Part shown: piece after piece, positions 1-64,000 of the stretch
Position numbering within the stretch: position 1 is the first letter of the stretch
How the letters are laid out: each line of letters begins with the position of its first letter
Notes under the pieces: generated by a model
Told to the model about the DNA's origin: nothing
The model's database searches: none
What the model saw: only the letters and a program-made list of their open reading frames with translations
Translations under genes and position numbers: made by a program
Assembly: GCA_052388375.1 (NCBI GenBank)
Contig: JBQTIG010000043.1
Span: 6,865-70,864 of the forward strand
DNA from: Planctomycetaceae bacterium
GTDB lineage: Bacteria > Planctomycetota > PLA2
Length of the DNA: 64,000 nucleotides
Reading direction: 5' to 3'

Positions 1-1371
1 TGATAGGGCATGGAGGCTGGCGAGCAGCGGCAGGGCGGCGACGGCCCCGGCCGCGAGCAGCAGCCGCACCGGCAGGGTCCCGAGCGCCTCGCGCACCTGC
101 CAGCTCACGAGCCCCAGGAGCAGGAATTGCGCGCCGCAGCAGAGGAGGAAGAGCGCGCGCCAGGCGCGGGGCCGGCTCGGGGGGCTGCGCCGCCGCGTCG
201 CGAGCCGCCAGAGCGCGAGAATCGCCGCGAGGGAGGCGAGCCACACCAGGCGGCGCGGCCGGGGCGTCTCCGCGAGGGAGCGAAGACCGCGCCGCGCGCC
301 GTTGAGCCAGAGCGGTTGGGCTTCAAAGGAGCTGGAGGCCATGCTCCCCCCGGGGACCGCGAAGAGCGCGAGCGTCCGCGCGTTCCGCAGCGCGTCCACG
401 ACCCCCTCGGCGCTCGCGGCGTCGCGGCTCGTGAGCAGCGTCACAGCGGTGACATGGGGGCCGTACTTGAAATCGAGCGCGCCGAGGAGCGACTTCTTCC
501 CGCGCACCGCGGCCGACGTCATCTGCATGCCCGCCTGCACGACGCGGTTGACCACCTCCATGCCGTCGATGCCCTGCTCGAGCATCCGCTCGAACGGAGG
601 CGGCAGGCGGATGCCGTACCAGGGGTGGGCGAGGATCGTGGCCCCGCCCCCCTCCCGCACCTCCGCGAGGGTCGCGGCGAGGGAGTCCCGGTCCGGTCGG
701 AACGTGCGCTTGGCGTTGACGAGGACGACATGGGCGTCGCCCTGGTACTCCTCGCCGGGCAGCACGAGGAACGGGGGATCGGCCTGCAGCGCGGCCGCCG
801 CCTGAATCGCCTCCAGGCTCGACTGGTGGTTGTTCTTGTCCGTGACGCAGAGGACGCGGATGCCGCGGCTCCAGTGCCACCGCGCCACGTCGCGGGCGGG
901 CAGGAGGCCGGTGGACCGGTCGGTGTGCGCATGCAGGTTGGCCTGCACGAAACCCCGCGCGGCGGGGCCCAGCTCCAGCCGCCGCCCCTCCTGGAAGCAG
1001 GAGGCGTAGAGGAGCGCCAGCACCGCGGGGCAGCTGAGTGCGACGACGAGGAGGAGCCGGCGCGCGCCGGCGCGCACGCCGCGGCCGAACAGGCCGGTGA
1101 GCAGCGCCAGGAGCGCCAGGGCCGCCACGAGCGTCGCGCAGCCGTCGGGCCCGGCGGCGTCGGCGGCATAACAGAGATCGACGAAGAGCGCGTCGATGCG
1201 GGGCGACTCCCGTTCCGGCAGGACGAGGGTGGCGAACTCCGGCGGGCAGGCCCGCTCCGTCCCGTCCGCGTCGATGCGCCGAACCTCGATGGACCACACC
1301 TCGAGCGGAGGAAGCAGCAGCAGGGCCAGGGCCAACGCCGCGAGAAGGAGGAGCGGGCCCGGGCGCTTCAC
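1..1371 (-). CDS. PHP-domain-like membrane-anchored phosphoesterase (3' end runs off the window)
   Basis: Absent from the ORF track because it has a GTG start and no stop inside the window. My own reverse-strand translation from GTG at 1371 gives VKRPGPLLLLAALALALLLL (signal/TM). It continues with FVQANLHAHTDRSTGLLPARDV...VLCVTDKNN...ILAHPW, which fits the PHP-type HxH/D metal pattern, and ends in C-terminal hydrophobic segments. The GTG overlaps the waaA stop (GTGA). Confidence 0.5.
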   Translation of the reverse strand, partial: MKRPGPLLLLAALALALLLLPPLEVWSIEVRRIDADGTERACPPEFATLVLPERESPRIDALFVDLCYAADAAGPDGCATLVAALALLALLTGLFGRGVRAGARRLLLVVALSCPAVLALLYASCFQEGRRLELGPAARGFVQANLHAHTDRSTGLLPARDVARWHWSRGIRVLCVTDKNNHQSSLEAIQAAAALQADPPFLVLPGEEYQGDAHVVLVNAKRTFRPDRDSLAATLAEVREGGGATILAHPWYGIRLPPPFERMLEQGIDGMEVVNRVVQAGMQMTSAAVRGKKSLLGALDFKYGPHVTAVTLLTSRDAASAEGVVDALRNARTLALFAVPGGSMASSSFEAQPLWLNGARRGLRSLAETPRPRRLVWLASLAAILALWRLATRRRSPPSRPRAWRALFLLCCGAQFLLLGLVSWQVREALGTLPVRLLLAAGAVAALPLLASLHALS

Positions 1372-2693
1372 GCCACGAGCTCCCGGATCGAGAGCGCCTG
1401 ACGCTCGGCGGCCCCGCGATTCTCGGCGAGGAGCGTCTCGGCAGCGTGGCGGAGCCGCTCGCGCTCCGCCGGATCCCCGAGGATGCGCCGCAGGCAGGGC
1501 AGGAGCGCCGCGCCGTCGGCCAATTCCACCCCTGCCCCGCGCTGGAGGAACTCCCGGGCGATGCGGCGCGCCTTTCCGTGGCAGGGGCCGAAGAGCACCG
1601 GCGCCCCGCAGACGATGGGCTCGAGGATGTTGTGCAGGCCCACCTCCGGCGTGAGGCCTCCCCCCACGTAGGCGGCGTCCGCGAGGTTGTAGCAGCCCGC
1701 CAGCTCCCCCATCGTGTCGAGGATGAGGACCGGCGCCGCGCCGCCTGCGGTGCGCCGCGCGCAGGCAAGGCCGCGCTCCGCGCAGCCGCGCTCCAGTTCG
1801 ACGACGCGCTCCTGGCGCCGCGGCGCCACGATGGCGTGCAGGTCGCACCCCTCGCCCCGGAGGGCGGCCACCGCGTCCAGGACCGGCCCCTCGTCCTCGG
1901 CGAGCGTCGAGCCCGCGACGAAGACGGGCGCCCGCTCGGGCAGTCCGAACGCGCGCCGCAGGGCGGGACGCTCCGCCGCGGGCACCCCCCCGGTGGATCC
2001 GTCGAACTTGAGGTTTCCCATGGTGCGCACGCGATCCCGCGGCGCCCCGCGCTCGACGATCTGCCGCGCATCCTCCTCCGTCTGCATCAGGAAGAGGTCC
2101 ACGTTGCCGAGCACCGCGCGCCCGAAGGAGCGCAGCCGGCGCCAGGCCGGGCGCGGCCCCGCGTGGCCCGAGGCCAAAACCACGGGGATCCCGCGTCCCT
2201 TCGCCTGCCGCACGAGATTGGGCCAGAGATCGGTCTCGATCATGACGTAGAGGAAGGGGCGGATGCGATTGAGGAAGCGCGCCACGAAGAGCGGCAGATC
2301 GAGGGGCGAGTAGGCGATGCCGTCGGCGCAGCCCTGGAGCAGGCGGCCGGCCATCTCCTTGCCGTAGCGCGAAGTGACGGTGAAGAGGATGGGGGCATCG
2401 GGGAAGGCGGCCCTGAGGCGCCGCACCAGCGGGGCGGCCGAAACCGTCTCTCCGGCGGAGGCGGCGTGGAACCAGAGCGCCGGAGCCCGCCCGAACTGCT
2501 CCAAAAGCGGGGCGGGAAGCCGTCCCATGCGCTCCTTGAACTGGCCGCGGAAGCGGCCGCGCGTGAGCCGGGCGATCAGCCAGAAGGGCAGGCAGGCGAG
2601 CGCGACCAGGTGCAGCAGCAGGTTGTAGAGTGCGTACCAGACGCGCGCGCCCGGGCCAGGAGCCATCGCGGGATTGTACGCGCCGCCCCACAC
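1368..2693 (-). CDS. waaA: 3-deoxy-D-manno-octulosonic acid (Kdo) transferase
   Basis: Track ORF of 441 aa. It has an N-terminal membrane helix, then WFHAASAGE, PILFTVTS and IETDLWPN, the typical KdtA/WaaA glycosyltransferase signature. The true start may be the internal Met at about 2666. Confidence 0.85.
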   Translation of the reverse strand: MWGGAYNPAMAPGPGARVWYALYNLLLHLVALACLPFWLIARLTRGRFRGQFKERMGRLPAPLLEQFGRAPALWFHAASAGETVSAAPLVRRLRAAFPDAPILFTVTSRYGKEMAGRLLQGCADGIAYSPLDLPLFVARFLNRIRPFLYVMIETDLWPNLVRQAKGRGIPVVLASGHAGPRPAWRRLRSFGRAVLGNVDLFLMQTEEDARQIVERGAPRDRVRTMGNLKFDGSTGGVPAAERPALRRAFGLPERAPVFVAGSTLAEDEGPVLDAVAALRGEGCDLHAIVAPRRQERVVELERGCAERGLACARRTAGGAAPVLILDTMGELAGCYNLADAAYVGGGLTPEVGLHNILEPIVCGAPVLFGPCHGKARRIAREFLQRGAGVELADGAALLPCLRRILGDPAERERLRHAAETLLAENRGAAERQALSIRELVA

Positions 2694-2739
2694 AGCTTGA
2701 ACCGTCGCCGGCCCGCGCTACGATTCACGGTTCGCCACC

Positions 2740-4200
2740 ATGTGCGGCATCCTTGGCATCCTCGGACCCGGCCCGGTCGCCGCGGAACTGCTCGACGGCC
2801 TCATCGCCCTCCAGCACCGCGGGCAGGACGCCGCAGGCATCGCGACCTTCGGCCAGAGGTTGCACCTCCGCAAGCGGTTCGGTCTCGTGCGCGACGCCTT
2901 TTCGATCAAGGACGTGGCCGCGCTCGAAGGCTCCTTCGGGATCGGCCACGTGCGGTATCCCACCGTGGGTCTGGGGGACGTCGCCGACGCGCAGCCGCTC
3001 TTCGTCAACGCGCCCTACGGCATCGCGATGGCGCACAACGGCAACGTCACGAACTTCACCTCGCTGCGAGGCTACCTCGAGCAGGAGGAGCACCGCCAGA
3101 TCAACACCGAGTGCGACGTCGAAGTGATCCTCAACGTCTTCGCCCAGGGGCTCGCGCGCCACACGAGCCTCCCCTTCCCGGAAGCCTGCGCCGAGGCGGC
3201 CCGCGCGGTCTACCAGCGCGTGAAGGGCTCCTACAGCGCGGTGGTGGCGGTGGCGGGGCGCGGGCTGGCGGCCCTGCGCGACCCCTACGGCATCAAGCCC
3301 GCGGTCTACGGCACGCGGCGGGGCGCGGAGGGCGTCACCCACATCATCGCGAGCGAGAGCTGCGCTCTCGACGCCCTGGGGGCGAGCATCGAACGCGATC
3401 TGGCGCCCGGAGAGGTGCTGACCATCAGCCCCGACGGCAGGGTCGATGCCCGGCAGGTCGTCCCCCCGCGCCACTACCCCTGCGTCTTCGAGTACGTCTA
3501 CTTCGCCAGGCCCGACTCGATGCTGGACGACATCAGCGTCTACAAGACGCGGCTCCGCCTGGGCAACCACCTGGCGGCGCGGGTGCGCGCGCGCGGGCTC
3601 GTGCCCGACGTGGTGATCCCGGTCCCCGACAGCGCGCGCCCCGCGGCGCAGGCGGTGGCTGAGGACTTGGGGGTCATCCTGCGCGAGGGGCTCTTGAAGA
3701 ACCGCTACATCGGCCGCACCTTCATCATGCCGAAGCAGCGCGAGCGGCGCCGGTCGGTGCGCCACAAGCTCACGCCCCTGCGCCTGGAGATCGAGGGGAA
3801 GAAGGTCCTGCTCGTGGACGACTCGATCGTGCGCGGCACGACCATGCGCGAGTTGATCCAGATGGTGCGCGACGCCGGCGCGAAGGAGGTCTACGTCGCC
3901 TCCTCCTGCCCTCCGATTCGCCACCCTTGCGTCTACGGGATCGACATGTCGGTGAAGGGCGAGTTCGTGGCCTCGGGCCGCGACGAGAGCGAGATCGAGC
4001 GCCTGCTGGGCGCCGACGCGCTGGTCTACGCGACCCTTCCCGGCCTCACCGAGGCCGCCACGAAGGGCAACCCGAAGATCGGCCACTTCTGCATGGCCTG
4101 CATGGACGGCAAGTACCCCACCGGCGACGTGACCGAGGCGACCCTGGCCGAGATCGAATCGGAGCGGCTCCGCTCCCACGCCAAGAGCGAGGCGAACTGA
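2740..4200 (+). CDS. purF: amidophosphoribosyltransferase
   Basis: MCGILGI N-terminal nucleophile Cys, LQHRGQDAAG, a C-terminal PRT motif VLLVDDSIVRGTT, and an Fe-S Cys cluster near the end (CMACMDGKYP). Confidence 0.95.
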   Translation: MCGILGILGPGPVAAELLDGLIALQHRGQDAAGIATFGQRLHLRKRFGLVRDAFSIKDVAALEGSFGIGHVRYPTVGLGDVADAQPLFVNAPYGIAMAHNGNVTNFTSLRGYLEQEEHRQINTECDVEVILNVFAQGLARHTSLPFPEACAEAARAVYQRVKGSYSAVVAVAGRGLAALRDPYGIKPAVYGTRRGAEGVTHIIASESCALDALGASIERDLAPGEVLTISPDGRVDARQVVPPRHYPCVFEYVYFARPDSMLDDISVYKTRLRLGNHLAARVRARGLVPDVVIPVPDSARPAAQAVAEDLGVILREGLLKNRYIGRTFIMPKQRERRRSVRHKLTPLRLEIEGKKVLLVDDSIVRGTTMRELIQMVRDAGAKEVYVASSCPPIRHPCVYGIDMSVKGEFVASGRDESEIERLLGADALVYATLPGLTEAATKGNPKIGHFCMACMDGKYPTGDVTEATLAEIESERLRSHAKSEAN

Positions 4201-4548
4201 GGGGCTTTCGGTTGCCTTGCCCTCGCGATCGGTCGGATCGGCAGCGACCCGGGATGGCGAGCGACGGACATCGGCAGCGCAGCCCGGCCACGCGGGAGTC
4301 ACCCCTACGGCGCCGCGCCTTGCAGAGCTTGCGACCAAATCGAACCAATGACGACAATCGCGACTCGCGGTAAGCGGTCGCATGTCGCACGTAACTTCGC
4401 CAATTGCAAAGGTGTTCTGTCGTGCCCGATCTCGGGCCTCGTGCGGCCCGAAATGTGGTGGTCGCCGGTGCGTCCGGGGCGTCGTGGCGGCGCGGTTCCA
4501 TTCAGCCGCCACGAAACGCCGAACCGGCAAGACGAGAGGAGGAAGGCG

Positions 4549-5403
4549 ATGACCGTTCGTGCGATCGGGCTGATCGTCTGCGCACTCGCGCTGAGCGTGT
4601 CTGCGGAAGGGTTGGGTGGGGGAGGCGGCGGCAACCCAGGGAGGCTTGGTGGGCACGGTGGAGACGGCGGCACGGCGAACCCGGCGGGCTCCCCCACGGG
4701 GGAGTCATCGGGATTCTTCGACGGAGGAATGGACGGCGACGGGGGGGCCTCCGGCGAAGGAGTCAATCACGGAGATGGCGGCGAAGGAGGCCAAGGGGGG
4801 AAGGGGGGCGCGGAGAAAGCCCAGGAAGGCGGTTCGAATCCTGTTGCCATGGATGTCAGGGGGGACAACCGGATTGCCCTGGCAATCGACTGGGATGCCG
4901 ACCCAGGGAATGGTGGCGACGATGGCGAGTCCGGAAAGAGCGGACCAAGTGGCGGGGGCAGTGGAGGCGGGGGAGGTGGTGGCGGAGGCGGGGGAAGCGG
5001 TCAAAGCGCCTTCGCGCAAGTCGGGAATGAAACGATCCTGCCGCCGCTGCTGGATACAAAGGCGACCGCGAGGGGCGGTCAGGGGAGGCGTGCTGGGAAT
5101 GGCGGGAAGGGCGGCGCGCGAGGATCGACTCCCCAAGCCGGAGCAGGAGGAGGCGGCGGCGGGGGAGGCGGGGACGGGGGACACGGCGGCAATGCCACGG
5201 CTATTGCCGGCGCCGAAGCCATCGCCGAGGCGTTTGCCGGTAGCGGTGGCAAGAAGGGATCAGGAGGCGCCGGAAGCAGTGGCGGCAATCCCGGCGAAGC
5301 CGGCTCTGAGGGTCAAGTCGGGGCCGGCGGCCTGGCGACGGCCACTGCTGGGGGTGGCGGCCAGACGAATCCCGTGCACGGAACGGCTGGCGCCAATGCC
5401 TGA
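4549..5403 (+). CDS. secreted glycine-rich low-complexity protein (PGRS-like GGxGG repeats)
   Basis: Internal Met of track ORF 4348..5403, preceded by a GAGGAGGAAGG RBS. It has a signal peptide MTVRAIGLIVCALALSVSAEG, followed by long GGxGGxGG/GGGGGGGG runs and no other recognisable domain. Confidence 0.6.
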   Translation: MTVRAIGLIVCALALSVSAEGLGGGGGGNPGRLGGHGGDGGTANPAGSPTGESSGFFDGGMDGDGGASGEGVNHGDGGEGGQGGKGGAEKAQEGGSNPVAMDVRGDNRIALAIDWDADPGNGGDDGESGKSGPSGGGSGGGGGGGGGGGSGQSAFAQVGNETILPPLLDTKATARGGQGRRAGNGGKGGARGSTPQAGAGGGGGGGGGDGGHGGNATAIAGAEAIAEAFAGSGGKKGSGGAGSSGGNPGEAGSEGQVGAGGLATATAGGGGQTNPVHGTAGANA

Positions 5404-5432
5404 GGCTATGGACGCGGCCGCGTCTTGTGCTA

Positions 5433-6605
5433 GTGGTCTGATTCGTAATTGAGGGAACTTATTGTGGACTTGCTCCGTTCTTCTCTTCTCCTCGAGAAGA
5501 GGATGGATCCATGCGCGTGGCGCCGCAGATCGGGCTGACGCAGGACGAGCGCCAGGAGTTGACGAAGTGGTCGCGCGGACGCAGCACGCAGGTCCGCCGG
5601 GCACAGCGGGCGAAGATCGTGCTGCTCGCGGCGGAAGGTCGCGAGAACCGGGACATCGCGGCGGAACTCGGGGCAACGCGCCGGACGGTCGGCCGCTGGC
5701 GGACGCGCTTCGCGAAGTCGCGGATCGCCGGGATCGAGAAGGACCTTTCCCGGGGCGGACGCACGCCGACGAAGCGGCGCAAGCTGGAGTCGCTGATCGT
5801 CGCCAAGACGACGCAGGAGAGCCCGGCGAATGCGACGCACTGGAGCACGCGGACTCTCGCGCGCGAGCTCGGGACGACCCAAGCGATGGTGCAGCGGGTC
5901 TGGAAGGCCAACGGTCTCAGGCCGCACCTGACGAAGGGCTTCAAGTTGAGCAACCGCCCGCGCTTCGAGGAGAAGCTCGTCGATGTCGTGGGCCTCTACC
6001 TCAACCCGCCCGAGAACGCCCTGGTGATCCGCGCGGACGAGAAGAGCCAGCGCCAGGCGCTCGACCGCACGCAACCGAGCCTTCCGCTGGAGCTCGGCCG
6101 CTGCAGCACGATGACGCACGACTACGAGCGCAACGGGACGACGACGCTCTTCGCCGCGATGGAGATGGCGCACGGCCGCGTGATCGCGACCTGCATGAAG
6201 CGCCACCGCCACCAGGAGTGGATCGAGTTCCTGGAACTCATCGACCGGAGTACGCCGCGGGAGCTCGACCTGCACGTCATCGCCGACAACTATGCCACCC
6301 ACAAGCACGAGAAGGTCAGGCGCTGGCTCCAGAGGCACCCGCGCTTCCACGTGCACTTCACTCCCACGAGCGCCTCATGGCTCTACGTGATCGAGCGCTT
6401 CTTCCGCGACCTCACCGACAAGCGACTTCGCCGCGGCGCCTTCAAGAGCATCGACCAACTCGTCGCGGCGATCCTCGCCTACGTCAACGGCCACAACGAC
6501 GACCCGAGTCCGATCCTCTGGACCAAGACCGCCGAGGAGATTATCGAGAAGGTCGGCCGCGCGCGGCTGGCGCTCGTAGAGGCCCAACAGCGTGCGTCAG
6601 ACCAC
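5433..6605 (+). mobile_element. IS630-family insertion sequence (about 1.17 kb) with a TA target-site duplication in a CTAG target
   Basis: Terminal inverted repeat GTGGTCTGA (5433-5441) pairs with TCAGACCAC (6597-6605). TA flanks both ends (5431-5432 and 6606-6607). Removing the element plus one TA restores ...GTGCTAGCGTG..., a CTAG site of the kind preferred by IS630/Tc1-mariner elements. It carries a single DDE transposase ORF. Confidence 0.85.
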
Positions 6606-6608
6606 TAG
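5511..6608 (+). CDS. IS630-family DDE transposase
   Basis: 365 aa. N-terminal HTH region ([24 protein letters not shown]), then ADEKSQ...[10 protein letters not shown]...[11 protein letters not shown]...[16 protein letters not shown], typical of IS630 transposases. The TAG stop codon is completed by the duplicated TA. Confidence 0.9.
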
Positions 6609-6641
6609 CGTGCTCGAATCCGGAGCAAGAGGAACCCAATC

Positions 6642-8018
6642 ATGCGTCGAAGCTCGTCGCGGGCCTTGATCTTCGCGCCGATTCTCGCCGCGGCAGTGTT
6701 GATCCTCGCCTGGCTCGCGGCTGAACCGAGGATTCGTGGCAGGGGGCGGACCCAGGCGGCCGAGCCCCCTACCCGCGTCGCTCAGAACCCCTCGGGGGAC
6801 GACACCGACGTGCCCCAGCCCCTGAGCGAGAACGCGATCCCCCAAGAGAGGATTCGTGTTCGCGTGCTCGACTTGGCCGATGGCCGGCCGGTTCCCGGCG
6901 TGCGGGTTCGGGCTCGTGACGGCGCGCATGTGGCGCTCGCGGAGACCGACGCCGACGGCAGCGTTACGCTGCCCAAGAGCGGCGGATCCAGAGTCGAGCT
7001 GGACGACCCCCGCTGGACGGCTCTGCCGTCGGCCCGCAGCGATCCCCTTGTGACCGGGACCCTCTGGGTGCACGGGTGGATCGAAGTGGAGGGTGTCGTC
7101 CGCGTGCGGGGCGACGCAGAGGGTTTCGATGCTCGGAAGATCACGCTGAAGGTGCTGCTCGATCCGCGCGGAGCGCCCGATCTCCCAAAACCGTCGGAAC
7201 GGCAGTCGTCTTACGAAACGTGTCGATTCCTTCCACCTCCTTGCGCCGACGGTGCGTTCGCGGCGACTCTTCCCCGCGTTCACGGCGTGTCGATCGCCGC
7301 GAGCCCCCCCAGCACCAAGTCGGCACATCGGACGATCGAGGTCTCCGGGGGCGTCGAGCGTACTGACGTGGAGCTTTGGCTCGATCCGGCTTTTCAGGTG
7401 AGCGGCGCGCTTCGATCCAGCGGGGGGCGGCCACTCCAAGGCGTGAGCGTGACGGCCTACTCGGCGGTGGATCTCACCGGCACCGGGATCAGCCTGGAGG
7501 ATGCGCAGCTCCTCCAGCCCGAGGGCGGCTTCACCGCGAGCATGAACCAGGTTACGGGCCGGTCGCGCGCAACCTTCATGTACGAGGCGCGCACGGGATC
7601 GGACGGCCGATTCGAACTGACGGTCAAGGTGCCCGGAGAAGTCCTGCTCGTCGCCCACGAGTTCGGCCATCGACCGGCCGAAGCGGACCTCGGGCTCATC
7701 GGGAGGGATCTGGCTGGGATCGATCTTTCGGCCGAAAAGGTCGCCTCTCCCGCCTTCGTGCGGATCCTGACCCACGGAAAGCCGCTTCGTGAGGCGAGCG
7801 TGCTCGTGGCCAACCTCTCCCTGAAAGAGGGCGACGTTCAGGCGGGCGGCATGGTCAGGACGGACGCCGATGGGCAGATGTCGACGGACTGGCTGCTGCC
7901 GGGGCGGCGCTACTTCTTCCACTACGCGGGGCTGTGCGGACACGTCGTCTGGTCCGACCCGGAGACCCTCGACCTCGCCCGCGACCTGCGTCCCGTCTCG
8001 GAGCTTCCCAGCCGCTGA
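6642..8018 (+). CDS. membrane-anchored protein with CarboxypepD_reg-like beta-sandwich repeats
   Basis: N-terminal TM helix (ALIFAPILAAAVLILAWL). Repeated motifs such as VRVLDLADGRPVPGVRVRA...TDADGSVTL and RTGSDGRFEL resemble carboxypeptidase-regulatory-like folds. Function unknown. The IS630 right end lies 34 bp upstream of the ATG. Confidence 0.6.
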   Translation: MRRSSSRALIFAPILAAAVLILAWLAAEPRIRGRGRTQAAEPPTRVAQNPSGDDTDVPQPLSENAIPQERIRVRVLDLADGRPVPGVRVRARDGAHVALAETDADGSVTLPKSGGSRVELDDPRWTALPSARSDPLVTGTLWVHGWIEVEGVVRVRGDAEGFDARKITLKVLLDPRGAPDLPKPSERQSSYETCRFLPPPCADGAFAATLPRVHGVSIAASPPSTKSAHRTIEVSGGVERTDVELWLDPAFQVSGALRSSGGRPLQGVSVTAYSAVDLTGTGISLEDAQLLQPEGGFTASMNQVTGRSRATFMYEARTGSDGRFELTVKVPGEVLLVAHEFGHRPAEADLGLIGRDLAGIDLSAEKVASPAFVRILTHGKPLREASVLVANLSLKEGDVQAGGMVRTDADGQMSTDWLLPGRRYFFHYAGLCGHVVWSDPETLDLARDLRPVSELPSR

Positions 8019-8023
8019 CCTCG

Positions 8024-8067
8024 AAAACGCGCGGAGGCCGGTTGGCTTTCGCCCCCCGGCCTCCGCG
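8024..8067 (-). terminator. intrinsic terminator hairpin between convergent genes
   Basis: A perfect 12 bp stem, CGCGGAGGCCGG (8030-8041) with CCGGCCTCCGCG (8056-8067), and a 14 nt loop. On the minus strand the stem is followed by GCGTTTTCG, immediately downstream of the ferredoxin stop. Confidence 0.6.
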
Positions 8068-8087
8068 GGAATCCCGCCTGACCTCCG

Positions 8088-8345
8088 TTACTTGAAGTGG
8101 TTGGCGTTGATCTCGATGAAGTGCTTCCAGTTCTCGGGGGTGTCCGCCTCCGGGAAGATCGCGTTCACCGGACAGACCGGCTCGCAGGCGCCGCAGTCGA
8201 TGCAGGTGGCCGGATCGATGTAAAGCTGCTTGCCCTCCTTGCCGTCGGGATAGCCGTCGCGGGGCTGGATGCAGTCGACCGGGCACTCCTCCACGCAGGC
8301 CTTGTCGCAGACCCCGATACAGGGCTCGCAGATGATATAGGTCAT
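8088..8345 (-). CDS. two-cluster (7Fe/FdxA-like) ferredoxin
   Basis: Internal Met of the track ORF with an AAGGAGA RBS. MTYIICEPCIGVCDKACVEECPVDCIQP and CIDCGACEPVCPVNAI are the two ferredoxin Cys motifs. Confidence 0.9.
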   Translation of the reverse strand: MTYIICEPCIGVCDKACVEECPVDCIQPRDGYPDGKEGKQLYIDPATCIDCGACEPVCPVNAIFPEADTPENWKHFIEINANHFK

Positions 8346-8437
8346 CGCATTCTCCTTGGGCGCGCCTAGGGACGCGCCTCGTTCTGGACCTGCACTATCG
8401 TCCGTGTCCCCCAAGAAAGTCAAGCTCTGCCTCCTCG

Positions 8438-10894
8438 TCAGCGCGAGGTCGCCTCAGGCAGGAGCATGACGCGCGGCGCGACATCGAAGGGAACCCCCGG
8501 GAGCGTCCCCTCGAGCTCCGCCCGGCTCCATGCGGCCAGCGCGCGCACGCGCGCCTCCGCCTGGATGAATCCGCGGGCGGTGAAGAGGAAGCGGTAGGAG
8601 CCCGGCGCAAGAAAGCCCGCGCGCACGCGCCCTCCCGGGAGTGTGCGGAGGCGGCTCGCCAGGAAGTCGTCGATGTCGGAGTCATCCCCCACCGCGCCCA
8701 GGAATCGCGCCCGCGCCACCAGGTCCGCCGCCGGCACGTCGTCCTCGCGGAAGAGACGCGCCAGCAGCCCCTGCACGGCGCGCCCATCCGGATCGGCCAC
8801 CACCGCCTCAGCGGCCGCCGGCTCCTGGAGTACGAGCAGGAGCTCCCGCGCGTCCCCTCCGGTGAGGTCGGTCGCTACCGTCACGGGAGGCAGGCCCGGC
8901 CCCGCCGCCGTGATGAGGAGGGGGCCCGGGGGCAGTCCGCGCAGGAAGAAGCTGCCGTCCTCCTCCGTCGCGGAGACCCTGCGCGCCCAGCGGCCCTCGC
9001 GGCCGAGGAAGAGGACCCAGGCACCGCCCGCCGGCTCCTCCACCACGACCGGAGCGGCATGGGGGCGGGAACGGACCTTGCGGCGAAGCACCTTCCCGGA
9101 TGCGGCGCGCCCAGGGGTGAGGGGGACCACCTGGGCCCCTTCGCCGGCGGCGGGCACGACCAGGGTCATCCCTGCGCTGCCCACGTACCCTGGGACGGAG
9201 ACCTCCAGGACGTAGCGGCCCCAGGGCAGGTCGGGGATCGAAAGCTCGGTGCGGCCGCGGGGAACTCGCCGCACCAGGCTCACGCCGCTGGTTCCCGCGA
9301 TCTCGAGGGAGCAGGGCCCGACCACGGCACCCCCCGAGTCCAGACGAAGGCGCAGCTCGCCGCCGCGCTGCAGCTCGATGCGCACCTCCGCCCCCAGGCG
9401 CGCCTCCTCCTCCACCCGGGGCAGGTGCGGCTCTTCGAGGAGTGCGCGACAGCCCGGGCCGGGAAGGAAGAGCGCGCGAACCGACTCCCTGCCCAGCGGC
9501 ATGCCCTCGATCCGGAACCTCCCGTCCGTGCCGGTCACCGCTCGCCGCCCCGCCGCCTCCACCAGCACCCCTTCCAGCGCCTTCCCGCCGGCGCAAAAGA
9601 CCGCCCCGGCCAGCACCGCATCCCGCCCCTCGGGCAGGCGCAGAGTGCACCGGGCCGTGCGTGCCGGATCGAGGATGATCCTGCTCCCCCGCTCGTCCCG
9701 ATCGCGCACACCCACGAACGCCTCGCCTGCGGGCAGGCCCTCGAATCGGAACTTCCCCGCACGGTCGGTCCTGCAGCTGGAGGTCTCGCCGGAGGTGACG
9801 CAGAGGACGACCACGCCCGCCTCCGGCCCCCGCGCCCCCACGACCTCTCCCACGAGCGCGGCGGCATCTTCCACCGCGAGCGACGGCAGGCGCAAGACCC
9901 CGCCGGCGCGGGGCGCGACGAAACCCGCCGTGGAGCGCACCGCCCCTCCGGAACGCGTGGCCAGGATGCGGTAGGCGCGCCCCGGCGTCAGGCGCGCGAA
10001 ACGGAACGTGCCGCCGCCTTGCCTCCGTTCGGGTGTGTGGTGGGGTCGCAGGCGCGGATCCTCCAGCGCCTCCTCCACCCAGACCGGGAGGAGCGTGGCG
10101 GCAGCGTCGGGCACCGGCCGGCCCGTGCCGTCCGTGATCGTCAGGAGCACCGCGGAGGCGGGGCTGAGATCGACGTCCAACCGCGCGCGCTCCATCCCCG
10201 CGAATAACGGGACGCGCCGCAGCGCGTCGGCGCAGCCGCGCGCCCGCACGCGGATGGAGACCACGTCCCCCAGGAAGCCGCCGATGGCGTACGCGCCCTC
10301 CGCATCGGTGGTGGCGCGCCGGGAGAGGCCGGCCCCGTCGGCAAAGACCTCCACCAGGGCGCCGTCCGCGGGGGTTCCGTCCGGCAGGAAGACGCGGCCT
10401 GCTACCACGAGGCCATGGTCGAGCATCACCTCCAAGGCCAGCGGTCCGCCGGCGCGCAGGTAGCGTGCGCCGCTGGAAACCCGTTCGGGATGGTCCACCA
10501 GAAGCGAGCTGAGTCCCGCGGGGGCGAGCGCTTCCCCCGCGGGGAACGCGATTCCCGCCACCCAAGCGGTCGCGCCCGGTTGCGTCGCGACGCGGAGCGG
10601 GTAGGCGAGCTGGGCCCGAAGGCGCACGTCCACGTCGCTCCCCCCCTCCCGCGAGGGACGCACGCCGCGCTCCACCGCGCTCACGAGTCCCGGCCCGCGC
10701 GCAACGAGGTCGTAGGCGCCGTCCGGGAGCCCCGAGAAAACCACGACGCCACCCGGCGCGGGCCAGGGGAGCGCCTGCCGCACGATGCCGCCCGCAAGAC
10801 AGAACACCTCGCCGCGCGCGGCCGGGTCGTCCGCTTCCACCGCCACGCGGATGCTGCCCGGACCGAGCAGCAGGGCGAGAAGGAGCGCGGTCAC
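8438..10894 (-). CDS. large secreted protein made of multiple CarboxypepD_reg-like repeats
   Basis: 818 aa. Signal-like N-terminus (TALLLALLLGPGS). It contains many repeats of the form G.V...G.P..GA.V........TDA.G.F...GLP.G.Y. The GTG start overlaps the htpX-like stop (GTGA at 10891-10894). Confidence 0.65.
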   Translation of the reverse strand: MTALLLALLLGPGSIRVAVEADDPAARGEVFCLAGGIVRQALPWPAPGGVVVFSGLPDGAYDLVARGPGLVSAVERGVRPSREGGSDVDVRLRAQLAYPLRVATQPGATAWVAGIAFPAGEALAPAGLSSLLVDHPERVSSGARYLRAGGPLALEVMLDHGLVVAGRVFLPDGTPADGALVEVFADGAGLSRRATTDAEGAYAIGGFLGDVVSIRVRARGCADALRRVPLFAGMERARLDVDLSPASAVLLTITDGTGRPVPDAAATLLPVWVEEALEDPRLRPHHTPERRQGGGTFRFARLTPGRAYRILATRSGGAVRSTAGFVAPRAGGVLRLPSLAVEDAAALVGEVVGARGPEAGVVVLCVTSGETSSCRTDRAGKFRFEGLPAGEAFVGVRDRDERGSRIILDPARTARCTLRLPEGRDAVLAGAVFCAGGKALEGVLVEAAGRRAVTGTDGRFRIEGMPLGRESVRALFLPGPGCRALLEEPHLPRVEEEARLGAEVRIELQRGGELRLRLDSGGAVVGPCSLEIAGTSGVSLVRRVPRGRTELSIPDLPWGRYVLEVSVPGYVGSAGMTLVVPAAGEGAQVVPLTPGRAASGKVLRRKVRSRPHAAPVVVEEPAGGAWVLFLGREGRWARRVSATEEDGSFFLRGLPPGPLLITAAGPGLPPVTVATDLTGGDARELLLVLQEPAAAEAVVADPDGRAVQGLLARLFREDDVPAADLVARARFLGAVGDDSDIDDFLASRLRTLPGGRVRAGFLAPGSYRFLFTARGFIQAEARVRALAAWSRAELEGTLPGVPFDVAPRVMLLPEATSR

Positions 10895-11823
10895 GACTGC
10901 GCTTCGAGCTGCCCCGCGAGCCTGCGAAGCCTGCGGATGCGCTCCTCCAGCGGCGGATGGCTGGCGAACGGCGTGTCGAGGGCTTGGCGCGGGTGGATCG
11001 GATTCACGATGAAGAGGTGCTGCGTGCCGCGGTTGGCGAGGCGCAGCGGTGAACCGGGATGCGAGAGCTTTTCGAGGGCATCGGCGAGCGCCCCGGGGTT
11101 ACGCGTCATGGCCGCGCCGGTGGCGTCGGCCAGGTACTCCCGGCGGCGGGAGACCGCGAACTGGATGAGCACCGCGATGATCGGGGCGAGGATGGAGAGC
11201 AGGAGCGCGATGAGCAGCATCACCCCCTGGCCTTTGCCCCCGCGGCCGCCGTGCACGCGCCGGAACCGCATGCCTCGCAGGAACATGTCGCTCAGGATCG
11301 CGATGCTCCCGACGAGGGAGGCCATGAGGACCATGACCCGGGTGTCGAAGTTGCCGATGTGCGCCATCTCGTGGGCCATCACGCCCTGCAGCTCCTCGCG
11401 GGTGAGCCGGTCGCGCAGCCCGGTGGTGATGGCGACCGCCGCCTTGCGCGGCTCCATGCCCGCGGCGAAGGCGTTGGGCGAGGGGTCGTCGATGAGGTAG
11501 ATCTTCGGGCGAGGCAGGCCGGAGGCGAGGCAGAGTTCTTCCACCACGTTGACGAGCTGCGTGTCCTCTTCATTCCCGATTTCCCGCGCGCCGGCGGCGG
11601 AGAGCACGAGAGAGCTGCCCCCCTGCCATGCGATGAGGGCGAAGATCGCCCCCACCCCCACCGCGACCGCGATCCCCGCCCAGGGCACGCCGGTCGTCGC
11701 CGCGCCCAGCACGCCGCCCACGACCCCGAGGAAGAGGACGGCGACGACCACGAGCAGCACCGAGCGGCGCCGGTTGTGATCGATGTGCTGGAAGAGACCG
11801 AGGTCCACCGGCGAGCCCGCCAT
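10891..11823 (-). CDS. htpX: M48-family zinc metalloprotease (HtpX-like)
   Basis: Two N-terminal TM helices, an HEMAH zinc motif (QGVMAHEMAHIGNFD), further TM helices, and EYLADATGA as the third ligand region. Confidence 0.85.
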   Translation of the reverse strand: MAGSPVDLGLFQHIDHNRRRSVLLVVVAVLFLGVVGGVLGAATTGVPWAGIAVAVGVGAIFALIAWQGGSSLVLSAAGAREIGNEEDTQLVNVVEELCLASGLPRPKIYLIDDPSPNAFAAGMEPRKAAVAITTGLRDRLTREELQGVMAHEMAHIGNFDTRVMVLMASLVGSIAILSDMFLRGMRFRRVHGGRGGKGQGVMLLIALLLSILAPIIAVLIQFAVSRRREYLADATGAAMTRNPGALADALEKLSHPGSPLRLANRGTQHLFIVNPIHPRQALDTPFASHPPLEERIRRLRRLAGQLEAQS

Positions 11824-11841
11824 CGTCCTGGGGCAGGCCGC

Positions 11842-12429
11842 CTAGAACGCGACCTTGGGCACTTCCCGCTGCGCGGCATCCTCCAGCTCGAAGAACTCCA
11901 TGGGCGGGAAGTCGCCGAAGTTCTTGACGAGATTGGCGGGCACCTGGTCGAGCCGCGTGTTGTAGCGGCGCACCGAGTCGTTGTAGTGCTGGCGCGAGAA
12001 GGCGATGCGGTTCTCGGTGGAGGCGAGCTCCTCCTGGAGCGAGAGCATGTTCTGGTTCGCCTTCAGGTCGGGGTAGTTTTCGGAGAGCGCGAAGAACTGG
12101 CGCAGCACGCTGGTGAGCGCGTTCTCCGCCTGCGCCACCGCCCCGGGTCCCTGGTGCGCCGCGGCCACCGCGCTGTTGCGCGCCTGGATCACCTTCTCCA
12201 GGGTCTCGCGCTCGTGCTTCATGGTGCCCTTGGCCGTCTCGACCAGGTTCGGGATGAGATCGTGCCGTCGCTTGAGCTGGACGTCGATCTGCGCCCAGGC
12301 CTCTTTCGCGATGTTCTTGAGCCCGACCAGCCCGTTGTAGATCGCGACGATCCAGATCGCGAGGAGGACGAGTCCTCCGACGATCCAGACTGCCGGCGGG
12401 ATGGCGGCGAGGAAGAGAAGGGCGTTCAT
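11842..12429 (-). CDS. lemA: LemA family protein
   Basis: Internal Met with a GGAGGA RBS. One TM helix, then IYNGLV..KN....AWAQIDVQLKRRHDLIPNLVET, the characteristic LemA sequence. It sits directly downstream of the M48 protease in the same orientation. Confidence 0.9.
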   Translation of the reverse strand: MNALLFLAAIPPAVWIVGGLVLLAIWIVAIYNGLVGLKNIAKEAWAQIDVQLKRRHDLIPNLVETAKGTMKHERETLEKVIQARNSAVAAAHQGPGAVAQAENALTSVLRQFFALSENYPDLKANQNMLSLQEELASTENRIAFSRQHYNDSVRRYNTRLDQVPANLVKNFGDFPPMEFFELEDAAQREVPKVAF

Positions 12430-12514
12430 GGCGTTTCCGTGATCCTCCGTGGGTTCCACTGCGCTCCCACCCTGGCCCGGGCGGTTCCCCAAGTGTACGC
12501 GCTGGGGGGCGGGC

Positions 12515-13069
12515 CTATTCAGGGGGGGTGGAGGAGGGGAGCGGGGCGGGGCGCGGGACCGGATTCTCGCCGAGGAACTGCTTGACGTCGCCGCCCATCC
12601 GCGCGGGGAGGAGGTCGGCCACCTTGCCGATGGCGTCCCAGAGGACGGGAGCCGACCGGGAATTGCCGATGGCCCGCTGGATGCTCCCGCCATCGGCGGC
12701 GAATGCGACGAAGGCGAGGAGAATCCCGGCGCAGATGACGCCCGCCTTGAGGGCGCCGAAGAGTCCCCCCAGGAGCCGGTCGTAGGCGCCCAGCCGCAGT
12801 TTCTCCAGGGCGCGCCGGCAGAGGGAGCTGATCAACGCGACGACGAGCACCGTCGCGATGACGATGGCGACGAAGGCGATGGCCCCGGTGTTCTCGGACC
12901 GGAACAGGCGCCCCAGAACCTTGGCCAGATTCCCGTGGTAACGGTCGGCGAGGTAGAGCCCCCCGAGGATGGCGGCGAGGCCGGTGAATTGGAGCAGAAA
13001 GCCGCGCATGAGCCCGAGCATCAGGCCCACCGCGACCATGCCGAGGACAAGGACGTCCACCACGCCCAT
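12515..13069 (-). CDS. cvpA: CvpA (colicin V production) family membrane protein
   Basis: 184 aa with four hydrophobic helices. The N-terminus MGVVDVLVLGMVAVGLMLGLMRGF is typical of CvpA. Confidence 0.75.
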   Translation of the reverse strand: MGVVDVLVLGMVAVGLMLGLMRGFLLQFTGLAAILGGLYLADRYHGNLAKVLGRLFRSENTGAIAFVAIVIATVLVVALISSLCRRALEKLRLGAYDRLLGGLFGALKAGVICAGILLAFVAFAADGGSIQRAIGNSRSAPVLWDAIGKVADLLPARMGGDVKQFLGENPVPRPAPLPSSTPPE

Positions 13070-13230
13070 CTCCCTTAATAGTATCGGCCCGCCGCGTCCC
13101 GTGTCCGTGCGGTCCTGGAAATGGGGCGCCGGGCGGAGGTCCCGACCCCTGGCTGATTCCTAGACGTGGAGGGCCGAGGGGGGGTGCCAGCGTCCCGACG
13201 CCACCTTGCCTGCACGAACGCGCGAGAGAC

Positions 13231-13761
13231 CTACTTGCCCGATAAGGGGAGCTTGGCTCTCCGCTCGCCGGCGCGAGGCTCCGCCTCGAGGAGGGACTCC
13301 GCGATGTGGCGGTAGAGCGCGGTCCGGTAAAGGATGCCCACCACCTTCTCCCCCTCCAGGACCGGCAGGCTCTTCACCTTCCGGCTGAGAAGGGTGTCGG
13401 CGGCCTCGAAGGAGTCGGCGTCGGGCGTGATGGTGACCGGATTGCGCGACATGACGTCCCGCACTTTCACCCGCGACGCCCAGCGCGCCAGACCGGCGAA
13501 GTCCTCCTTCAGGAACCGCGGCCTTCCCGGCCTCTGGCCGGCGAGATCCCGCACGAAGTAGGGGAAGAGGACCTCGCCCACGACGTCGGATTGGGTGAGC
13601 ACCCCGGCGAGCCGATCGTTCGCATCCAGCACCACGACGCACTTGATCCCGATCTCGTCCTCCACGAGGGGGCACTCGCGCAGGTGGCGGATCGCGTCGA
13701 GGAGCGACGTCTCTTCGCGGACGATCTCGAACTCCCGGGTCATCATGTCGGCGATGTTCAC
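13231..13761 (-). CDS. CBS-pair domain protein
   Basis: Two CBS units (MTREFEIV...VVVLDANDRLAGVLTQSDV and VRDVMSRNPVTITPD...LPVLEGEKVVGILYRTAL). The GTG start overlaps the upstream kinase stop (GTGA). Confidence 0.8.
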   Translation of the reverse strand: MNIADMMTREFEIVREETSLLDAIRHLRECPLVEDEIGIKCVVVLDANDRLAGVLTQSDVVGEVLFPYFVRDLAGQRPGRPRFLKEDFAGLARWASRVKVRDVMSRNPVTITPDADSFEAADTLLSRKVKSLPVLEGEKVVGILYRTALYRHIAESLLEAEPRAGERRAKLPLSGK

Positions 13762-15263
13762 GCCCGGATTCCTGCAACCGGGGTGCCGTGCGTCCCCGAC
13801 GGGCCGAGCGGGAGCGTGACCGTGAACTCCGCGCCGTGGCCGGGTTCGCTCCGGACGGTGATCTCCCCGCCGTGCTGCTCCACGATCTCACGGGCGAGGG
13901 CAAGGCCGTAGCCGGTGCCCGCCTCCCCCTTGGTCGTGAAGAGGAACTCGAAGATCCGGGGCAGGATCGCGGGATCGATGCCCGTGCCGGTGTCGCGGAA
14001 CACGACCCGCGCCGCGGAGTCCTGCGCGGCAACCTCCGCATCGATCCGGCCCCCTCCGGCCATGGCGTCGCGCGCGTTGGTGAGGAGGTTCAGGAATACC
14101 TGCGCGAGCCGTCCCGGGTCGCCCCGCACGCGCACCGCCTCGCCCCGGACCTCCATGCGGATGCCGCGCCGGTGCAGGTCGCCGCGCATGAGGGCGTGCA
14201 GGTCCCGCAGGAGCGCGAGGAGGTCGACGTCGGTGTGCGGCCGGAGCGCGTTGCGGCTCATCCCGCGCAGGTTTCCCAGGAGATCGCTCGTGCGGGCGAG
14301 GGCGTCCCGCATGACGCCGACGCCGCGGCGCACTTCGTCGCGCGGAAGGGGCTCCCCCGCCTCGAGACGCGCGAGCATGCTGTCGAGGTAGAGCGTCACG
14401 CCGGCGATCGGGTTGGAGATCTCGTGCACGATTCCCGCGGCGAGGCGCCCCACCCCGGCCTGCTTCTCCTGTTCGGCCAGAAGCTCCCGCACCCGGCGCT
14501 CGCGGGTGATGTCCTGCATGTAGCCGGTGAACCCCGAGGGCTCCCCCACCTTGTCGCGATTCACCACGCGCTCGTCGAACACCGGCACGAGCGTGCCGTC
14601 CTTCCGTCTCGCCTGCCCCTCGGTGGAGCAGCGGCCCTCCCTCCGGCAGAGATCCAGCCAGTAGAGCGCGTCGTAGTCGGGGCCGAACAGATCGCCGATT
14701 CCGAGCTTGCCGATGACCTCCCCCGCGGAATAGCCGAGGAGGCGCTCCAGGTGGAGATTGAAGGACGCGACACGCCCCAGGGGGTCGAGCGTGTAGATGC
14801 CCACCGGGACCGTCGCGTAGATCTGCCGCAGCTCCGCCGTACGCCCGCGGACCTCCCGCTCCAGATCGGCGTTGAGGTGCTCGAGTCGGCCCTGGAGGTC
14901 GCGGATGCGGAGCATGGCCCGCACCCGGGCCAGGAGCTCCTGCTGGGCCACCGGCTTGGTGACGTAGTCGTCCCCCCCGGCGGCCAGGCCGCGCACGACG
15001 CTCTCGGTCTCCTTGCTGTGCGCGGTGACGAGGATGACGGGAATGCCGCGGGTGACCTCGCCGGCCCGGAGAGCCCGGCACACCTGGAATCCGTCCATCC
15101 CCGGCATCTGCACGTCGAGGAGGATGCAGTCGGGGCTCTTCGTGCGCGCGAGCTCCAGCCCTTCCGGCCCCGAACCGGCCTCGATCACCTCGAAGCCGTC
15201 CAGCTGCAATCGCAGGGAGTAGAGGTTGTCGGGGTTGTCGTCGATGAGGAGGATCCGGCTCAC
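13758..15263 (-). CDS. response-regulator receiver / PAS / histidine kinase hybrid
   Basis: REC domain (ILLIDDNPDN...ILLDVQMPGMDG...VILVTA...DDYVTKP), then a coiled coil and a PAS domain. Kinase boxes follow: H-box HEISNPI, N-box LLTNARDA, and G-boxes DTGTGI and GTGYGLAL. GTG at 15263 overlaps the upstream kinase stop. Confidence 0.85.
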   Translation of the reverse strand: MSRILLIDDNPDNLYSLRLQLDGFEVIEAGSGPEGLELARTKSPDCILLDVQMPGMDGFQVCRALRAGEVTRGIPVILVTAHSKETESVVRGLAAGGDDYVTKPVAQQELLARVRAMLRIRDLQGRLEHLNADLEREVRGRTAELRQIYATVPVGIYTLDPLGRVASFNLHLERLLGYSAGEVIGKLGIGDLFGPDYDALYWLDLCRREGRCSTEGQARRKDGTLVPVFDERVVNRDKVGEPSGFTGYMQDITRERRVRELLAEQEKQAGVGRLAAGIVHEISNPIAGVTLYLDSMLARLEAGEPLPRDEVRRGVGVMRDALARTSDLLGNLRGMSRNALRPHTDVDLLALLRDLHALMRGDLHRRGIRMEVRGEAVRVRGDPGRLAQVFLNLLTNARDAMAGGGRIDAEVAAQDSAARVVFRDTGTGIDPAILPRIFEFLFTTKGEAGTGYGLALAREIVEQHGGEITVRSEPGHGAEFTVTLPLGPSGTHGTPVAGIRA

Positions 15264-17902
15264 GCGTCGACCTCCCGCCGTTCCGCCCGCAGCGCTTCCG
15301 CCAGGCTCTCGGTCCGGCACGGCTTGGAGAGGACCGCCACGGCCCCGGCACGGAGGGCCGCGGCGCGCGTCTCGGCCCGTGCATCCGAGGTGAGGACCAC
15401 CACGGGCGCGTTCGTGCGCGCCCGCAGCGCCTCCACCGCCCGGGAGGCGTCGGGAAGGCCGACCTCGGTGACGACGACATCGAAGTTCTCGGGATCCGGC
15501 ACGTCGCCGACGCGGGCCGCGGCCCGCACGGAGAAGCCGAGCTGCTCCAGCTGGAGCGAGGCGGCGAAGCGCCCGTCCTCGTCCGGCTCGAGCAGCAGGA
15601 CCCGTCGAGCGGCGGAGCGGCGTGCCCGCGGCGGCCCGGCGGCCGTCTCGAACAGGCTGTCGATGGGGGCGGCCAAACCGCGCACGAATTCGTGCACCGG
15701 ACGCCATTCGGGCGCCGGGCATGAGGCGAGCCACGCCTCCGCGCGCGCGCGGTCCTCCGGGGCGACCTTGGGGGGCATAGGCAGAGGCGGGCTCCCGGGC
15801 GCCGTCAGCGTCGCGCCCCCGCCGGCCGCCGGCTCCAGCTGCATGCGCCCCAGCAGGGCGCCCCGCTGCGATGCGGGGTCGAGCCGGTACCCGAGGATGG
15901 GGATCGACGATCCCTCGAGGAGGGGTCCCAATGCGCCGAAGGTCTCCAGGCCGTCGGAACCGACGACGCCGACGTCGAGGAGCATCGCGGCCACGGCCGA
16001 GTCCGTCACGGCGCGACGGACATCGCGGCCGCACACCGCCCGACTCGCGTGGAATCCCGCGGCCCTCAGCTCGGCGGCGAGAGCGTCGCCGGCGGGAGGG
16101 GTCGCTCCCACCACCAGCAGCTGCCGCTCCCCGCTCCGCGGCGAACCCGCAGACGCCCCGCGGGTCGGGCAGCGGGCAGGAAGCACGAGCGTGAACGAGG
16201 AACCCTCGCCGGGCGTCGATTCCACGGAAACGCGTCCGCCCAAGAGCGCCGCCAGGCTGCGCGCGATGGAGAGCCCCAGCCCCGTGCCCGACCGGCTCCC
16301 GCTCTGGGTTGCGGCGCCCTGGCAGAAGGGCTCGAAGATCCTCTCGAGGAGCGCCGGCGCGACTCCCGGCCCGGTGTCGCGGACCAGGAAGAGGACCCCG
16401 CCCCCCTCCTGCGCCTCCGCGCGCAAGAGCACTTCCCCTTTCTCGGTGAACTTCACGGCGTTGTGCGCCAGGTTGAGGAGGATGCGGTGGACCTTCTCGC
16501 CGTCGCTCCGGATGGGTGCCAGCCCTGGCGCGGCCTCGAGCCTCACCGCGATGCCCTTCGCCTCCGCAAGCGGTGCCACGGCGTCGCGGACGCCGGCCAG
16601 CAGGGCGGCGGGCGAGAGCGGTTCCGGAAACACCGGCATGCGACCCGCCTCGATCTTGCTGAAGTCGAGGATGTCCCCCAGCATGCGATGCAGCGCCTCC
16701 CCGTTGCGTTCGATGATCGCGACCTGGCGGCGCTGCTCCGCCGTAAGGGGACCGGAGGTCTCCTTGCGCATCACCTCGGAGAGGGAGAGGATGCTGTGCA
16801 GCGGCGTGCGGATCTCGTGGGACATGTTCGCCACGAACTCGCTCTTGAGCCGGTCGGACTGCGCCACCTCGGCATTGAGCCGCTCCAGTTCGCACCGCTG
16901 GCAGAAGAGCTCCTGCTTCTGGCGGAAGATCTCGGCATCGCGCGCCTTGAGCCGGCCGTGCATGGTGTTGAGGGCGTCCCGCAGCACGTTGAGGTCTTCC
17001 AAGGACCGGGTCCGGACTTCCCCTCCGAACTCGCCGCGCGCGGCTTGCAGCACCGACGCGGTCGCTGCGACGAGCGCCTTCTCGGCGCGGCGGCCCGCGA
17101 AGAGGAGCCCGCCCATGACGAGCAGGAAGGCGCCGGCGCCCAGAAGGAGCAGCGTGCCTGCGAGGCGCCGGAGCGGCCCGGCAGCTTCGGCGCGCTCCAT
17201 CTCCGCCACCACGGTCCAGGAGCCTGCGCTCGCGCTCGCTCCCAGGACCTGAGTGGCGCGGTATCCGGCATAGACCGACGGCTGCTCCGGCGCCCGCAGG
17301 CGCGGGGCCCCGGCGGCGGCCTGCTGGAACTCGGCGCGATGGCCGCCGAGGGAGGCGCCGCGTTCGTCCAGGAGATAGGTCTCGCCGGTCCGGCCGAGGC
17401 CGGAGAGATCGGCGAGGAACCCCTCGAGCAGCGCCATCGGCACCGCGGCCACCGCCGCGCCGCCGTCCGCCAGGGGAACCCCGACGAGAGCGTGGTGGCC
17501 CTTCCTGAGGTAGCCGCCGCCCCGCAGGGACCGCAGTTCCTCCGGCGCGAGCCCCGGTCCGAGAGTCGTCCCGAGGGAACGGAAGGCGCCCCCTGGCTCC
17601 ACGAGTCCGTAGAGGAACTCGCTGGCCGGGCGGCCGTCGTAGGCCAGCGCCGGATCGAGCGCCGACGACTCGGCGCGCCGCCCGGCGAGGAGCCCAGCTT
17701 GGAATCTGTGCATCTCCATGCAGCTCCGGATCGAGGCCGCGCGGGACCGCGCGGCCGTCGTCAGGTGCTCGAGGACGAACTCCTCATCGGCCCGGCCCAC
17801 GTTCACGTAAGCGACGACCGCGAGCGCGGCCGCCGGTCCGACGGCAAAGGCGATGAACCAGAGCAGGAGGCGGAGTCGCAGGCGCATGGGAGAGCGCGCC
17901 AT
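15260..17902 (-). CDS. membrane sensor histidine kinase (periplasmic sensor, HAMP, HisKA/HATPase) with two degenerate C-terminal receiver-like domains
   Basis: Start taken at Met148 of the track ORF, just before the TM helix LLLWFIAFAVGPAAALAVVAYV. A second TM and a HAMP domain follow. Kinase boxes are SHEIRTPL (H), LNLAHNAVKFT (N), DTGPGV and GTGLGLSI (G). The C-terminal 287 aa contain two REC-like folds (see findings). Confidence 0.8.
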   Translation of the reverse strand: MARSPMRLRLRLLLWFIAFAVGPAAALAVVAYVNVGRADEEFVLEHLTTAARSRAASIRSCMEMHRFQAGLLAGRRAESSALDPALAYDGRPASEFLYGLVEPGGAFRSLGTTLGPGLAPEELRSLRGGGYLRKGHHALVGVPLADGGAAVAAVPMALLEGFLADLSGLGRTGETYLLDERGASLGGHRAEFQQAAAGAPRLRAPEQPSVYAGYRATQVLGASASAGSWTVVAEMERAEAAGPLRRLAGTLLLLGAGAFLLVMGGLLFAGRRAEKALVAATASVLQAARGEFGGEVRTRSLEDLNVLRDALNTMHGRLKARDAEIFRQKQELFCQRCELERLNAEVAQSDRLKSEFVANMSHEIRTPLHSILSLSEVMRKETSGPLTAEQRRQVAIIERNGEALHRMLGDILDFSKIEAGRMPVFPEPLSPAALLAGVRDAVAPLAEAKGIAVRLEAAPGLAPIRSDGEKVHRILLNLAHNAVKFTEKGEVLLRAEAQEGGGVLFLVRDTGPGVAPALLERIFEPFCQGAATQSGSRSGTGLGLSIARSLAALLGGRVSVESTPGEGSSFTLVLPARCPTRGASAGSPRSGERQLLVVGATPPAGDALAAELRAAGFHASRAVCGRDVRRAVTDSAVAAMLLDVGVVGSDGLETFGALGPLLEGSSIPILGYRLDPASQRGALLGRMQLEPAAGGGATLTAPGSPPLPMPPKVAPEDRARAEAWLASCPAPEWRPVHEFVRGLAAPIDSLFETAAGPPRARRSAARRVLLLEPDEDGRFAASLQLEQLGFSVRAAARVGDVPDPENFDVVVTEVGLPDASRAVEALRARTNAPVVVLTSDARAETRAAALRAGAVAVLSKPCRTESLAEALRAERREVDA

Positions 17903-18029
17903 TCTCGCATGGGCCCTGGCGCCGGACGGAGGCGCCGGCGCGCCGGATCGCGTAGGATTGCGCGTGAACTTCCCCATCTCCCGGCTCGGGCTCGGCAGCG
18001 AGTGGGCCGGAACGCCGGGAACGGGATTT

Positions 18030-19451
18030 GTGAAAAGATCCAACGTGAACGACGCGACCGTCCTGATCGTGGACGACGAGCCGGTGGTACGCCTCGGCCT
18101 CGGGGAGAGGCTGCGTCTGGACGGGTTTGCGGTGCAAGAGGCCGCCGACCTCGCCGCCGCGCGGCGGAGGTTGCGCGGCCCCGCCCCCTCCCTCGTCCTC
18201 CTCGACGTCCAATTCCCCGACGGGTCGGGGCTGGAGCTCCTGCCGGAAGTCCGGCAGGAGTGGCCCGACACGCCGGTGGTCATGATGACCGCCCACGGCT
18301 CCCTGGAGGGGGCGGTGGAGGCGATGCGCCTCGGCGCGCTCAACTATCTTCAAAAGCCGCTTCACGAGGATGCGCTGCGGATCGCGCTGCAGCACGCCGT
18401 CCAAGTCGGATCCCTCCTCCGCCAGGCGGGGGACAGGAGGCGCCGCAACACCGAACGGTTCGGCCTGGAGGGGATCGTGGCGAGAAGCCCGGCGATGCGC
18501 CGGGCCGTCGCGCAGGCGCGCAAGGTGGCCGAGTCGCCGGCATCGACGGTCCTCCTGCTGGGCGAGAGCGGCACCGGGAAGGGCCTCATGGCGCGCGGGA
18601 TCCACTGCGCCTCGGGGCGCGCCGACCAGCCGTTCCTCACGGTGACCTGTTCCGCCATCCCCGAGCCTCTCCTCGAGGCGGAGATGATGGGTCACGAGAA
18701 GGGAGCCTTCACCGACGCGAAGGCGCGTCGACGGGGCGTGTTCGAGGCCGCCCACGGCGGCACGGTTTTTCTCGACGAGATCGGGGACATGCCCCCGGCG
18801 CTGCAGGCCAAGCTGCTCGGCTTGCTGGAGGACCGCGCCTTCTATCGGGTCGGCGGCACCGAATTGGTGCGCGTGGACGTGCGGATCATCGCCGCCACGC
18901 ACCGCGATCTCGACGAGCAAGTCCACGCGGGGCGGTTCCGCGAGGATCTGCTCTACCGCCTTCGCGTCGTCCCGATCGTGATTCCGCCGCTCCGCGAGCG
19001 CGCGGCCGACGTCGAGGGCCTGGCCCTCGCCTTCGTGGAGCGCTTCAATCGCGAGTTCGGCCGGTCGGTGGCGGGCATCGACGCCGAAGGCGTGCGCATG
19101 CTGCAGGGACACAGCTGGCCCGGGAACGTGCGCGAGCTGCGCAACGTCCTCGAGCGTGCCATGCTCTTCGCCGAGGGCAGCTCCCTCACCGCGGAGGACT
19201 TCCTGGTCGCGCCCGGCTACCGGCCGCGCACGGCCGCAGCGACGCCCGTGGCTGCGGCGCCGGAGAATGCCGGGACCGTTCTCCTCCCCACCGAGGGGCT
19301 GCGGATCGAGGACGTGGAGGAGAGTCTGGTGCGACAGGCGATGCAGCGCGCGAGCGGCAACAAGAGCCGGGCGGCGAAGCTTCTCGGCCTTTCGCGCGAT
19401 CAGATCCGCTACCGCCTCGACAAGTTCGCGGATCGCGCCGACACGCGCTGA
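18030..19451 (+). CDS. sigma-54-dependent response regulator (NtrC family)
   Basis: REC domain (VLIVDDEPVV...VLLDVQFPDGSG), AAA+ sigma-54 interaction domain (GESGTGKG, GAFTDA, the ESELFGHEKGAF-type loop, RVDVRIIAAT) and a C-terminal Fis-type HTH (NKSRAAKLLGLSRDQIRYRL). The start is assigned to GTG at 18030; 18045 is also possible. It is divergent from the kinase genes. Confidence 0.9.
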   Translation: MKRSNVNDATVLIVDDEPVVRLGLGERLRLDGFAVQEAADLAAARRRLRGPAPSLVLLDVQFPDGSGLELLPEVRQEWPDTPVVMMTAHGSLEGAVEAMRLGALNYLQKPLHEDALRIALQHAVQVGSLLRQAGDRRRRNTERFGLEGIVARSPAMRRAVAQARKVAESPASTVLLLGESGTGKGLMARGIHCASGRADQPFLTVTCSAIPEPLLEAEMMGHEKGAFTDAKARRRGVFEAAHGGTVFLDEIGDMPPALQAKLLGLLEDRAFYRVGGTELVRVDVRIIAATHRDLDEQVHAGRFREDLLYRLRVVPIVIPPLRERAADVEGLALAFVERFNREFGRSVAGIDAEGVRMLQGHSWPGNVRELRNVLERAMLFAEGSSLTAEDFLVAPGYRPRTAAATPVAAAPENAGTVLLPTEGLRIEDVEESLVRQAMQRASGNKSRAAKLLGLSRDQIRYRLDKFADRADTR

Positions 19452-19577
19452 GCGCAGGCGGCGAATCCTGGACAGCCCGCCCCGCCCGGGTTCTCATGGC
19501 CGCGGGAAGCGGGCGACGCCACGGCGCCTCGCCCCGCGATGACAACTCGAAAGCAACTACCGAGGAGGGACTCTCCC

Positions 19578-20045
19578 ATGAACGTGCGGGAACTCATGAG
19601 CGGCGACGTCGCGCGTTGTGCCCCGGACGCCACGATGGCGGAGGCGGCACGCCTCCTTTGGGACCACGACTGCGGCGCGCTTCCAGTCGTCTGCTGCGAA
19701 ACCGGCCGCGTGATCGGCATGGTGACCGACCGCGATCTCTGCATGGCCGCGCTCATCCGCGGCGCGAGGCTCGACGAACTGCCCGTCTCCGTCGCGATGT
19801 CGCGGGACGTCCGGACCTGCCACGCCGACGATACCGCGGACCGCGCCCACGCGATCCTGCGCGAACACCAGGTGCGCCGCCTGCCCGTCGTGGACGCCGA
19901 GGGATGCCTGGTCGGCATCCTCTCCCTCAACGACCTCGCACGGCGCGCGGCCAAGGGGCGCGGCCCGGCTGCGATCGTGCGCCAGCGCGAGGTGGCCAAG
20001 ACCCTGGCAGCCGTGAGCGCGCCGCGCGCCGCCGCTCTCGTCTAG
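19578..20045 (+). CDS. CBS-pair domain protein
   Basis: Internal Met with a GAGGAGG RBS. Contains VRELMSGDVARCAPD...LPVV...GMVTDRDL and VAMSRDVRTCHAD...RLPVVDAEGCLVGILSLNDL. Confidence 0.8.
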   Translation: MNVRELMSGDVARCAPDATMAEAARLLWDHDCGALPVVCCETGRVIGMVTDRDLCMAALIRGARLDELPVSVAMSRDVRTCHADDTADRAHAILREHQVRRLPVVDAEGCLVGILSLNDLARRAAKGRGPAAIVRQREVAKTLAAVSAPRAAALV

Positions 20046-20207
20046 GGTCTGTCTGAGTACTCCATCTGGCTTCGCCCGGCTGCGCGGGCAGCAGGCTTCG
20101 CCGCTCGTCCATCGCCGTATGTGGGGTCGATACGGCTTCGGACTCGCGGCACGCCAGCAGCCCGCTCGCTCGGGCTCGGGCCGACGATGGAGTACTCGGA
20201 CAGGCCC
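20045..20207 (+). repeat. long imperfect-hairpin repeat, copy 1 (163 nt)
   Basis: 22 nt terminal arms GGGTCTGTCTGAGTACTCCATC (20045-20066) and GATGGAGTACTCGGACAGGCCC (20186-20207) are reverse complements with 2 mismatches. The ~118 nt core is about three-quarters identical by eye to copy 2. A central stem-loop is GCCGTAT-N9-ATACGGC. The element lies between the convergent CBS and USP genes. Confidence 0.75.
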
Positions 20208-20219
20208 AAGGGCGCCGCG

Positions 20220-21119
20220 TCAGTCGGCCGGCTTGGGCAGCACCAAGACCGGGCTCGCACAGCGGCGCACGAGCGACTCGGCGACGCTCCCGAGGAGCAG
20301 GCGGTCGAACCCGCGGCGCGCATGCGTGCGCGCAACGACGAGATCCGGCGTAAGTGCCGCCTCCAGCCGCAGGAGCGCGTCCGCGGGCCGGCCGCTCAGG
20401 GCGTGCACCGCTAGGCGCGGGCCCCCTTCCCGGGCGGTGATCGACTCGAGCCTCCGCCGCACGGCCTCGAGCAACCGGGCGACGTCGGGCTGCGGCAGCG
20501 GCAGGGGCACCCCGTAGTCCGCCGGCGAGAGGTAGAGCGACTCCACCACATGCGCAAGGTGGAGCGTGTCCCGCGAGGTGAGCCAGGCGCCCGCATGGGC
20601 GACGAGCGCCTCCGGTTCGGTCTCGAGGTCGACCGCGAACAGGACGTTCAGGGGGGCCGGGGGGGAGGGAACCAGCGCGCCCCGTGTGATCGCCACGGGC
20701 ACGCCGGCGGTGCGCAGGGTCTGCTCCGCCACGCTCCCCACAAGGGCGTGGCTCAGGCCGGTCCGGCCGTGGGTCGCCATGCAGACCAGGTCGGGACGCT
20801 CCTGCGCGAGGAGCGTCCCGATGCCCTCGCGGATCGAGGGGGCCTCGACGATGGCGGCTCCCTCGAGGCGGAGCGGGTCGACGCCCTCGCGCGCGAACCC
20901 CTGAAGCTGCGCGCCGTCCTCGCTCTTCGCCCATTCCACGAGCCTCTTGGCGTTCTCCGGGTCGCCCCGGCTGAAGGCCCGGAACTCCTCCGCCCGCGCA
21001 TGGACGTAGCCCACGGTGACGCGGGCACCCGTGCGAGCAGCGAAGGCGTCGGCGAGTCGGAGTCCCTTGCGCGAGTTCTCGGAGAGGTCGGCGAGCGCGA
21101 GGATGCGTTGGATGTTCAC
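20220..21119 (-). CDS. tandem universal stress protein (UspA family)
   Basis: GTG start at 21119 (VNIQRILALADLS). There are two Usp domains, each ending in a G..G......GSVAE motif (ATHGRTGLSHALVGSVAEQTLR and ARTHARRGFDRLLLGSVAESLVRRCASPVLVLP). Confidence 0.8.
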   Translation of the reverse strand: MNIQRILALADLSENSRKGLRLADAFAARTGARVTVGYVHARAEEFRAFSRGDPENAKRLVEWAKSEDGAQLQGFAREGVDPLRLEGAAIVEAPSIREGIGTLLAQERPDLVCMATHGRTGLSHALVGSVAEQTLRTAGVPVAITRGALVPSPPAPLNVLFAVDLETEPEALVAHAGAWLTSRDTLHLAHVVESLYLSPADYGVPLPLPQPDVARLLEAVRRRLESITAREGGPRLAVHALSGRPADALLRLEAALTPDLVVARTHARRGFDRLLLGSVAESLVRRCASPVLVLPKPAD

Positions 21120-21248
21120 GGCGGGCAGAGCCCACCAATTCGCGTGCCTTGCGGTGCGTCCGCCCGAAACGGGGGGTGGAGCGGCGCAAGCGGGCGCTTT
21201 TCCGCGCACCGGTCCGCGGGGGATTAGCGATCGGGCCGCGCGATTGGT

Positions 21249-21414
21249 TAAGAGCCCATCCGAAAACCCCGCTACATTCGGCCGGCTGCGCGGGCCGATC
21301 GCTTCGCCTCTCCTCCATCGCCGTTTTTCGCCAATACGGCTTCGTCGTCGCGGCTCGCGCTCGGCCCGCTCGCTCGGCCTCGGTGTTGACGCCGGGTTTT
21401 CGGATAGGCTCTTA
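21249..21414 (+). repeat. long imperfect-hairpin repeat, copy 2 (166 nt)
   Basis: Arms TAAGAGCCCATCCGAAAACCCCG (21249-21271) and CCGGGTTTTCGGATAGGCTCTTA (21392-21414) are reverse complements with 2 mismatches. They are unrelated in sequence to the arms of copy 1, yet they enclose the same conserved core (GGCTGCGCGGGC...GCTTCGCC...CCATCGCCGT...ATACGGCTTCG...GCCCGCTCGCTCGG) in the same orientation. The element ends 25 bp before the ATG of the next USP gene. Confidence 0.75.
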
Positions 21415-21438
21415 GGATTCGCTTGCTAGGAGTGCGGC

Positions 21439-22350
21439 ATGAAAGCATCCCGGATCCTCGTCCCCGTCGATCTCTCCCCCGGCTCCCGCGCCGCCCTGAA
21501 GGACGCCGCGACCTGGGCGAAGCGGACCGGCGCCTCCCTCCGCGTCCTCCACGTCCACCTGCCGGTGCCGCCCGCGCTGTTTGCCGCCTCGGGGATGGTG
21601 CTCCCCCCCCTCGACCCGGCCCAGGCGGCGCGGCTCCGCGAAACGGTCGAGCGGGAGCTCGCCTCTTTCGTCGAGGGCGCCCTGGGAAGGGGCCACGGGG
21701 CCGACCTCTCTGTGGAGGAGGGGATCTTCGTCCCCGAGACCGTCGTCGAGAGCGCGCAAAAGCACCGCGACGAGCTGCTCTGCTTCAGCGCCCACGGCCG
21801 CCGCGGCTTCCGGCACCTCCTCCTGGGAAGCACGGCGGAAGCGATCCTGCGCCTGAGCCCGCTGCCCAGCCTGGTGCTCCGCTACGCCGACGACCGCGCC
21901 CCCGCCCCCTCCCTCCGCATCCCGCGCACGGTCCTCGCCTGCGTGGATCTCTCGGACCGGTCCCGCGGGGTGCTGGCCCACGCGGCCTCTCTCGTCGATC
22001 CGAAGGGCACGCTCGTGGTGGCCCATGTCATCGAGGGGCCCGCCTCCCACGGTCTCTACGGCGCCGCCCTCGATCTCCCCGCGGAGAACCTGGCCGCGGC
22101 GCGGGAGTGGGTGCAGGCGGCGCTCACCAAGCTTCTCGGGGAGATCGGCGGGGACGCCAAGAAGAAGATCCGCGTCGCCTTCGACCGGCCCGCGCGCGGC
22201 ATCCTGGCGCTCAAGGAGGAGCTCAAGCCCGATCTCACGGTGATCGGCACGCGGGGGCCCCAGGGCGGGCAGCGTCTCCTCCTGGGAAGCGTGGCGGAGC
22301 GCGTCATCCGTCAAGCCGTCGGGCCCGTCTTCGTGGTCCCGGCGCCCTGA
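21439..22350 (+). CDS. tandem universal stress protein (UspA family)
   Basis: MKASRILVPVDLSPGS..., with two Usp domains (SAHGRRGFRHLLLGSTAEAILR and GTRGPQGGQRLLLGSVAERVIRQAVGPVFVVP). Confidence 0.85.
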   Translation: MKASRILVPVDLSPGSRAALKDAATWAKRTGASLRVLHVHLPVPPALFAASGMVLPPLDPAQAARLRETVERELASFVEGALGRGHGADLSVEEGIFVPETVVESAQKHRDELLCFSAHGRRGFRHLLLGSTAEAILRLSPLPSLVLRYADDRAPAPSLRIPRTVLACVDLSDRSRGVLAHAASLVDPKGTLVVAHVIEGPASHGLYGAALDLPAENLAAAREWVQAALTKLLGEIGGDAKKKIRVAFDRPARGILALKEELKPDLTVIGTRGPQGGQRLLLGSVAERVIRQAVGPVFVVPAP

Positions 22351-23078
22351 CCCGACGCGAGCCGGAGGCGCGCGACGAGGGGAAGGTGGTCGCTCGCCTC
22401 GCGGGCGAGCGGCATCTTCGACCGGAAGCAGCGCAGCACCTCCAGATCGCCGCGCACGAAGAGTGCGTCCAGCGGGCGCATCGGCCAGACGGCGGGGTAG
22501 GTCGGTGCTTGCCGGCCCGCCCGACGGAAGCCCGCGGGCAGAAGGAAGCGGCGGCCGAGGGTGCCCCAGAGATCGTTGAGATCGCCGCCGAAGAGGATCG
22601 GCGTGCGGACATGCAGGCCGGCGAACGGATGGCTGCCCAGGAAACGCCGCATCTGCCGGGCGCGTTCGAATGCCGCCAGGCCGAGGTGCAGGTTGTAGAG
22701 CACGAGGGTGCGCGACCGCTTGCCCACGCGCACGCGACAGCGGGCATGCAGCACGCCGCGGCGCTTCTTGGGCCCGATGGTGAGATCGATGTTGCGCGCG
22801 TGGCTCAGGGGCCAGCGCGAGAGGATGGCGTTGCCGTAGCGCCCCCGGCGCAGGGTCACATTGGGCCCGTAGCAGAAGTGCCGGAAGCCGAGCGCGTCGG
22901 CCAGCATCTCCGTCTGCGAATGGAAGGAGGAGCGTGGCGCGCCGTCGTCCACCTCCTGCAGGAAGAGGACGTCGGGGTCGTAGGAGTGGACCAGCTCGAT
23001 GATCCGTTCGGGCCGATAGCGCCGGTCGACGCCGCCGATCCCCTTGTGGATGTTCCAGGAGAGGACGCGCAGGTGCAT
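22311..23078 (-). CDS. endonuclease/exonuclease/phosphatase (EEP) family protein
   Basis: MHLRVLSWNIHKG, DVLFLQEV, GNAILSRWP, GGDLND and a C-terminal SDHLPLVARL are the standard EEP catalytic motifs. Its last 40 nt overlap the 3' end of the convergent USP gene. Confidence 0.85.
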   Translation of the reverse strand: MHLRVLSWNIHKGIGGVDRRYRPERIIELVHSYDPDVLFLQEVDDGAPRSSFHSQTEMLADALGFRHFCYGPNVTLRRGRYGNAILSRWPLSHARNIDLTIGPKKRRGVLHARCRVRVGKRSRTLVLYNLHLGLAAFERARQMRRFLGSHPFAGLHVRTPILFGGDLNDLWGTLGRRFLLPAGFRRAGRQAPTYPAVWPMRPLDALFVRGDLEVLRCFRSKMPLAREASDHLPLVARLRLASGQGAGTTKTGPTA

Positions 23079-23105
23079 GGCAGACCCGGCGCGGGTAGGA
23101 TCCTC

Positions 23106-24524
23106 ATGCGCCGGATGACCAAGATCCTAGTCGCCGCGAATCTGCTTGTCGCCTCCGGCGCGAGCCTGCACCTGCTCCTGCGCTACCGCCGATCGACCAC
23201 GGCGGTGGCATGGCTCTTCGCGATCTGGGTCCTGCCGTTCCTCGGATCCCTTCTCTACGCGCTGCTGGGCGTTCCTGGGGAACCGCGCGCGGTGCGGCGG
23301 CGGAAGGCGCGCGCCGAGGCCATCCGCGGAAGGGGGCGCGCGGGCATCCTGCCCAAGGTTCCCTACCCGGCCGGGGTCGTCGACCCGAACCTCGCCTCCC
23401 TGGTCGATCGCGCGGCGCCCTTCCCGTTGACGGCGGGCAACGCCGTCGATCTGCTCCCCGGGGGCGGGGCCGCCTTCGACGCGATGCTCGCCGCCATCGC
23501 CGCGGCGCGCAACGAAATCGTGCTCGCCAGCTACATCCTCGATCCCGGCGCCGTGACACGGAGGCTCTTCGGTCTGCTCGAGGAGAGGGCGGCGGCGGGG
23601 GTGAGCGTGCGCCTCCTCTACGACCACTTCGGATCGTTTCGCCTCTCGCGGGGGGCACGGAACCGTCTCGCCGCCGCGGGGATCCGCGCCGCTGGCTTCC
23701 TTCGCCCCAACCCCTTCAAGCGCCGGCTCCAGATCAACTTCCGGAACCACAGGAAGATCCTGGTCGTCGACGGCCGGGAGGCGTTTCTGGGAGGTCTCAA
23801 CTGGGCCGACGAGTACGACGAACGCCTCCCGGCCCCCCGCACGCTGCGCGATCTCCACATGCGGGTGCGCGGACCGGTGGTTGCGGCGTTGCGGCGCATC
23901 TTCCTGGAGGATTACTGCATCGCCGCCGACGACTCGATGGAGCCCGGCGACGCGGTGGTCCCGGCTCCGGAGGGCGTGCTCTGCGCCCGCGCGATCCCCC
24001 ACGGCCCGGACGAGGAGACGCCGGGGCTCACTGCGGTGTTCCACGGCGCCATCCAGCGCGCCCGGCGCGATCTCCTTCTCGTGAGCCCCTATTTCGTGCC
24101 GGGCGGCACGATGCGCGAGGCGCTCCGCATCGCGGCGCTCTCGGGGGTACGGGTGCGGCTGCTGCTGCCCCGCCGGTCCGACAACGCGATGGCCGACCTC
24201 GCGGCGCGCCACAACTTCGGTCCGCTTCTGGAGGCGGGGGCGTGGATCGGGCTCGTGGATGGGGATTTCCTCCACGCCAAGGCGCTCGTGGTGGACGGCG
24301 CCTGGAGCTGTCTCGGGAGCGCGAATTTCGACGAGCGCTCGTTTCACTGCAACTACGAGATCGGTCTCGAGGTGCCCGATCGGGAGTTCGCCGGCTTGGT
24401 GGAAGCCTCCTTCCACGGCGAGCTGGCGCGGGCGGTGCCCCTCGATGCGCGGCTGTTCGCCCGGCGCTCGCCCTGGCATCGCGCCCTCCAGAATGCGGCC
24501 GCGCTGTTCGAGCCGCTGCTCTGA
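23106..24524 (+). CDS. cls: cardiolipin synthase (PLD superfamily, two HKD motifs)
   Basis: Two N-terminal TM helices, then HKD motifs HRKILVVDGREAFLGGLN and LHAKALVVDGAWSCLGSANFD. The start is the internal ATG of the long track ORF 21423..24524. Confidence 0.9.
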   Translation: MRRMTKILVAANLLVASGASLHLLLRYRRSTTAVAWLFAIWVLPFLGSLLYALLGVPGEPRAVRRRKARAEAIRGRGRAGILPKVPYPAGVVDPNLASLVDRAAPFPLTAGNAVDLLPGGGAAFDAMLAAIAAARNEIVLASYILDPGAVTRRLFGLLEERAAAGVSVRLLYDHFGSFRLSRGARNRLAAAGIRAAGFLRPNPFKRRLQINFRNHRKILVVDGREAFLGGLNWADEYDERLPAPRTLRDLHMRVRGPVVAALRRIFLEDYCIAADDSMEPGDAVVPAPEGVLCARAIPHGPDEETPGLTAVFHGAIQRARRDLLLVSPYFVPGGTMREALRIAALSGVRVRLLLPRRSDNAMADLAARHNFGPLLEAGAWIGLVDGDFLHAKALVVDGAWSCLGSANFDERSFHCNYEIGLEVPDREFAGLVEASFHGELARAVPLDARLFARRSPWHRALQNAAALFEPLL

Positions 24525-24538
24525 GCCGCGCAAGCGCG

Positions 24539-26083
24539 ATGCGGCTCGTTCGCCGAGGCCCTAGACTGGTGCGCATGGACGCCGCTCTGCTCGCCGAAGG
24601 CCTCCAGCGGCCGGAGGCCTATCCTCGCCCCCCCGGGCGGGTGGAGCTGCGGCGCACCCACGCCTCGCTTCTCTTCCTCACCGACGCGACGGTCTACAAG
24701 GTGAAGCAGGCGGTCCGCTTCCCGTTCCTCGACTTTTCCTCCCTGGAGAAGCGCCGTCATGCCTGCGAGGAGGAGCTGAGGCTCAACCGGCGCCTCGCGC
24801 CGGCCGTCTACCGGCGCTGCGTGCCGGTCACGCGGGGGGCCGACGGACTCCTGCGCTTCGGCGGAACCGGCGAGACCGTCGACTGGGCGGTGGAAATGGC
24901 GCGCCTGGCCGACGACCGCATGCTCGACCGCCTCCTGGACGCGGGCGCCGTGACCGCCCGGGACCTCGACCCCATCCTCGATCTCCTCGCCGCCTTCCAC
25001 CGCGACGCCGCCACGGGCCCCGGGGTGGACGAGCACGGCACCCCCGAGGCGGTCCGCGCCATCGTCCTCGACAATCTCGACGTCGCGGCGGCGCAGTGGC
25101 CGCCCCGGATGCTCGCCCGCCTGGGCGCCTACCTGACCGCGTTCCTGGCGGCGCGGCGCCCGCTCTTCGAACGGCGCGTGGCGGAGGGCAGGATCCGCGA
25201 CGGCCACGGCGACCTCCACGCGGGAAACCTCTGTCTCCTGCCGGAAGGCCCGGTGGCCTACGACTGCATCGAGTTCTCCCGGCGCCTCCGCTGCGGAGAC
25301 GTCGCCGCCGACCTCGCCTTCCTCGTCATGGATCTGCAGGTCCGCGGCTCCCGACCCCTCTCCTCCCATCTCGTGGCGGGCTACGCGCGCAGGGCCGCGG
25401 ATCCCGAGCTGCCGCACCTGATCCCCTTCTACGTCATCCATCGCGCCTGCGTCCGCGCGACGGTGGCTTTCCTGCGCGACGCCCCCGCGGACGCCCTCCG
25501 CTTCGCGCGCTACGCCGCGGGAGCCACGCTCCCGCCGCTGCTCCTGGCGCTCTGCGGCCTCCCCGGCACCGGGAAGAGCAGCGTGGCCCGCGCCGTTGCG
25601 GCGCCCCTGGGCGCGCTCCACCTCTCGAGCGACCTGGTGCGCAAGGAGCTCCACGGCCTGCCGCCCACAGCGCGCGGAGCCGCGATCTATGGCGCCCACG
25701 CCACGGCACGCACTTACGAGGAGCTCGAGCGACGCGCCGAGGCGGCGCTTGCCGCGGGCTCGCCCGCGGTGGTCGACGGCACCTTCCCCGAGCCCGGCAT
25801 GCGCGCCCGGCTGCGGGAGCTCGCGGCCCGGCGCGGCGTCCCCTTCCTCCTCCTGCACGTGGAGAGCGACGAGGCCTGGGTGCGCGAGCGGATGAGGGGG
25901 AGGGCCCGGGAGGGTGCGGACGCGTCCGACGCCGATTTCGCCGTGCACCTGCTCGCGAAGGAGCGTTTCCGCCCGCCCCTCGGAGAGGCCGGTCTCCTGG
26001 CGGTCCGTGGGGACCGGGATCCCGGGGAGACGGCGACGGAGGTCGTGGAGCGGCTTTCCGGGGAGGCTCCCGTACAGATCTGA
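24539..26083 (+). CDS. bifunctional phosphotransferase-like (APH fold) / P-loop kinase protein
   Basis: Real part of track ORF 23210..26083. It has an APH/choline-kinase-like region ([11 protein letters not shown]...DCIEF) followed by a P-loop ([14 protein letters not shown]) in an AAA_33-type kinase domain. Confidence 0.65.
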
Positions 26084-26195
26084 GACGAAATCAGGCGCGC
26101 GGCGCCCTTCGGGGCATCTCCCGGGTTGCCCCCAGGGGAACGGCTCCTCATACTCGGTGGGACGCCTGGGGCAGAATGCGGCGAGAGGAGAGCGG

Positions 26196-27794
26196 ATGAA
26201 GAACCACAGTGCCAGCCCGAACGCGGATCTGGAGGCGATCGGAATCCGCCACCCGGCCGCGGTCCACCGCAATCTCGCCACCGCGCAGCTCGTCGAGGAG
26301 GCGATCCGCCGCCAGGAGGGCCTGCTCTCCCGCGAGGGCGCCCTCGTGGTGAGCACGGCGCCGCACACCGGCCGTTCCCCCTCCGACAAGTTCCTCGTGG
26401 AGGAGCCGTCGAGCCGGGAGAGCATCGACTGGGGCAGCGTGAACCGGCCGTTCGCCCCCGAACGCTTCGACCGCCTCTTCGCCCGCGTCCAGGCCTACCT
26501 GCAGAATCGCCAGCTCTTCGTCCAGGACTGCTGGGCGGGCGCCGACCGCCGCTACCGGATTCCGGTGCGGGTCGTCACCGAGACGGCCTGGCACAACCTC
26601 TTCGCCCGCTGCCTCTTCCTCCAACCGACGGCGGACGAACTCGCCTCTTTCCAACCCGAGTTCACCATCGTCAACGCGCCCTCGTTCCGCGCGTCGCCCG
26701 AGCTGGACGGCACCGCCTCCGAGACCTTCATCCTCCTCCACTTCGCGAAGCGTCTCGTCCTCATCGGCGGCACCCACTACGCGGGGGAGATCAAGAAGTC
26801 GGTCTTCTCCATTCTCAACTATCTCCTCCCGCGGCGCGGAGTGCTCCCCATGCACTGCTCCGCCAACGTGGGCGAAGCGGGCGACGTCGCCCTCTTCTTC
26901 GGCCTCTCCGGAACCGGAAAGACCACGCTCTCCGCCGACCCCCACCGGCGCCTCATCGGGGACGACGAGCATGGCTGGAGCGACGACGGCGTCTTCAACT
27001 TCGAGGGGGGCTGCTACGCCAAGGTGATCCGGCTCTCCGCCGAGGCGGAGCCGCAGATCTACGCCGCCTCCCACCGGTTCGGCACCATCCTGGAAAACGT
27101 CGTGATCGACCGCGCCACGGGGATCGTCGATCTGGACGACGGGAGCATCACGGAGAACACGCGCTCGGCCTACGGCATCGAGCAGATCGCCAATCGCGTG
27201 CCGGAGGGCCTGGCGGGCCACCCCTCCCATGTCTTCTTCCTGACCGCGGACGCCTTCGGCGTGCTCCCTCCCATCAGCCGCCTCACCCCAGACCAGGCGA
27301 TGTTCCACTTCCTGTCGGGCTACACCGCGAAAGTGGCCGGCACGGAGCGGGGCGTCGCGGAACCGAAGGCGACGTTCAGCGCCTGCTTCGGCGCGCCGTT
27401 CCTCCCGCTGCGCCCCTCGGTCTATGCGGGACTCTTGGGCGAGAAGCTCGGCGCGCACAAGGCGCGCTGCTGGCTGGTCAACACCGGATGGACCGGGGGC
27501 CCCTACGGCACCGGGCAGCGCATGAAGATCGCCCACACCCGCGCGCTGCTGCGCGCCGCGCTGGAGGGCAAGCTCGACGGGGTGCGCGGGGTCACCGACC
27601 CGGTCTTCGGCATCGAGGTGCCGGAGTCCTGCCCGGGCGTGCCGGCCGAGGTGCTCCGTCCGCGCGCCACCTGGGGCGACGGCGCGGCCTACGACGCACA
27701 GGCGCGCAAGCTGGCGCAGATGTTCCAGAAGAGCTTCGAGCCGCATCTCGCTGGCGTCGGCGCCGGCGTCCGCGCCGCCGCGCCGAGGGCCTGA
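26196..27794 (+). CDS. pckA: phosphoenolpyruvate carboxykinase (ATP)
   Basis: Met95 of the track ORF with a GAGAGGAG RBS. Motifs include [33 protein letters not shown] and IGDDEHGW, the canonical ATP-PEPCK signatures. Confidence 0.95.
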
Positions 27795-27800
27795 CGCCCC

Positions 27801-29018
27801 TCAACGAGGCGTGCGCAGCTTGCGGGCGAGGGCGGGCCGGGCCAACGCGCGGAGCGCGGCGAGCTTGAGCCCGTAGAGGCGATCGCGCCACCCGCCCGGA
27901 AGGAGGAGCAGGGCGTCGGTCGGCTGGCAGACCAGACTCACTTCGACGTTCGGGGCGATCCCGATCGGGATCCCGCGTCGACGGCAGGCCTCGGCCATGT
28001 GACGCATCACCGCGATCATCGCGTCCGGGTCGGGCGGCGGATGGTCCTCCATGGCGGTCCCCTGGAGCGGTCGGAAGATGCAAACCGTCGGGAACGCCCC
28101 GAGGCCGGTGATGAAGTCGATGGCCTTCAAGGTCGACTCGATCGGCTCGATGCCCGCGACGATCTCGCCGGAGACGCGCCTCTTCCCCAGGAGCCGCGAC
28201 GTGTATCGCATCGCCTCGAAGAATGCCTCCTGGCCGAATCGCGCCGCCTTCCCCGGGCAGTGCCGCGCGAAGTGGTCCGGATCGTGGAACTCGTAGCAGA
28301 ACGAGAAGTGGTCCGCGCCCTCCTCCACGAGGAGGTCGTAGCGGTCGTGCTCGGCGCGGGGCAGGGGGAGGACCTGCACCCCGACGAGCATGCCCACCTC
28401 CTCGCGCACGGCACGCACGTACGGGCGCACCACCGTGAGCCCGTCCTCCTCCTGGAGCCCCGTGTTCAGGTGGACGAAGGTGGCGCCGCTCTCCTCCTTG
28501 GCCGCCCGGCAGACGTCGACCACATCCTCCACCATCTTGCTGAGCCGCTCGCTCGAGCCGACGTTCAGCCCGGTGGAGCAGAAGCGGCACTGCATCGGCC
28601 CGGCGGGATCGGTCCAGAACCGGCACACTCCGCCGACGTAGACCCCGAGGTAGGTGCCCTGGAGCAGGCCGATTCCGCTCATCCGCGCGCCTCGAGAGGT
28701 CTTGCGGTCGTACCACGCGGGCCGCGGGGCCAGCCGCACGGGGGTGACGAACCCCTCCCGATCGTGGCGCAGCGCGTAGCCCTCCCCCGTGCGCTCGAGG
28801 AGGAAGGGGGAGGAGCGCGCGAACGGTTCCAGAACGGGCACGTTGACCCAGAGATCCTTGCCGGGGGCGGGCAAGACGAGTTCGAGTCCGCTCCCGAGCC
28901 CGGCGCGCGTGCGCGCGATCGTCCGCGCCTCCTCCTCGAGCCGGCAGGAGGGATCGATCCGCACTCCACGGCAGAAGAGCTCGATTTCCAGGTCGCAGGC
29001 GTTGCGCGCGCCCGACAT
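27801..29018 (-). CDS. radical-SAM-like protein with a non-canonical Cys spacing
   Basis: Start at Met34 of the track ORF. It has a TIM-barrel-like layout (VHLNTG, VQVLPLP, FSFCYEF). The only Cys triad is C-x11-C-x2-C (VCRFWTDPAGPMQCRFCSTG) instead of C-x3-C-x2-C. Confidence 0.6.
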   Translation of the reverse strand: MSGARNACDLEIELFCRGVRIDPSCRLEEEARTIARTRAGLGSGLELVLPAPGKDLWVNVPVLEPFARSSPFLLERTGEGYALRHDREGFVTPVRLAPRPAWYDRKTSRGARMSGIGLLQGTYLGVYVGGVCRFWTDPAGPMQCRFCSTGLNVGSSERLSKMVEDVVDVCRAAKEESGATFVHLNTGLQEEDGLTVVRPYVRAVREEVGMLVGVQVLPLPRAEHDRYDLLVEEGADHFSFCYEFHDPDHFARHCPGKAARFGQEAFFEAMRYTSRLLGKRRVSGEIVAGIEPIESTLKAIDFITGLGAFPTVCIFRPLQGTAMEDHPPPDPDAMIAVMRHMAEACRRRGIPIGIAPNVEVSLVCQPTDALLLLPGGWRDRLYGLKLAALRALARPALARKLRTPR

Positions 29019-29076
29019 GGCATGCAGGATGCTGCGAACGGCGGGCCGCGGTCCGGCCCGAGCGGACCTCCTTCCC

Positions 29077-30348
29077 ATGCCCACCGACCGAGAACCCCCC
29101 TCCCGCGCCCTCCCCATCGTCTATTTCGCAGTCGCCCACGCCGCACTCCTGGTCGCCTTGGCGGTTCCCGCCCTCGACCCGGAGTCTGTCGCGGGGTTTT
29201 TCTACCACCCGCGCATGTTCGCGGTGGTGCACCTGATCACCCTGGGGTGGATCACGCTCTCCATCCTCGGCGCGACCTACGTCGCCGGTCCCATCGCCCT
29301 GCGCCTGCGGCTCCGCGCCGGTCGGTGGGACGCCGCGGCCTGCGCGGGAGCGGTGGTCGGGATCGCGGGGGTGATCGCGCACTTCTGGATCGCCAGATAT
29401 GGCGGCATCGCCTGGTCGGCGCTCCTCCTCCTGCTCTCCTTCGGGTTCGTGGCCCTGCGCGTCGTTCGCTCCCTCCCGCGGACCCCGATTCCGCTCCCGA
29501 TCAAGCTCCATCTGGCCTTCGGCTACGGCAACCTCCTCCTCGCCGTGGCCTACGGCCTCCTGCTCGCCCTGAACAAGGACCGCGGCTTTCTCCAAGGTTC
29601 GGCACCCCGCTTCGCCTTCGGACACGCCCACCTCGCCGGCGCGGGCTGGGCCACGATGATGGTCCTGGGCGTCGGCTACAGGCTTCTGCCCATGTTCCTC
29701 CCGGCGGAGCCGCCCACGGGCAGGCCGGTCTGGCTTTCCGGCCTACTGCTGCAACTCGGCGTGCTGGGGCTGGCCGCCGGCTCCCTTCTGGGATGGGCGA
29801 CGGCGCCCTGGTTCGCCTCTTCGGCCGCCGCGGGGATCGCCTGCTTCGTCTTCGCCTGCCTACGCATGATTCGCCGCCCGCGGCCGGCGCCGCCCAAGCT
29901 CAAGCGCCCCGATCTCGGGATGTTCCATGCGTTCCAGGCGGTGGGCTACCTCGTCGTCACCACCGCCATCGGGCTTGCGCTCGCCTTCGCGCGCGACTGG
30001 AAGCTCGATTGGATCATGACCTACGGAGTCCTGGGTCTGCTCGGCTTCCTGGGCCAGATCGTGATCGGCATCGCCATGCGGCTGCTGCCCATGTACTCGT
30101 TCGCGCAGTCGCTCATCCGCGGCGGGCACGCCCAGCTGCCCCCCTCCCCCTTCGACATGCCCTCCCGACCGCTGCAGTCCCTCGTGCTCGCGTTCTGGTC
30201 TCTCGGCGTGCCGGTGCTCGCGTTCGGCCTGCACACGGGGCGCGCCTCCTTCGTGTCGATGGGCGCGTGGGCGCTCCTGGCCGCAACGCTCGCGGCGGCA
30301 TGGAACACCGCCCGCGTGCTGCTCGCCTCGCGCGCCGAGCGGGCCTGA
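29077..30348 (+). CDS. 12-TM histidine-rich integral membrane protein of unknown function
   Basis: Met97 of the track ORF. I count about 12 hydrophobic helices. Intramembrane His residues are conserved (FFYHPRMFAVVHL, FAFGHAHLAGAGW), and an internal repeat occurs twice (GVGYRLLPMF and GIAMRLLPMY). It is divergent from the radical-SAM-like gene, with a 58 bp gap. Confidence 0.6.
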   Translation: MPTDREPPSRALPIVYFAVAHAALLVALAVPALDPESVAGFFYHPRMFAVVHLITLGWITLSILGATYVAGPIALRLRLRAGRWDAAACAGAVVGIAGVIAHFWIARYGGIAWSALLLLLSFGFVALRVVRSLPRTPIPLPIKLHLAFGYGNLLLAVAYGLLLALNKDRGFLQGSAPRFAFGHAHLAGAGWATMMVLGVGYRLLPMFLPAEPPTGRPVWLSGLLLQLGVLGLAAGSLLGWATAPWFASSAAAGIACFVFACLRMIRRPRPAPPKLKRPDLGMFHAFQAVGYLVVTTAIGLALAFARDWKLDWIMTYGVLGLLGFLGQIVIGIAMRLLPMYSFAQSLIRGGHAQLPPSPFDMPSRPLQSLVLAFWSLGVPVLAFGLHTGRASFVSMGAWALLAATLAAAWNTARVLLASRAERA

Positions 30349-30420
30349 GGGGCCGGCGGAGCGATGCCCGCCAGCCCCTCCCTTTCCCGGCGCCACGCGC
30401 GCCGCGGGCGCGCGCGTCTC

Positions 30421-30870
30421 CTACTTCGTCTTCACGTCGATGCGACGGGGCTTCGACTCGCGGCTCTTGGAGACGGTGATCGTCAGGACGCCCTTCTCGG
30501 CGACCGCCTCGACATGGTCGGGATCGGTCGCGCCGGGGAAACTGATCGTGCGCTGGAACGCGCCGTGGCTCCGCTCGAGGCGGTGCCAGGTGCGCCCCTT
30601 CTCCTCCCGCTCCTCCTTCTTCTCGCCCCTAAGGACGAGGGTGTCGTTGGAGAGCGCGATCTCGATCTCCTTGGGATCGAGGCCGGGGAGTTCCGCCTTC
30701 ACGATGTAGCTCTCGGGGGTTTCTGCGACATCCACGCTGGGCGCCCAGACGTGACCGCCGGACGTGCCCCATCCCTCGTCGAAGAAGCTCTCGACGAGGC
30801 GATTCATGTCCTGCTGCAACGCCGAGAGGCCGGGCCGGGGGGCCCTCCAGGGGATCAGGTTCAGGGTCAT
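30421..30870 (-). CDS. Hsp20/alpha-crystallin small heat-shock protein
   Basis: Met83 of the track ORF with an AAGGAGG RBS. Motifs: PSVDVAETPESYIVKAELPGLDPKEIEIAL..DTLVLRGEKK...ERSHGAFQRTISFPG.....VEAVAEKGVLTITV. Confidence 0.9.
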   Translation of the reverse strand: MTLNLIPWRAPRPGLSALQQDMNRLVESFFDEGWGTSGGHVWAPSVDVAETPESYIVKAELPGLDPKEIEIALSNDTLVLRGEKKEEREEKGRTWHRLERSHGAFQRTISFPGATDPDHVEAVAEKGVLTITVSKSRESKPRRIDVKTK

Positions 30871-30921
30871 CGGTAGTCCTCCTTGTAATGCGGGAGAATC
30901 GAACCCCGCATCATGGACGGG

Positions 30922-30937
30922 AGCAAACGTCTTGCCA
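30922..30937 (-). promoter_or_regulatory. sigma-54-type promoter (-24/-12) upstream of hsp20
   Basis: The minus strand reads TGGCAAGACGTTTGCT, against the consensus TGGCAC-N5-TTGCW. The GG-N10-GC spacing is correct. The element lies about 50 nt upstream of the hsp20 ATG. Confidence 0.5.
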
Positions 30938-31060
30938 CGGCGGAACAGCGCGCCGAGTGGCGGGGGAGCAGCAGGCCACCCTGCCGATCCGGCAAGGCTG
31001 CCTGCAAGATTCGCAAGTCTGAGCGCGCAGGCTATCCTCCGGGGCCGGAGGAGGCGAACC

Positions 31061-31222
31061 ATGAGAATCCACTGCGACGTCTGCGGGCTCGAGATCTCCA
31101 AGGAGGAGGCCGTCACCTACGAAGAGGATGGCGAGATCCTCTACTACTGCTCGCAGGAGTGCTACGACGCCCGCGAGCCGCGCGAACCGGAACTCGGCGA
31201 TGAGCCGGACGGGTCCGTGTGA
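31061..31222 (+). CDS. small TRASH-type zinc-finger protein (53 aa)
   Basis: GGAGGAGG RBS. MRIHCDVCGLEI...YYCSQECY gives C-x2-C-x21-C-x3-C, matching the TRASH metal-binding pattern, followed by an acidic tail. Confidence 0.55.
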   Translation: MRIHCDVCGLEISKEEAVTYEEDGEILYYCSQECYDAREPREPELGDEPDGSV

Positions 31223-31385
31223 CGGCGGGGCGACGCCGCGCCGCCGAGGATGCCGGGGCACGCGGTTCCGGCGCACCGCCGGGGTGCCGCTCCGCGGTCC
31301 GGCGCCTTCGCCCGCGCGCGCCCTCGCCTTCGCTCCCCGCGGGCGGGTGCTTCCCCCTCGCGCGCCGCGACCCCTGATTCCGATT

Positions 31386-31401
31386 TGGAGCAGTTCTTGC
31401 A
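31386..31401 (+). promoter_or_regulatory. candidate sigma-54-type promoter upstream of the porin/Rieske/Nap operon
   Basis: TGGAGCAGTTCTTGCA has correct GG-N10-GC spacing and a perfect TTGCA -12 box, in a locally AT-richer stretch. It lies only about 12 nt before the porin ATG, so the transcript would be nearly leaderless, and that lowers my confidence. Confidence 0.35.
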
Positions 31402-31412
31402 TCACGGCGGGA

Positions 31413-32825
31413 ATGATCCGCGCCGCCTGGGTCGCCCTCTTGCTCGCTGCCGCAACCGACCCCGCAACGGCGGGGGATTTCGCCTCCGGGGTGGATCTCG
31501 AGCGCCGCAACGCCCTGCTCGAGGAGCGGGTGCGCAAGCTCGAAGCCGGAGCCATGGCGGAGGAGGTCGAACGCTATCTCGCGGATTATCCCGCGCAGCC
31601 CTTCACGGCGGAGGGGGCATCCTCCCTGCTCCCTGGGGGTCTGCGGCTGAAAATCTCCGGGGAGGCGCGCATCCGCGAGGAGGTGCAGCACCGTCTCTAC
31701 GCGCCGATGGATCCGGCGGGCAGCCGCAGCCTTGACTTCGCCCACATGCGCACACGGCTCCGGTTCGACATCGACGTCGACGACAACCTTGGCGTGGTCG
31801 TGGAGCTGCAGGACGTGAGGATCCTCGGCGAGGGGGGATCCACCACCGCCGACGCGGAGGGACTGGATCTGAAACGCGCGACGATCGTGGTCCGGCGCAT
31901 CGGCGGCCACCCGGTGACGGTCGAGGCGGGCCGCTTCGTGATGGCGTACGGGGACCAGCGGCACATCGGCCATCTGGAATGGTTCGATCAGGGGCGCACC
32001 TACGACGGTGCGCGCGTCGCCTGGGCGCCCGACTCCCTCTTCGTGGACCTGTTCGCCGTGCGGGTGCGCGAAACCGTGGTTCCGGACGACGACCAGACGC
32101 TTCTGGGCCTCTACGGGGGCACGAAGGGCTGGCGTTCCTGGCTCGACGGGGAGGCGTACGTGCTGGTGCTGAGCGACACCAAGCCCGCCGCGGGCGAACT
32201 CGGCCCGGGCGACACGCTCTTCTTCACCCTCGGACTGCGGCTGGCGGGCAAGCAGGAGGGGTGGGACTACGCCCTCGAGATCTCCTTCCAGACCGGGGAG
32301 CGCAACGGGGACGACCTCTCCGCATTCGCCTTCGCGTGGAAGGGCGGGCGGACGTTCACCGAGGCGCCGGGTACGCCGCGCGCCGGGCTCGAGATCGACT
32401 TCGCCACTGGGGACGACGATCCCACCGACGGGAAGAACCGCCAGTTCCAGACGCTGTTCCCCACCAACCACATCCACTACGGATTCGCCGACCTCCTGGG
32501 TTGGAGCAACCTCCTCGACCTGCGCGTCAGCCTGAGCGCGCGACCGCGCGAGAAGGTGCTCCTCACCCTTGATTTCCACCACTTCCGGCGCGTGGAGGAG
32601 CGAGGCGCCTGGATCAACGCGGGCGGCGCGCTCATCCGGCCGGGCGCCGCCGGGACCTCGAGCCATCTCGGGGACGAGATCGATTTCACGGTGACCTGGA
32701 CACCCAAGAAGTCGCTCACGATTCTCTTTGGCTGGTCGCTGTTCTTGCCGGGTGGGTTCGTCGCGCAGACCGGCGCCGACCCCACCGCCCGGTTTCTCTA
32801 TCTCGAGATACGCGTTACCTTCTGA
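31413..32825 (+). CDS. outer-membrane beta-barrel porin, alginate-export (AlgE-like) family
   Basis: Signal peptide MIRAAWVALLLAAATDPATA, an N-terminal coiled coil, then alternating beta-strand patterns and a C-terminal ...YLEIRVTF with terminal Phe. Confidence 0.65.
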   Translation: MIRAAWVALLLAAATDPATAGDFASGVDLERRNALLEERVRKLEAGAMAEEVERYLADYPAQPFTAEGASSLLPGGLRLKISGEARIREEVQHRLYAPMDPAGSRSLDFAHMRTRLRFDIDVDDNLGVVVELQDVRILGEGGSTTADAEGLDLKRATIVVRRIGGHPVTVEAGRFVMAYGDQRHIGHLEWFDQGRTYDGARVAWAPDSLFVDLFAVRVRETVVPDDDQTLLGLYGGTKGWRSWLDGEAYVLVLSDTKPAAGELGPGDTLFFTLGLRLAGKQEGWDYALEISFQTGERNGDDLSAFAFAWKGGRTFTEAPGTPRAGLEIDFATGDDDPTDGKNRQFQTLFPTNHIHYGFADLLGWSNLLDLRVSLSARPREKVLLTLDFHHFRRVEERGAWINAGGALIRPGAAGTSSHLGDEIDFTVTWTPKKSLTILFGWSLFLPGGFVAQTGADPTARFLYLEIRVTF

Positions 32826-32829
32826 GGCC

Positions 32830-33396
32830 ATGGAGGAGAGCATGAGCCACGATGCGAGTCGGCAAGGCCGCCGCCGCTTTCTCGGGACCGCCTCCGGCGT
32901 AGTCATGGCAGGGGGGCTCATCGGCGGCTACGGCACCTTCCTGGGCTACGCCGGCAGGTTTCTCTATCCCGTGGGCGGCGAGCCCCTCGGCTGGTTGTAC
33001 GTGGCGGAGGCGGCGCGCATCGCGCCGGGCGCCTCGCTCACCTACCGCACTCCCGCCGGCGCCACAGTGGTGATCGCGCGGCAGGGATCCACCGGCGAGG
33101 CCGCGGATTTCCTCGCCCTCTCCTCCACCTGCCCGCATCTCGGCTGCCAGGTGCACTGGGAATCGCAGAACAACCGGTTTTTCTGCCCCTGCCACAACGG
33201 CGTCTTCGACCCGTCGGGCAAGGGGATCGGCGGGCCCCCCGGGGACGCGGGCCAGAGTCTTCCGCGCTACCCGCTGCGGATCGAACGCGGGCTCCTCTAC
33301 ATCGAGGTGCCGCTGCGTACCCTCGCGGACGCGGGGGAGGGGGGCGGGGGCCTCACGCGGCCGGGCCATGACGCCTGCCTGAAGGGGCTCGCCTGA
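32830..33396 (+). CDS. Rieske [2Fe-2S] protein of a cytochrome bc/b6f-type complex (Tat signal)
   Basis: The twin-arginine motif RRRFLGTA is followed by a TM helix. The cluster boxes are CPHLGC and CPCHNGVF. Confidence 0.9.
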   Translation: MEESMSHDASRQGRRRFLGTASGVVMAGGLIGGYGTFLGYAGRFLYPVGGEPLGWLYVAEAARIAPGASLTYRTPAGATVVIARQGSTGEAADFLALSSTCPHLGCQVHWESQNNRFFCPCHNGVFDPSGKGIGGPPGDAGQSLPRYPLRIERGLLYIEVPLRTLADAGEGGGGLTRPGHDACLKGLA

Positions 33397-33397
33397 C

Positions 33398-34447
33398 ATG
33401 GGATCGGTCGCCGGATGGTTCCGGGAGCGGCTCCCGGTTTCGGGAGCCGCGCTGCGCGAGCTGACCAACGAACCGGTCCCCAACCATCTCAAGCGCTGGT
33501 GGTTCTGCCTGGGCGGGACGCCGCTCTACCTGTTCGTCGTCCAGATCGTGACGGGAATCCTGCTCGCCTTCTACTACCAGCCCGCGCCCTCCACCGCCTA
33601 CGAGTCGGTCCGCTTCATCACCGAGGAGGCCGCCTTCGGCTGGTACATCCGGGGCATCCACCGATGGGCCGCGACCTTCATGATCGCCGCCGTGATCCTG
33701 CACCAGATGCGGGTCTTCTTCACCGGAGCCTACCGCAAGCCGCGCGAGATCAACTGGATCGTGGGGATGTTCCTGTTGCTCTGCACGCTCTTGCTCGGCT
33801 TTTCCGGCTACAGCCTGGTCTTCGAGCAGTTGAGCTACTGGGGCGCCACGGTGGCCGGCAACATCACGGGGAGCGTCCCCCTGGTGGGCACCTTCCTCAA
33901 GCGACTCATGCTCGGCGGCGACGCGTACAACGAGCACACGCTCTCGCGGCTCTTCATCCTCCATGGGGCGGTGCTGCCGGTGACGATGGTCTTCCTCCTC
34001 GCGATCCACATCACGATCATCCGGCTGCAGGGCGTGACGGAGTTCCGGTTCGAGGACGAGCCTGCCGGAAAGCCGACCCACTTCCGCTTCTTCCCGGACC
34101 ACCTCTACACCGAGCTGATCCTGGGTCTGGTGCTCATGATCCTCCTGACCGCTTGCGCCACCATCTTCCCCGCCTCCATGGGGCCCCGGGCGGATCCCCT
34201 CTCCACGCCCGAGGCGATCAAACCGGAGTGGTTCTTCTACGTCGCGTTCCGCTGGCTCAAGCTGTTTCCCGGCACTCTGGCGGTGCTCTCCACGGGACTG
34301 ATCGTGTTCACGATGATCGTCTGGCCCTTCGTGGACGCCCGCATCCGCCGGCGCCGCCCCGATTCCGAGTTCAGCGTCGGGGTCGGCGTCGTCGCCGCCC
34401 TCTCCATCATCGGGCTGACCGTTTGGGAAGCCCTCGTCAAGCACTGA
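33398..34447 (+). CDS. cytochrome b (fused b6 + subunit IV type)
   Basis: WFRERL...KRWWFCLGG keeps the Cys found in the FYCLGG heme-ci site of cytochrome b6. His pairs occur in helix B (IHRWAA...ILHQMRVF) and helix D (ILHGAV...AIHITI). KPEWFFY is the PEWY-type Qo motif. Confidence 0.9.
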   Translation: MGSVAGWFRERLPVSGAALRELTNEPVPNHLKRWWFCLGGTPLYLFVVQIVTGILLAFYYQPAPSTAYESVRFITEEAAFGWYIRGIHRWAATFMIAAVILHQMRVFFTGAYRKPREINWIVGMFLLLCTLLLGFSGYSLVFEQLSYWGATVAGNITGSVPLVGTFLKRLMLGGDAYNEHTLSRLFILHGAVLPVTMVFLLAIHITIIRLQGVTEFRFEDEPAGKPTHFRFFPDHLYTELILGLVLMILLTACATIFPASMGPRADPLSTPEAIKPEWFFYVAFRWLKLFPGTLAVLSTGLIVFTMIVWPFVDARIRRRRPDSEFSVGVGVVAALSIIGLTVWEALVKH

Positions 34448-34457
34448 GGACCTCTCC

Positions 34458-36038
34458 ATGACCCTGCGCAGCAAGCAATTCCTGATCGGCGCCCTGGGCG
34501 GCGTCTTCCTCCTCTCGCTCGTGCTCGTGCAATGGCTGGAGGTGGTGAGGCGGCAGGAGGAGTCGGGGGCGGCGCCGCGCACGATCGCGGTTCCCGCCAG
34601 TTCCGCCTCCTGCGTCAGCTGCCACCGCGAAAGCTCCCCCGGCATCATCGACCACTGGATGGGGAGCACGCATGCCGAGAAGGGGGTGGGCTGCGTCGAG
34701 TGCCATCAGGCGGAGGGCGCGGACGCCGACGCCTTCTCGCACTACGGCGCGCTCATCGCGACGGTGGTGACGCCGCGGGACTGCGCGCGCTGCCACCAGC
34801 AGGAGGCGGACGAGTTCGGGCGGAGCCACCACGCCGCCGGAGGCAACATACTCGCCTCCCTCGACAACTACCTCGCCGAAACGGTGGAGGGCATGCGCGG
34901 CTTCTTCAATCCGCACGGCCCGACCCCCGGCCGGCAGGATTTCCAGGATGTGAACGGCTACGCCAGCGCCGTCCTTGGCTGCTTGCAGTGCCACGGGAGC
35001 AAGGTCGCGCTCCAGGCGACCGACGGCAGCCGCATCTCGGTGCACGATCTCAAGCCCGACAAGGACGGGAAGCCGACCAACCTGGACGCCGTGGCACGGA
35101 TCGCGAAGGGCACGGATGGTCGCCCGATATTCCATCCGGGCACCTGGCCCAATACCGGCATCGGGCGGCTGAACCTGGACGGGTCGCGCGGATCCTGCTC
35201 GGCCTGCCACTCCCGCCACGACTTCTCGCCCCGGCGTGCGCGCCAGCCGGAGAACTGCGGCAAGTGCCATCTGGGGCCCGACCATCCCCAGAAGGAGATC
35301 TACGAGGAGTCCAAGCACGGCGTCGCCTACCGCGACCTGCGCGAGCAGATGAACCTCGACTCCCCCACCTGGGTGCTCGGCGTCGACTACACCCAGGCGC
35401 CCACCTGCGCCACCTGCCACATGTCGGGCCACAAGCGCAACGGCGGCAAGATGACCCACGACCCCGGCGAGCGCATCTCCTGGACCAACCGTCCCCCCGT
35501 CAGCCTTCCGATGGACACCGACCTCAACCACGCGGTGGTGAAGGAGGCCGATCCCGCCAAGCGGCGGGCGCTCATCCACGACACCTGGCAGCAGAAACGC
35601 GAGCGCATGCAGCAGGTCTGCAGCCACTGCCACACGCCGGATTACATCACCGGCTTCTACAAGCAGTACGACGACCTGATCCAGCTCTACAACGAGAAGT
35701 TCGCCCGGCCGGGCACGTCCATCATGCAGGCGCTGCGCAACGCCAAGCTCATCACGCCGCCCGAGTTCGACGAGGAGATCGAGTGGACCTGGTTCTACCT
35801 TTGGCACCACGAGGGGCGGCGCGCGCGGCACGGCGCGTCGATGATGGCACCTGACTACACCCACTGGCACGGCATGTACGAGGTGGCCGAGCGCTTCTAC
35901 ATCGAGCTGATCCCGCAGGCGCGCGAGATCGCGGCGCACGCCCGCGCCGAGGGCAAGGTCGCGGAAGCCGACGCGGTGGAGGCGGCGATCGATGCGGTCC
36001 TCGCGAGGCCCGAGCACCGCTGGAAGGAGGGGAAGTAG
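34458..36038 (+). CDS. membrane-anchored octaheme cytochrome c, hydroxylamine-oxidoreductase (HAO) family
   Basis: N-terminal TM helix (FLIGALGGVFLLSLVLV). Eight CxxCH motifs are present (CVSCH, CVECH, CARCH, CLQCH, CSACH, CGKCH, CATCH, CSHCH). The HAO-like block CGKCHLGPDHPQKEIYEESKHGVAYR is also there. The C-terminus reads WHHEGRRARHGASMMAPDYTHWHG. Confidence 0.85.
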   Translation: MTLRSKQFLIGALGGVFLLSLVLVQWLEVVRRQEESGAAPRTIAVPASSASCVSCHRESSPGIIDHWMGSTHAEKGVGCVECHQAEGADADAFSHYGALIATVVTPRDCARCHQQEADEFGRSHHAAGGNILASLDNYLAETVEGMRGFFNPHGPTPGRQDFQDVNGYASAVLGCLQCHGSKVALQATDGSRISVHDLKPDKDGKPTNLDAVARIAKGTDGRPIFHPGTWPNTGIGRLNLDGSRGSCSACHSRHDFSPRRARQPENCGKCHLGPDHPQKEIYEESKHGVAYRDLREQMNLDSPTWVLGVDYTQAPTCATCHMSGHKRNGGKMTHDPGERISWTNRPPVSLPMDTDLNHAVVKEADPAKRRALIHDTWQQKRERMQQVCSHCHTPDYITGFYKQYDDLIQLYNEKFARPGTSIMQALRNAKLITPPEFDEEIEWTWFYLWHHEGRRARHGASMMAPDYTHWHGMYEVAERFYIELIPQAREIAAHARAEGKVAEADAVEAAIDAVLARPEHRWKEGK

Positions 36039-36039
36039 C

Positions 36040-38406
36040 GTGGCGGAGAGCGATCGCCGCGAGTTCCTGCGCCGCTGCGGTATCGCCGCTGCCGGCATCG
36101 CAGCGTTCTCCTGCGGCGACCGCGAGGAGGCGGAGGAGATCGCCCGCCGGCAGGCCGCCGGAGGGCCCTATCCCGCCGACCTCTCCTGGGGCAAGGCCGC
36201 GTGCCGCTACTGCGGCACCGGCTGCAGCGTCGAGGTGGGCGTGCACGAGGGGAAGGCGGTTGCGGTGCGCGGCGACGCCGCGAGCCCGGTGAACAAGGGC
36301 CTGCTCTGCGTGAAGGGCTACCACCTGCCCGCCATGCTCTACGGCAAGGACCGGCTGCTTTTCCCGATGCTGCGGCTGGCGGACGGGTCGCAGAAGCGCA
36401 TTGCGTGGGACGAGGCCCTCGACCTCGTGGCACGCAAGTTCGCCGGGGCGCTGCAGGATCACGGCCCCGACGCCGTGGCGGTCTACGGCTCGGGGCAGTG
36501 GACGGTCTTCGACGGCTATGCCGCGCTCAAGTGGGTGAAGGGCGGCATGCGGTCCAACCAGCTGGAACCCAACGCGCGCCTCTGCATGGCGAGCGCGGTC
36601 ATGGGCTACATGACGCAGTTCCAGAGCGACGAACCCATGGGCTGCTACGACGACTTCGAGCTGGCCGACGACTTCGTCTTCTGGGGCCACAACGCCGCCG
36701 AGATGCACCCGGTGCTCTTCAGCCGCATGCTGGAGCGCAAGCGGTCCAACCCCGGCGTACGGCTCGTCGATCTCGCCACGCGGCGGACGCCCACCAGCGA
36801 CTACTGCGACCTCTACGTCGAATTCCGCCCGGGCAGCGACCTCGCCCTCGCCAACGGCATCCTCCACCTGCTGCTGAAGCAGGACAAGGTCGACCGCGCC
36901 TTCGTGGCGGAGAACGTCGTCTTCAAGCGCGGCGTCGAGGAGCTGAAGGAGATCGGCTACGGCTGCTTCGGCGAGCAGGCGGAGCGCTACACCTTCCAGG
37001 ACAAGGCCACCGACTCCTCCCTGGAGGAGCTGGCGAAGTTCCTGGAGGACTACGACCCCGCCACCGTGAGCCGCATCAGCGGCGTCCCCGAGGCGCAGCT
37101 GCGCCTCTTGGCCGACCTCTACGGCGACCGCAACCGCAACACCGTCTCCACCTGGTGCATGGGGGTCAACCAGCACACCCGCGGCACCTGGATGAACAAC
37201 CTCATCACCGACCTGCACCTGATCACCGGCAAGATCTCCCGCCCGGGCAGCAATCCGCTCAGCGTGACGGGCCAGCCGTCGGCCTGCGGCACCGTGCGTG
37301 AGGTGGGGACGCTCGCCAACCGGCTCCCCGCCGACATGGTGGTCACCAATCCCGAACACCGCGCCCTGGCGGAGAAGATCTGGGGGCTCCCCGCGGGAAC
37401 GATCAACCCCAAGCCCGGCGACCACGCCGTCGACATGTTCCGCGCGTTCGCGCGCGGCGACATCAAGACCATGTGGGTGCAGACGACCAACCCCTGGGTC
37501 ACGATCCCCAACCTGCACCGCATCGACCGGAAGCCGGGGGACGGCCGCTTCCTCGTGGTGAGCGACATCTACCCCACGCCCACCACGGACGTGGCCGACC
37601 TCGTGCTTCCGGCCGCCGCCTGGATCGAGCGCGAGGGGATGTTCGGCAACACGGAGCGGCGCACGCAGCACTGGGACAAGCTCCTCGAGCCCCCGGGCGA
37701 GGCGCGCGAGGACGCCTGGCAGATCATCGAAGTGGCCAAGCGCATGGGCATGGGCCATCTCTTCCCGTGGCCCGAGAACGACTGGCACAAGCCGATGTTC
37801 GAGGAGTACCGGAGCTTCACCCTCGGCCACGGCAAGGACCTCGCCTCCTACGACCAGCTTCGCGCCACCCACGGCGGCCTCCGCTGGCCCGTGGTGGAGG
37901 GCCGGGAGACCCGCTGGCGCTACGCCGCCGGCCACGACCCCTACGTGAAAAAGCCCAAAGGGGTCCACTTCTACAAGGCCAAGGGGTATGGCGAGAAGGC
38001 CGCCTTCTGGCTGCGCCCCTACCACCCGCCGGCGGAGGAGCCCGATGCGGAGTACCCGTTCTGGCTCTGCACCGGGCGCGTGCTGGAGCACTGGCATACC
38101 GGCTCCATGACCCGGCGCGTGAAGCAGCTGCACCAGGCGGTGCCCGGGGCCTACGTCGAGGTGAACCGCGCCGACGCGATGAAGATGGGGCTCAAGAGCG
38201 GGGACAAGGTGCGCGTGAAGAGCCGGCGCGGGAGCGTCGTTCTCCCCGCCCTGGTGGACGGCCGCGGGAAGCCGCCGCGGGGATCGCTGTTCGTGCCCTT
38301 CTTCGACGAGGGGCTGCTCATCAACCGGGTGACCCTCGACGCCATGTGCAACATCAGCAAGGAGCCGGACTACAAGAAGTGCGCGGTGAGGCTCGAACGC
38401 GCGTGA
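36040..38406 (+). CDS. napA: periplasmic nitrate reductase catalytic subunit
   Basis: GTG start 1 nt after the HAO-family stop. It has a Tat signal (SDRREFLRRCGIAAAG), a [4Fe-4S] motif (CRYCGTGCSV...LCVKG) and the Mo-ligand context PNARLCMASAV. The C-terminus reads EPDYKKCAVRLERA. Confidence 0.92.
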   Translation: MAESDRREFLRRCGIAAAGIAAFSCGDREEAEEIARRQAAGGPYPADLSWGKAACRYCGTGCSVEVGVHEGKAVAVRGDAASPVNKGLLCVKGYHLPAMLYGKDRLLFPMLRLADGSQKRIAWDEALDLVARKFAGALQDHGPDAVAVYGSGQWTVFDGYAALKWVKGGMRSNQLEPNARLCMASAVMGYMTQFQSDEPMGCYDDFELADDFVFWGHNAAEMHPVLFSRMLERKRSNPGVRLVDLATRRTPTSDYCDLYVEFRPGSDLALANGILHLLLKQDKVDRAFVAENVVFKRGVEELKEIGYGCFGEQAERYTFQDKATDSSLEELAKFLEDYDPATVSRISGVPEAQLRLLADLYGDRNRNTVSTWCMGVNQHTRGTWMNNLITDLHLITGKISRPGSNPLSVTGQPSACGTVREVGTLANRLPADMVVTNPEHRALAEKIWGLPAGTINPKPGDHAVDMFRAFARGDIKTMWVQTTNPWVTIPNLHRIDRKPGDGRFLVVSDIYPTPTTDVADLVLPAAAWIEREGMFGNTERRTQHWDKLLEPPGEAREDAWQIIEVAKRMGMGHLFPWPENDWHKPMFEEYRSFTLGHGKDLASYDQLRATHGGLRWPVVEGRETRWRYAAGHDPYVKKPKGVHFYKAKGYGEKAAFWLRPYHPPAEEPDAEYPFWLCTGRVLEHWHTGSMTRRVKQLHQAVPGAYVEVNRADAMKMGLKSGDKVRVKSRRGSVVLPALVDGRGKPPRGSLFVPFFDEGLLINRVTLDAMCNISKEPDYKKCAVRLERA

Positions 38407-38957
38407 GGGGGGCGGGGGCGCTCCTCGTCTGCCTGTTGGCCGCGGGATGCGGCGAGCCGCGCCTCGGGCCCTCCGTGGCGGTGCCGGGACGCGCGGGGGC
38501 GGTCAAGACCTCCGCCGCCGACCGCGCGGAGCGGCGCGCCTACGACGGCGCGCCCCCCGTCATCCCCCACGAGAACTTCGGCATGGGCTGCGTGAACTGC
38601 CACTCCAAGGAGGGGTTGCACCTCCCTGACATCGGCTTCGCTCCCCCCATGCCCCACGAGGTGACGCCGGGACTGAGCGCCCTGAGCCGCTGCACGCAAT
38701 GCCACGTCTTCCGCGAGACGCGGGAGCTCTTTCGCGAGAACGGATTCCTTGGGCTGCGCCAGGACCTGCGCCGCGGCCGGCGCCTGCACCTCCTCGCCCC
38801 CCCCGTGATGCCCCACCCCCTCTTCATGCGCGAAAATTGCTCCGCCTGCCACGACGGACCCGCGGCCCGGGAGGAGGTGCGCTGTTCCCACCCCGAGCGG
38901 GCGCGCTGCCAGCAGTGCCACGTCGCGGAGACCGCCACGGACGAGTTCGTCCGCTGA
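38403..38957 (+). CDS. tetraheme cytochrome c lipoprotein, tandem NapB-like
   Basis: The GTG overlaps the napA stop (GTGA). A lipobox is present (LLAAGC). Two successive units have the pattern APPV[IM]PH...CxxCH...CxQCHV (CVNCH/CTQCH, then CSACH/CQQCH). Confidence 0.75.
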   Translation: MRGAGALLVCLLAAGCGEPRLGPSVAVPGRAGAVKTSAADRAERRAYDGAPPVIPHENFGMGCVNCHSKEGLHLPDIGFAPPMPHEVTPGLSALSRCTQCHVFRETRELFRENGFLGLRQDLRRGRRLHLLAPPVMPHPLFMRENCSACHDGPAAREEVRCSHPERARCQQCHVAETATDEFVR

Positions 38958-38999
38958 CCCTTCCCGCCCCATCCCCGGAAGCGGTAGACTCCCGGCGGG

Positions 39000-41900
39000 G
39001 TGGATGTGGAGTCATCGAGCGGATCGTTCCCTCCGGCGCCCTCGGTGCACGAGTACCGAGTCCTGCTCTTCACCGACGTCGTCGGCTCGGTGGCCCTGCG
39101 CAGGCGCGTCGGGGATCTGCGCTACGAACAGGAGATCAAGGGAGCGCACGACGCCCTGTTCCATGCCGCGATCGGACCCGACGTCCTCGGCGTGGAAGAT
39201 ACGGGCGACGGTTTCCTGGCCAGCTTCCGGTCGGTGCCGGAGGCGGTGGCCGGCGCCCTGAGGTTCCAGCAGGCGCTCCGGAACCGATCCTGGAGCGCCG
39301 AGGCGCCGGCGGTCCGCACGGCGATCCACGCCGGAGAGGTCCTCGTCGCCGCCTCGCGCAGGGTGAAGGGTGGCCCCGTCGAGATCTGCAGCAGGGTCAT
39401 GGACCTCGCCGCCGGCGGCCAGATCCTGCTCACGCGCCACGTCTTCGACGACGCGCGGCAATACGTGCGGGAGCACCCCGCCGCCCCCGGCGCGAGCCAG
39501 CCACCGCCCCTCCGATGGCTGGCCCACGGACCCTACCGCTTCAAGGGGATCGACGACGACCCCCTCGAGGTCTTCGAGGTGGGCGCCGCCGGTCTCGCGC
39601 CGTTCCGCCCGCCGCCCGATTCCGGAAAGGGACGCAGGGTCGTGGGCCCCGACGAAGAGGCGATGCTCGGCTGGCGGCCCGCGGCGGAGCAGGAGATCCC
39701 GGGTCGCGCGGGCTGGATCCTTGTCCGCAAGCTGGGGGAAGGGGGCTTCGGCGAGGTCTGGCTGGCGAGGCAGCCCCGCACCGGGGATGCGCGCGTCATG
39801 AAGTTCTGCTTCGACGCCGATCGGCTGCGCTCATTCCGGCGTGAGATGACGCTCTTCCTGCTGCTGCGGGACGAGCTGGGGGATCGGCGCGACATCGCGC
39901 GGCTCCTGGAAGTGCAACTGGAGAAGTCCCCCTACCTGCTGGAGAGCGAGCTAACGCCGGAGGGCGACCTGCGCGCCTGGAGCGATCGGCAGGGGGGGAT
40001 CGGCCTGGTGCCGCTCGCCACGCGGCTTGAATTCGTCGCCCGCACGGCGGACGCAGTCGCGGCCGCGCACCGCGTGGGGGTGCTCCACAAGGACTTGAAG
40101 CCGGCCAACATCCTGGTCTATTTCGACGAAGAGGGCGTGCCCCGTCCCCGGATCAGCGACTTCGGCATCGGCATCCTCACCGATCGCACGCTGCTTGAGC
40201 GGTTGGGGCTCAAGGGTTCCGGCTTCACCGCGACGCAGCTCACGGAGAACGAGTCGAGCCGGACGGGGACGCGCCTGTACGCGCCCCCCGAGGCGCTCTC
40301 CGGCATGCCCTTCACGACGCTGGGCGACATCTATGCCCTCGGCGTCCTGCTCTTCCAGATGGTCGTGGGGGATCTCGACCGCCCCATGGCCGTGGGCTGG
40401 GAGCGCGCCCTTGAGCCGGCGATCCCCGACCCCGACCTGCGCGGTCTCCTACGCGACGACCTCGCGGCGATGGTGGATGTCGACCCGGAGCGCCGCCCGG
40501 GTTCGGCGGCGGCGGTGGCGGAAGGGATCCGGACGCTGGAGGAGCGGCGGGAGGGGCGCCTGCGCGAGCACGCGGCCGCAACGGCCCTGGCGCGACGGCG
40601 GCGCGTCCGCCGGCGCGTCGTGGCGGGCGGGACCTTCCTGGTTCTGGCGCTGGCCGTGGCGGGCCTGTTCCTGGGACGCGAGCGCGCGCTCCGCGCCGAA
40701 GCGGAGCGGGAGAGGGAGGCCGCCCAGGAGCTGGCCCTCTTCATGCTGAACGACCTCGTGCCGCGCGCGCGGGAACTGGGCCGCCTCGACATCCTCGAGG
40801 CGGCGGCGCGCAAAGCCGCGGCGTTCTACACGAGGACGCCGCTGGAAAGCGCCCCCCCCGAGACGCTGCGCGATCGCGCCTTTGCTCTCGTGCAGGTCGG
40901 GTCCGTGCTCGAGGCGCAAGGGGACGACCGCGCCGCGCTCGAGACGTTCGCGTCGGCCCGGCGGGTGATCCACCAGTATCTCGCCTTCGCTCCCACGAGC
41001 ATTCGCGGCAAGGGGGTGCTCGTTCAAGTCCTCATGGCCACAGGTCGCGCCCACGCCATGCTGGGTTGGACGGAACAGGCCCTGGCTCCTTTTTTCGCGG
41101 CGCTCGATGCCGCCCGGGAGATATCTGGGGCGGTTCCGAACGCCTCGCCCTACGAGCGCATGGTCGGGCTCGCCAGCGTGGAGGCGGCCGGCATGCTCCT
41201 GGCGCTGGGTCGCCACGACGAGGCGGCCAGCCTCCTCCAGTCCGGAGTCGAGATCCTTGGACGATTGGCGGAAACCGGGGAGCCCACGGCGGTCTCGGAG
41301 GGTGGATACGCCCGAGCCGAGCGCGGTAGACTGCAGATCGCGAGCGGGCATCTTGCAGCAGCCCTGGAGGATCTGCGCGCAGCGGTGGACGCGGGCCAGC
41401 GTGCCCTTGCGGCCGCGCCCGGAAGCGCACCGCTGAAGGCGGACCTCCTCCTCTACCGCGAGGGACTCGGCGACGCCCTGTCACGATCCGGGGACGCGGA
41501 GGGAGCGCGGGCGCAGTACGCCGCTCACCTCGAGCTGGCCGAGCGGCTGCTGGAAGCCTCGGCCGGACACCCGGGCCACCGCCGGGCGCGCGCCCTCGCC
41601 CGCCAGCGATTGGCGCGGATCGCCATGGAGCAGGGCGAACAGGAGCGCGCCCTCGCCCTGCTCGAGGCGGCAGGAGCGGAGCTGGAGGAGCTCGTCGCCG
41701 CGCATCCACGCAACCTGAACGCGGTGAGCAGCCTCGCCACCAATCATGATCGCATCGGGATGACGCACCTCGCGCAACGCCGTTTCCTCGACGCGCGGCG
41801 GCGCTTCGAGGCGGCCCTCGCCTTGGAGGCGATTCTCCAGGAGTACCGCCCTCGCGGCGTGAGCCACAGGCGCGCGGTCTGCATCGCTCACCTGGGTGAG

Positions 41901-43256
41901 GTTGCCCTGAACCTGGACGAGAAGGAAGAGGCGTTGCAAAGGTTCCGTGAGTCCCTCGCGATGACCGAAGGCCACGCGGATCGCGACTCGCGGGACAATG
42001 CTGCGGTCTGTCACGAAAGGATCGGCTGCGTTCAAAAGTCCTCAGCCGACCTTTCGGGCGCGCTGGAGAGCTTCCGCCACTGCCTCGCTCTCCGGGAGTC
42101 GTTGGCCACCGATCCCGATGACGGGCAGGCGCAAGAAGCCCTGGCCTCGGCGCGGACGAATCTGGGGGACGTCCTGCGTGCCAGGGGAGAGTTGGATTCC
42201 GCGCTCGAGCTCTATCTCGCAGCGCACGCGGTGCGGACCCGACGGAACGAGCCCTTGGCGCTTTCCATCGCGGAGGAGCGTCTCGGCCTGCTCCACCGCG
42301 CCCGGCGCGACCTCCCCGCGGCGCTGCCCTACTTCGAAAGATCTCTCGCAAGAATCAGGGAGTTCGCCGCCGCGGGACCGAAGGAGATCGCGCGCCTCGA
42401 TGCCCTCGAGATCTCGCTGAAGCAGGTCGCCGGCGTCCTGCTCGATCTCGGTGAGACCGAGCGCGCGCTGCCTCTCTACGAGGAAGCGGTTGCGACCATG
42501 CGCCGGATCCTCGTCGATGTTCCGGAGGATCGTCCCATGCTCCTGCGCCTGGCGATCGCCCTCGACAGGCTGCGGAACGTCCAAGCCGCGCGCGATCACC
42601 ACACGGAGGCGCTCGCGGCGGCGCGGGAGGCGCTCGATGTGGTCGCACGCGTCTGCGCGTTGGCACCCGAAGACCGCGTCGCGCACTTCAACCTGGCCCG
42701 CGGCCACCAGGCGGTGGGCGAGACGGCGGAGGACGCGGGTGAGTTCGCTGCCGCACTCGGTGGCTACCGCGAGGCGCTTTCGATCGCGCGCGGCCTCGGG
42801 GGGGAAAGCGCGTCGACCATCCTCGGCGAGATCGGCGATCGCGAGCGCGGCCTGGCGCTGCTCCTTGGTGAGTCGCAGCCGGAGTCGGCCACCGACCACG
42901 GCATCCTGGGCGACACTCTCCACCGAGCGGGTCTGTATCTCCGCGCCGTCGCCGCCTTCCGCGAGGCGCTGCGCGACGAGGCGGTCCGCGCCGACCTCGA
43001 CGCCTCGCCGCTCTACAACGGCGCGTGCGCCGCTTCTCGCGCCTCGGCCGCGACGCAGGGCGAGGAGGCCGACGCGTTGCGGCGCGAAGCGCTGGCCTGG
43101 CTCGCGGAGGATCTTCGCCGCAGGCGCGAGCGGGCCGCGGCGGACCCGGGCGCCCAGGATGAGGCGCTTGCCGCGCATCTCGCCCACGCGCGGGTGGGCG
43201 ACCCCGATCTCGCCCCCCTCCGCGACCTCCCCGAGTTCGCGCGGCTGTTCGAGTGA
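39000..43256 (+). CDS. class III adenylate/guanylate cyclase - Ser/Thr protein kinase - TM - TPR multidomain signalling protein
   Basis: Cyclase motifs (VLLFTDVVGS, DTGDGFLASF, RTAIHAGEV). Hanks kinase motifs (GEGGFGEVWLA, VMKF, HKDLKPANIL, SDFGIG, APPE). One TM helix (FLVLALAVAGLFL) is followed by about 750 aa of TPR-like helical repeats. Confidence 0.8.
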   Translation: MDVESSSGSFPPAPSVHEYRVLLFTDVVGSVALRRRVGDLRYEQEIKGAHDALFHAAIGPDVLGVEDTGDGFLASFRSVPEAVAGALRFQQALRNRSWSAEAPAVRTAIHAGEVLVAASRRVKGGPVEICSRVMDLAAGGQILLTRHVFDDARQYVREHPAAPGASQPPPLRWLAHGPYRFKGIDDDPLEVFEVGAAGLAPFRPPPDSGKGRRVVGPDEEAMLGWRPAAEQEIPGRAGWILVRKLGEGGFGEVWLARQPRTGDARVMKFCFDADRLRSFRREMTLFLLLRDELGDRRDIARLLEVQLEKSPYLLESELTPEGDLRAWSDRQGGIGLVPLATRLEFVARTADAVAAAHRVGVLHKDLKPANILVYFDEEGVPRPRISDFGIGILTDRTLLERLGLKGSGFTATQLTENESSRTGTRLYAPPEALSGMPFTTLGDIYALGVLLFQMVVGDLDRPMAVGWERALEPAIPDPDLRGLLRDDLAAMVDVDPERRPGSAAAVAEGIRTLEERREGRLREHAAATALARRRRVRRRVVAGGTFLVLALAVAGLFLGRERALRAEAEREREAAQELALFMLNDLVPRARELGRLDILEAAARKAAAFYTRTPLESAPPETLRDRAFALVQVGSVLEAQGDDRAALETFASARRVIHQYLAFAPTSIRGKGVLVQVLMATGRAHAMLGWTEQALAPFFAALDAAREISGAVPNASPYERMVGLASVEAAGMLLALGRHDEAASLLQSGVEILGRLAETGEPTAVSEGGYARAERGRLQIASGHLAAALEDLRAAVDAGQRALAAAPGSAPLKADLLLYREGLGDALSRSGDAEGARAQYAAHLELAERLLEASAGHPGHRRARALARQRLARIAMEQGEQERALALLEAAGAELEELVAAHPRNLNAVSSLATNHDRIGMTHLAQRRFLDARRRFEAALALEAILQEYRPRGVSHRRAVCIAHLGEVALNLDEKEEALQRFRESLAMTEGHADRDSRDNAAVCHERIGCVQKSSADLSGALESFRHCLALRESLATDPDDGQAQEALASARTNLGDVLRARGELDSALELYLAAHAVRTRRNEPLALSIAEERLGLLHRARRDLPAALPYFERSLARIREFAAAGPKEIARLDALEISLKQVAGVLLDLGETERALPLYEEAVATMRRILVDVPEDRPMLLRLAIALDRLRNVQAARDHHTEALAAAREALDVVARVCALAPEDRVAHFNLARGHQAVGETAEDAGEFAAALGGYREALSIARGLGGESASTILGEIGDRERGLALLLGESQPESATDHGILGDTLHRAGLYLRAVAAFREALRDEAVRADLDASPLYNGACAASRASAATQGEEADALRREALAWLAEDLRRRRERAAADPGAQDEALAAHLAHARVGDPDLAPLRDLPEFARLFE

Positions 43257-43349
43257 CGCACCGGCGCCCCGCGCGGTCGGGCCTGGACTCCCGGCAAGGA
43301 GGCGGATGCGGCGGGGGAGGAGGGCCGAAACGCAAGCCTGGCCCCCCCT

Positions 43350-44543
43350 GTGCCGATCATGGAGATGGCCATGCTCCCCGAAGCCCGCTCCGCCGATGCG
43401 GCCCAGGCCGCACGGGCGAACCCTCCCCTCGAGATCCACGAGATTCGCGATCTCGCGTCGTTCCTCGCCCTCGAGCGGGAGTGGAACGACCTGCTCGAGC
43501 GAAGCGGCGTGCGGGTCCCCTACCTGCGTCACGAGTGGCTGGCGGCTTGGTACGACCGCTTCGGCAAGGGCGCAAGCCTCTCCATCTTCCTGGTGCGGGA
43601 CCAGGGCCGCCTCCTGCTCGCGCTGCCGCTCCTGGAGGAGCGACGCCGCGCGTGCGGCATCCTCTCCGTGCGCCTCCACTCCTTCACCAACGGCCACTCC
43701 TACGCCTCCGACCTGATCGCCGAGCCCGGGCGCGACGATGCGATCGCCGCGCTCTTCCGGCAGCTCCGCCACCGCAGGACCGGATGGGACGTGATGGAGG
43801 TCCTGGATCTTTCCGAAGACGGCGCGGCTCTGGGGCGACTGCTTGCGGGGGCACGGGGGGAAGGGCTCGCCCCGGAGGTGACGCTTCTGCGTCGCTCCCC
43901 CTTCCTCGTCATCGAGGGCAGCTGGGAGCAGTACGTGGCGACCCTCCGGTCCAAGCACCGCGCCAACCTTCGCAGGCGGAAGAAGAAGCTCGAGGAACTT
44001 GGAGAGGTGAGGCTCCGCATCGCGCGCACGCCGGAGGAGTTCGACGCGGCCTTCGCTCTCCTCTGCGCCTTGGAGCAGAAGAGCTGGAAGGGGGAGGAGG
44101 GCTCGGCCGTCGCCTGCTCGCCCGGTCTGCTCGAGTTCTATCGGCGCGTCGGGACGTGGGCCGCGCGGAACGGTTGGCTCCGCCTCTTCCTCCTGGAGGC
44201 GGGCGGAAGGCCGGTCTCGGCGGATTTCAGCATGCTCTACGGATCGCGGCTCTGGTGCATGAAGATCGCCTACGATCCGGACTACGCCAGCTGCTCCGTG
44301 GGGCAGCTGCTCTGCGAGGCGGTTCTCGCGCGCTGCTTCGGCGACGAGCGCGTGGAGGGCTACGAATTCCTGGGCATCGAGTCGGAGCAGAAGGGGGACT
44401 GGACCTCCACGGCCCATCCGATCCTGTCGCTCCGGTGCCACAGCGATCGGATGATGGCGCGCGTGCTGCGCCTCTGGACCGCGCGCGTGAAGCCCCGCTT
44501 GCGGCGGCTCCTTCGCAAGACCCGCCTCCTGCCCCGCAGCTGA
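43350..44543 (+). CDS. GNAT-fold acetyltransferase, CelD/BioF2-like (Acetyltransf_6-like)
   Basis: 397 aa. The N-terminal half is non-catalytic. The C-terminal region WKGEEGSAV...YDPDYASCSVGQLL matches my recollection of the CelD-type family. This is a motif-level call only. Confidence 0.6.
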   Translation: MPIMEMAMLPEARSADAAQAARANPPLEIHEIRDLASFLALEREWNDLLERSGVRVPYLRHEWLAAWYDRFGKGASLSIFLVRDQGRLLLALPLLEERRRACGILSVRLHSFTNGHSYASDLIAEPGRDDAIAALFRQLRHRRTGWDVMEVLDLSEDGAALGRLLAGARGEGLAPEVTLLRRSPFLVIEGSWEQYVATLRSKHRANLRRRKKKLEELGEVRLRIARTPEEFDAAFALLCALEQKSWKGEEGSAVACSPGLLEFYRRVGTWAARNGWLRLFLLEAGGRPVSADFSMLYGSRLWCMKIAYDPDYASCSVGQLLCEAVLARCFGDERVEGYEFLGIESEQKGDWTSTAHPILSLRCHSDRMMARVLRLWTARVKPRLRRLLRKTRLLPRS

Positions 44544-44624
44544 GCGGAGGAGCGAGCGCGGCAGCCCGAAAGTCGTTGCGGGACCCGGGGGACCGGGGAA
44601 CCGTGCCCCCGGGGCCCGCGGCGC

Positions 44625-47450
44625 TCACCGCCGCAGGGAGGCCAGCCAGCTCTCCCCGGTGTCGCCCCGGAGGAAGCCGCCGCCCTTGAGAAGGATTTCC
44701 GCGCGGCCGTCGCCATCCAGGTCGGCCGCCGCCACCGCCGCGACGCGGAACCCCGGCTCCACGGGCGCGCCGCGCACCGGGCGGTAGGCCGCACCCTCGC
44801 GCAGAAGCGCCCACCAGGGAAGCGCCGCGCAGGGATCGTCGCCGCCGCAGGCCACGACGAGGTCGGTATCCCCGTCGCCGTCCAGGTCCGCCTCGCACCA
44901 CGCCGTCGCGCCGGGGGGGAGCCCCTCGCAGACCGCGGGCGGATCGAGGGCGAAGGCGGCCGCCGCCTCGAATCGGTAGGGCCGCTGGAACGCGGGCTGT
45001 ACGCTCGGCACGCGCGGAGCCGTGCGCACCTCCATCGACGGCAGCAGGACCGCGTGACCTCCGACGCGGGCGTCGAGCCGGCCGTCGCCGTTCGCGTCGG
45101 CGAAAGCCGCATCGGCGCCGTCCATGCGCGGGAGCGGAAGCCGCCTCATGACCCACCGACCCTCGTCGGGCAGATCGAGCAGCCGCGCCAGGAGATCGCG
45201 TTCGTCGGCGCGTCGCCGCGCCGTGTCGCCCTCCTCGAGCACGTCGGGGGGAGCCGTGCCCGGGCGGTGCCCCAGCAGCCGCGTGGCCGCATCGAGGTCG
45301 CCCAGCCGCACGCGGCAGAGCGCCGCGAGCGCGGCGGCCCTGGGATTGGCGGCGATCTGCTCGAGGGTGCGCGCCGCCATCTCCAGCTTGCCCTGAAAGA
45401 GCAGGATCCGCCCCTCGTCGAACACGGCGCCGGTCTCGTCGCGGTTCAGCTTGCGCGCGAACGCGATCTCCTGCAACGCGGCATCGAGATCGAGCATCGC
45501 GGGGCGACGCGGATCCGACAGGATGGCGGCGCGCAGCAGGTGGCCGCGCGGCAGCATCGGCTCGAGCCGCAGCAGGCGCAGGCAGAGAGCCAGCCCCTCC
45601 TCGGGCTCCACGAGCATGGCGAGGTTGTAGAGGGCGGTCCCGTTCTCTGGATCGAGGCGCAGGACTTCGCGGTACAACGCGGCGGCCCGCTGCTGCTCCC
45701 CCGCGGCGAGCGCGTCCCCCGCCTCGTCGAGCTGCGGCCCGAGGGCGCGCGAATCCACCTCGCGCACGACGAGCCTTTGGCCGGCGGGAACGCCCCTGCG
45801 CTCCACGACGGCGCCGGACGGGAACCGCACCACGACCCGCTCGGCACGCGCGGCACGGCCCAGGCCGAAGTGGAGCTCGTGCGGCCCCGAAGAGAGGTAG
45901 GAGACCTTGGCCCCCACCTGCTGGACCTCGCGGCCGCCTCCCGCCTCAACGGTCACCCGCGCCCCGTAGCCGAACGGGTTAGGGGCCGACCCGCGGACCT
46001 CCACGACCAGGTGGCTTCCCTTCGTCTCCGTCTCATTGAGGAGCAGCAGCGCGGGCCCACCGTGGACGACGACCACGACGTCGAGATCGCCGTCCCCATC
46101 CACGTCGCCCAGGGCGCCGCCGCGGCCGACGATCGGCCGTGCCAGCGCCTCGCCGGCGCGGGGCGCGAGATCGAAGAATCGCTTGCCGCCGTTCCAGAAG
46201 ATCTGGAGCGGCATCGGCACCAGGAATTGCGGCGAACCCGGCTCCTCGAAGGTGCTTCCGTTCACGACGACGAGGTCGGGGCGACCGTCGCGATCGAGAT
46301 CACCGAAGTCGCACGCCCAGCCGACGAGCATGCGACTCGGCGGCCCGAGGTAGCTCTCCATCGCGGCGTCGCGGAAGAAGAAGTCCCCCTCCTCCTTGAG
46401 GTAGAGGGTGTTCTCCTCGGAGATCCAGTGCGTGATGAAGATGTCGAGGTCGCCGTCCCGGTCCGGGTCCCCCACCGCGAGCCCCATCGCGCCACGCCAG
46501 TCGGCGGTGCAGGAGCGGTGCGTCGCATCCTCGAACGGCTCCCCCCGCCGTCCCCGGAACATGGCGTTGTCCGACACGTCGTTGGCCACGTAGAGGTCCA
46601 GCACGCCGTCCCCGTCGAAGTCGGCGAAGACCGCTTGCAGGCTCCTCCCGCCGGGGTTGTCGACCCCCATCGCGCGCGCGGCCTCGGTGAAGCGGCTGTT
46701 CCCGTCGTTGAGGTAGAGCAGATTGGGCTCCGCCGGATAGGCGGAGGGGTTGAGGGTGACCGGCAGCGTGTGGGAGCCGCGTCCGCTCCCGCTCGCTTCG
46801 ACCGATTCGTCGAAGCGGACGTACCGGCAAGCATAGAGATCGAGGTCGCCGTCCCCGTCCGCGTCGCCCCAACAGGCGCCGGCGCTGAACCCTCCCCCGC
46901 CCACGCCCGCCTCCTCGGTCACGTCGGTGAAGTTGCCCGCCCCGTCGTTGCGAAGGAGGAGGTTGCGACCGTATCCGGTGAGGTAGACATCCATGTCCCC
47001 ATCGGCGTCGAAATCCGCGGCGGCCACGCCCATTCCTTGGAGAGAGGGAAGGGGAATCCTGTTTTGTTCGAAGACGCAACCGCCGCGGTTGATCCAGAGT
47101 TCGGGGGCGGGGGGCTCGCTCCCCCTGGGCCCGCAGTTGGCGAAGAGCAAGTCGAGGAGCCCGTCGCCGTTGAAGTCCTCCAGCGCGACTCCCGAGCCCA
47201 TGTCCTCGGGGAGGCGATGCGTCCGGACGCCGGGAAAGTGGCGGAACGGGAGCTCGATCCGTGCGAATCGGAGGCGCGGGGCGGACGCGGGAGCCGTCGC
47301 GGCCCACTCGTCGGTCACGCCGAGCCCGAGCCCGCCCGGGGGCGCGGCGCGCTCCCGCGGGAGGAGCGTGAGCGCGAGTCCCGTTCCCGCGACGAGGCTG
47401 AGCGCCGCGAACAGCCCGTAGCCGAGGAGGAGCTTCCGCTTCTTCTTCAC
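44625..47450 (-). CDS. FG-GAP/VCBS repeat + ASPIC/UnbV (CRTAC1-like) protein with TPR region
   Basis: The GTG at 47450 overlaps the cytochrome stop (GTGA). After a signal/TM (LLLGYGLFAALSLVAG) come repeated DFNGDGLLD, DADGDMD, DGDGDLD and DRDGDLD calcium-binding FG-GAP motifs. An UnbV-like segment follows (GYGARVTVEAGGREVQQVGAKVSYLSSGPHELHFGLG), then TPR helices and further FG-GAP repeats. Confidence 0.8.
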   Translation of the reverse strand: MKKKRKLLLGYGLFAALSLVAGTGLALTLLPRERAAPPGGLGLGVTDEWAATAPASAPRLRFARIELPFRHFPGVRTHRLPEDMGSGVALEDFNGDGLLDLLFANCGPRGSEPPAPELWINRGGCVFEQNRIPLPSLQGMGVAAADFDADGDMDVYLTGYGRNLLLRNDGAGNFTDVTEEAGVGGGGFSAGACWGDADGDGDLDLYACRYVRFDESVEASGSGRGSHTLPVTLNPSAYPAEPNLLYLNDGNSRFTEAARAMGVDNPGGRSLQAVFADFDGDGVLDLYVANDVSDNAMFRGRRGEPFEDATHRSCTADWRGAMGLAVGDPDRDGDLDIFITHWISEENTLYLKEEGDFFFRDAAMESYLGPPSRMLVGWACDFGDLDRDGRPDLVVVNGSTFEEPGSPQFLVPMPLQIFWNGGKRFFDLAPRAGEALARPIVGRGGALGDVDGDGDLDVVVVVHGGPALLLLNETETKGSHLVVEVRGSAPNPFGYGARVTVEAGGGREVQQVGAKVSYLSSGPHELHFGLGRAARAERVVVRFPSGAVVERRGVPAGQRLVVREVDSRALGPQLDEAGDALAAGEQQRAAALYREVLRLDPENGTALYNLAMLVEPEEGLALCLRLLRLEPMLPRGHLLRAAILSDPRRPAMLDLDAALQEIAFARKLNRDETGAVFDEGRILLFQGKLEMAARTLEQIAANPRAAALAALCRVRLGDLDAATRLLGHRPGTAPPDVLEEGDTARRRADERDLLARLLDLPDEGRWVMRRLPLPRMDGADAAFADANGDGRLDARVGGHAVLLPSMEVRTAPRVPSVQPAFQRPYRFEAAAAFALDPPAVCEGLPPGATAWCEADLDGDGDTDLVVACGGDDPCAALPWWALLREGAAYRPVRGAPVEPGFRVAAVAAADLDGDGRAEILLKGGGFLRGDTGESWLASLRR

Positions 47451-49768
47451 GGGGCTTCCGCGATCCGGATGCGACGCACGACCGTGGTCATGTCGGTCAC
47501 GGGCGCGCGGCTCTTGCCGCTGGGGTCGAACATGTTGAGGAGCGTCTGGTCCACCTTGCGGTAGCGCAACGTGGCCGTGACGACCAGTTCCCCTGACGCG
47601 GGCGCCTCGAACTCGGCCCTCGCGTCCTCGAGCGCGGCCGGGGGGCTCTCGCAGACGAACGTGTACTCCTCGCGGTCGCTGTGGCCGGGGAAGAGCATGC
47701 GCCGGAACCGCGAACCCACCATGTCCCAGAGGTTGTGGCGGTCGATGAGGTTGCCGGCGCGGTCGACGCCCTCCGCCTTGAACAGGAACGAGGCTGGATC
47801 GAGGAACCCCTGTTCGTCGAGCCCGCCGGACCGGAACACCACCTCCTCTCCGCGGGTCACGACGACCTCGATCCAGGCCTGGATGACGTCGAGGGGGCCG
47901 GTCGGGAAGGTGTGGCCCACCTTGCGGTTGTCGGCGAGGACGCGCAAGCGCACCGTCTCCCCCGGGCGCACCGCCTCCGGAGCTTCGATGGCGAGCGGGA
48001 CGATCGGACCGGCCGGCCAGCGGTCGGCGATCTCGGGAATGACGGTTTCGCCGCGGAGCCACTCGTCGGTGAGGCGGACGTGGCGCTCCGCGTGCGGGAG
48101 ACCGTGCAGGAGGGGAAGCCACTGATTGGCGGCGATGAAGCCGTGATGCCTGTGGCGGCCCCCGTTCGCCGCCACGGCCGGGTCGGGCGATTCGACCTGG
48201 CGCATGTGGCAGTCGCGGCAGGCCAGCGCCTTGGTTTCGTCGTGGCGGCCCGGGTTCCTGGGGTCCGGCACGAACCAGTGGCTGCCCTTCCAGGCGTCGT
48301 ACTGGTTCTGCAGCTGCACGCGGGTGGAACGGTTGAGGTCTTTGTCGATGAACTGCTTGTGGCAGGCGCCGCAGAACTCGGGAGTCTTGAGGAGCGGGCG
48401 CGCCAGGCTCGCCTTGTGGTACCGGGGGTAGGCACGGATGAGGAACCGCCCCAGGAAGCCCTCCTCCCCCAGATACCGCTGCGGAGGGGAGAGCGTGTAG
48501 TTCGCGTTGCCATCCACGTCGGATCGGACGATCGCGTGGCAGCTGATGCAGGAAACCCCCTCGTCGGCACCGGGGCTCGACAGGTCCTCGTTGTAGATGT
48601 TCTTGGATCCCGAGAAGAGGGCGATCGGGTCGTGACAGCCCGCGCAGTATCGCGTCGATTCCGCGCCGTTCGCTTCCGCCATCGCGCCCTGGATGAGCTG
48701 GAAGAAGGCGGAACGGGAGGCGTAGCGGTGAGCCGAGGGCTCCCACTCCTCGAGGATCTGCTCATGACAGCCGGTCGTGCCGCAGGTGCGGGATCCCGAC
48801 AGGGCCTCGGGCGCGATCCCGCCGCTCTCCTCGAACGCCGCGCGGTTCCGCTCCAGGTCGGCGCGCGCGCGGGCAAGGAGCCCTTCGAGGAGCTCCCTCT
48901 GCACGGCCGGGCTCGGCTCCTCCGAGACGGCCCGCAAGGCGGCGATGCGGCCGCCGTCGAGACTGTGGCCGTCCAGCTCCTCCGGGTGGCTCTCGCCCCG
49001 CCGCATGGACTCGGAGTCGGCCGCGTGCGCCCGCTCCGCGGCGCCCAGGAAGCCCGCGATCGCCTCGGGTGTCGCGTGCTCGGGCTCGGCGGCCAGCTCT
49101 TCCAGGAAGGCGACCCAGCGCCGGTCGGTGTCGAGGCGGAACAGCCAGTCGGTGCGCGCCAAGCTGGGCCGGAAGGGGTTGTCGCCATAGCGCAACCCGT
49201 AGTTTTCCGGCAGCTTGACGCGCCTTCCCGCGGGGGCCAAGAGCCCTTCCCCCCCGCCGAACACGAATGCGGCGAAGAGAAGGCCCAGCGCCGACACGCG
49301 CGCGATGAGGCTGCCTACGTAGCGCCATTCCCCTCGCCGGTTCCTTCGTACGGTAGTGGCGAGGTGGGCGCCGAGGATGGCGGGCAGGGCGCATCCCGCG
49401 ATCGTGTGCACCAAGTCCCATGCGTACCCGATGCGGCGCCCCCAGAGGGCCTGCACGGTGAGGAAGAGCCCGCTGACCAGGACCGCCAGCAGGACCGCTC
49501 CGGTCGTCCAACCCAGCAGGACCAGATGAGAGAACCGGTCGCGCCAGCGGCGCGCCAGGTGGGGCCCGAGATAGGCGCCCAGGGGCGCCAGAAAGAGGAT
49601 GCCGCCCAGCGTGTGGGCGAGGACGGTCACCTGCGCCCCCGTTCCGAACGGCGCCAGCAGGATGACCAGGCCGGTGGCCGTAAGGAACACGGTCAACGCG
49701 AGGGTCCAGCGCAAGGAGCGCTTCCCCCATGCCTCGCGCGTCTCGGTCGCCAACTCGAGCTGTTTCAT
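47447..49768 (-). CDS. membrane-integral (about 5 TM, His-bearing) domain fused to a periplasmic multiheme cytochrome c
   Basis: Start at Met22 of the track ORF. There are five N-terminal helices with His52/70/81/121/135. Heme motifs are CAGCH, CISCH, CGACH and CRDCH, plus an atypical CGTTGCH (C-x4-CH). The C-terminal region is beta-rich. Confidence 0.8.
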   Translation of the reverse strand: MKQLELATETREAWGKRSLRWTLALTVFLTATGLVILLAPFGTGAQVTVLAHTLGGILFLAPLGAYLGPHLARRWRDRFSHLVLLGWTTGAVLLAVLVSGLFLTVQALWGRRIGYAWDLVHTIAGCALPAILGAHLATTVRRNRRGEWRYVGSLIARVSALGLLFAAFVFGGGEGLLAPAGRRVKLPENYGLRYGDNPFRPSLARTDWLFRLDTDRRWVAFLEELAAEPEHATPEAIAGFLGAAERAHAADSESMRRGESHPEELDGHSLDGGRIAALRAVSEEPSPAVQRELLEGLLARARADLERNRAAFEESGGIAPEALSGSRTCGTTGCHEQILEEWEPSAHRYASRSAFFQLIQGAMAEANGAESTRYCAGCHDPIALFSGSKNIYNEDLSSPGADEGVSCISCHAIVRSDVDGNANYTLSPPQRYLGEEGFLGRFLIRAYPRYHKASLARPLLKTPEFCGACHKQFIDKDLNRSTRVQLQNQYDAWKGSHWFVPDPRNPGRHDETKALACRDCHMRQVESPDPAVAANGGRHRHHGFIAANQWLPLLHGLPHAERHVRLTDEWLRGETVIPEIADRWPAGPIVPLAIEAPEAVRPGETVRLRVLADNRKVGHTFPTGPLDVIQAWIEVVVTRGEEVVFRSGGLDEQGFLDPASFLFKAEGVDRAGNLIDRHNLWDMVGSRFRRMLFPGHSDREEYTFVCESPPAALEDARAEFEAPASGELVVTATLRYRKVDQTLLNMFDPSGKSRAPVTDMTTVVRRIRIAEAP

Positions 49769-49829
49769 GACTCTCTCTCTCTCCAGAGCCCGGCCATGCG
49801 GAACGCTGCGTGCGTGTTGCACCTGCAGC

Positions 49830-49845
49830 ACAAGGAGCGTGCCGT
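49830..49845 (-). promoter_or_regulatory. weak candidate sigma-54-type promoter for the cytochrome/FG-GAP operon
   Basis: The minus strand reads CGGCACGCTCCTTGTG. The -24 GGCACG is good, but the -12 is TTGT rather than TTGC. It lies about 65 nt upstream of the ATG and faces the divergent sigma-54 activator gene. Confidence 0.3.
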
Positions 49846-49878
49846 ACCCAGTCTCGTGCCGGGCAAGGAGTTAGAGCG

Positions 49879-51246
49879 ATGACGACGATGCGCAGCGACG
49901 AAACCGTTGCAACGCATGGGTTGCAGAAGGACGCGCTGAATTGCGCACAACCCGGGGGTTTCCACGCCCTGCTCGACGTCCTGCCGGTAGGCGTTTTCGT
50001 CATCGACGAAGAGCAGCGGGTCTGTTCCATCAACCCTGCGGCCGCGAAGATCCTGGGGGTCGAGGCCGAGGCCGCGGTCGGGAGCACCTGCGAGCAACTG
50101 ATGCGCTGCCGCATTTGCGGACCCGCCTGCGCCACCTGCCATGCCCAGGAGTCGGGCCAGCCCCAGCTCGGCTTCCCCACCGAGATCCGCCGGCGGGACG
50201 GCACCACCTGCTCCCTCCTCATCGACGCCGTGCCGGTGGATGCGAGGCGCGTGGCGGTCATCCTGCGCGACGTGACCGAGGGGGTGCGGATTCGACTGGC
50301 GATGCAGGCGCTCCAGGAGCGCTGGGTGTTTCACGGCATGCTCTGCGTCTCCGCCTCGATGAAGGAGATCGTGGGCCAGATCCGGGACGTCGCGCCCTAC
50401 GCTTCGACCGTCCTGGTCCTGGGCGAGAGCGGCACCGGCAAGGAGGTGGTCGCCCGTGCCATCCACGCGGAGAGCCCGCGCTCCGCCAAGCCGATCGTCG
50501 CCGTGAACTGCTCCGCCTACTCGGAGAATCTCCTGGAGTCGGAACTCTTCGGCCATGTACGGGGGAGCTTCACGGGGGCCGAGCGCGATCGCCGCGGGCG
50601 CTTCGAGATGGCGGAGGGGGGAACCGTCTTCCTGGACGAGATCGGGGAGATCTCGCCCAAGATCCAGGTGAAACTCCTGCGGGTGCTGCAGGAGCGCGAG
50701 ATCGAGCGCGTCGGGGAGAGCAAGCCGAGAGCGGTCGACATCCGGGTCGTGGCCGCGACCAACCGGGACCTGGGCCGCGAGGTGCGGGAGGGTCGCTTCC
50801 GCGAGGATCTCTACTACCGGCTGAACGTCTTCACGTTGACGCTTCCGCCGCTGCGGGAACGCCGCGAAGACATCCCCGCCCTCACGGATCACCTCCTGCA
50901 GCGGATCTCCCAGCGCACCGGCAAGAACGTGCGCCGCGTCTCCGAGGAGGCGCTCGCCATCCTGCTCCACCACTCCTGGCCCGGCAACGTCCGCGAGCTG
51001 GAGAACGTGATCGAGAACGCCGTGGTGCGGGTACGCGGCGAGGTCATCGCCGCGGCGGATCTACCCGTGCCGTTCTACGCCGACGCGGGACCGCAGATCA
51101 CCTCCCTGGACCGCGTCCGCGAGGCCCTGCGTCGCACCGGCGGCTGCGTGACCCGCGCCGCTCGCCTCCTGGGGATGCACCGCACCACGCTCTGGCGCCA
51201 TATGCGCGAGGCGGGGGTCCACCGCGCGGAGTTCCTGGCGGGTTGA
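49879..51246 (+). CDS. PAS-domain sigma-54-dependent transcriptional activator (bEBP)
   Basis: AAGGAG RBS. The PAS region ([24 protein letters not shown]) contains a Cys cluster (see findings). The AAA+ domain has GESGTGKE, the GAFTGA-equivalent GSFTGA and VRVVAATN. A C-terminal HTH reads [18 protein letters not shown]. Confidence 0.9.
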
Positions 51247-51249
51247 CCG

Positions 51250-53103
51250 ATGCGCGCCACTTGGGCGTGGGCCTCGCTCCCTCCCCTGCTCCTTGGTGCC
51301 GCCCTCGCGGCCCCGCCGCGCGAGGAGGAACAGGCCCCCGCCTCGGACTTCGCGGGCGCGGCGAGCTGTGTCGCTTGCCACGCGAGCGAGGCGCGCGCGT
51401 GGCGCGACTCCCCCCATGCGCGCCACGCGACCGCTCTAGCCGAACCGCCGGGTGGCGCGGACGCGGCGGTCGGCTCGCGCTGGATGCAGGCCTATCTGCG
51501 CCGCGATGCGCAGGGGTACCACCGCATCCTCCCGGACTGCTTCGATCTCCGCACCGGGCAGTGGGTCGCCGTCGATGCGGTGCTCGATGCGATCCGGGGC
51601 GACCCCTCGGGCTGGCCCCCGGTGCCCCACGTCGCCCTCGCGGGACGCAGCTTCGAGATCGACTGCTCGGGCTGCCACGCCAGCCGAGCCGAACTCGCCC
51701 TCGATCCGGCCTCCGGAGGCATGCGCGCGCGCTGGGACGATGCCGCCATCGACTGCGAGGCGTGCCACGGACCGGGGGCGGCGCACGCCGAGGCCTGGGC
51801 GCGCCGCGACTCCTCCGTCCCCATGCCGCGCCTGGAAAAGCTCAGTCCCCGGGAGCAGAACGCGATCTGCGCGCGCTGTCACGGAGGCCCTCCCACCGCT
51901 GCGGAGTTCCAGCCCTCCGATGCGGGCGCCTACATCGCCTCCCTCGACGACCGCATCGGATTCTTCCCGGACGGCGCCGCCTCGGGGCAGGTCTACCAGA
52001 TCGCCGCGTTCGCGCGGAGCCCCTGCACCCTTGAGGCAGGGCTCACCTGCGCCGACTGCCACGATCCGCACGGCCCCGGGCTCCGGCCCGCGCCCCACGC
52101 CGACGCCCAGTGCACCCGCTGCCACGAGGAGAAGGCGGGGCGCGCCCACACCTTCCACGACCCGCGCGGGGAGGGCGCGCGCTGCGTCTCCTGCCACATG
52201 CCGCGTCTCCTCTCGGGCATCATGGCCCACCAGCGGGACCACCGCATCGGCATCCCGCTGCCGCAGTCCCCGCACGCCCCCGACGCCTGCACCGCCTGCC
52301 ACGCCGACCAGAGCAAGGAGTGGGCTTCCGAGGCGTGGGGCAGATGGTGGGGCGAGCCGCCGGCCGCGACGCTCGAAGCGATCCTCGCGAACCGCCTCGC
52401 GCGCGACGCGAATCCCGGCGCGACGCCGCTGCTCCGCCGCGCGCTCACCCACCCCGACCCCTTTTTCCGCGCCAATGCCGCCATCTCGCTCCGCGATCCC
52501 GCGAGCCTGTTCGACGACCCGGTGCCGGAGGTGAGACTCGCCGGCGTGCGGGCGGCCGCCCACGGGAGTGATCCGGAGCGGGACCTGCAGCGGTGGCTCG
52601 GGGACACCGAGCCTCGCGTGCGCGCGGCGGCGCTGATCGAGCGGCTCAGGCTCGGCCATCCGCTCGAGCCGCGCTACCGGGACGATCTGGCCCTGGCGGC
52701 GCGGCACCTACGCGACCTGCCGGAGGCGCGCGTCGCCCTCGGCGTCTGGAACCTCCAGGAGGAGCGCCCCCTCGAGGCGCTCCGCGCGTTCCAGGGCGCC
52801 CTCGCCTTCCGTCCAGGCCAGTGCGATGCGTGGCTCGGGCTGGCGACCGCGCTGACGCAGCTGGGCCGCACGGATGAGGCGCTCCAGGCGTCCGCCCGGC
52901 GCGCCGAACTTCTGGCCGCCGCCTCCACGCGCAACCCGGCCGATGCCGTGCTGGCGGTGGAGGCCGCCTCCGCCTGCATCGTCGCGGGTCTTCGCGACCG
53001 TGCCGGCGACCTGCTGCGCGGCGCGGCGGGGCGCCAGCCCCCCGGAGCGACGCGCACGGCGCTCTTTGCGATGCTCGAGCGACTCGCGAAGGAGGGCCCG
53101 TGA
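51250..53103 (+). CDS. octaheme cytochrome c with C-terminal HEAT/TPR-like domain
   Basis: Signal peptide, then eight CxxCH motifs (CVACH, CSGCH, CEACH, CARCH, CADCH, CTRCH, CVSCH, CTACH). About 230 aa of helical repeats follow. It starts 3 nt after the activator stop. Confidence 0.8.
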   Translation: MRATWAWASLPPLLLGAALAAPPREEEQAPASDFAGAASCVACHASEARAWRDSPHARHATALAEPPGGADAAVGSRWMQAYLRRDAQGYHRILPDCFDLRTGQWVAVDAVLDAIRGDPSGWPPVPHVALAGRSFEIDCSGCHASRAELALDPASGGMRARWDDAAIDCEACHGPGAAHAEAWARRDSSVPMPRLEKLSPREQNAICARCHGGPPTAAEFQPSDAGAYIASLDDRIGFFPDGAASGQVYQIAAFARSPCTLEAGLTCADCHDPHGPGLRPAPHADAQCTRCHEEKAGRAHTFHDPRGEGARCVSCHMPRLLSGIMAHQRDHRIGIPLPQSPHAPDACTACHADQSKEWASEAWGRWWGEPPAATLEAILANRLARDANPGATPLLRRALTHPDPFFRANAAISLRDPASLFDDPVPEVRLAGVRAAAHGSDPERDLQRWLGDTEPRVRAAALIERLRLGHPLEPRYRDDLALAARHLRDLPEARVALGVWNLQEERPLEALRAFQGALAFRPGQCDAWLGLATALTQLGRTDEALQASARRAELLAAASTRNPADAVLAVEAASACIVAGLRDRAGDLLRGAAGRQPPGATRTALFAMLERLAKEGP

Positions 53104-54248
53104 GGACCCTTCTCTGCCTCTTGGCGGCGGCAGCCGCGCTCACCCTCGCCTCGGCCGTCGCGCGCGATCGGAACGGCTCGAGGCAGGCGACGGCCCCCGC
53201 GCCCCCTCGGGAGTCCTGCCAGGGCTGCCACGCGGAACGCCACCCGGGCCTCATCGCGCAGTGGGAAGGCGGCGCCCATGCAAAGGCCGGCGTCTCCTGC
53301 GAGGAGTGCCATGGCGAGGACCACGACGCGATCTTCACCAGCAAGGGCAGCGTCCCGATAGGCCGCTGCCAGGACTGCCACCCGAAGGAGGCGCAGGAGT
53401 TCCGGCACAGCGCCCACAACCGGGCGCTTCCCGAAGCGCTCGCCAACGCGCGGCTCTTGGCGCAGATCCCCGCGATGCAGCGGCGCGGCTGCCTCGGCTG
53501 TCACGACATGGGGGGGGACCGGGGGGGGCGCTGCAACGCCTGCCATGGGGCGCATCGCTTCTCGGCGGAGGAGGCGCGCTCGCCGGAGTCCTGCGGCAGC
53601 TGCCACACGGGTCCCGATCACCCCCACATCGAAGCGTGGGAGGCCTCGCGCCACGGCGTCGCCTACCGCACCAGCCGGGATGAGCGCATCGCGCCCACGT
53701 GCGCCAGCTGCCACATGCCCGCCGGCACCCACGACGTGTCGGGCGGGATCACGATCGGGCGGGCCGGGTCGGGCGCGGTTCTCGAAGGCGAGACGCCGCC
53801 CATTCCGATGAAGGCGATTTCGGCTGCGCGGGCTGAGGAGGAGCGCGCGGTCATGCTGGAGCGGTGCGCTGCCTGCCACACCCGCCGCGTCGCGCGGGAG
53901 GCGCTCGAAGATGCCGACGAGATCAAGCGCGAGGCGGATCGGCTCGTCGGGGAGGCGGCGCGCATCGTGCGGGGCCTCTACGAGGACCGTCTGCTCGATC
54001 CCATGCCCGAAGAACGGGTGGCGCATCCCACGGCGGGCCACGCGCTCGTCCTGGGAGGGCCCATGCTCTACGAGAACCAGAGCGAGGCGGAACGGATCTT
54101 CTTTGATCTCGCCAAGTTCGCCCACGCCATCACGTTCAAGGGTGCTTACCATTTGTCGCCCGACCACACCCACTGGCTCGGCATCGCTCGGTTGAAGGCG
54201 AGTCTGGAAGCGCTCCGGGCGGAGGAGCGTCGTCTGCGCAAGCGCTGA
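53100..54248 (+). CDS. short octaheme cytochrome c, HAO family (paralogue of 34458..36038)
   Basis: The GTG overlaps the upstream stop (GTGA). After a signal peptide there are eight CxxCH motifs (CQGCH, CEECH, CQDCH, CLGCH, CNACH, CGSCH, CASCH, CAACH). Blocks colinear with the first paralogue include CGSCHTGPDHPHIEAWEASRHGVAYR and APTCASCHM. Confidence 0.8.
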   Translation: MRTLLCLLAAAAALTLASAVARDRNGSRQATAPAPPRESCQGCHAERHPGLIAQWEGGAHAKAGVSCEECHGEDHDAIFTSKGSVPIGRCQDCHPKEAQEFRHSAHNRALPEALANARLLAQIPAMQRRGCLGCHDMGGDRGGRCNACHGAHRFSAEEARSPESCGSCHTGPDHPHIEAWEASRHGVAYRTSRDERIAPTCASCHMPAGTHDVSGGITIGRAGSGAVLEGETPPIPMKAISAARAEEERAVMLERCAACHTRRVAREALEDADEIKREADRLVGEAARIVRGLYEDRLLDPMPEERVAHPTAGHALVLGGPMLYENQSEAERIFFDLAKFAHAITFKGAYHLSPDHTHWLGIARLKASLEALRAEERRLRKR

Positions 54249-54573
54249 ATCCCCGTTGCTCATCCGGAACGAGGAAGCGCCTGCCGGTCCTTGTGCGAGT
54301 CCCTTCCCCGGCGCCGCTTCGGCGAGGAGCGCGTAAGGCGTTACGAGCTCCCGGGTGTCGAGGGGGTGCAGGAGCGGGAAAACAGAAGAGCCCCCCGCTC
54401 CGTCCCGCGCGTCGTCTACTCTGGAGGCATGGCAGCCCCGCTCTTGTCGCGCTTGCGCGCGACGCGGCCCGAGGCCTCCTTGCGGCCTCTCCCGCGGGGC
54501 CGCGGACCGCGGGAAATCTCGCGCAAGATTCGGTGCCCCTCACGCCGGAACACGCCGGGAGCAGCCTCGCGGA

Positions 54574-54589
54574 CGGCACGGATTCTGCG
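54574..54589 (+). promoter_or_regulatory. candidate sigma-54-type promoter upstream of the aminotransferase-like gene
   Basis: CGGCACGGATTCTGCG has correct GG-N10-GC spacing, with CTGC in place of TTGC. It lies 34 nt before the ATG, inside a 374 bp non-coding gap. Confidence 0.4.
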
Positions 54590-54622
54590 CAACGCAGAGC
54601 GACAGCGGCGACTCCGCCATCC

Positions 54623-55759
54623 ATGATCCTCCTCGGCACCCAAGTCCTGTCGCCGCTCCAGCTGCTGCGCGGCCCCGTGCAGACGTCCCTGCCCTATCCC
54701 CTGGGAGCCGCGGGTGCTCGGCGGTATCTTCTAGCTCGCAACGGGATCTACGACCTGTTCCGGTGCCTGGCACACCCTCCGGGCAGCAACGTGGTCCTGC
54801 CCGCCTACCACAGTGGCAACGAGGTCCTGGCCATCCGGGCCGCGGGTGTGACGCCGCGCTTCTACTCGATCGACCGGGCCCTGCAGCCCTCGATCGACGA
54901 GATCGAGTCGCTCTGCGACGCCTCCACATGCGCCGTCTACCTGATCCACTTCCTGGGGTGGCCCCAGCCGGTCGGCCCCGTCGCCGAGCTCTGCCGCAGG
55001 CGCGGGCTCCTGCTGGTCGAGGACTGCGCGCTCGCGCTGCTCAGCAGCTTCCAGGGAAGGCCCCTGGGGACCTTCGGCGACTACTCCGTCTTCTGCCTCT
55101 ACAAGACGCTGCCGGTTCCCAACGGGGGATATCTCGCGTGCAACCGCCCACCCCTGCCGGACCTCGACGCGATCCCGATCCAACCATGCCCGATGGGAGC
55201 GACGGCGCGCCGAACCATCGACCTGCTGCTGGGATGGCTTCGCCTTCGGGTCGGACCGTTCGCCGCCCTCCCCGCGGCCGTCAAGAGCGGGATCGGCAGC
55301 CTGCTGCGCGGGACCCGCCTCCGGGGCGTTCCCGTCGGAGACATGGGGTTCGCTTTGGACCGCGCCCACCTCGGCATCGGCCGCCTCACCGAATGGCTCC
55401 TGCGCAGGTTCGACTACGCGCGCATCGTCGAGATCCGCCGCCGGAACTACGCCCGGCTGGCCGCGCTCCTGGAGGGGCGCGCCACGCTCCTCCCGATGGG
55501 CCTGGAGGAGGGAGTCTGCCCCCTCTTCTTCCCGGTCCTGGTCCGCGACAAGGGGGCTGCGGCGCAGGCCCTGCGGCGCCAGGGCGTCGGGGCCATCGAG
55601 TTCTGGAACTCGGGAGATCCGGAGGCGGACACGGATCGCTTCCCCGATGCCGCGTTCCTGCGGCGGCATCTTCTCGAGCTCCCCATCCACCAGGACATCT
55701 CCCCACGGCAGATCGACCGCATGGCGGAAATCCTGCTCCGGCTCGCGCCCTGGGCGTGA
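54623..55759 (+). CDS. DegT/DnrJ/EryC1-like PLP-dependent aminotransferase-fold protein
   Basis: Met111 of the track ORF. The layout resembles the DegT family: VVLPAYHSGNEV, LLLVEDCALAL, and a putative PLP lysine in FCLYKTLPVPNGGY. This is a motif-level call only. Confidence 0.6.
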   Translation: MILLGTQVLSPLQLLRGPVQTSLPYPLGAAGARRYLLARNGIYDLFRCLAHPPGSNVVLPAYHSGNEVLAIRAAGVTPRFYSIDRALQPSIDEIESLCDASTCAVYLIHFLGWPQPVGPVAELCRRRGLLLVEDCALALLSSFQGRPLGTFGDYSVFCLYKTLPVPNGGYLACNRPPLPDLDAIPIQPCPMGATARRTIDLLLGWLRLRVGPFAALPAAVKSGIGSLLRGTRLRGVPVGDMGFALDRAHLGIGRLTEWLLRRFDYARIVEIRRRNYARLAALLEGRATLLPMGLEEGVCPLFFPVLVRDKGAAAQALRRQGVGAIEFWNSGDPEADTDRFPDAAFLRRHLLELPIHQDISPRQIDRMAEILLRLAPWA

Positions 55760-55847
55760 AGCAGCCGGTGATGCGCGCGGGCGATTCTGTCGCGACCTGA
55801 GTGCTGCGCGCAATCCTCCCAGGACGGGCGGGGGCGCGGCGCGGGAG

Positions 55848-55863
55848 CGGCACATCTGTTGCG
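55848..55863 (+). promoter_or_regulatory. sigma-54-type promoter upstream of the NXR-like operon
   Basis: CGGCACATCTGTTGCG matches GGCAC-N5-TTGC exactly. It lies 32 nt upstream of the ATG, with a GGGAGG RBS in between. Confidence 0.6.
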
Positions 55864-55894
55864 CTGAGAGATCTTCAATCCAGCGGGAGGCAAC

Positions 55895-57466
55895 ATGAGG
55901 AAACTGCGGATCGCCCTCGTTTGCGGCACCCTGTTGTTGGCGGCGCTGCTCTCTCGGCCCGGCGCCAGAGCCGCCGACCCCCCCCCTTCGCGCGGCAGGG
56001 AGCTTTACGCGCGCCATTGCGCGGCCTGCCACGGAGCCGAGGGCCTGGGCGACGGGGTCGCCGCCTACCTCCTCTCGCCACGTCCGCGCAATTTCGCGCG
56101 GGGTGAGTTCCGCCTCGTCAGAACCACCAACGGAATCCCCACCGACGAGGACCTCTACCAGGTGATCACGAACGGGATGCCCGGGTCCGCCATGCCTCCC
56201 CACGACCGGCTTAGCGAGGCGGATCGGCGCCTGATCGCGCAGACGGTGCGGGCACTCTGGAGCGCCGGGCTCCGGGCGCGCTATCTCGCCGAGGGGGAGA
56301 GCGAGGAGGACGCCGACACGTTCGTCGTGGAGGACACCACCCCCGGGGCGGCCATCCCCTTCGACGGCGAGACCGAACCGAGCGTCGTCTCCACCGCACG
56401 CGGTCGCCTGGTCTACTTCCAGGCCTGCGCCTCCTGCCACGGCGTCGACGGGCGCGGTGGCACCACGCAGCAACTCGTCGACTCCGAGGGGAATCCCGCC
56501 CCCGCGCGCGACTTCACCCAGGGGGTGTTCAAGGGCGGATCGGACCTCCGCGGGATCTTCGCCCGCCTGCGCGGCGGCATGAGAGGGACCGCCATGCCGA
56601 CCTTCGGCGACAGCGCGCTCTCCCGAAGCGAGGCGTGGGAGGTCGCGCACTTCGTTCGTTCGCTCGTGCCTCCGGGGGCGCAGGCTCGCGTGGCGCAAAC
56701 GACCAAGACGATCACGGCGCGACGCGTCCAGGCCCTCCCGGAAGACGGCGCGGCCTGGCAAGCGGTGCCCGCCGAGTACTTGGCGCTCATGCCGCTCTGG
56801 TGGCGAGACGCGCGGATCGAGGGGGTGCTCGTGCAGGCGGCGCACGACGGCAAGGAGCTCGCGATCCGGCTCACCTGGGACGATCTCACGCGGGACGCGA
56901 CGATCCTTCGACCCCAGGAGTTCCAGGACGGCGCCGCCGTCCAGTGGAGCGCGTCCGACGACCCGCCCTTCTTCGGCATGGGGGACGCGGGAGGCTCGGT
57001 GGCGATCTGGTCCTGGAAGGCCGCGCACCAGGAGGACGCGCAGGGGTTCCGCGACATCGAGGCGATCTATCCCGGCCTCTACCTCGACCACTACCCCTAC
57101 CAGCGCAACACGCGCCCGGGGGAGCGTCCCGACCCCGCCGCGGTCTCGGCGCCCTTCCACGACCCCCGCTTCCTCACGGGTTGGGGCGCGGGCAATCCGC
57201 TGTCGCAGCCGGAGCACGCGCCGCCGGCGGAAGTCGCGGCCGCCAAGGGGCTCGGCACCCTCACGACCGACGCCCCCGAGCTCCACACGGTGCGCGGCGA
57301 GGGACGCTACGACCGCAACGTCTGGACGCTGGTGCTGCTCGCCCCCCTGCGCGAGGGCGCCCAGGCGCCGCGCAGCATCGCCTTCGCCATCTGGGACGGT
57401 GCCCAGGGCGATCGCAACGGGCAGAAGTCGGTGACCGTCTGGCATCGCTTCGCAAAGGAGGAGTAG
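55895..57466 (+). CDS. gamma-type subunit: dihaem cytochrome c fused to an EB_dh (ethylbenzene-dehydrogenase gamma-like, heme b) domain
   Basis: Sec signal, then two class-I cytochrome c units (CAACHGAEG...GMPGSAMPP and CASCHGVDG...GMRGTAMPT). The C-terminal ~270 aa resemble the gamma subunits of type II DMSO-reductase enzymes (NxrC/DdhC/SerC-like) in the block LMPLWWRDARIEGVLVQAAHDGKELAIRLTWDD. Confidence 0.75.
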   Translation: MRKLRIALVCGTLLLAALLSRPGARAADPPPSRGRELYARHCAACHGAEGLGDGVAAYLLSPRPRNFARGEFRLVRTTNGIPTDEDLYQVITNGMPGSAMPPHDRLSEADRRLIAQTVRALWSAGLRARYLAEGESEEDADTFVVEDTTPGAAIPFDGETEPSVVSTARGRLVYFQACASCHGVDGRGGTTQQLVDSEGNPAPARDFTQGVFKGGSDLRGIFARLRGGMRGTAMPTFGDSALSRSEAWEVAHFVRSLVPPGAQARVAQTTKTITARRVQALPEDGAAWQAVPAEYLALMPLWWRDARIEGVLVQAAHDGKELAIRLTWDDLTRDATILRPQEFQDGAAVQWSASDDPPFFGMGDAGGSVAIWSWKAAHQEDAQGFRDIEAIYPGLYLDHYPYQRNTRPGERPDPAAVSAPFHDPRFLTGWGAGNPLSQPEHAPPAEVAAAKGLGTLTTDAPELHTVRGEGRYDRNVWTLVLLAPLREGAQAPRSIAFAIWDGAQGDRNGQKSVTVWHRFAKEE

Positions 57467-57469
57467 ACG

Positions 57470-60400
57470 ATGGAGCGCAGGGATTTCCTCAAGGCGGCCG
57501 GCGCCGGCGTCGCCTTCACCGCCTTCGGCCCCTTCCGTCTGTTCGGGCTCGAGCCGATCGAGGTCGGCAACCCCCTCGCGAGCTATCCCGACCGCGGGTG
57601 GGAGAAGATCTACCACGACCAGTACGCCTACGACGGGAAGTTCCAGTGGGTCTGCTCCCCCAACGACACCCACGCCTGCCGCGTGATGGCCTACACCCGC
57701 AATGGCGTCATCACGCGGATGGGCTCCACCTACGACTACCAGAACTACGCCGACCTCTACGGCAACAAGGCGACGCCCAACTGGAACCCGCGCCAGTGCG
57801 CGAAAGGCTACACCTTCCACCGCGTGGTCTACGGACCTTACCGCCTCAAGCACCCCATCGTGCGCAAGGGTTGGAAGCGCTGGGCGGACGACGGCTTCCC
57901 CTACCTCACCCCCGAGAACCGCGCCCAGTACAAGTTCGACGCGCGCGGCACGGACGAGTTCGAAAGGGTGTCGTGGGATGACGCCCTCGGCTACGTGGCC
58001 AAGGGACTCCGGCAGATCGCGACCACCTATTCGGGGGCCGAGGGCGCGCAGCGGCTACGGGACCAGGGCTATCTGCCCGAGATGATCGACGAGATGGGCG
58101 GCGCGGGCACGCGGACGCTCAAGTTCCGAGGCGGGATGGGGCTCCTCGGCGTGTTCGGCAAGTACGGCATGTACCGGCTCGCCAACTCGATGGCGCTGCT
58201 CGACGACCAGATCCGCAAGGTGGGCGCCGCCGGAGCGAAGGCGGGCCGCACCTGGTCCAACTACACCTGGCACGGGGACCAGGCGCCCGGCCATCCCTGG
58301 GTCCACGGGCTCCAGACCTCGGAGTCCGACTTCCACGACCTGCGCTACTCCAAGCTCATCATCATGGACGGCAAGAACCTGGTCGAGAACAAGATGACCG
58401 ACTCGCACTGGTTCATCGAGTGCATGGAGCGGGGCGCAAAGGTCGTGGTGATCGCCCCGGAGTACGGCCCGCCCTCCACGAAGGCGGACTACTGGATTCC
58501 GATCCGTCCGCAGACCGACGCTGCCCTCTGGCTCGGCATCACGCGCCTCATGATCGACCGGGGCCAGTACGACGAGGGGTTCCTCAAGCGCTTCACGGAC
58601 TTCCCGCTCCTCGTCCGCAAGGACACGCTCCGTCGCCTGCGCGCCGCCGACGTCTTCCCCGACTACAAGAGCGACCTCTCGGCCGACGGGCCCTCCATGG
58701 CGCGCCAGCACTTCGTGAAGGAGGAGCACGACGCCCTCGGGGACTACGTGGTCTGGGACGCCCGCACGCAGTCGCTCAAGCCGCTCACGCGCGACGACGT
58801 GGGGGGACGGCTGGAGCGGAAGGGCATCGACCCCGCCCTCGACAAGGAGCTGACGATCACGACGCAGGACGGGCGGCGGGTGGAGGTGGCGACGCTCTGG
58901 AGCCTCTACCAGGTCCACCTCAAGGACTACGACCTCGACACCGTCTGCGAGATCACCCACTCGCCCCGCGAGCTGATCGTGCGCCTCGCCGACGACATCG
59001 CTTCCATCAAGCCCGTGGCGATCCACCAGGGCGAGGGAATCAACCACTGGTTCCACGCCACGGAGATGAACCGGGCCGCCTACCTCCCCCTCATGCTCAC
59101 CGGCAACATCGGCGTGCGCGGCGCGGGCTGCCACACCTGGGCCGGCAACTACAAGGCGGCGCTCTTCCAGGGCTCGCCCTGGACCGGGCCCGGCTTCAAG
59201 GGCTGGGTGGCCGAGGACCCGTTCCACCCCCAGCGCGACCCCCTGGCGCATGGGCGCGACGTCCCGGTGAAGGGTTACACGAAGGACGAGGAACCCGCCT
59301 ACTGGGACCACGGCGACATGCCCCTCGTGGTGACGACGCCCAAGTACGGACGCCGCAATTTCACGGGCAAGACCCACATGCCCACCCCGACGAAGTCGAT
59401 CCTCTTCAACAACGTCAACCTCATCAACAATTCCAAATGGGCCTACGGGGTGATCCACAACGTCAACCCGAAGGTCGAGTTGATCGTCTCCATCGACATC
59501 CAGATGACCGCCTCGGTGGAGTACGCCGACATCGCGCTCCCGGCCAACTCCTGGGTCGAGTTCGAGGGGCTCGAGGTGACCGCCTCCTGCTCCAACCCGT
59601 TCCTCCAGATCTGGAAGGGCGGCATCCCTCCGGTGTTCGACACCCGCGACGACCTGGCGATCCTCGCCGGGATCGCCGCGAAATTGGCGGAGACGACTGA
59701 GGACGCGCGGTTCACCGACTACTTCAAGTTCGAGTACGAGGGCCGGCGGGACGTCTACATCCAGCGGCTGCTCGACACCTCCACGACCACCTCCGGCTAC
59801 AAGCTCGACGACATCATGGCGGGCAAGTACGGCGTCCCCGGCGCCGCCCTCATGCTCTTCCGCACCTACCCGCGCGTGCCTTTCTACGAGCAGATCCACG
59901 ACGACGAGCCCTTCTTCACGGACCACGGCCGTCTCCAGTCCTACACGGACGTTCCGGAGGCGATCGAGTACGGCGAGAACTTCATCGTCCACCGCGAGGG
60001 GCCGGAGGCGACGCCCTACCTGCCCAACGTGATCCTCTCCACCAACCCCTTCGTGCGGCCGGACGACTACGGGATCCCGCTCGACGCGGAGCGCTGGGAC
60101 GACCGCACCGTGCGCAACGTGAAGATGTCGTGGGCCCAGGTGAAGCAAACCCGCAACTTCCTCTGGGAGAAGGGCTTCCGCTTCTACATGCTCACCCCGA
60201 AGACGCGCCACCGCGTCCACAGCCAGTGGTCCAACGTCGACTGGCATCTCATGTACGACTCCAACTTCGGCGACCCCTACCGCGTCGACAAGCGCAGTCC
60301 CGGAATCGGCGAGCACCAGCTCCACATCAATCCGGAAGCGGCGCGCGCGCTGGGCATCGAGGACGGGGACTACGTCTACGTGGACGCCAATCCGGCCGAC

Positions 60401-60898
60401 CGTCCCTATCTCGACGCCAAGCCCTCCGACCCCTTCTACAAGGTGGCGCGCTGCATGGTCCGCGTGAAGTACAACGCAGCCTACCCCTTCGACACCGTGA
60501 TGATGAAGCACGCGCCCTTCATCGCCACGGAGCGGAGCGTGAAGGCCCACGAGACGCGAGCCGACGGGCGCGCCCTGAGCGAGGGCACCGGCTACCAGGC
60601 CAATTTCCGCTACGGCTCCCAGCAGTCGGTGACCCGCAACTGGCACATGCCGATGCACCAGACCGACACGCTCTTCCACAAGAAGAAGGCGGCCGTCGGG
60701 TTCCTGTTCGGCGGCGAGGCGGACAACCATGCCATCAACACGGTCCCCAAGGAGACGCTCGTGCGCGTCACGAAAGCGGAGGACGGGGGGCTCGGGGGCG
60801 AGGGGGTCTGGGCCGTCGCGACTACCGGGTTCACGCCCGCCCACGAGAACGAGGCCATGCGCCGTTACCTGGGCGGCGACTTGACGAAGGAGGCCTAA
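57470..60898 (+). CDS. nxrA: periplasmic (Tat) molybdopterin alpha subunit, Nitrospira/anammox NxrA-type (NarG-like) nitrite oxidoreductase / nitrate reductase
   Basis: AAGGAGG RBS and a Tat signal (MERRDFLKAAGAG). The 1142 aa length is typical of periplasmic NxrA. The N-terminal FS0 region KFQWVCSPNDTHACRVMAYTRNG has the layout C-x3-D-x3-C. The body is a large MopB domain. The catalytic direction cannot be read from sequence. Confidence 0.85.
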   Translation: MERRDFLKAAGAGVAFTAFGPFRLFGLEPIEVGNPLASYPDRGWEKIYHDQYAYDGKFQWVCSPNDTHACRVMAYTRNGVITRMGSTYDYQNYADLYGNKATPNWNPRQCAKGYTFHRVVYGPYRLKHPIVRKGWKRWADDGFPYLTPENRAQYKFDARGTDEFERVSWDDALGYVAKGLRQIATTYSGAEGAQRLRDQGYLPEMIDEMGGAGTRTLKFRGGMGLLGVFGKYGMYRLANSMALLDDQIRKVGAAGAKAGRTWSNYTWHGDQAPGHPWVHGLQTSESDFHDLRYSKLIIMDGKNLVENKMTDSHWFIECMERGAKVVVIAPEYGPPSTKADYWIPIRPQTDAALWLGITRLMIDRGQYDEGFLKRFTDFPLLVRKDTLRRLRAADVFPDYKSDLSADGPSMARQHFVKEEHDALGDYVVWDARTQSLKPLTRDDVGGRLERKGIDPALDKELTITTQDGRRVEVATLWSLYQVHLKDYDLDTVCEITHSPRELIVRLADDIASIKPVAIHQGEGINHWFHATEMNRAAYLPLMLTGNIGVRGAGCHTWAGNYKAALFQGSPWTGPGFKGWVAEDPFHPQRDPLAHGRDVPVKGYTKDEEPAYWDHGDMPLVVTTPKYGRRNFTGKTHMPTPTKSILFNNVNLINNSKWAYGVIHNVNPKVELIVSIDIQMTASVEYADIALPANSWVEFEGLEVTASCSNPFLQIWKGGIPPVFDTRDDLAILAGIAAKLAETTEDARFTDYFKFEYEGRRDVYIQRLLDTSTTTSGYKLDDIMAGKYGVPGAALMLFRTYPRVPFYEQIHDDEPFFTDHGRLQSYTDVPEAIEYGENFIVHREGPEATPYLPNVILSTNPFVRPDDYGIPLDAERWDDRTVRNVKMSWAQVKQTRNFLWEKGFRFYMLTPKTRHRVHSQWSNVDWHLMYDSNFGDPYRVDKRSPGIGEHQLHINPEAARALGIEDGDYVYVDANPADRPYLDAKPSDPFYKVARCMVRVKYNAAYPFDTVMMKHAPFIATERSVKAHETRADGRALSEGTGYQANFRYGSQQSVTRNWHMPMHQTDTLFHKKKAAVGFLFGGEADNHAINTVPKETLVRVTKAEDGGLGGEGVWAVATTGFTPAHENEAMRRYLGGDLTKEA

Positions 60899-60899
60899 C

Positions 60900-61155
60900 G
60901 TGCCCAAGAACGAGCCGGACGCCACCGATCCGATGACCCTTACCGGCGTCGAGGTGCCCGCGACGGAGGAGGACGTCGTGGCCATGGCGACCGCCTTTGC
61001 CGAGGAGTTCGCCTTCAGCGGCTGGGACGCTCCGCGCATCGCCGCGATGTTCCAGAACCCGTTCTATGCCGGACCGCATCTCGCCTGGCGCACGCTCGGC
61101 AAGGCGCGCGTGACGGCGATCATCGAGCAGTCCGTGCGTCCCCTCCGGAGGAACC

Positions 61156-61172
<17 letters not shown>
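60900..61172 (+). CDS. small hypothetical protein (90 aa) between the alpha and beta genes
   Basis: GTG start 7 nt after a perfect AAGGAGG. The amino-acid composition is balanced (AEEFAFSGWDAPRIAAMFQNPFYAGPHLAW). It has no signal peptide and overlaps the beta-subunit start by 17 nt. Confidence 0.5.
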
Positions 61173-62382
<1,210 letters not shown>

Positions 62383-62391
62383 GAGGCGGTC

Positions 62392-63093
62392 ATGAACACC
62401 TCGGAACGCAACGTCCAACGCGCCGTTCTCTGGAGTTGGCTCGGCCACGCCTTCCGCCGGGACGCGCCCGTCGAGGACCGTTCCACCCTCGAGCGCGCGC
62501 TTCCCGCCGCCTCGCGCGCCTTCGGCCTCGACGCGACCGCCGCGCTCGCCGCCCGCGCCGGAACCGTCGATCCGGCCTCCGCCTACGACCGGCTGTTCGG
62601 CCACACGGTGCGGGGGCCCTGCCCCACCTACGAAGGGGAGTATGGCGAGCCGCGCGGCTACCGCTTCGCGCACGAGATCGGGGATCTCCAGGGCTTCTAT
62701 GCCGCGTTCGGTCTGCGACCCGCGCGGCGGGCGGGCGAACGGGCCGACCACATCGGCACCGAGTGCGAGTTCTACGCCTTCCTCGCGCTCAAGGAAGCGT
62801 GCGCCGAGGAGCTCCACGGCGCGGAAAAGGCCGAACGCTGCCGCGAAGCACGCGCGCGCTTCTTGCGCGAGCATCTCGGCCGCTTCGCGCCCGCGTTGGC
62901 CGCACGGGTGCGGCGACGCAGCGAGGAGCCCTGCTTCGTCGAGGCCGCCAAGCTCCTCGAGGAGGCCCTCAAGGTGGAGTCGGAGGCGTTGGGCGTGGAG
63001 ATCGGACCCGACGACCTCGGGCTGCGCGCCGACGCCGGGAGCCCGGAAGACGCCTGCATCAGCTGCTCCGCGTCGACCGAGACGCCTCGATGA
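62392..63093 (+). CDS. TorD/NarJ-family redox-enzyme maturation chaperone
   Basis: AGGAGG RBS. It contains YDRLF....GPCPTYEGEYG and ADHIGTECEFYAFL, typical of TorD/NarJ/DmsD-like chaperones. Confidence 0.75.
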   Translation: MNTSERNVQRAVLWSWLGHAFRRDAPVEDRSTLERALPAASRAFGLDATAALAARAGTVDPASAYDRLFGHTVRGPCPTYEGEYGEPRGYRFAHEIGDLQGFYAAFGLRPARRAGERADHIGTECEFYAFLALKEACAEELHGAEKAERCREARARFLREHLGRFAPALAARVRRRSEEPCFVEAAKLLEEALKVESEALGVEIGPDDLGLRADAGSPEDACISCSASTETPR

Positions 63094-63947
63094 AAATCGT
63101 CTTCGATCCCCTGCTCGTCGAGGAGGCCGTGTACCTCCTGGCGCGCGCCGACCAGGGACGCTGGAAGGAGATGCGCGCGCGCATCGACCCGCTCTACGGG
63201 GGCGAGGAACGGCCGATGGCGATCGCGCACCTGACCCTGTTCCGGGCGTGGGGCGCGGCGGCGCCGTTCGAGGAGCTCCTCCCGCTGGCGGAGGGCTCGT
63301 CCCGCATGCTCGTGGCCCGTCCGCGATCGCCCTCGGACGAGGGAGCGGAACTTCTGGTGGGAGCGGAGCGAACGGTCCTCGTGCGGGTCGCACCGGAGCG
63401 GCTCCTCGAGCCGGCCGCGCTGCGCCGCTTCCTGCGTCACGAGATGCGCCATGTGTCCGACATGCTCGATCCCGCCTTCGGCTACCACCCGGACCTTGGC
63501 GTAAAGGGCCGTACGAAGGCGCAGGAGAACCTCGTGCGCGATCGCTACCGCACGCTCTGGAACCTCGCGATCGACGCGGTGGAGGAGCCTCCCGTGCCCT
63601 CCGAGGTGCGCCGGCGGCAGCTCGCGCGCGCCTTCTCCGCCCTCGAGCCGGACTCGTTGCGGCAGTTGACGTCCGCCTTCGCCGATCCCGCTCGCCGCCG
63701 CCACGAGGAGTTGGCCTCCGCCGCCCGCAACCCGTGGGCTTGGCTCGGCGTCCCGCGCCGCCACGGTCCCGCGGCGGGAGAGCCGTGCCCCCTCTGCGGG
63801 TTCCCGACCCATGCCTGGTCCCCCGCTCCCCCCACCGACGCCATCCAGTCCCACTACCCCGACTGGAGTCCCGCGGAGGGCGTCTGCGTGCAGTGTGCGG
63901 ACATGCTACGCACCGCGCAGCCGTGCCCCCCCGCCCCCCTCTCCTGA
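63090..63947 (+). CDS. hypothetical protein with HExxH motif and C-terminal Cys4 zinc-ribbon-like motif
   Basis: The ATG overlaps the chaperone stop (ATGA). This is the real part of track ORF 61683..63947. It contains RFLRHEMRHVSDMLDP, and near the C-terminus CPLCG...CVQC. Confidence 0.5.
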   Translation: MKIVFDPLLVEEAVYLLARADQGRWKEMRARIDPLYGGEERPMAIAHLTLFRAWGAAAPFEELLPLAEGSSRMLVARPRSPSDEGAELLVGAERTVLVRVAPERLLEPAALRRFLRHEMRHVSDMLDPAFGYHPDLGVKGRTKAQENLVRDRYRTLWNLAIDAVEEPPVPSEVRRRQLARAFSALEPDSLRQLTSAFADPARRRHEELASAARNPWAWLGVPRRHGPAAGEPCPLCGFPTHAWSPAPPTDAIQSHYPDWSPAEGVCVQCADMLRTAQPCPPAPLS

Positions 63948-63951
63948 ACGC

Positions 63952-64000
63952 ATGAAGCGCGCCCTGCCCAACGCCATCACGGCGTTGCGCCTGCTGCTCA
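63952..64000 (+). CDS. 5' fragment of a probable CDP-alcohol phosphatidyltransferase
   Basis: MKRALPNAITALRLLL matches the common N-terminal PN.IT..R pattern of this family. Only 16 codons are visible. Confidence 0.35.
   Translation, partial: MKRALPNAITALRLLL

Follow-up and report, generated by a model that had tools for sequence, protein, structure and literature searches.

A six-gene planctomycete cluster joining a Rieske/cytochrome b core, an HAO-type octaheme cytochrome and a periplasmic nitrate reductase

Composition of the gene cluster

The window, i.e. the whole stretch of 64,000 nt that was analysed and hence the 64 kb of the genome visible to us, harbours six co-oriented genes in tight succession on the forward strand (31413-38957). 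In order, they code for an Alginate_exp porin, a Tat-exported Rieske protein, a cytochrome b, an octaheme cytochrome, the nitrate reductase subunit NapA and a tetraheme lipoprotein:

31386..31401, + strand: tentative sigma-54-like promoter motif TGG-N9-TTGCA, ending 12 nt 5' of the porin ATG
31413..32825, + strand: outer-membrane porin, Alginate_exp family, with signal peptide (Pfam PF13372, E 1.4e-56)
32830..33396 (alternative start 32842), + strand: Tat-exported Rieske [2Fe-2S] subunit (Pfam Rieske, E 1.1e-10)
33398..34447, + strand: cytochrome b, fused b6 and subunit IV (Pfam Cytochrome_B, E 2.6e-49, and Cytochrom_B_C)
34458..36038, + strand: membrane-anchored octaheme cytochrome c of the HAO/IhOCC clade (eight CXXCH motifs; PDB matches)
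36040 (GTG)..38406, + strand: NapA, catalytic subunit of periplasmic nitrate reductase (NCBIfam NF010055, score 954.8, cut-off 904)
38403..38957, + strand: tetraheme lipoprotein, tandem NapB-like diheme (four CXXCH motifs; lipobox LAAGC)

The gene calls bear out the order and the intergenic gaps of 4, 1, 10, 1 and -4 nt given in an earlier note on this DNA: no gap exceeds 10 nt, a single nucleotide separates the end of the octaheme gene from napA, and the tetraheme gene starts within the last 4 nt of napA. A Logan contig, with genes called independently, confirms the starts of the last four genes, from cytochrome b to the tetraheme, and puts that of Rieske at 32842, with which the porin-Rieske gap becomes 16 nt. 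Only one terminator-like match was found across the region, within the cytochrome b gene, while shuffled sequence would be expected to yield 3.1. Because of the short gaps, the 4-nt overlap and this single terminator-like match, the six genes are read as one operon, which joins a Rieske/cytochrome b core, an HAO-type octaheme and a periplasmic nitrate reductase.

Position 31386, taken previously as the start of the locus, holds no start codon and is instead the first base of the sigma-54-like motif. The GG-N10-GC spacing of this motif, as read from the sequence, matches the sigma-54 consensus, and the window codes for two sigma-54 activators; a similar motif precedes the Rieske gene in one of 70 related loci, a rarity that suggests a window-specific element or a chance match. 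The neighbours of the six genes in the window include Hsp20, Usp and CBS proteins, sigma-54 regulators and other respiratory multihemes.

The Rieske protein has both cluster boxes (CPHLGC, CPCHNG) and, for Tat export, the twin-arginine sequence RRRF. Cytochrome b (349 aa, about seven TM helices) includes a C-terminal petD part, has cytochrome b6 and ExtP-like proteins as its best NCBIfam matches, and retains four invariant histidines (His88, His102, His189 and His204). The PEWF motif (residues 276-279) and the b6-style heme-ci cysteine (Cys37, in WWFCLGG) pointed out earlier are both found in the window protein, but the heme-ci position is occupied by Ala in 28 of 68 orthologues.

The octaheme cytochrome has one TM segment (residues 5-31) and its best PDB matches are IhOCC (4QO5, E 1.2e-44), Kustc0458 (1.9e-23) and NeHAO (8e-15), which Foldseek ranks in the same order. 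The distal-pocket pair of HAO, Asp275-His276 (GPDHP), is invariant among 40 octaheme sequences. In the AF2 model, whose catalytic core is of low confidence (pLDDT <50, residues 248-324), the N-terminal helix (residues 3-36) is modelled with confidence; it holds invariant residues, unlike a cleaved signal peptide, so the TM anchor is probably retained. Clade placement and conserved helix agree with the earlier description of an HAO-family octaheme with an N-terminal anchor. Judged by an offset estimate, the cross-link Tyr is probably absent, no Tyr occurring after residue 481. We regard the protein as a putative nitrite, NO or NH2OH reductase that would also serve as the c-type subunit of the complex. 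In public databases its relatives are annotated as 'hydroxylamine oxidoreductase/dehydrogenase'.

NapA carries a Tat signal (SDRREFLRR) and scores 930.1 against TIGR01706 (cut-off 930.55); its best PDB matches are NapA proteins of the NapAB type (3ML1 at 7e-243, then 2NYA and 1OGY). Membership in NapA rather than in Nas or Fdh had been set beforehand as a test, and the NCBIfam score and the PDB matches mark the protein as a genuine NapAB-type NapA. In the tetraheme family all four CXXCH motifs are invariant and APPV(I/M)PH occurs twice; the family profile matches NapB (1OGY_B, E 2e-4; 3ML1_B, E 2.8e-4), and hhalign aligns one half of the protein with the other at a probability of 99% (E 4e-18). 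Together with the LAAGC lipobox, these matches sustain the earlier view of a NapB-like lipoprotein, and by sequence the protein consists of a NapB-like diheme unit duplicated in tandem. Being NapB-like and translationally coupled to napA, it suits the role of a NapA partner, and is presumed to be the electron donor docked to NapA.

Pfam and NCBIfam searches of the approximately 50 ORFs of the 64-kb window detected no NapC/NrfH, NapD, NapG/H/F or cytochrome c1/f, and a six-frame scan of the window for ORFs with at least two CXXCH motifs revealed no small NapC-like tetraheme, so that the previously claimed absence of cytochrome c1/f, NapC, NapGH and NapD from the window stands. Given that the NapD and NapF genes, which serve maturation, are missing from the locus, other Nap-related genes would be located elsewhere or be dispensable.

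The match of the porin covers positions 3-385 of the 395 in the PF13372 profile. Its start is most likely the ATG at 31413, which yields the signal peptide, and the protein is a candidate channel for anions (nitrate/nitrite).

Conservation across bacterial genomes

The octaheme is encoded in at least 591 species genomes. Wherever the contig extends far enough upstream (80 of 80 related loci), the Rieske-cytochrome b-octaheme triad is present, and the Rieske gene lies directly 5' of cytochrome b in all loci reaching that far. Of 76 informative loci, 40 have NapA and the tetraheme directly downstream and co-oriented with the triad, and the other 36 are Nap-negative; the arrangement is thus not unique to this contig. 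Triad loci span Planctomycetota, Gemmatimonadota, Thermoanaerobaculia/Acidobacteriota and Anaerolineales, as well as Binatia, Myxococcota, Krumholzibacteriota and Eiseniibacteriota. Since no other conserved genes were found in the flanks of the related loci, we take the triad, with or without NapA and the tetraheme, to be the unit. Because the triad stands alone in the 36 Nap-negative loci, the octaheme is unlikely to be merely a wire to Nap.

Cytochrome b, the octaheme and NapA are co-inherited: their pairwise distances correlate in the 26 complete Nap-positive loci (r = 0.78-0.81), NapA following cytochrome b as tightly as the octaheme does, a pattern that shared species phylogeny would likewise give. 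The earlier note took the leading porin to suggest dedicated anion import; in support of a link to Nap, porin homologues adjoin the module in 11/40 Nap-positive against 1/36 Nap-negative loci (Fisher p = 0.004), although a single phylum, the Gemmatimonadota, dominates the association with 7 of the 11 loci. Regulators of the Rrf2 (NsrR-like) type occur in seven loci and a globin gene lies within the module in three.

Relation to described systems

Similar clusters have already been published and are known from genomes, and the idea of a Rieske/cytochrome b-octaheme-Nap association is not new. The earlier note held that Rieske/cytochrome b complexes with an HAO-like partner occur only in anammox bacteria and never with Nap, which is contradicted by Caldithrix abyssi, where nap genes, Rieske/cytochrome b and εHao share one locus (Cabys_2564-2556; Kublanov et al. 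2017, PMC5317091). According to the proposal of that study, the tetraheme/NapA and εHao both receive their electrons from Rieske/cytochrome b, which could build up a proton-motive force. In gene content both loci hold NapA, a tetraheme, Rieske, cytochrome b and an HAO-family octaheme; the Caldithrix octaheme has no cross-link Tyr, and its locus lacks NapC and NapB. The gene order is, however, different, the Caldithrix locus includes napG, napH and napF while the window has no NapGH/F, its tetraheme, called NapM, is encoded 5' of napA rather than being a tandem NapB-like lipoprotein encoded 3' of it, and the conserved TM anchor of the window octaheme is not part of the Caldithrix locus as described.

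The supposed restriction to anammox bacteria is further contradicted by Nitrospira (moscoviensis and japonica), in which an octaheme termed 'ONR/OCC' is encoded with two upstream Rieske/cytochrome b genes (PMC6311188, PMC6606698, PMC12342949), co-expressed with it during growth on nitrite (PMC6606698), and by the similar operons reported for Nitrospina gracilis and Methylomirabilis oxyfera; Kuenenia stuttgartiensis is reported to have one as well (PMC3578206). As described, the Nitrospira module resembles that of the window in its Rieske, cytochrome b and atypical HAO-family octaheme, and quinol-linked reduction of nitrite in the periplasm has been suggested as its role; unlike the window module it has no Nap attached, an assimilatory role was proposed for it, and in some Nitrospirales NapC replaces Rieske/cytochrome b. 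The R/b-3 type of anammox bacteria likewise has a Rieske/cytochrome b complex encoded with an HAO-like octaheme (kuste4574). Its cluster presumably comprises extra multiheme and NAD(P)-oxidoreductase-like subunits and no Nap. An anammox identity of the source organism, an uncultured planctomycete, is argued against by its high GC content (70%).

A proton-motive Nap fed by Rieske/cytochrome b has a precedent as well. In Campylobacter jejuni, Nap activity was genetically shown to require Qcr, with an H+/2e- of 2 (Garg, Taylor & Kelly 2018, PMC6195509), i.e. a Nap without NapC is fed by the proton-motive QcrABC, the same functional principle as we infer for the window. The C. jejuni complex differs in having a conventional diheme cytochrome c subunit in place of an HAO-type octaheme and in the location of its genes, which lie apart from nap; the organism also has napGH. 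The closest solved structures to the window octaheme, IhOCC of Ignicoccus hospitalis (4QO5) and Kustc0458 HAOr (6H5L; PMC8042395), are cross-link-free octaheme reductases of nitrite and hydroxylamine with the HAO fold, described with no mention of a Rieske/cytochrome b association; Kustc0458 was isolated and crystallised in complex with a diheme partner. In the sequence alignment IhOCC has Asp-Val where the window family has the HAO-type Asp-His. HAO homologues without a Tyr cross-link act as reductases, εHao on nitrite and hydroxylamine, and Kustc0458 converting nitrite to NO (PMC8042395).

Proposed function and alternative explanations

On balance, we lean towards a single respiratory unit, a Q-cycle quinol:nitrite (or NO/NH2OH) reductase that also feeds an add-on NapA/NapB2. 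Rieske, the b6-type cytochrome b and the HAO/IhOCC-type octaheme would assemble into a membrane complex in which the N-terminal TM helix of the octaheme stands in for cytochrome c1/f. A point against a joint complex is that known HAO-family enzymes are trimers and Rieske/cytochrome b complexes dimers. At the Qo site (PEWF) quinol would give up its electrons, one passing through the Rieske cluster to the heme chain of the octaheme and the other recycling via the b hemes in a Q-cycle, which would make electron delivery to the periplasm electrogenic. The octaheme itself would be a reductase, most likely of nitrite to ammonium or NO. NapA and the lipid-anchored tandem-NapB tetraheme, an extra module present here and in roughly half of the lineages overall, would draw electrons from the complex, via the octaheme hemes or straight from Rieske, and reduce nitrate to the nitrite then used by the octaheme, the porin passing the anion across the outer membrane. 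If so, periplasmic nitrate reduction would be electrogenic.

Alternatively, two independent systems might be merely co-located, the triad being a quinol:nitrite reductase and NapA/tetraheme being fed by a NapC/CymA-type protein, NapGH or ACIII, in which case clustering would reflect only co-regulation of consecutive pathway steps. That 36 of 76 triads occur without Nap, and hence do not need it, fits this possibility, as does the Caldithrix locus, which also holds napGH and whose authors kept the napGH route open (PMC5317091); with 64 kb of the genome visible, NapC, NapGH, ACIII or another donor could be encoded elsewhere. Nevertheless, no such dehydrogenase is present in the window or recurrent in the flanks of the 40 Nap-positive loci, octaheme and napA are 1 nt apart, NapA distances follow those of cytochrome b as closely as octaheme distances do, and the C. 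jejuni Nap without NapC can depend on a Rieske/cytochrome b complex (PMC6195509), all of which make co-location unlikely, albeit the most serious competitor. We give a slimmer chance to a non-catalytic octaheme that replaces cytochrome c1/f and relays Rieske electrons to partners such as the NapB-like tetraheme. It would account for the TM anchor and for the gene position of a c-type subunit, and multiheme c subunits were, as a citation in PMC5317091 indicates, proposed earlier for Rieske/cytochrome b complexes of anaerobes; yet the distal-pocket Asp-His is invariant (n=40), the nearest solved relatives (IhOCC, Kustc0458, HAO and HDH) are all enzymes, 36 loci have no adjacent acceptor at all, and the Nitrospira octaheme is expressed when nitrite must be reduced (PMC6606698).

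An oxidative octaheme, which would act on hydroxylamine or NO like the HAO of nitrifiers with the complex running in reverse, is suggested by the public annotation of its relatives but is highly improbable: the solved structures nearest to it, IhOCC and Kustc0458, are reductive and free of the cross-link, no Tyr is found at the cross-link position as estimated by offset, a nitrate reductase partner makes no sense for an oxidative enzyme, and cross-link-free HAOs do not oxidise NH2OH (PMC8042395). A mainly assimilatory or detoxifying unit, in which periplasmic nitrate and nitrite are converted to ammonium for uptake or NO/NH2OH is scavenged, appears improbable too, if slightly less so than a non-catalytic octaheme. 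The Nitrospira octaheme with its Rieske/cytochrome b is expressed on nitrite as the sole N source, and ammonium represses it (PMC6606698, PMC12342949); the Rrf2 regulators and in-module globins hint at NO sensing or handling. Against this, glnA, amtB, PII or nas genes are not recurrent in the flanks of the related loci, and the neighbours in the window are the Hsp20, Usp and CBS proteins, sigma-54 regulators and respiratory multihemes named above; moreover, a Q-cycle donor conserves energy regardless of what becomes of the product, and this explanation therefore overlaps with the single respiratory unit favoured here.

Gene identities in the operon

Six genes lie on the same strand at 31.4-39.0 kb of the window, which has a GC content of approximately 70%.

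31413-32825, + strand: porin (Alginate_exp, PF13372, E 1.4e-56)
32830 (or 32842)-33396, + strand: Rieske protein with a Tat motif and CPHLGC and CPCHNG cluster boxes (Pfam Rieske, E 1.1e-10)
33398-34447, + strand: cytochrome b of 349 aa, with the b6 and subunit-IV parts in a single protein
34458-36038, + strand: octaheme cytochrome, with eight CXXCH motifs and a hydrophobic helix at residues 5-31
36040 (GTG)-38406, + strand: NapA with a Tat signal (NF010055 equivalog, 954.8 against a cut-off of 904)
38403-38957, + strand: tetraheme protein with four CXXCH motifs and the lipobox LAAGC

The gene coordinates reproduce the gaps of 4, 1, 10, 1 and -4 nt reported in the earlier note; no start codon is found at 31386, which it took as the beginning, and the porin ATG at 31413 is the most likely start. 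Genes called independently on a short Logan contig carrying an identical octaheme had the same starts for cytochrome b, octaheme, NapA and tetraheme, and a Rieske start at 32842. The porin matches its family profile over the full length (positions 3-385 of 395).

In searches against the PDB, the octaheme was closest to IhOCC of Ignicoccus (4QO5, E 1.2e-44), followed by the reductive HAO-like protein Kustc0458 (6H5L, 1.9e-23), Nitrosomonas HAO (NeHAO; 4FAS, 8e-15) and 6HIF (2e-14). Profile searches gave stronger matches (IhOCC, 6e-53), with HDH and kustc1061 also among the nearest solved relatives, and the top six Foldseek hits of an AF2 model were the same proteins as those of the sequence search. 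This model, computed from a 40-sequence alignment with the hemes left out, has a mean pLDDT of 68.5, drops below 50 in the catalytic core and was used for the N-terminal helix and coarse Foldseek ranking only. An identity as a TvNiR-type ONR or NrfA was ruled out, the corresponding matches being at noise level (E 0.07 or weaker). By sequence relationship, the octaheme falls in the HAO/IhOCC clade and outside the NrfA/ONR clade.

Within this clade, the GPDHP motif of the octaheme aligns with 'GVDH' of NeHAO and 'GPDHP' of Kustc0458, which hold the distal-pocket Asp-His pair. Both residues (Asp275 and His276) are invariant in the 40-sequence alignment, which argues for a catalytic heme and against a mere wire, and the position of NeHAO Tyr334 is taken by an invariant Arg345. 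The tyrosine cross-link that marks the oxidative HAO/HDH enzymes and is missing in reductive members seems to be lacking: the heme-8 offset would place the residue at approximately 494-501, and no Tyr follows position 481, in a region where the NeHAO alignments stop short of the C-terminus and were not extended by C-terminal phmmer and profile searches against the PDB. At the other end of the protein, the N-terminal helix (residues 3-36) is modelled with a pLDDT of about 90 and contains eight invariant residues (K6, L13, F17, S20, L21, Q25, E28 and R31), so that a retained and interacting transmembrane (TM) anchor is expected, not a cleaved signal peptide.

In the cytochrome b, the heme-ligand histidines (His88, His102, His189 and His204) are invariant among 68 orthologues, as are P276, E277 and W278 of the Qo motif PEWF, the fourth residue of which is F, Y or W. 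The b6-type heme-ci cysteine (Cys37, window 33506-33508, in WWFCLGG) is Cys in 40 and Ala in 28 of these orthologues (loci L002-L080 of related genomes), including all those from Gemmatimonadota, and its presence is not associated with that of Nap (Fisher p = 0.32). Both the WFCLGG cysteine and the PEWF motif had been read correctly in the window protein, and the substitution in 28 of 68 orthologues implies that heme ci is not family-wide and is dispensable for the module.

The earlier note had named an identity of the molybdoenzyme outside NapA, as Nas or Fdh, as a case against its reading; family-model scores and PDB ranking rule this out. Besides passing the NF010055 cut-off, the protein scored 930.1 with TIGR01706, marginally under the threshold of 930.55, and far lower with the Fdh and Nas models (433 and 366). 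Its nearest structures are of the NapAB type (3ML1_A, 7e-243; 2NYA, 5e-235; 1OGY_A, 6e-230), ahead of the monomeric Desulfovibrio NapA (1e-176) and of Fdh (1e-104 or weaker). The N-terminus carries the twin-arginine sequence SDRREFLRR and, in translation, a 4Fe-4S motif (CRYCGTGC…C), with a Pfam Molybdop_Fe4S4 match at E 1.2e-16.

The tetraheme protein reached 18.6 bits against Pfam NapB, under the cut-off of 25.1, and has four hemes where NapB is a diheme protein; because it falls below this threshold, it is not a canonical NapB. Its family (31 loci) has four invariant CXXCH and two APPV(I/M)PH motifs, and the family profile retrieved NapB structures (1OGY_B, 2e-4; 3ML1_B, 2.8e-4; 1JNI, 2e-3). 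The repeat unit shows the NapB pattern PPxIPH…CxxCH…CxxCH, and the two halves are mutually homologous (hhalign 99%, E 4e-18). Profile matches and homologous halves together identify it as a tandem NapB-like protein, with a predicted NapB-like working role outside canonical NapB membership.

Neither Pfam and NCBIfam searches covering practically every plausible ORF of the 64 kb window, for NapC/NrfH, NapG/H/F, NapD and cytochrome c1/f, nor a six-frame search for multi-CXXCH ORFs, for NapC/NrfH-like or c1/f proteins, returned a candidate, in agreement with the earlier reading that NapC, NapGH, NapD and c1/f are absent. A gene for a mono- or diheme c1/f-type cytochrome is likewise missing from the operon and the window, and by gene order the predicted occupant of the c1/f place is the TM-anchored octaheme.

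Conservation and distribution of the module

When one genome per GTDB species was scanned, octaheme relatives turned up in at least 591 species genomes. The best 80 of these, at 69-75% identity, come from Planctomycetota, Gemmatimonadota, Thermoanaerobaculia/Acidobacteriota, Anaerolineales, Binatia, Myxococcota, Krumholzibacteriota, Eiseniibacteriota and others. All 80 have the cytochrome b directly upstream of the octaheme, and the Rieske gene too where the contig reaches that far. NapA and the tetraheme follow directly downstream in 40 of the 76 loci with enough sequence (Nap+ loci) and are not found there in the other 36 (Nap- loci). An arrangement unique to this contig, which the earlier note had considered as a further case against it, is contradicted by this conservation of the Rieske-cytochrome b-octaheme triad.

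In the octaheme tree, Nap+ loci are partly intermingled with Nap- loci, which implies repeated gain or loss of Nap. In the 26 Nap+ loci that are complete, cytochrome b, octaheme and NapA have correlated pairwise distances (r ~0.8); judged by these loci, the five genes from Rieske to tetraheme travel together as a unit. Complete or near-complete genomes with this five-gene cluster include OZ245006.1, CP070812.1, CBDCXR010000004.1 and CBDCYF010000005.1. Cross-phylum identity of the octaheme is about 73%, against less than 60% outside its own clade for the housekeeping protein PurF from the same organism, and this high identity suggests that the unit either spread laterally or is strongly constrained. 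The nearest named PurF relatives (70-76% identity) are all Planctomycetota MAGs, and the GC content of 70% argues against an anammox bacterium as host. Near-identical octahemes in loci L014 and L019, binned as Chitinophaga and Candidatus Kuenenia respectively, are nested among Planctomycetaceae; both are probably mis-binned, and the 'Kuenenia' label should not be taken as an anammox orthologue.

When flanking ORFs were clustered all against all, nothing beyond the module recurred in more than 10 loci, and neither napC/D/F/G/H nor nitrogen assimilation genes were recurrent, the flanks of the 40 Nap+ loci included. The genes that did recur, in up to 10 loci each, were porin, tandem Usp, Rrf2 regulator, PAS kinase and response regulator genes. 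A porin gene flanks the module in 11 of the 40 loci with Nap, against 1 of the 36 without (p = 0.004), 7 of the 11 being Gemmatimonadota, so that the loci are not independent.

Variants of the module were also observed. In three Nap+ loci (L018, 2332-3283; L021, 7215-8172; L058, 1605-2567), several extra TM helices separate the b6 and subunit-IV parts of the cytochrome b, and the octaheme N-terminus has a different sequence, yet remains a TM helix. In three loci from Planctomycetota, cytochrome b and octaheme are separated by an ORF of about 150 aa with a globin domain (L054, 4009-4515; L065, 7423-8001; L080, 917-1292); the two ORFs that were scanned matched Pfam Globin (E 4e-7 and 2e-4), a hint that NO or O2 is sensed or handled inside the module.

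Beyond the best 80, an octaheme relative at 49% identity still lies beside a cytochrome b. Locus L082 (8001-11653, JGI 3300027828) encodes an octaheme with 52% identity over the C-terminal half only, followed by a 661-aa fusion of a multiheme cytochrome with a b561-type domain (Ni_hydr_CYTB), and no Rieske/cytochrome b was found by the octaheme on this contig. The comparison of these two points to the Rieske/cytochrome b partnership as a trait of the TM-anchored clade, and HAO-like reductases of the wider family appear to be combined with other quinol-oxidising modules. In the protein database, the octaheme family amounts to at least 7,977 clusters (90% identity), whose members are mostly unnamed or carry generic names ('hydroxylamine oxidoreductase/dehydrogenase', 'multiheme c-type cytochrome').

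Electron route and relation to described systems

Related arrangements have been reported in several bacteria. In Campylobacter jejuni, Nap without NapC depends genetically on a proton-motive Rieske/cytochrome b complex, with an H+/2e- of 2 (PMC6195509). The nap cluster of Caldithrix abyssi contains Rieske/cytochrome b with εHao adjacent, and Kublanov et al. (2017) proposed the same electron route and pmf generation (PMC5317091). In Nitrospira, an octaheme adjoins Rieske/cytochrome b and cells growing on nitrite co-express the genes (PMC6311188, PMC6606698, PMC12342949), and the same operon structure was described in Nitrospina, Kuenenia and Methylomirabilis by Lücker et al. 2013 (PMC3578206). 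The premise of the earlier note, that such complexes occur in anammox bacteria only and never with Nap, is contradicted by Caldithrix abyssi, Nitrospira, Nitrospina and Methylomirabilis. Compared with the described systems, the operon in the window has a minimal architecture lacking NapGH/F/D, a tandem-NapB tetraheme lipoprotein, a conserved TM anchor on the octaheme and a leading porin, and the module is broadly distributed over uncultured phyla. For Planctomycetota, Gemmatimonadota and Acidobacteriota, we found no description of the five-gene unit in the open-access literature. The module is real, conserved and biologically meaningful, of a genome-predicted kind that is already known.

Gene identities, translationally tight packing, conserved synteny, co-inheritance, the conserved pocket and anchor, and the lack of any other quinol dehydrogenase in the 64 kb window are the established side of the present case. 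We propose that the Rieske protein, cytochrome b and octaheme form one complex, in which the octaheme would stand in for cytochrome c1/f. Quinol would be oxidised at Qo, one electron passing via the Rieske protein to the octaheme hemes and the other via the b hemes in a Q-cycle. The octaheme would reduce nitrite, to ammonium by analogy with εHao and IhOCC, or to NO by analogy with Kustc0458 (PMC8042395). [quoted passage not shown]

Formation of the Rieske/cytochrome b-octaheme complex is highly probable, and a catalytic function of the octaheme is a likely prediction; the 36 stand-alone triads argue that it may itself be a terminal enzyme. That Nap is wired to the complex we regard as reasonably likely, and we lean only slightly towards the whole chain of complex formation, octaheme catalysis and Nap wiring. 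A further step would be a single membrane supercomplex of Rieske/cytochrome b, the TM-anchored octaheme and lipid-anchored NapA-NapB2, which would reduce nitrate all the way to ammonium, with eight electrons, on the periplasmic side and conserve energy through the Q-cycle. We consider such a supercomplex unlikely; if it did exist, a respiratory ammonification route unseen by nrfA/onr-based surveys would be widespread, being shared by 591 or more species-level genomes from Planctomycetota, Gemmatimonadota, Acidobacteriota and further phyla.

Textbooks class Nap as 'non-energy-conserving', since neither NapC nor NapGH is proton-motive. A NapA hard-wired to a Q-cycle complex, as proposed here, would make periplasmic nitrate reduction, and probably nitrite reduction, electrogenic, and yield estimates would change. 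The carrier phyla are abundant members of soil, sediment and groundwater communities. Since their octahemes go by the names 'hydroxylamine oxidoreductase' or 'multiheme cytochrome', carriers remain uncounted as nitrite reducers or ammonifiers in nrfA, onr, nirK and nirS surveys, and a global survey of ammonifiers employed HAO and IhOCC homologues as false-positive controls only (PMC10716430). Should the octaheme produce ammonium, nrfA/onr surveys would overlook a large guild of ammonifiers; whether its product is ammonium (nitrogen retention) or NO (nitrogen loss) would set the carriers on the DNRA or the denitrification side. The main value of the locus is ecological and bioenergetic, and the five genes, compact and free of accessory nap genes, lend themselves well to heterologous expression and to cryo-EM of a Rieske/cytochrome b complex with a putative catalytic c-type subunit.

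Regulatory features and genomic neighbourhood

A sigma-54-type -24/-12 motif (TGGAGCAGTTCTTGCA) at window 31386-31401 (+ strand) ends 12 nt 5' of the porin ATG, so that a transcript from it would be nearly leaderless. Two sigma-54 activators are encoded in the window (17853-19451 and 49810-51246). A similar motif upstream of the Rieske gene was found in only 1 of 70 related loci, and we tentatively regard it as a window-specific feature, not conserved in relatives. Rfam and tRNA scans of the whole window gave no matches, which speaks against a Moco riboswitch.

At 17 kb from the Nap operon, window 55895-63093 (+ strand) encodes a complete periplasmic type II DMSO-reductase-family enzyme, which is Nxr/pNar-like. 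Its genes, all within 55895-63093, are:

+ strand: gamma subunit, two c hemes fused to an EB_dh heme-b domain
+ strand: alpha subunit, Tat, 1142 aa, TIGR03479
+ strand: 90-aa ORF
+ strand: beta FeS subunit, TIGR03478
+ strand: NarJ-like chaperone, TIGR03482

A second multiheme cluster occupies window 47447-54248:

within 47447-54248, minus strand: membrane protein of 794 aa with 4-5 hemes
49810-51246: PAS/sigma-54 activator
51250-53103: octaheme protein with TPR/HEAT repeats
53100-54248: short second HAO-like octaheme of 382 aa (PF13447, partial HDH match)

Upstream of the operon lie CBS-domain, two tandem-Usp and Hsp20 genes (window 19539-22350 and 30421-31116); elsewhere, the module neighbours tandem Usp genes in 9 loci and Rrf2/NsrR-like regulators in 7 loci. 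Such Usp, Rrf2, CBS and Hsp20 neighbours suggest a hypoxia or NO stress regulon. A Ser/Thr kinase of 1418 aa with TPR repeats (39000-43256, + strand) begins 43 nt past the tetraheme gene, and a DDE_3 transposase is encoded at window 5511-6608 (+ strand).

What the first reader, a model, noticed from the sequence alone, without database searches (positions are those of the whole stretch)
31386..63947. Anammox/nitrifier-like electron-transfer parts list concentrated in 33 kb
The following all sit within 33 kb:
- NapAB.
- An NXR-type enzyme.
- A Rieske/cyt b complex.
- Two HAO-family octaheme proteins.
- A further octaheme-TPR cytochrome.
- A membrane-anchored penta-heme-like cytochrome.

They are interleaved with a giant cyclase-kinase sensor and a sigma-54 activator. 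I saw no hydrazine synthase, ammonia monooxygenase, NirS/NirK, Nor or Nos signature in the window. The combination resembles the accessory respiratory toolkit of anammox and Nitrospira, placed in a ~70% GC genome. It suggests an undescribed nitrogen-oxide metabolism. Examples would be nitrate to nitrite to NH2OH/NO interconversion, or facultative nitrite oxidation. Alternatively it may be a horizontally assembled respiratory island.
Basis: inference. Interest (0 to 1): 0.7.

Follow-up and report, generated by a model that had tools for sequence, protein, structure and literature searches.

The report
Conserved nitrate/nitrite respiratory gene neighbourhood
This 33-kb stretch really does hold a periplasmic nitrate reductase, an anammox/Nitrospira-type nitrite oxidoreductase, a Rieske/cytochrome b complex and two reductive-type hydroxylamine-oxidoreductase-like cytochromes, but the same gene mix has already been reported from uncultured Planctomycetota genomes and no new chemistry is shown.

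Summary
In detail: every listed part is present at 31.4-63.9 kb. There are three corrections. "NapB" is a tetraheme tandem-NapB-like lipoprotein. The cyclase domain of the kinase is weakly supported. The kinase, a GNAT gene and a DegT-like gene are lineage-specific insertions.

The region is four conserved units, not one system:
- A: porin, Rieske, cyt b, anchored octaheme, NapA, tetraheme cytochrome.
- B: membrane multiheme cytochrome plus an FG-GAP/ASPIC protein.
- C: PAS-sigma54 activator, 8-heme HEAT/TPR cytochrome, compact HAO-like octaheme.
- D: nxrC(diheme c + heme b)-A-small-B-D-X.

NxrA matches Kuenenia NxrA over its full length (1736 bits). Both HAO-family proteins have His where oxidative HAO/HDH carry the cross-linking Tyr, so they are the reductive type.

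The A-B-C-D layout recurs on related metagenome contigs. Composition and codon usage match the rest of the window, so this is not a recent island. Unit A occurs in at least four other genomic contexts and its octaheme family is very large. Unit D also occurs in Rokubacteria. nxr + napAB + hao in non-anammox Planctomycetota MAGs is published (Suarez 2023).

Most likely function: periplasmic nitrate/nitrite respiration plus a reversible NXR. The direction of NXR and the taxon remain unresolved.

The parts
31413..32825 (+). Unit A: outer-membrane porin, alginate-export family
   Evidence: PF13372, 192 bits. It precedes Rieske in L084, L085, L086, L088 and L089.
32830..33396 (+). Unit A: Rieske 2Fe-2S subunit with an RRRF Tat-type N-terminus
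   Evidence: PF00355. The CPHLGC...CPCH motifs are visible in the sequence.
33398..34447 (+). Unit A: cytochrome b, a b6-like N-part fused to a subunit-IV-like C-part, with 6 hydrophobic segments
   Evidence: PF00033 168 bits and PF00032. NCBIfam cyt b6 and ExtP-like matches. Hydropathy.
34458..36038 (+). Unit A: N-terminally anchored octaheme HAO-family cytochrome (OCC-1), reductive type
   Evidence: 8 CXXCH and PF13447. Best solved relative is IhOCC 4qo5 (E 1e-44), then Kuenenia HAOr 6h5l_A. It has the GPDH motif. It has His469 in 'PDYTHWHG' at the column of the cross-link Tyr.
36040..38406 (+). Unit A: NapA, periplasmic nitrate reductase catalytic subunit (Tat signal)
   Evidence: NF010055 954.8 bits, above the 904 cut-off. 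73-81% identical in syntenic loci.
38403..38957 (+). Unit A: tetraheme lipoprotein, a tandem NapB-like module
   Evidence: 4 CXXCH and an LAAGC lipobox. Internal repeat with E 1e-5. The NapB Pfam match is below cut-off.
39000..43256 (+). Ser/Thr kinase with TPR repeats and a weak cyclase-like N-terminus; lineage-specific insertion
   Evidence: PF00069 and TPR families. Partial LipJ cyclase match. Absent from L084/L003, L085 and L089.
43359..44543 (+). GNAT (Acetyltransf_6) gene; lineage-specific insertion
   Evidence: PF13480, 113 bits. Absent from syntenic relatives.
44625..47450 (-). Unit B: FG-GAP / ASPIC-UnbV / TPR protein with an N-terminal anchor
   Evidence: PF13517 and PF07593. It overlaps the stop of the cytochrome gene. 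The pair is conserved in L003/L084, L173 and L089.
47447..49768 (-). Unit B: membrane-anchored multiheme cytochrome (4 CXXCH + 1 CX4CH)
   Evidence: No solved relative. 65-68% identical in relatives.
49830..49843 (-). Sigma54 -24/-12-like element GGCAC-N5-TTGT upstream of unit B
   Evidence: One of only 3 GGCAC-N5-TTG[CT] sites in the window.
49879..51246 (+). Unit C: PAS - sigma54 AAA+ - HTH enhancer-binding protein, with a Cys cluster in the PAS domain
   Evidence: PF00158, 241 bits. C71, C77 and C84 are invariant in 5 orthologues. It lies next to nxr in L001.
51250..53103 (+). Unit C: periplasmic 8-heme cytochrome with a HEAT/TPR C-terminal domain
   Evidence: 8 CXXCH plus TPR and HEAT families. 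It directly precedes the compact HAO gene in all five other contexts read (L003, L173, L089, L090, L091).
53100..54248 (+). Unit C: compact (382 aa) periplasmic HAO-family octaheme (HAO-2), reductive type
   Evidence: PF13447. AF2 model pLDDT 89; top fold match is Kuenenia reducing HAO 6h5l_A. GPDH is invariant. His358 occupies the cross-link Tyr column.
54623..55759 (+). DegT-like aminotransferase fragment; variable spacer gene
   Evidence: Partial PF01041 match. Replaced by other genes in L003 and L173.
55848..55863 (+). Sigma54 -24/-12-like promoter CGGCAC-N5-TTGCG, 32 nt upstream of nxrC
   Evidence: The same motif lies upstream of nxrC in L003 and L173.
55895..57466 (+). Unit D: NxrC-like fusion of a diheme cytochrome c domain and an EB_dh heme b domain, with a Sec signal and no membrane anchor
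   Evidence: Residues 32-260 match 6h5l_B (kustc0457), E 2e-36. Residues 310-520 match 7b04_C (NxrC), E 1e-17. PF09459.
57470..60898 (+). Unit D: NxrA, Mo-bisPGD catalytic subunit (Tat signal)
   Evidence: 7b04_B, 1736 bits over the full length. 61% identity over residues 2-576, with a CSPNDTHAC FS0 motif identical to Kuenenia.
60900..61172 (+). Unit D: conserved 90-aa protein of unknown function
   Evidence: 49-66% identical in L001, L003 and the Rokubacteria locus L092. No family hit.
61156..62382 (+). Unit D: NxrB, Fe-S subunit
   Evidence: 7b04_A, 562 bits over the full length.
62392..63093 (+). Unit D: NxrD / TorD-type chaperone
   Evidence: PF02613 and TIGR03482.
63090..63947 (+). Unit D: conserved 285-aa protein (RHE[LM]xHVxDMLDPxFGY motif and a C-terminal CxLC...CxxC)
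   Evidence: 37-59% identical in L001, L003 and L092. No family hit. The AF2 model is unusable.

Best explanation
The stretch is a long-resident respiratory gene neighbourhood, conserved across related genomes, in an uncultured bacterium with about 70% GC. The nearest named relatives of its marker proteins are Planctomycetota MAGs. It consists of four separate conserved transcription units for periplasmic nitrate/nitrite redox chemistry.

Unit A (inferred mechanism): quinol is oxidised by a Rieske/cyt b complex. (Futalosine-type menaquinone synthesis genes, which would make this menaquinol, were seen only in the related locus L084.) The usual c1/f subunit is replaced by a membrane-anchored octaheme of the HAO family. 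Electrons pass to a tetraheme NapB-like lipoprotein and on to NapA, which reduces nitrate to nitrite. The octaheme lacks the P460 cross-link but keeps the catalytic-heme Asp-His motif. It probably reduces nitrite itself, either to ammonium like IhOCC and epsilon-Hao, or to NO like Kuenenia HAOr. The Rieske/cyt b complex takes the place of NapC, NapGH and NrfH.

Unit C encodes a soluble partner pair: an 8-heme HEAT/TPR cytochrome and a compact, cross-link-less HAO. This is a second periplasmic reductase for nitrite, NO or hydroxylamine.

Unit D is a soluble periplasmic NXR of the Kuenenia/Nitrospira type. Its NxrC carries two c-type hemes, so it exchanges electrons with the cytochrome c pool rather than directly with quinone. 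It is probably reversible: nitrate reduction when oxygen is absent, nitrite oxidation when a high-potential acceptor is available.

Units B and D carry sigma54 -24/-12 elements. They are probably switched by the adjacent PAS-sigma54 activator, whose Cys-rich PAS domain may sense O2 or NO.

Shown: gene identities, domain architectures, absence of the cross-link Tyr, conserved synteny, native composition.
Inferred: electron path, substrates and products, direction of NXR, regulation.
For: - Gene identities.
- Cross-link column: His in both HAO-like proteins, against Tyr in NeHAO and HDH and Trp in HAOr. GPDH is invariant.
- No NapC, NapGH or NrfH in the window.
- Unit A is conserved as one block (operon inferred) in L084, L085, L086, L087 and L089. 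Rieske-cytb-octaheme adjacency also holds for 40-49% identical homologues (L151-L158).
- A-B-C-D layout: L084+L003 (one 74,954-bp contig) carries all four units. L173 carries B-C-D. L085 carries A-B. L089 carries A, B and C rearranged.
- The NXR six-gene operon is identical in layout in a Rokubacteria MAG.
- Sigma54 elements: 2 of the 3 GGCAC-N5-TTG[CT] sites in 64 kb lie in the two short upstream regions. The nxrC one is conserved in L003 and L173.
- Composition is native.
- Literature: Caldithrix Nap + Rieske/cytb + epsilon-Hao is read there as a nitrate-ammonification route (PMC5317091). IhOCC is a nitrite-reducing octaheme without P460 and HAOr reduces nitrite to NO (PMC9250108, PMC12485887). 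Kuenenia NXR is bidirectional, and the cultured planctomycete Thermogutta, a nitrate reducer, falls in the same NarG/NxrA clade (PMC10732223).
Against: - No biochemical or expression data exist for any protein of this lineage.
- The product of the octahemes (NH4+, NO or NH2OH) cannot be read from sequence.
- The presence of NapA makes a second nitrate reductase look redundant. That favours an oxidative role for NXR.
- Units B, C and D occur apart from each other in other genomes (L001, L090, L091, L092), so co-location does not prove functional coupling.
- The taxon is unresolved: PEPCK has at most 66% identity to any GTDB representative found.
- The broad sigma54 pattern with 2 mismatches is not enriched.
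Confidence: 0.6

Rival explanations
1. The organism is a facultative nitrite oxidiser. NXR runs oxidatively and passes electrons through the diheme c domain of NxrC to a cbb3-type or other oxidase. Nap and the HAO-like reductases serve anoxic phases.
For: - NxrA, NxrB and NxrC are full-length homologues of a bona fide NXR.
- NxrC is soluble and fused to c-type hemes.
- A FixO/cbb3-type gene (weak Pfam hit) lies within the 10-kb flanks in L001 and L089.
- A separate NapA already covers nitrate reduction.
- Suarez 2023 proposes exactly this for Planctomycetota MAGs (PMC10732223).
Against: - Enzymes of this clade act as nitrate reductases in Thermogutta and Methanoperedens (PMC10732223).
- No CO2-fixation genes or oxidase genes are in the window.
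- The same operon is widespread in lineages never shown to nitrify.
Confidence: 0.25
2. NXR and the compact HAO form a direct electron-transfer couple. Nitrite oxidation by NXR would drive nitrite/NO reduction by HAO-2 (nitrite disproportionation), or the reverse. The link would be the kustc0457-like diheme domain fused to NxrC.
For: - The N-terminal domain of NxrC is a specific homologue of kustc0457, the redox partner of Kuenenia HAOr (E 2e-36).
- HAO-2's top fold match is HAOr itself.
- Units C and D are adjacent in three related genomes (window, L003, L173).
- They sit beside one sigma54 activator.
Against: - The diheme-NxrC fusion also occurs where no HAO-2 is nearby (L001, L092).
- HAO-2 pairs occur without NXR (L089, L090, L091).
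- HAO-2 has its own conserved 8-heme partner.
- No Nor, Nos or NO-dismutase gene is in the window to pull the reaction.
Confidence: 0.07
3. The region is a recently acquired, horizontally assembled respiratory island.
For: - The individual units have patchy, multi-phylum distributions.
- An IS630-type transposase lies 25 kb upstream.
- Lineage-specific insertions (kinase, GNAT, DegT-like) interrupt the cluster.
Against: - GC is 0.70 against 0.71.
- Tetranucleotide frequency correlation is 0.99 and z-score correlation 0.89.
- RSCU correlation is 0.97-0.99 for the conserved units, equal to the internal control.
- No tRNA, integrase or flanking repeats were found.
- The layout is conserved in relatives with 53-87% protein identity.
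Confidence: 0.08
4. The octahemes and multiheme cytochromes are mainly electron wires for metal or sulfur respiration and have no catalytic role in N chemistry.
For: - One relative comes from the Fe-rich Chocolate Pots hot spring (PMC6137239).
- The Unit B cytochrome and the 8-heme protein have no characterised relatives.
- IhOCC's host respires sulfur (from my own knowledge, not checked here).
Against: - Both HAO-like proteins keep the catalytic heme-4 GPDH motif.
- OCC-1 is directly followed by napA in most of the contexts read (L084, with a small DUF2231 gene between them, L085, L086, L087, L089; not L088).
- All solved relatives act on N-oxides.
Confidence: 0.12

Closest known systems
Kuenenia stuttgartiensis NXR (PDB 7B04; NxrABC)
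   Same: NxrA and NxrB are full-length homologues (1736 and 562 bits). The FS0 motif CSPNDTHAC is identical. There is a Tat signal and periplasmic orientation. The heme b EB_dh domain of NxrC is present, as is a TorD-type chaperone.
   Different: NxrC carries an extra N-terminal diheme cytochrome c domain. The operon has two extra conserved genes (90 aa and 285 aa). The genome is about 70% GC. There are no anammox genes in the window. Tubule formation and direction of catalysis are unknown.
NXR-type operons of non-anammox Planctomycetota, KSB1 and Rokubacteria MAGs (Suarez et al. 2023, PMC10732223; RIFCSP Rokubacteria GCA_001790205.1)
   Same: Same NxrA clade (75-87% identity). The six-gene order is identical in the Rokubacteria locus read (L092). 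Co-occurrence with napAB, hao and oxygen reductases is already reported for the Planctomycetota MAGs.
   Different: Here the Nap, HAO-like and NXR units lie in one conserved 33-kb layout with a shared sigma54 activator. That layout is not described in that paper as far as I read it.
Caldithrix abyssi nap locus with Rieske/cyt b and epsilon-Hao (PMC5317091)
   Same: Nap genes, a Rieske/cyt b pair and a cross-link-less HAO-family octaheme sit in one locus. NapC is absent. The locus is read as a nitrate-to-ammonium route.
   Different: Caldithrix has NapM, NapGH and NapF and a soluble epsilon-Hao. Here there is no NapGH or NapF, a tandem-NapB tetraheme instead, and the octaheme is N-terminally anchored and lies between cyt b and napA.
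Kuenenia Rieske/cyt b complex R/b-3 with Kuste4574, and HAOr (kustc0458/0457, PDB 6H5L)
   Same: A Rieske/cyt b complex encoded with an HAO-like octaheme. The HAO-like proteins lack the Tyr cross-link. A kustc0457-like diheme domain is present.
   Different: No NAD(P) oxidoreductase or hexaheme subunits. The kustc0457-like domain is fused to NxrC and is not encoded next to the HAO.
IhOCC, Ignicoccus hospitalis octaheme (PDB 4QO5)
   Same: It is the best solved relative of OCC-1 (E 1e-44). It is membrane-associated, has no P460, and is a nitrite-reducing octaheme per PMC9250108.
   Different: OCC-1 keeps Asp-His (GPDH) where IhOCC has Asp-Val. The context here is bacterial and Nap-linked.

Membership tests
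Periplasmic NXR (Nitrospira/anammox type; type II DMSO-reductase family) | NxrA full-length homology to a characterised NXR alpha subunit | tested here: met
   7b04_B: 1736 bits, residues 2-1140. 61% identity over residues 2-576.
Periplasmic NXR (Nitrospira/anammox type; type II DMSO-reductase family) | Tat signal on NxrA (periplasmic active site) and a C-x3-D-x3-C FS0 motif | tested here: met
   The MERRDFLKAAG N-terminus gives a PF10518 match at E 5e-4, 20.2 bits, below the 22.7 cut-off. CSPNDTHAC is identical to Kuenenia in the alignment. That this is the FS0 motif is from my own knowledge of the family.
Periplasmic NXR (Nitrospira/anammox type; type II DMSO-reductase family) | NxrB Fe-S subunit and NxrC heme b (EB_dh) subunit encoded with NxrA | tested here: met
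   NxrB against 7b04_A: 562 bits. NxrC C-domain against 7b04_C: E 1e-17, plus PF09459. NxrC is fused to a diheme c domain.
Periplasmic NXR (Nitrospira/anammox type; type II DMSO-reductase family) | Physiological nitrite oxidation | not testable with these tools
   Direction cannot be read from sequence. Members of the clade work in both directions (PMC10732223).
Nap periplasmic nitrate reductase | NapA catalytic subunit | tested here: met
   NF010055: 954.8 bits against 904. TIGR01706: 930.1 against 930.55, just below.
Nap periplasmic nitrate reductase | Diheme NapB partner | tested here: not met
   The partner has 4 CXXCH. PF03892 scores 18.6 bits, below the 25.1 cut-off. No NCBIfam or PDB match. 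It is a tandem NapB-like repeat.
Nap periplasmic nitrate reductase | NapC or NapGH quinol dehydrogenase | tested here: not met
   None in the window. A Rieske/cyt b pair lies in the same gene block instead.
HAO family (PF13447), oxidative branch (HAO/HOX/HDH) | Eight c-heme motifs and the HAO fold | tested here: met
   8 CXXCH in both proteins. PF13447 scores 76.5 and 74.5 bits. The HAO-2 model has TM 0.72-0.77 to HOX, HDH and HAOr.
HAO family (PF13447), oxidative branch (HAO/HOX/HDH) | Tyr that cross-links to heme 4 (P460) | tested here: not met
   NeHAO Tyr491 (precursor numbering) and the HDH Tyr align with His358 of HAO-2. OCC-1 has His469 in the same motif. They therefore belong with the reductive HAOr / IhOCC / epsilon-Hao kind.
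Rieske/cytochrome b complex | Rieske 2Fe-2S protein plus a dihaem cytochrome b encoded together | tested here: met
   PF00355, and PF00033 + PF00032. The genes are adjacent.
Rieske/cytochrome b complex | Cytochrome c1 or f as the third subunit | tested here: not met
   There is no c1/f gene. The next gene is the anchored octaheme.
Anammox / ammonia-oxidiser core pathway | Hydrazine synthase, hydrazine dehydrogenase or ammonia monooxygenase | tested here: not met
   No such family was hit in any called gene of the window. The rest of the genome was not available.

The most novel reading that the evidence does not exclude
In this lineage the compact cross-link-less HAO and the NXR may form a co-regulated, directly coupled redox pair. 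The link would be the HAOr-partner-like (kustc0457-like) diheme domain fused to NxrC. Nitrite oxidation to nitrate would then supply electrons for nitrite/NO reduction. That is a nitrite-disproportionating metabolism, or one based on NO/hydroxylamine, in a non-anammox bacterium. Such a metabolism has been predicted on thermodynamic grounds but never observed.
Probability: 0.07. Interest if true: 0.8.

Novelty: new member of a known kind. Interest (0 to 1): 0.42.

Why it matters
NXR-type enzymes are widespread in uncultured, non-nitrifying phyla, and their direction of catalysis in nature is an open question for nitrogen budgets. This locus gives a compact, conserved test case. It holds NXR, a separate Nap chain fed by a Rieske/cyt b-octaheme complex, and a second reductive HAO, next to a sigma54 activator whose likely promoter elements precede at least two of the units. 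It points to concrete experiments:
- Which signal the Cys-rich PAS activator senses.
- Whether the Rieske/cytb-octaheme complex is a proton-motive nitrite reductase.
- Whether NXR runs forwards or backwards.

It does not by itself reveal a new pathway.

Tried and rejected
- Taxonomy via PEPCK in GTDB genomes.
- The window's own NxrA is not on record by exact look-up.
- Cluster look-ups for names of the closest NCBI relatives returned no names.
Its only use was to show that Rieske-cytb-octaheme adjacency extends to 40-49% homologues.
- My first reasoning that HAO-2 lacks the cross-link Tyr because its C-terminus is truncated was wrong. The profile alignment shows the column lies inside the protein and holds His.
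- The broad sigma54 pattern with 2 mismatches is not enriched (15 found, 15.4 expected). Only the stricter GGCAC-N5-TTG[CT] core is informative.
- Rfam and tRNA scans found nothing.
- No terminal inverted repeats were found around the IS630-type transposase.
- The AF2 model of the 285-aa NXR-operon protein, run without an alignment, has pLDDT 46 and is unusable.
- PDB sequence searches for the 8-heme/TPR protein, the membrane cytochrome and the tetraheme protein gave no informative relatives.
- Pfam does not support the cyclase domain of the kinase.

Full report
**Gene map.** The window is about 70% GC, so raw ORF lists are crowded with spurious frames. I called genes from third-position GC periodicity and scanned them against Pfam and NCBIfam. 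Between 31.4 and 63.9 kb the plus strand carries the following genes:
- A porin of the alginate-export family.
- Rieske and cytochrome b.
- An N-terminally anchored octaheme of the HAO family (OCC-1).
- NapA and a tetraheme lipoprotein.
- A 1418-aa Ser/Thr kinase with TPR repeats, then a GNAT gene.
- A PAS-sigma54 activator.
- An 8-heme HEAT/TPR cytochrome, then a compact 382-aa HAO-family octaheme (HAO-2).
- A DegT-like gene.
- The nxr genes: nxrC-like, nxrA, a 90-aa gene, nxrB, nxrD and a 285-aa gene.

The minus strand carries a membrane multiheme cytochrome followed by an FG-GAP/ASPIC/TPR protein (44.6-49.8 kb). Heme motifs, signal sequences and hydrophobic segments are listed.

**Checking the observation.**
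- NapA passes the NCBIfam equivalog cut-off (954.8 against 904).
- NxrA matches the structurally solved Kuenenia NXR alpha subunit over its whole length (1736 bits). Identity is 61% over the N-terminal half, with an identical CSPNDTHAC motif.
- NxrB matches 7b04_A over its full length.
- Both HAO candidates hit PF13447 well above cut-off and have eight CXXCH motifs.
- The AF2 model of HAO-2 (pLDDT 89) superposes on the Kuenenia reducing HAO, HOX, HDH and Nitrosomonas HAO at TM 0.72-0.77.

Three corrections apply. The "NapB" is a tetraheme made of two NapB-like modules and scores below the NapB cut-off. The cyclase domain of the kinase is weakly supported: NCBIfam gives a partial match and Pfam gives none. 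One interleaved gene is a GNAT acetyltransferase. No family typical of Hzs, Amo, NirS/K, Nor or Nos appears anywhere in the window.

**Are the HAO-like proteins oxidative or reductive?** The feature that defines oxidative HAO, HOX and HDH is a Tyr that cross-links to heme 4. A profile of 47 HAO-2 relatives was aligned to the solved structures. The Nitrosomonas Tyr491 (precursor numbering, "GWTYTEG") and the HDH Tyr ("ATYSDG") fall on His358 of HAO-2 ("DHTHWLG"). That His is at least 90% conserved in the family. Kuenenia HAOr, which lacks the cross-link and reduces nitrite to NO (PMC12485887, PMC9250108), has Trp there. OCC-1 has the same motif, "PDYTHWHG", conserved down to 40% identical homologues. 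Its best solved relative is IhOCC, a nitrite-reducing octaheme without P460 (PMC9250108). Both proteins keep the Asp-His pair after the heme-4 motif (GPDH). They are therefore reductive-type, catalytically plausible HAO relatives. They are not hydroxylamine or hydrazine oxidisers and not mere wires. An earlier idea of mine, that HAO-2 lost the Tyr by C-terminal truncation, was wrong and is withdrawn.

**Conservation of the clustering.** Exact-protein look-ups of the closest homologues gave the following contexts.
- One 74,954-bp JGI contig (loci L084 + L003) has the same order: porin-Rieske-cytb-OCC-NapA-tetraheme, then FG-GAP and the membrane cytochrome on the other strand, then sigma54 activator-multiheme-HAO-2, then the nxr six-gene operon. 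It lacks the kinase, the GNAT gene and the DegT-like gene.
- L173 keeps units B, C and D.
- L085, from the Chocolate Pots hot spring in Yellowstone (PMC6137239), keeps A and the start of B.
- L089 has A, B and C rearranged, with no NXR within 10 kb.
- Protein identities to the window are 53-87%.

The kinase, GNAT and DegT-like genes are insertions specific to this genome.

**Each unit also exists on its own.**
- The OCC-1 family is very large: 7977 of the 8000 candidates scored had E <= 1e-10. The best 120 are 72-78% identical and include Planctomycetota and Acidobacteriota MAGs and contigs of 7.9-12 Mb.
- The full unit A block (operon inferred) occurs in a 7.9-Mb genome behind an Rrf2 regulator. 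It also occurs without Nap.
- HAO-2 relatives are far fewer (282 hits). In all five other contexts read, an overlapping gene for a 480-655-aa multiheme protein, usually with TPR or HEAT repeats, precedes them. These contexts sit next to an alternative complex III (L090) or other cytochromes (L091).
- The nxr six-gene operon, including the diheme-fused nxrC and the two unknown genes, is identical in layout in a Planctomycetota MAG (L001) and in a Rokubacteria MAG (L092; alignments).
- NxrA homologues at 74-77% identity come from Limnocylindrales, KSB1, Binatia, Methylomirabilia and Rokubacteria.

**Island or native?** GC is 0.714 for 1-31 kb and 0.703 for 31-64 kb. Tetranucleotide frequencies correlate at 0.99 and TETRA z-scores at 0.89. 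Relative synonymous codon usage of each conserved unit correlates at 0.97-0.99 with the upstream housekeeping genes. That matches the internal control of 0.99. No tRNA, Rfam element or bounding repeat was found. A recent horizontal island is unlikely. Ancient transfer of single units between phyla is likely, given their distributions.

**Regulation.** The strict sigma54 core GGCAC-N5-TTG[CT] occurs only three times in the window.
- One site lies 32 nt upstream of nxrC (55848-55863). It is conserved upstream of nxrC in L003 and L173.
- One lies in the 110-nt divergent region upstream of the membrane cytochrome.
- The third lies next to a separate sigma54 two-component system at 13.8 kb.

The adjacent activator has a PAS domain with three invariant Cys residues and two further Cys residues kept in most of the five orthologues compared. 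This is reminiscent of Fe-S-binding PAS sensors such as NreB. That comparison is from my own knowledge and is a lead only.

**The NxrC fusion.** The N-terminal 230 residues of the NxrC-like protein are a specific homologue of kustc0457 (E 2e-36), the diheme partner of Kuenenia HAOr. The C-terminal domain matches Kuenenia NxrC (E 1e-17). The protein has a Sec signal and no membrane anchor. NXR here should therefore talk to the periplasmic c-type cytochrome pool. The tempting reading is that this domain docks the neighbouring HAO-2. It is weakened because the fusion is present where HAO-2 is absent (L001, L092) and HAO-2 occurs without NXR (L089-L091).

**Most likely function.**
- Unit A is a quinol-to-nitrate chain, and probably also a quinol-to-nitrite chain. 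Rieske/cyt b replaces NapC, NapGH and NrfH, and the octaheme replaces cytochrome c1. This matches the proposal made for the Nap-Rieske/cytb-epsilon-Hao locus of the nitrate-ammonifying Caldithrix abyssi (PMC5317091). It also parallels the Kuenenia R/b-3 complex, which contains the HAOr homologue Kuste4574 (PMC12485887).
- Unit C is a second, soluble reductase pair.
- Unit D is a reversible NXR. Its physiological direction cannot be decided from sequence. Kuenenia NXR is bidirectional, Thermogutta and Methanoperedens are nitrate reducers that carry clade members, and Suarez et al. hypothesise nitrite oxidation for their Planctomycetota MAGs (PMC10732223).
- Unit B has no assignable role.

**Comparison with what is known, and novelty.** The combination of an NXR-type enzyme with napAB, hao and oxygen reductases in non-anammox Planctomycetota MAGs is published, including Nap and putative Nxr genes upstream of a shared gene cluster in two MAGs (PMC10732223). 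The Nap + Rieske/cytb + reductive HAO locus is also published (PMC5317091). As far as I could find, three things are not described. The first is the conserved four-unit layout with a shared sigma54 activator. The second is the compact HAO plus 8-heme/TPR pair. The third is the two extra conserved genes of the NXR operon. I therefore rate this a new member of a known kind with some undescribed details.

**Taxonomy.** The taxon remains unresolved. The best named relatives of NxrA (83%) and HAO-2 (68%, partial) are Planctomycetota MAGs. For OCC-1 an Acidobacteriota MAG (74%) is marginally ahead of a Planctomycetota MAG (73%). A syntenic relative carries the DUF1501/DUF1800 genes common in Planctomycetota. 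PEPCK finds nothing closer than 66%.

Noticed in passing
window 49879-51246 (residues 71-87 of the protein): The PAS domain of the sigma54 activator carries a Cys cluster. C71, C77 and C84 are invariant, and C80 and C87 are kept in most of the five orthologues compared. It may be an Fe-S (NreB-like) O2/NO sensor.
   Followed up: partly
window 63090-63947 and 60900-61172: Two genes of unknown function are conserved in NXR operons across phyla (Planctomycetota-like contigs and a Rokubacteria MAG). One is a 285-aa protein with an RHE[LM]xHVxDMLDPxFGY motif and a C-terminal CxLC...CxxC. The other is a 90-aa protein lying between nxrA and nxrB. Neither has a family or structure match.
   Followed up: partly
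window 44625-49768 (minus strand): A membrane multiheme cytochrome and an FG-GAP/ASPIC/TPR protein have overlapping stop and start codons. The pair is conserved in four related contigs and is preceded by a sigma54-like element. Its role is unknown.
   Followed up: partly
window 13758-19451 and 13774-13787: A second sigma54 system lies upstream of the finding: two hybrid histidine kinases and a response-regulator-type sigma54 activator. The third GGCAC-N5-TTGC site of the window sits just upstream of a CBS-domain gene there.
   Followed up: no
window 5511-6608 (and 4200-5500): An IS630-type DDE_3 transposase lies next to about 1.3 kb with no clear coding periodicity. No terminal inverted repeats were found.
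   Followed up: partly
window 39000-44543 and 54623-55759: The kinase-TPR gene, the GNAT gene and the DegT-like gene are absent from the syntenic relatives. They look like insertions into an otherwise conserved layout.
   Followed up: yes
L003 3850-3963: In the closest long relative, a perfect inverted repeat of about 35 nt fills the spacer between the sigma54 activator gene and the multiheme gene. In the window these two genes are only 3 nt apart.
   Followed up: no
window 20220-22350: Two divergently oriented tandem-Usp (universal stress protein) genes, a PLD-type phospholipase gene and an HSP20 gene (30421-31116) lie upstream of the respiratory cluster. L085 and L086 also carry an HSP20 gene upstream of their unit A.
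   Followed up: no

Follow-up and report, generated by a model that had tools for sequence, protein, structure and literature searches.

Organization of the locus

The analysed window, a stretch of DNA of 64,000 nt, contains between positions 55895 and 63947 six closely packed genes of the same direction, which encode a gamma subunit, an alpha subunit, a 90-aa protein, a beta subunit, a TorD-like chaperone and a HExxH/Zn-ribbon protein, in this order (Table 1). This operon order had already been given by an earlier reading made from the letters alone (the sequence-only reading) and it is confirmed here with coordinates. The successive intergenic gaps from the gamma gene to the HExxH gene are 3, 1, -17, 9, and -4 nt. 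The claim of a strong ribosome-binding site in front of each gene holds for five of the six genes, which are preceded by a GGAGG-type site, but not for the HExxH gene, which has none and whose ATG overlaps the TorD stop codon.

Table 1. Features of the cassette and of its surroundings in the window.
Feature	Position	Strand	Evidence
NapA	35992-38406
HAO-family gene, 8 haems	53100-54248		1.6 kb upstream of the cassette, after the sigma-54 activator
Enhancer-binding protein, PAS / sigma-54 activator / HTH_8 (candidate regulator)	49810..51246	+	Pfam Sigma54_activat E 6.6e-72, PAS, HTH_8
Sigma-54-type -24/-12 motif GGCAC-N5-TTGC (predicted promoter)	55849..55862	+	exact match, 33 nt upstream of the gamma ATG
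Gamma subunit, 523 aa	55895..57466	+	Pfam PF13442/PF00034 x2, PF09459 (EB_dh)
Alpha subunit, 1142 aa, NxrA-type Mo-bisMGD catalytic subunit, Tat-exported	57470..60898	+	PDB 7b04_B, 1736 bits
90-aa conserved protein, no assigned function	60900..61172	+	between alpha and beta in related loci
Beta subunit, 408 aa, NxrB-type four-cluster Fe-S subunit	61156..62382	+	7b04_A E 9e-168, 562 bits; Pfam Fer4_11 and related families
TorD/NarJ-like maturation chaperone (delta)	62392..63093	+	PF02613 E 1.7e-17
HExxH protein, 285 aa, cytoplasmic, conserved, no assigned function	63090..63947	+	(H)ExxH..D motif and C-terminal four-Cys ribbon

The six-gene arrangement is not unique to this genome, since 46 of the 47 related loci whose flanking DNA is long enough contain all six genes in the same order. 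The cassette is present in at least 80 further uncultured species from many phyla, and the locus is therefore a further representative of a widespread group. At least 13 different labels at the phylum level are found among the related loci, and many hosts bear names of lineages not known as nitrifiers, such as Omnitrophota, Syntrophobacteraceae, Binatia, and Latescibacterota. The alpha subunits of the related loci are 71–84% identical to that of the window and the G+C content of their alpha genes ranges from 42 to 69%. The genes flanking the cassette are not conserved across the related loci. No nitrate transporter is linked to the cassette; none would be needed, and this is compatible with either catalytic direction.

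The catalytic subunit

The alpha, beta, and gamma subunits match the NXR-A, -B, and -C chains of the Kuenenia nitrite oxidoreductase (NXR) structure, PDB 7B04, which supports the proposal of a periplasmic NXR-like complex of the Nitrospira/anammox type. The alpha subunit shares 62% identity over 896 columns with Kuenenia NxrA (7b04_B), while its scores against perchlorate reductase PcrA (196 bits), ethylbenzene dehydrogenase EbdA (142 bits), and NarG (106 bits) are far below the 1736 bits obtained with NxrA; with the NCBIfam EbdA equivalog, whose cut-off is 2000 bits, it scores 155 bits. Its length, its Tat export and the C-x3-D-x3-C arrangement of the FS0 region were described correctly in the sequence-only reading: the protein starts with the twin-arginine signal MERRDFLK (PF10518, E 5e-4) and contains the motif C62-S-P-N65-D66-T-H-A-C70, in which CSPNDTHAC is identical in KsNxrA. 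Residues C62, D66, C70, C110, N65, and D270 align with C67, D71, C75, C115, N70, and D275 of KsNxrA, whose roles as FS0 ligands, substrate Asn and Mo-ligand Asp are described (PMC8387239). By alignment, C62, D66, C70, and C110 are thus the FS0 ligands (3 Cys/1 Asp), N65 is the substrate Asn and D270 the Mo ligand, so that the comparison with the Kuenenia structure finds all FS0, Mo, and substrate residues kept, which excludes enzymes of the chlorate, selenate, and DMS type. Assignment of the alpha subunit to the Clr/Ser/Ddh/Pcr/Ebd group is likewise rejected by the scores of at most 196 bits, and a cytoplasmic NarGHI or Nitrobacter-type NXR by the Tat signal, the low NarG score, the Cys/Asp FS0 in place of H-x3-C-x3-C, the missing NarI gene and a gamma subunit that is an EB_dh protein.

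The alpha subunits of 82 cassettes form a clade of their own that excludes KsNxrA and the sequence P0204 (NJ bootstrap 100/100, in a tree built without named Nitrospira or Nitrospina sequences). Members of this clade are 60–65% identical to KsNxrA, which resembles the published distance between Kuenenia and nitrite oxidizers, as NxrA of Nitrospira and Nitrospina is about 60% and that of Scalindua 66% identical to the Kuenenia protein (Chicano et al., PMC8387239). The locus is predicted from its sequence to encode a periplasmic molybdenum enzyme of the nitrite oxidoreductase family within the type II DMSO reductase family.

The gamma subunit

The gamma subunit consists of a Sec signal peptide and two class-I cytochrome c domains followed by an EB_dh haem b domain, as the sequence-only reading had stated, with CxxCH motifs at residues 42 and 178 and the haem b residues Met362 and Lys511. 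Residues 32–260 match the dihaem cytochrome Kustc0457 (PDB 6h5l_B, E 2.3e-36) over its whole length, and residues 310–520 match NXR-C (7b04_C, E 1.4e-17), with M155 and K305 of the latter aligning with M362 and K511. The only hydrophobic stretch is the N-terminal signal peptide and a membrane helix is absent, from which the protein is predicted to be soluble and to carry three haems. In an alignment of 58 homologous sequences the haem b Met and Lys and all haem ligands are invariant. Exactly two CxxCH motifs occur in 187 of 187 gamma homologues, and 185 of these have no membrane helix, the two exceptions resembling wrongly extended N-termini. All three Pfam domains, two of cytochrome c and EB_dh, are carried by the best 120 database homologues (330–648 aa) with the exception of P0056, an EB_dh-only protein of 330 aa that covers 63% of the gamma query. 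The explanation that the fusion is an assembly or frameshift artefact joining two genes, which was named beforehand as the finding that would speak against the fusion, has practically no probability: no point in its favour was found and it is refuted by this domain composition and by the uninterrupted ORF formed by the two halves in 71 of 71 independent related loci.

Beta subunit, chaperone and accessory proteins

The beta subunit has a hydrophilic N-terminus without a signal peptide of its own, and its NxrB-like start, MPNVNNRQIGRMMSYPYE...QFAFV, is as the sequence-only reading gave it. The TorD-like protein also matches TIGR03482, the type-II DMSO reductase chaperone, with an E value of 1.2e-19 that lies under the cut-off of this model. 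The 90-aa protein has no signal peptide and is translationally coupled to alpha and beta; its ORF lies between these genes in nearly all related loci (80 extracted vs 83 alpha genes). Neither Pfam nor NCBIfam gave a match for it. Its AF2 model consists of four helices (pLDDT 82), with 22 N-terminal residues that are of low confidence yet conserved, and a fold search with this model was without a match. The HExxH protein ends the cassette in 46 of 46 complete related cassettes, has no Pfam or NCBIfam match, and all of its 83 homologues are named "hypothetical." The gene and its motif, H117-E118-x-x-H121, are present as claimed earlier, but as a conserved motif it stands only in part, since H121 is invariant, E118 occurs in at least 90% and H117 in 50–80% of the sequences. 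The other invariant residues are D124, C233, C236, C266, and C269. Its AF2 model (pLDDT 94.9) shows a weak likeness to zincin peptidases, with a best E value of 0.03.

Promoter and regulation

The near-consensus sigma-54 promoter proposed in front of the operon is present as an exact motif. In the window, GGCAC-N5-TTGC occurs twice compared to 0.47 expected occurrences, both times in the right orientation and just upstream of a gene start. Of 67 related loci, 13 have a motif upstream of gamma that agrees in at least 9 of the 11 positions, compared to 3.4% of random windows of 300 nt; in the close relative L001 the motif is not conserved. A homologue of the enhancer-binding protein lies directly upstream of the cassette in L001 and L002 (62% identical) and in L065 (44%), which makes this activator a candidate regulator. 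The -24 GG and -12 GC elements, their correct spacing and a nearby enhancer-binding protein are all found at the locus and suggest that the cassette may be under sigma-54 control.

Proposed mechanism and direction of catalysis

Our reading of the whole locus, to which we give a probability of about one half, is that its product is a nitrite:nitrate oxidoreductase of the NXR lineage, soluble and located in the periplasm, which is encoded by a self-contained six-gene cassette, has a haem c exit and acts mainly in nitrate reduction. The TorD-like chaperone would assist the loading of NxrA with Mo-bisMGD in the cytoplasm, NxrA would then be exported through the Tat pathway with NxrB as its passenger, and gamma would be exported apart from them by Sec and take up one haem b and two haems c. 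By homology to PDB 7B04, electrons would travel between the Mo site, FS0 (3 Cys/1 Asp), FS1–FS4 in beta, the Met/Lys haem b and the two His/Met haems c. The fused dihaem "plug" may join the enzyme directly to the periplasmic cytochrome c network of its host; a dedicated membrane anchor or a separate shuttle would thereby become unnecessary, which would explain the movement of the cassette between phyla. In the host, nitrate would be reduced with electrons supplied via quinol and cytochrome bc-cytochrome c, induced by low oxygen or nitrogen oxides.

The sequence-only reading held that sequence by itself does not set the catalytic direction, with which we agree; the evidence is circumstantial. 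Among the genes that recur beside the cassette, one for an Rrf2-family regulator lies immediately upstream in 14 loci; hemerythrin is found in 7, Crp/Fnr in 4, and NnrS and a NarL-type response regulator in 3 each. Such families often regulate the anaerobic respiration of nitrogen oxides or occur alongside it. Together with NapA and two octahaem HAO-family cytochromes in the window, and with the many carriers named as lineages not known as nitrifiers, they lead us to lean toward cytochrome-c-fed nitrate reduction. The enzyme family is reversible in vitro, as is the Kuenenia enzyme, whose nitrate reduction with artificial partners was about 25 times faster than its nitrite oxidation (PMC8387239). 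Against nitrate reduction, the neighbour evidence comes from a minority of loci, and a second periplasmic nitrate reductase looks redundant because the host already has a dedicated NapA.

It is possible, but less probable, that the enzyme is a nitrite oxidase in vivo, with haem b and the two haems c conveying the electrons of nitrite to an acceptor of high potential, such as a cytochrome c oxidase. The host would in this case be a nitrite oxidizer, perhaps a facultative one, that has gone unrecognized. The identity of alpha to Kuenenia NxrA equals that of true nitrite oxidizers, the characterized members this close (Nitrospira, Nitrospina, and anammox bacteria) all oxidize nitrite in vivo, and the 3Cys/1Asp FS0 and the Met/Lys haem b are the same. 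NapA would already serve periplasmic nitrate reduction, a haem c exit is thought necessary for nitrite oxidizers (PMC3578206), and sigma-54-dependent regulators accompany Nitrospira nxrAB as well (PMC6606698). For Planctomycetota sequences with a strong match to KsNxrA, Suarez et al. (2023, PMC10732223) prefer an assignment to NxrA; 19 of these sequences score above 1000 bits and are read as probable NxrA. On the other side stand the presence of the cassette in genomes whose labels include Omnitrophota, Syntrophobacteraceae, and Binatia, the neighbours of the NO or anoxia type, a haem-copper oxidase subunit in 2 loci only, and the absence of a terminal oxidase and of carbon-fixation genes from the 64-kb window.

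We regard it as improbable that an octahaem HAO-family enzyme serves as docking partner of the fused dihaem domain, so that NXR and the HAO-like protein encoded upstream exchange electrons directly. In that case, nitrite oxidation could supply the reduction of nitrite to NO, as has been proposed for anammox bacteria, or hydroxylamine/NO oxidation could supply the reduction of nitrate. The match of gamma to the whole of Kustc0457 would fit this idea, as would the stoichiometric complex of Kustc0457 with the nitrite reductase HAOr (PMC8042395), the proposal of Chicano et al. (PMC8387239) that NXR electrons reach an NO-forming nitrite reductase, and the 8-haem gene 1.6 kb upstream. However, likeness of dihaem modules is no proof of a common docking partner, a DegT-like gene stands between the HAO-like gene and the cassette, and the HAO neighbourhood is not a property of the cassette because L019 is the only one of about 80 related loci with an HAO-like neighbour.

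Even more improbable is another substrate, namely chlorate, perchlorate, selenate, DMS or a hydrocarbon, as in the type II DMSO reductases with an EB_dh gamma subunit. The soluble alpha-beta-gamma-delta composition is that of Clr, Ser, Ddh, Pcr, and Ebd, and NCBIfam places all four subunits in generic type II subfamily models only, below their cut-offs. The alpha subunit, whose grouping with the chlorate, selenate or DMS enzymes had been named as the outcome that would contradict the NXR assignment, scores far higher to NxrA than to PcrA or EbdA, its substrate Asn (Ile in Ebd) and CSPNDTHAC are the same as in KsNxrA (PMC8387239), and chlorite dismutase or a similar partner is absent from the window.

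Comparison with known systems

Homologues of NxrA have been reported in phyla without known nitrifiers (Matheus Carnevali et al., 2021, PMC8141241; Mosley et al., 2022, PMC9562985; Suarez et al., 2023, PMC10732223), and the set of 80 related loci includes several nzgw MAGs from the Mosley study. These surveys call nxrA and nxrB by HMMs or trees, and neither the six-gene cassette nor the tri-haem gamma subunit nor the two accessory proteins are described in their available parts. It might be speculated, although we consider this rather unlikely, that the cassette is a distinct, horizontally mobile NXR class not described as such, which is portable between phyla by its fused dihaem exit, that many carriers are unrecognized nitrite oxidizers or HAO-coupled as proposed in anammox, and that the two accessory proteins are new NXR maturation factors. 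If true, this would mean unrecognized nitrite oxidizers in phyla without known nitrifiers, such as Planctomycetota, Acidobacteriota, Methylomirabilota, Binatia, Omnitrophota, and others.

Ser, Clr, Ddh, Pcr, and Ebd likewise consist of alpha, beta, and gamma subunits with a delta chaperone, contain an EB_dh haem b gamma and exchange electrons with periplasmic cytochromes c (PMC3578206), but they differ from the window's system in their distant alpha (at most 196 bits), a His in FS0 and a separate cytochrome c partner. The NXR-ABC of Kuenenia stuttgartiensis (PDB 7B04; PMC8387239) shares the Tat-exported NxrA with a 3Cys/1Asp FS0, Asp Mo ligand and substrate Asn, NxrB, an EB_dh-type gamma with Met/Lys haem b, and a soluble complex. 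To judge by locus numbering, one or more small ORFs lie between nxrA and nxrB there as well, namely kustd1701 and kustd1702 between kustd1700 and kustd1703. In contrast, Kuenenia NXR-C carries one haem in 322 aa, its EB_dh domain being distantly similar to the window's gamma (67 bits), and a 15-gene cluster encodes the c-type cytochromes (Kustd1711, NXR-T) as proteins of their own, whereas in the window a tri-haem gamma opens the operon and six genes make up the complete system. Kuenenia NXR forms tubules in the anammoxosome.

The earlier suggestion that the fusion is unusual because NXR systems keep c-type cytochromes and NxrC apart fails, since fused haem-c/haem-b proteins had been described before, under the name alt_NxrC, from Nitrospina, Nitrospira, and anammox bacteria, and the cassette itself recurs in 46 of 47 loci. 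Nitrospina alt_NxrC contains 1–3 haem c sites and a haem b domain, with two of these proteins predicted to be periplasmic (Lucker et al., 2013, PMC3578206), and a dihaem alt_NxrC_2 is listed for Nitrospira moscoviensis (Mundinger et al., 2019, PMC6606698). The likeness is one of architecture, as haem c and a DMSO-reductase-type haem b are joined in one polypeptide (PMC3578206; PMC6606698; Mueller, 2020, PMC8026999). The alt_NxrC that is expressed in Nitrospira or conserved among NOB and anammox bacteria has a membrane helix and is encoded together with a cytochrome bd-like oxidase and further (di-/tri-haem) cytochromes c, away from nxrAB; no bd-like oxidase lies beside the cassette in the window or among its recurrent neighbours. 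The window's gamma, unlike alt_NxrC, is without a membrane helix, is the sole gamma subunit and is, as the genes are laid out, co-transcribed with nxrAB.

Operon Organization and Promoter

The NXR-like operon consists of six co-directional genes (window 55895–63947), which encode the gamma and alpha subunits, a 90-aa protein, the beta subunit, a TorD-like chaperone and an HExxH/Zn-ribbon protein, and which are backed by a GC3 (codon-position G+C) of 0.86–0.95. The intergenic gaps amount, in gene order, to 3, 1, −17, 9, and −4 nt. The sequence-only reading had placed a strong ribosome-binding site before every gene; GGAGG-type sites are found in front of genes one to five, while the sixth, the HExxH gene, is instead coupled to the TorD-like gene via an ATGA overlap. 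The sigma-54-type promoter suggested ahead of the operon is represented by an exact GGCAC-N5-TTGC motif, with the gamma ATG 33 nt further on. Exact copies of this motif occur twice in the 64-kb window compared to 0.47 expected, and the other copy, which precedes the start of a CBS-domain gene by 13 nt, may mark a further sigma-54 promoter. Ahead of gamma in related loci, the motif is more frequent than the background (13 of 67 loci vs. 3.4%) but not universal, and no sigma-54 promoter conserved across the family was found. In L001, a related Planctomycetota locus, the motif is absent, yet the activator gene adjoins the cassette. Searching the window for Rfam families and tRNAs gave no match, so that it holds no Moco riboswitch.

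Window coordinates of the operon genes (ORF listing) and of further features
Feature	Position	Strand	Remarks
DDE_3 transposase with HTH domains (insertion sequence)	5511-6608	+	~49 kb from operon
CBS-domain gene	13231-13761	-	
GGCAC-N5-TTGC motif	13774-13787	-	exact
bc1-type cytochrome b	33398-34447	+	
8-haem HAO-family cytochrome	34458-36038	+	
NapA	35992-38406	+	NF010055 955 bits, equivalog cut-off 904
794-aa protein, four CxxCH	47447-49831	-	divergent from activator gene
PAS/sigma-54 activator	49810-51246		
617-aa 8-haem cytochrome and 382-aa HAO-family protein	51250-54248	+	directly 3' of activator gene
GGCAC-N5-TTGC motif	55849-55862		exact
gamma	55895-57466	+	523 aa
alpha	57470-60898	+	1142 aa
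small ORF	60900-61172	+	90 aa
beta	61156-62382	+	408 aa
TorD-like protein	62392-63093	+	233 aa
HExxH protein	63090-63947	+	285 aa
new ORF (MKRALPNAITALRLLL...)	63952-64000	+	begins five bases past HExxH stop codon

The Catalytic Core

The alpha subunit matches the Kuenenia stuttgartiensis enzyme KsNXR-A (PDB 7B04 chain B) over its full length with 1736 bits, while the next solved relatives, the perchlorate reductase PcrA, ethylbenzene dehydrogenase and Escherichia coli NarG, score 196, 142, and 106 bits. Across 896 aligned columns it is 62% identical to KsNxrA; KsNxrA itself shares 66% with Scalindua, ~60% with Nitrospira and Nitrospina, 40% with Nitrotoga and Hydrogenobaculum and ~20% with Nitrobacter-type NXR, NarG, and EbdA (Chicano et al., 2021; PMC8387239). 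By sequence similarity, alpha thus appears to belong with the Nitrospira/Nitrospina/anammox group. All residues singled out by Chicano et al. (PMC8387239) are present, including the FS0 ligands C62, D66, C70, and C110 (KsNxrA C67, D71, C75, and C115), the substrate residue Asn65 (N70) and the Mo ligand Asp270 (D275). The bit scores and the kept ligands separate alpha from the chlorate, selenate and DMS enzymes; a grouping with these had been set as the test of the proposed NXR identity, which stands. Alpha carries a Tat signal (RRDFLK), beta matches NXR-B with an E-value of 9e-168, and the TorD-like protein is recognized by PF02613 as well as by the model for type II DMSO reductase chaperones.

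A Fused Tri-Haem Gamma Subunit

Gamma is composed of two cytochrome c domains and an EB_dh domain (Pfam). Residues 32–260 align with Kustc0457 over almost its full length (PDB 6H5L chain B; E 2.3e-36), and residues 310–520 with NXR-C (7B04 chain C; E 1.4e-17), in which the haem b ligands Met155 and Lys305 correspond to gamma Met362 and Lys511. Both CxxCH motifs, M100, M234, Met362, and Lys511 are invariant across 58 aligned homologues, and M100 and M234 are likely the distal haem c ligands. Since these ligands are invariant and the N-terminal signal peptide is the sole hydrophobic stretch, gamma is a soluble subunit of the periplasm with three haems. The window encodes no further EB_dh protein.

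Searching protein databases with gamma gave 863 homologues, from sources including Planctomycetota, Omnitrophota, Acidobacteriota, and Chlamydiota MAGs. The 120 listed span 330–648 aa, and all but one of these 120 share the three Pfam domains, the exception being P0056 (330 aa) with EB_dh only. All 187 full-length homologues contain exactly two CxxCH motifs, and in none of them was a genuine membrane helix found. Another database homologue, P0034, has an Rrf2 domain at its N-terminus, which is probably a wrongly called start. An assembly artefact, named beforehand as the explanation that would undo the fusion, is rejected, as both gamma halves lie in one uninterrupted ORF in 71 of the 71 loci showing both. 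Together with the observation that the complete set of six genes, in unchanged order, is found in 46 of the 47 loci with sufficient flanking DNA on either side, this indicates that the fusion is real and not rare.

Two Accessory Proteins

In nearly all related loci, alpha and beta are separated by the 90-aa ORF (80 ORFs vs. 83 alpha genes extracted). It obtained no family assignment; its model is a four-helix protein for which the fold search gave no match (best E above 6), and its N-terminal peptide MPK.EPD.TDP..LTGVE.PA is conserved and modeled with low confidence. The HExxH protein is the last gene in all 46 complete related cassettes, and each of its 83 database homologues is annotated as 'hypothetical'. 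Searches against Pfam and NCBIfam gave no match. H121, D124, and four Cys residues are invariant. Its structure was modeled with very high confidence (pLDDT 94.9), and the fold search returned nothing significant (best E 0.03 for a putative zincin peptidase; TM scores 0.2–0.3); the modeled fold resembles zincin peptidases only faintly. Lucker et al. (2013; PMC3578206) described 'one putative zinc finger' protein conserved among the nxr regions of Kuenenia, Nitrospira, and Nitrospina, and the HExxH protein may belong to this family. A signal peptide is absent from both accessory proteins, and we infer that they act as cytoplasmic maturation or quality-control factors.

Distribution and Genomic Surroundings of the Cassette

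When a single genome of each GTDB species was scanned, 556 loci were found to encode a relative of alpha. Among these 556 loci, the best 80 encode alphas 71–84% identical to that of the window and carry at least 13 phylum-level labels, comprising Planctomycetota, Methylomirabilota/Rokubacteria, Binatia, Acidobacteriota, Omnitrophota, Desulfobacterota-type names, Gemmatimonadota, Latescibacterota, Hydrogenedentota, Eiseniibacteriota, Sumerlaeota, Neomarinimicrobiota, and others; the loci nearest to the window are from Planctomycetota MAGs (L001, L003), which makes Planctomycetota the probable affiliation of the window as well. The 82 cassette alphas, chosen as best matches to the window's alpha, are pairwise at least 67% identical (median 76%) and form a clade excluding KsNxrA and P0204 in a neighbor-joining tree that used a partial Kuenenia sequence (bootstrap 100/100). 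P0204, a database protein 62–63% identical to the window's alpha, is the closest of the 50%-cluster representatives that fall outside this clade, and its locus (L084; JGI 3300010938 contig, 163–6868) is arranged differently, with alpha followed by a 136-aa ORF, beta, TorD, and a protein with a MOSC domain; the HExxH gene is absent from L084, the upstream side of which is cut by the contig end.

Across related loci the G+C content of the alpha gene ranges from 42 to 69%, and no conserved genomic context was found around the cassette, flanking genes varying from locus to locus. Such a G+C spread and such differing flanks are typical of an old and self-sufficient module that has been transferred many times. 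The regulators differ between the hosts as well: a PAS/sigma-54 activator is found in the window and three related loci, an Rrf2-family regulator directly upstream of the cassette in 14 loci, Crp/Fnr nearby in 4 loci, and a NarL-type response regulator in 3. Further recurrent neighbors are hemerythrin (7 loci), NnrS (3), MoaA (8), and MobB (3), and a small 4Fe-4S ferredoxin lies directly 3' of the HExxH gene in 6 loci. Examples of Rrf2, hemerythrin and ferredoxin neighbors within L004–L082 are found at L080 1795–2241, L011 409–990, and L032 12625–13035. Beyond the cassette a new ORF begins in the window, and in L001 a CDP-alcohol phosphatidyltransferase gene follows (18065–18619); the downstream synteny of both may extend further than the cassette.

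Elsewhere in the window, cytochrome b, HAO-family cytochrome and NapA genes lie head to tail. NapA scores 930.1 against TIGR01706, slightly below the cut-off of 930.55, and neither NapB nor NapC was seen beside it; the two cytochromes are unusual electron-input partners for a periplasmic nitrate reductase. The 617-aa cytochrome downstream of the activator gene contains TPR/HEAT repeats. The 382-aa protein (53100–54248) is a short octahaem HAO-family member with 6t5e, 4n4j, 6hif, and 6h5l_A as best PDB matches, and its alignment stops near residue 420 of the ~500-aa oxidative HAOs. The 794-aa protein shows a cytochrome c554-like stretch and a weak cytochrome b561-like hydrophobic region at its N-terminus.

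Electron Transfer and Direction of Catalysis

By homology with 7B04, electrons would pass between Mo-bisMGD, FS0–FS4, and haem b, and the fused dihaem domain of gamma would carry this wire on to the protein surface. As the dihaem domain would reach the surface, the complex could exchange electrons with the periplasmic cytochrome c pool of its host with no need for a dedicated partner or a membrane anchor. KsNXR works in both directions in vitro with artificial partners, oxidizing nitrite at 61 nmol/min/mg vs. reducing nitrate at 1.5 µmol/min/mg (PMC8387239).

We put the probability that nitrate reduction is the main direction of the cassette enzyme at about 0.5. This is suggested by the NO-, nitrate- and anoxia-type regulators recurring beside the cassette, by the many hosts in lineages not known as nitrifiers, and by the presence of NapA and two octahaem HAO-family cytochromes in the same window. 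The same NapA can be read in the opposite sense, as a second periplasmic nitrate reductase seems redundant; moreover, the close characterized relatives all oxidize nitrite in vivo, and sigma-54-dependent regulators accompany the nxr genes of Nitrospira too (PMC6606698). We regard a function as nitrite oxidase as a tentative alternative, less likely than nitrate reduction. A direct link of the enzyme to the neighboring HAO-like protein could be derived from the homology of gamma to Kustc0457, a dihaem cytochrome forming a stoichiometric complex with a nitrite-reducing HAO-like enzyme of Kuenenia (PMC8042395). However, an HAO-like neighbor occurs in only one other related locus, and such a link is improbable. 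That the enzyme acts on a different substrate is very unlikely.

Comparison With Known Systems

Nitrite oxidoreductase is the source of nearly all nitrate on Earth, and matches to 'nxrA' in phyla without known nitrifiers are scored routinely in metagenomic surveys, irrespective of what these enzymes do. Of such forms, the window clearly exemplifies the commonest, with six fixed genes, a built-in cytochrome c exit and two strictly co-inherited uncharacterized accessory proteins. The locus is chiefly useful as a well-defined representative of this very common, uncharacterized cassette, and it provides a compact target for heterologous expression and for reinterpreting nxr counts in metagenomes.

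The cultured nitrate reducers Thermogutta terrifontis and Limisphaera, which have distant Nar/NXR-like enzymes, were considered as phenotype anchors and set aside on the basis of gene order; the order in Thermogutta is alpha-beta-gamma-TorD, unlike that of the cassette. Nitrospina gracilis encodes four 'alternative NxrC' proteins, of which the three additional copies combine one to three haem c sites with a haem b domain; a periplasmic location is predicted for alt_NxrC2 and alt_NxrC4 (PMC3578206). Nitrospira moscoviensis expresses the dihaem alt_NxrC_2, which has one membrane helix (PMC6606698), whereas gamma has none. Nitrospinae, Nitrospirae, and anammox bacteria share a conserved, membrane-integral alt_NxrC that is clustered with a bd-like oxidase (PMC8026999). 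NXR-like genes in MAGs of non-nitrifiers have been reported repeatedly, and several MAGs of these surveys are among the best 80 of the 556 loci. The sequence-only reading identified the enzyme correctly but was mistaken in regarding the fusion as novel, as both fused alternative NxrC proteins and such genes are already published. No description of a fixed six-gene cassette with a soluble tri-haem protein as sole gamma was found in the literature searched, and its description adds modestly to what is known rather than introducing a new type of system. It bears on the role of the fused alternative NxrC in true nitrite oxidizers, as here such an architecture is the only gamma subunit.
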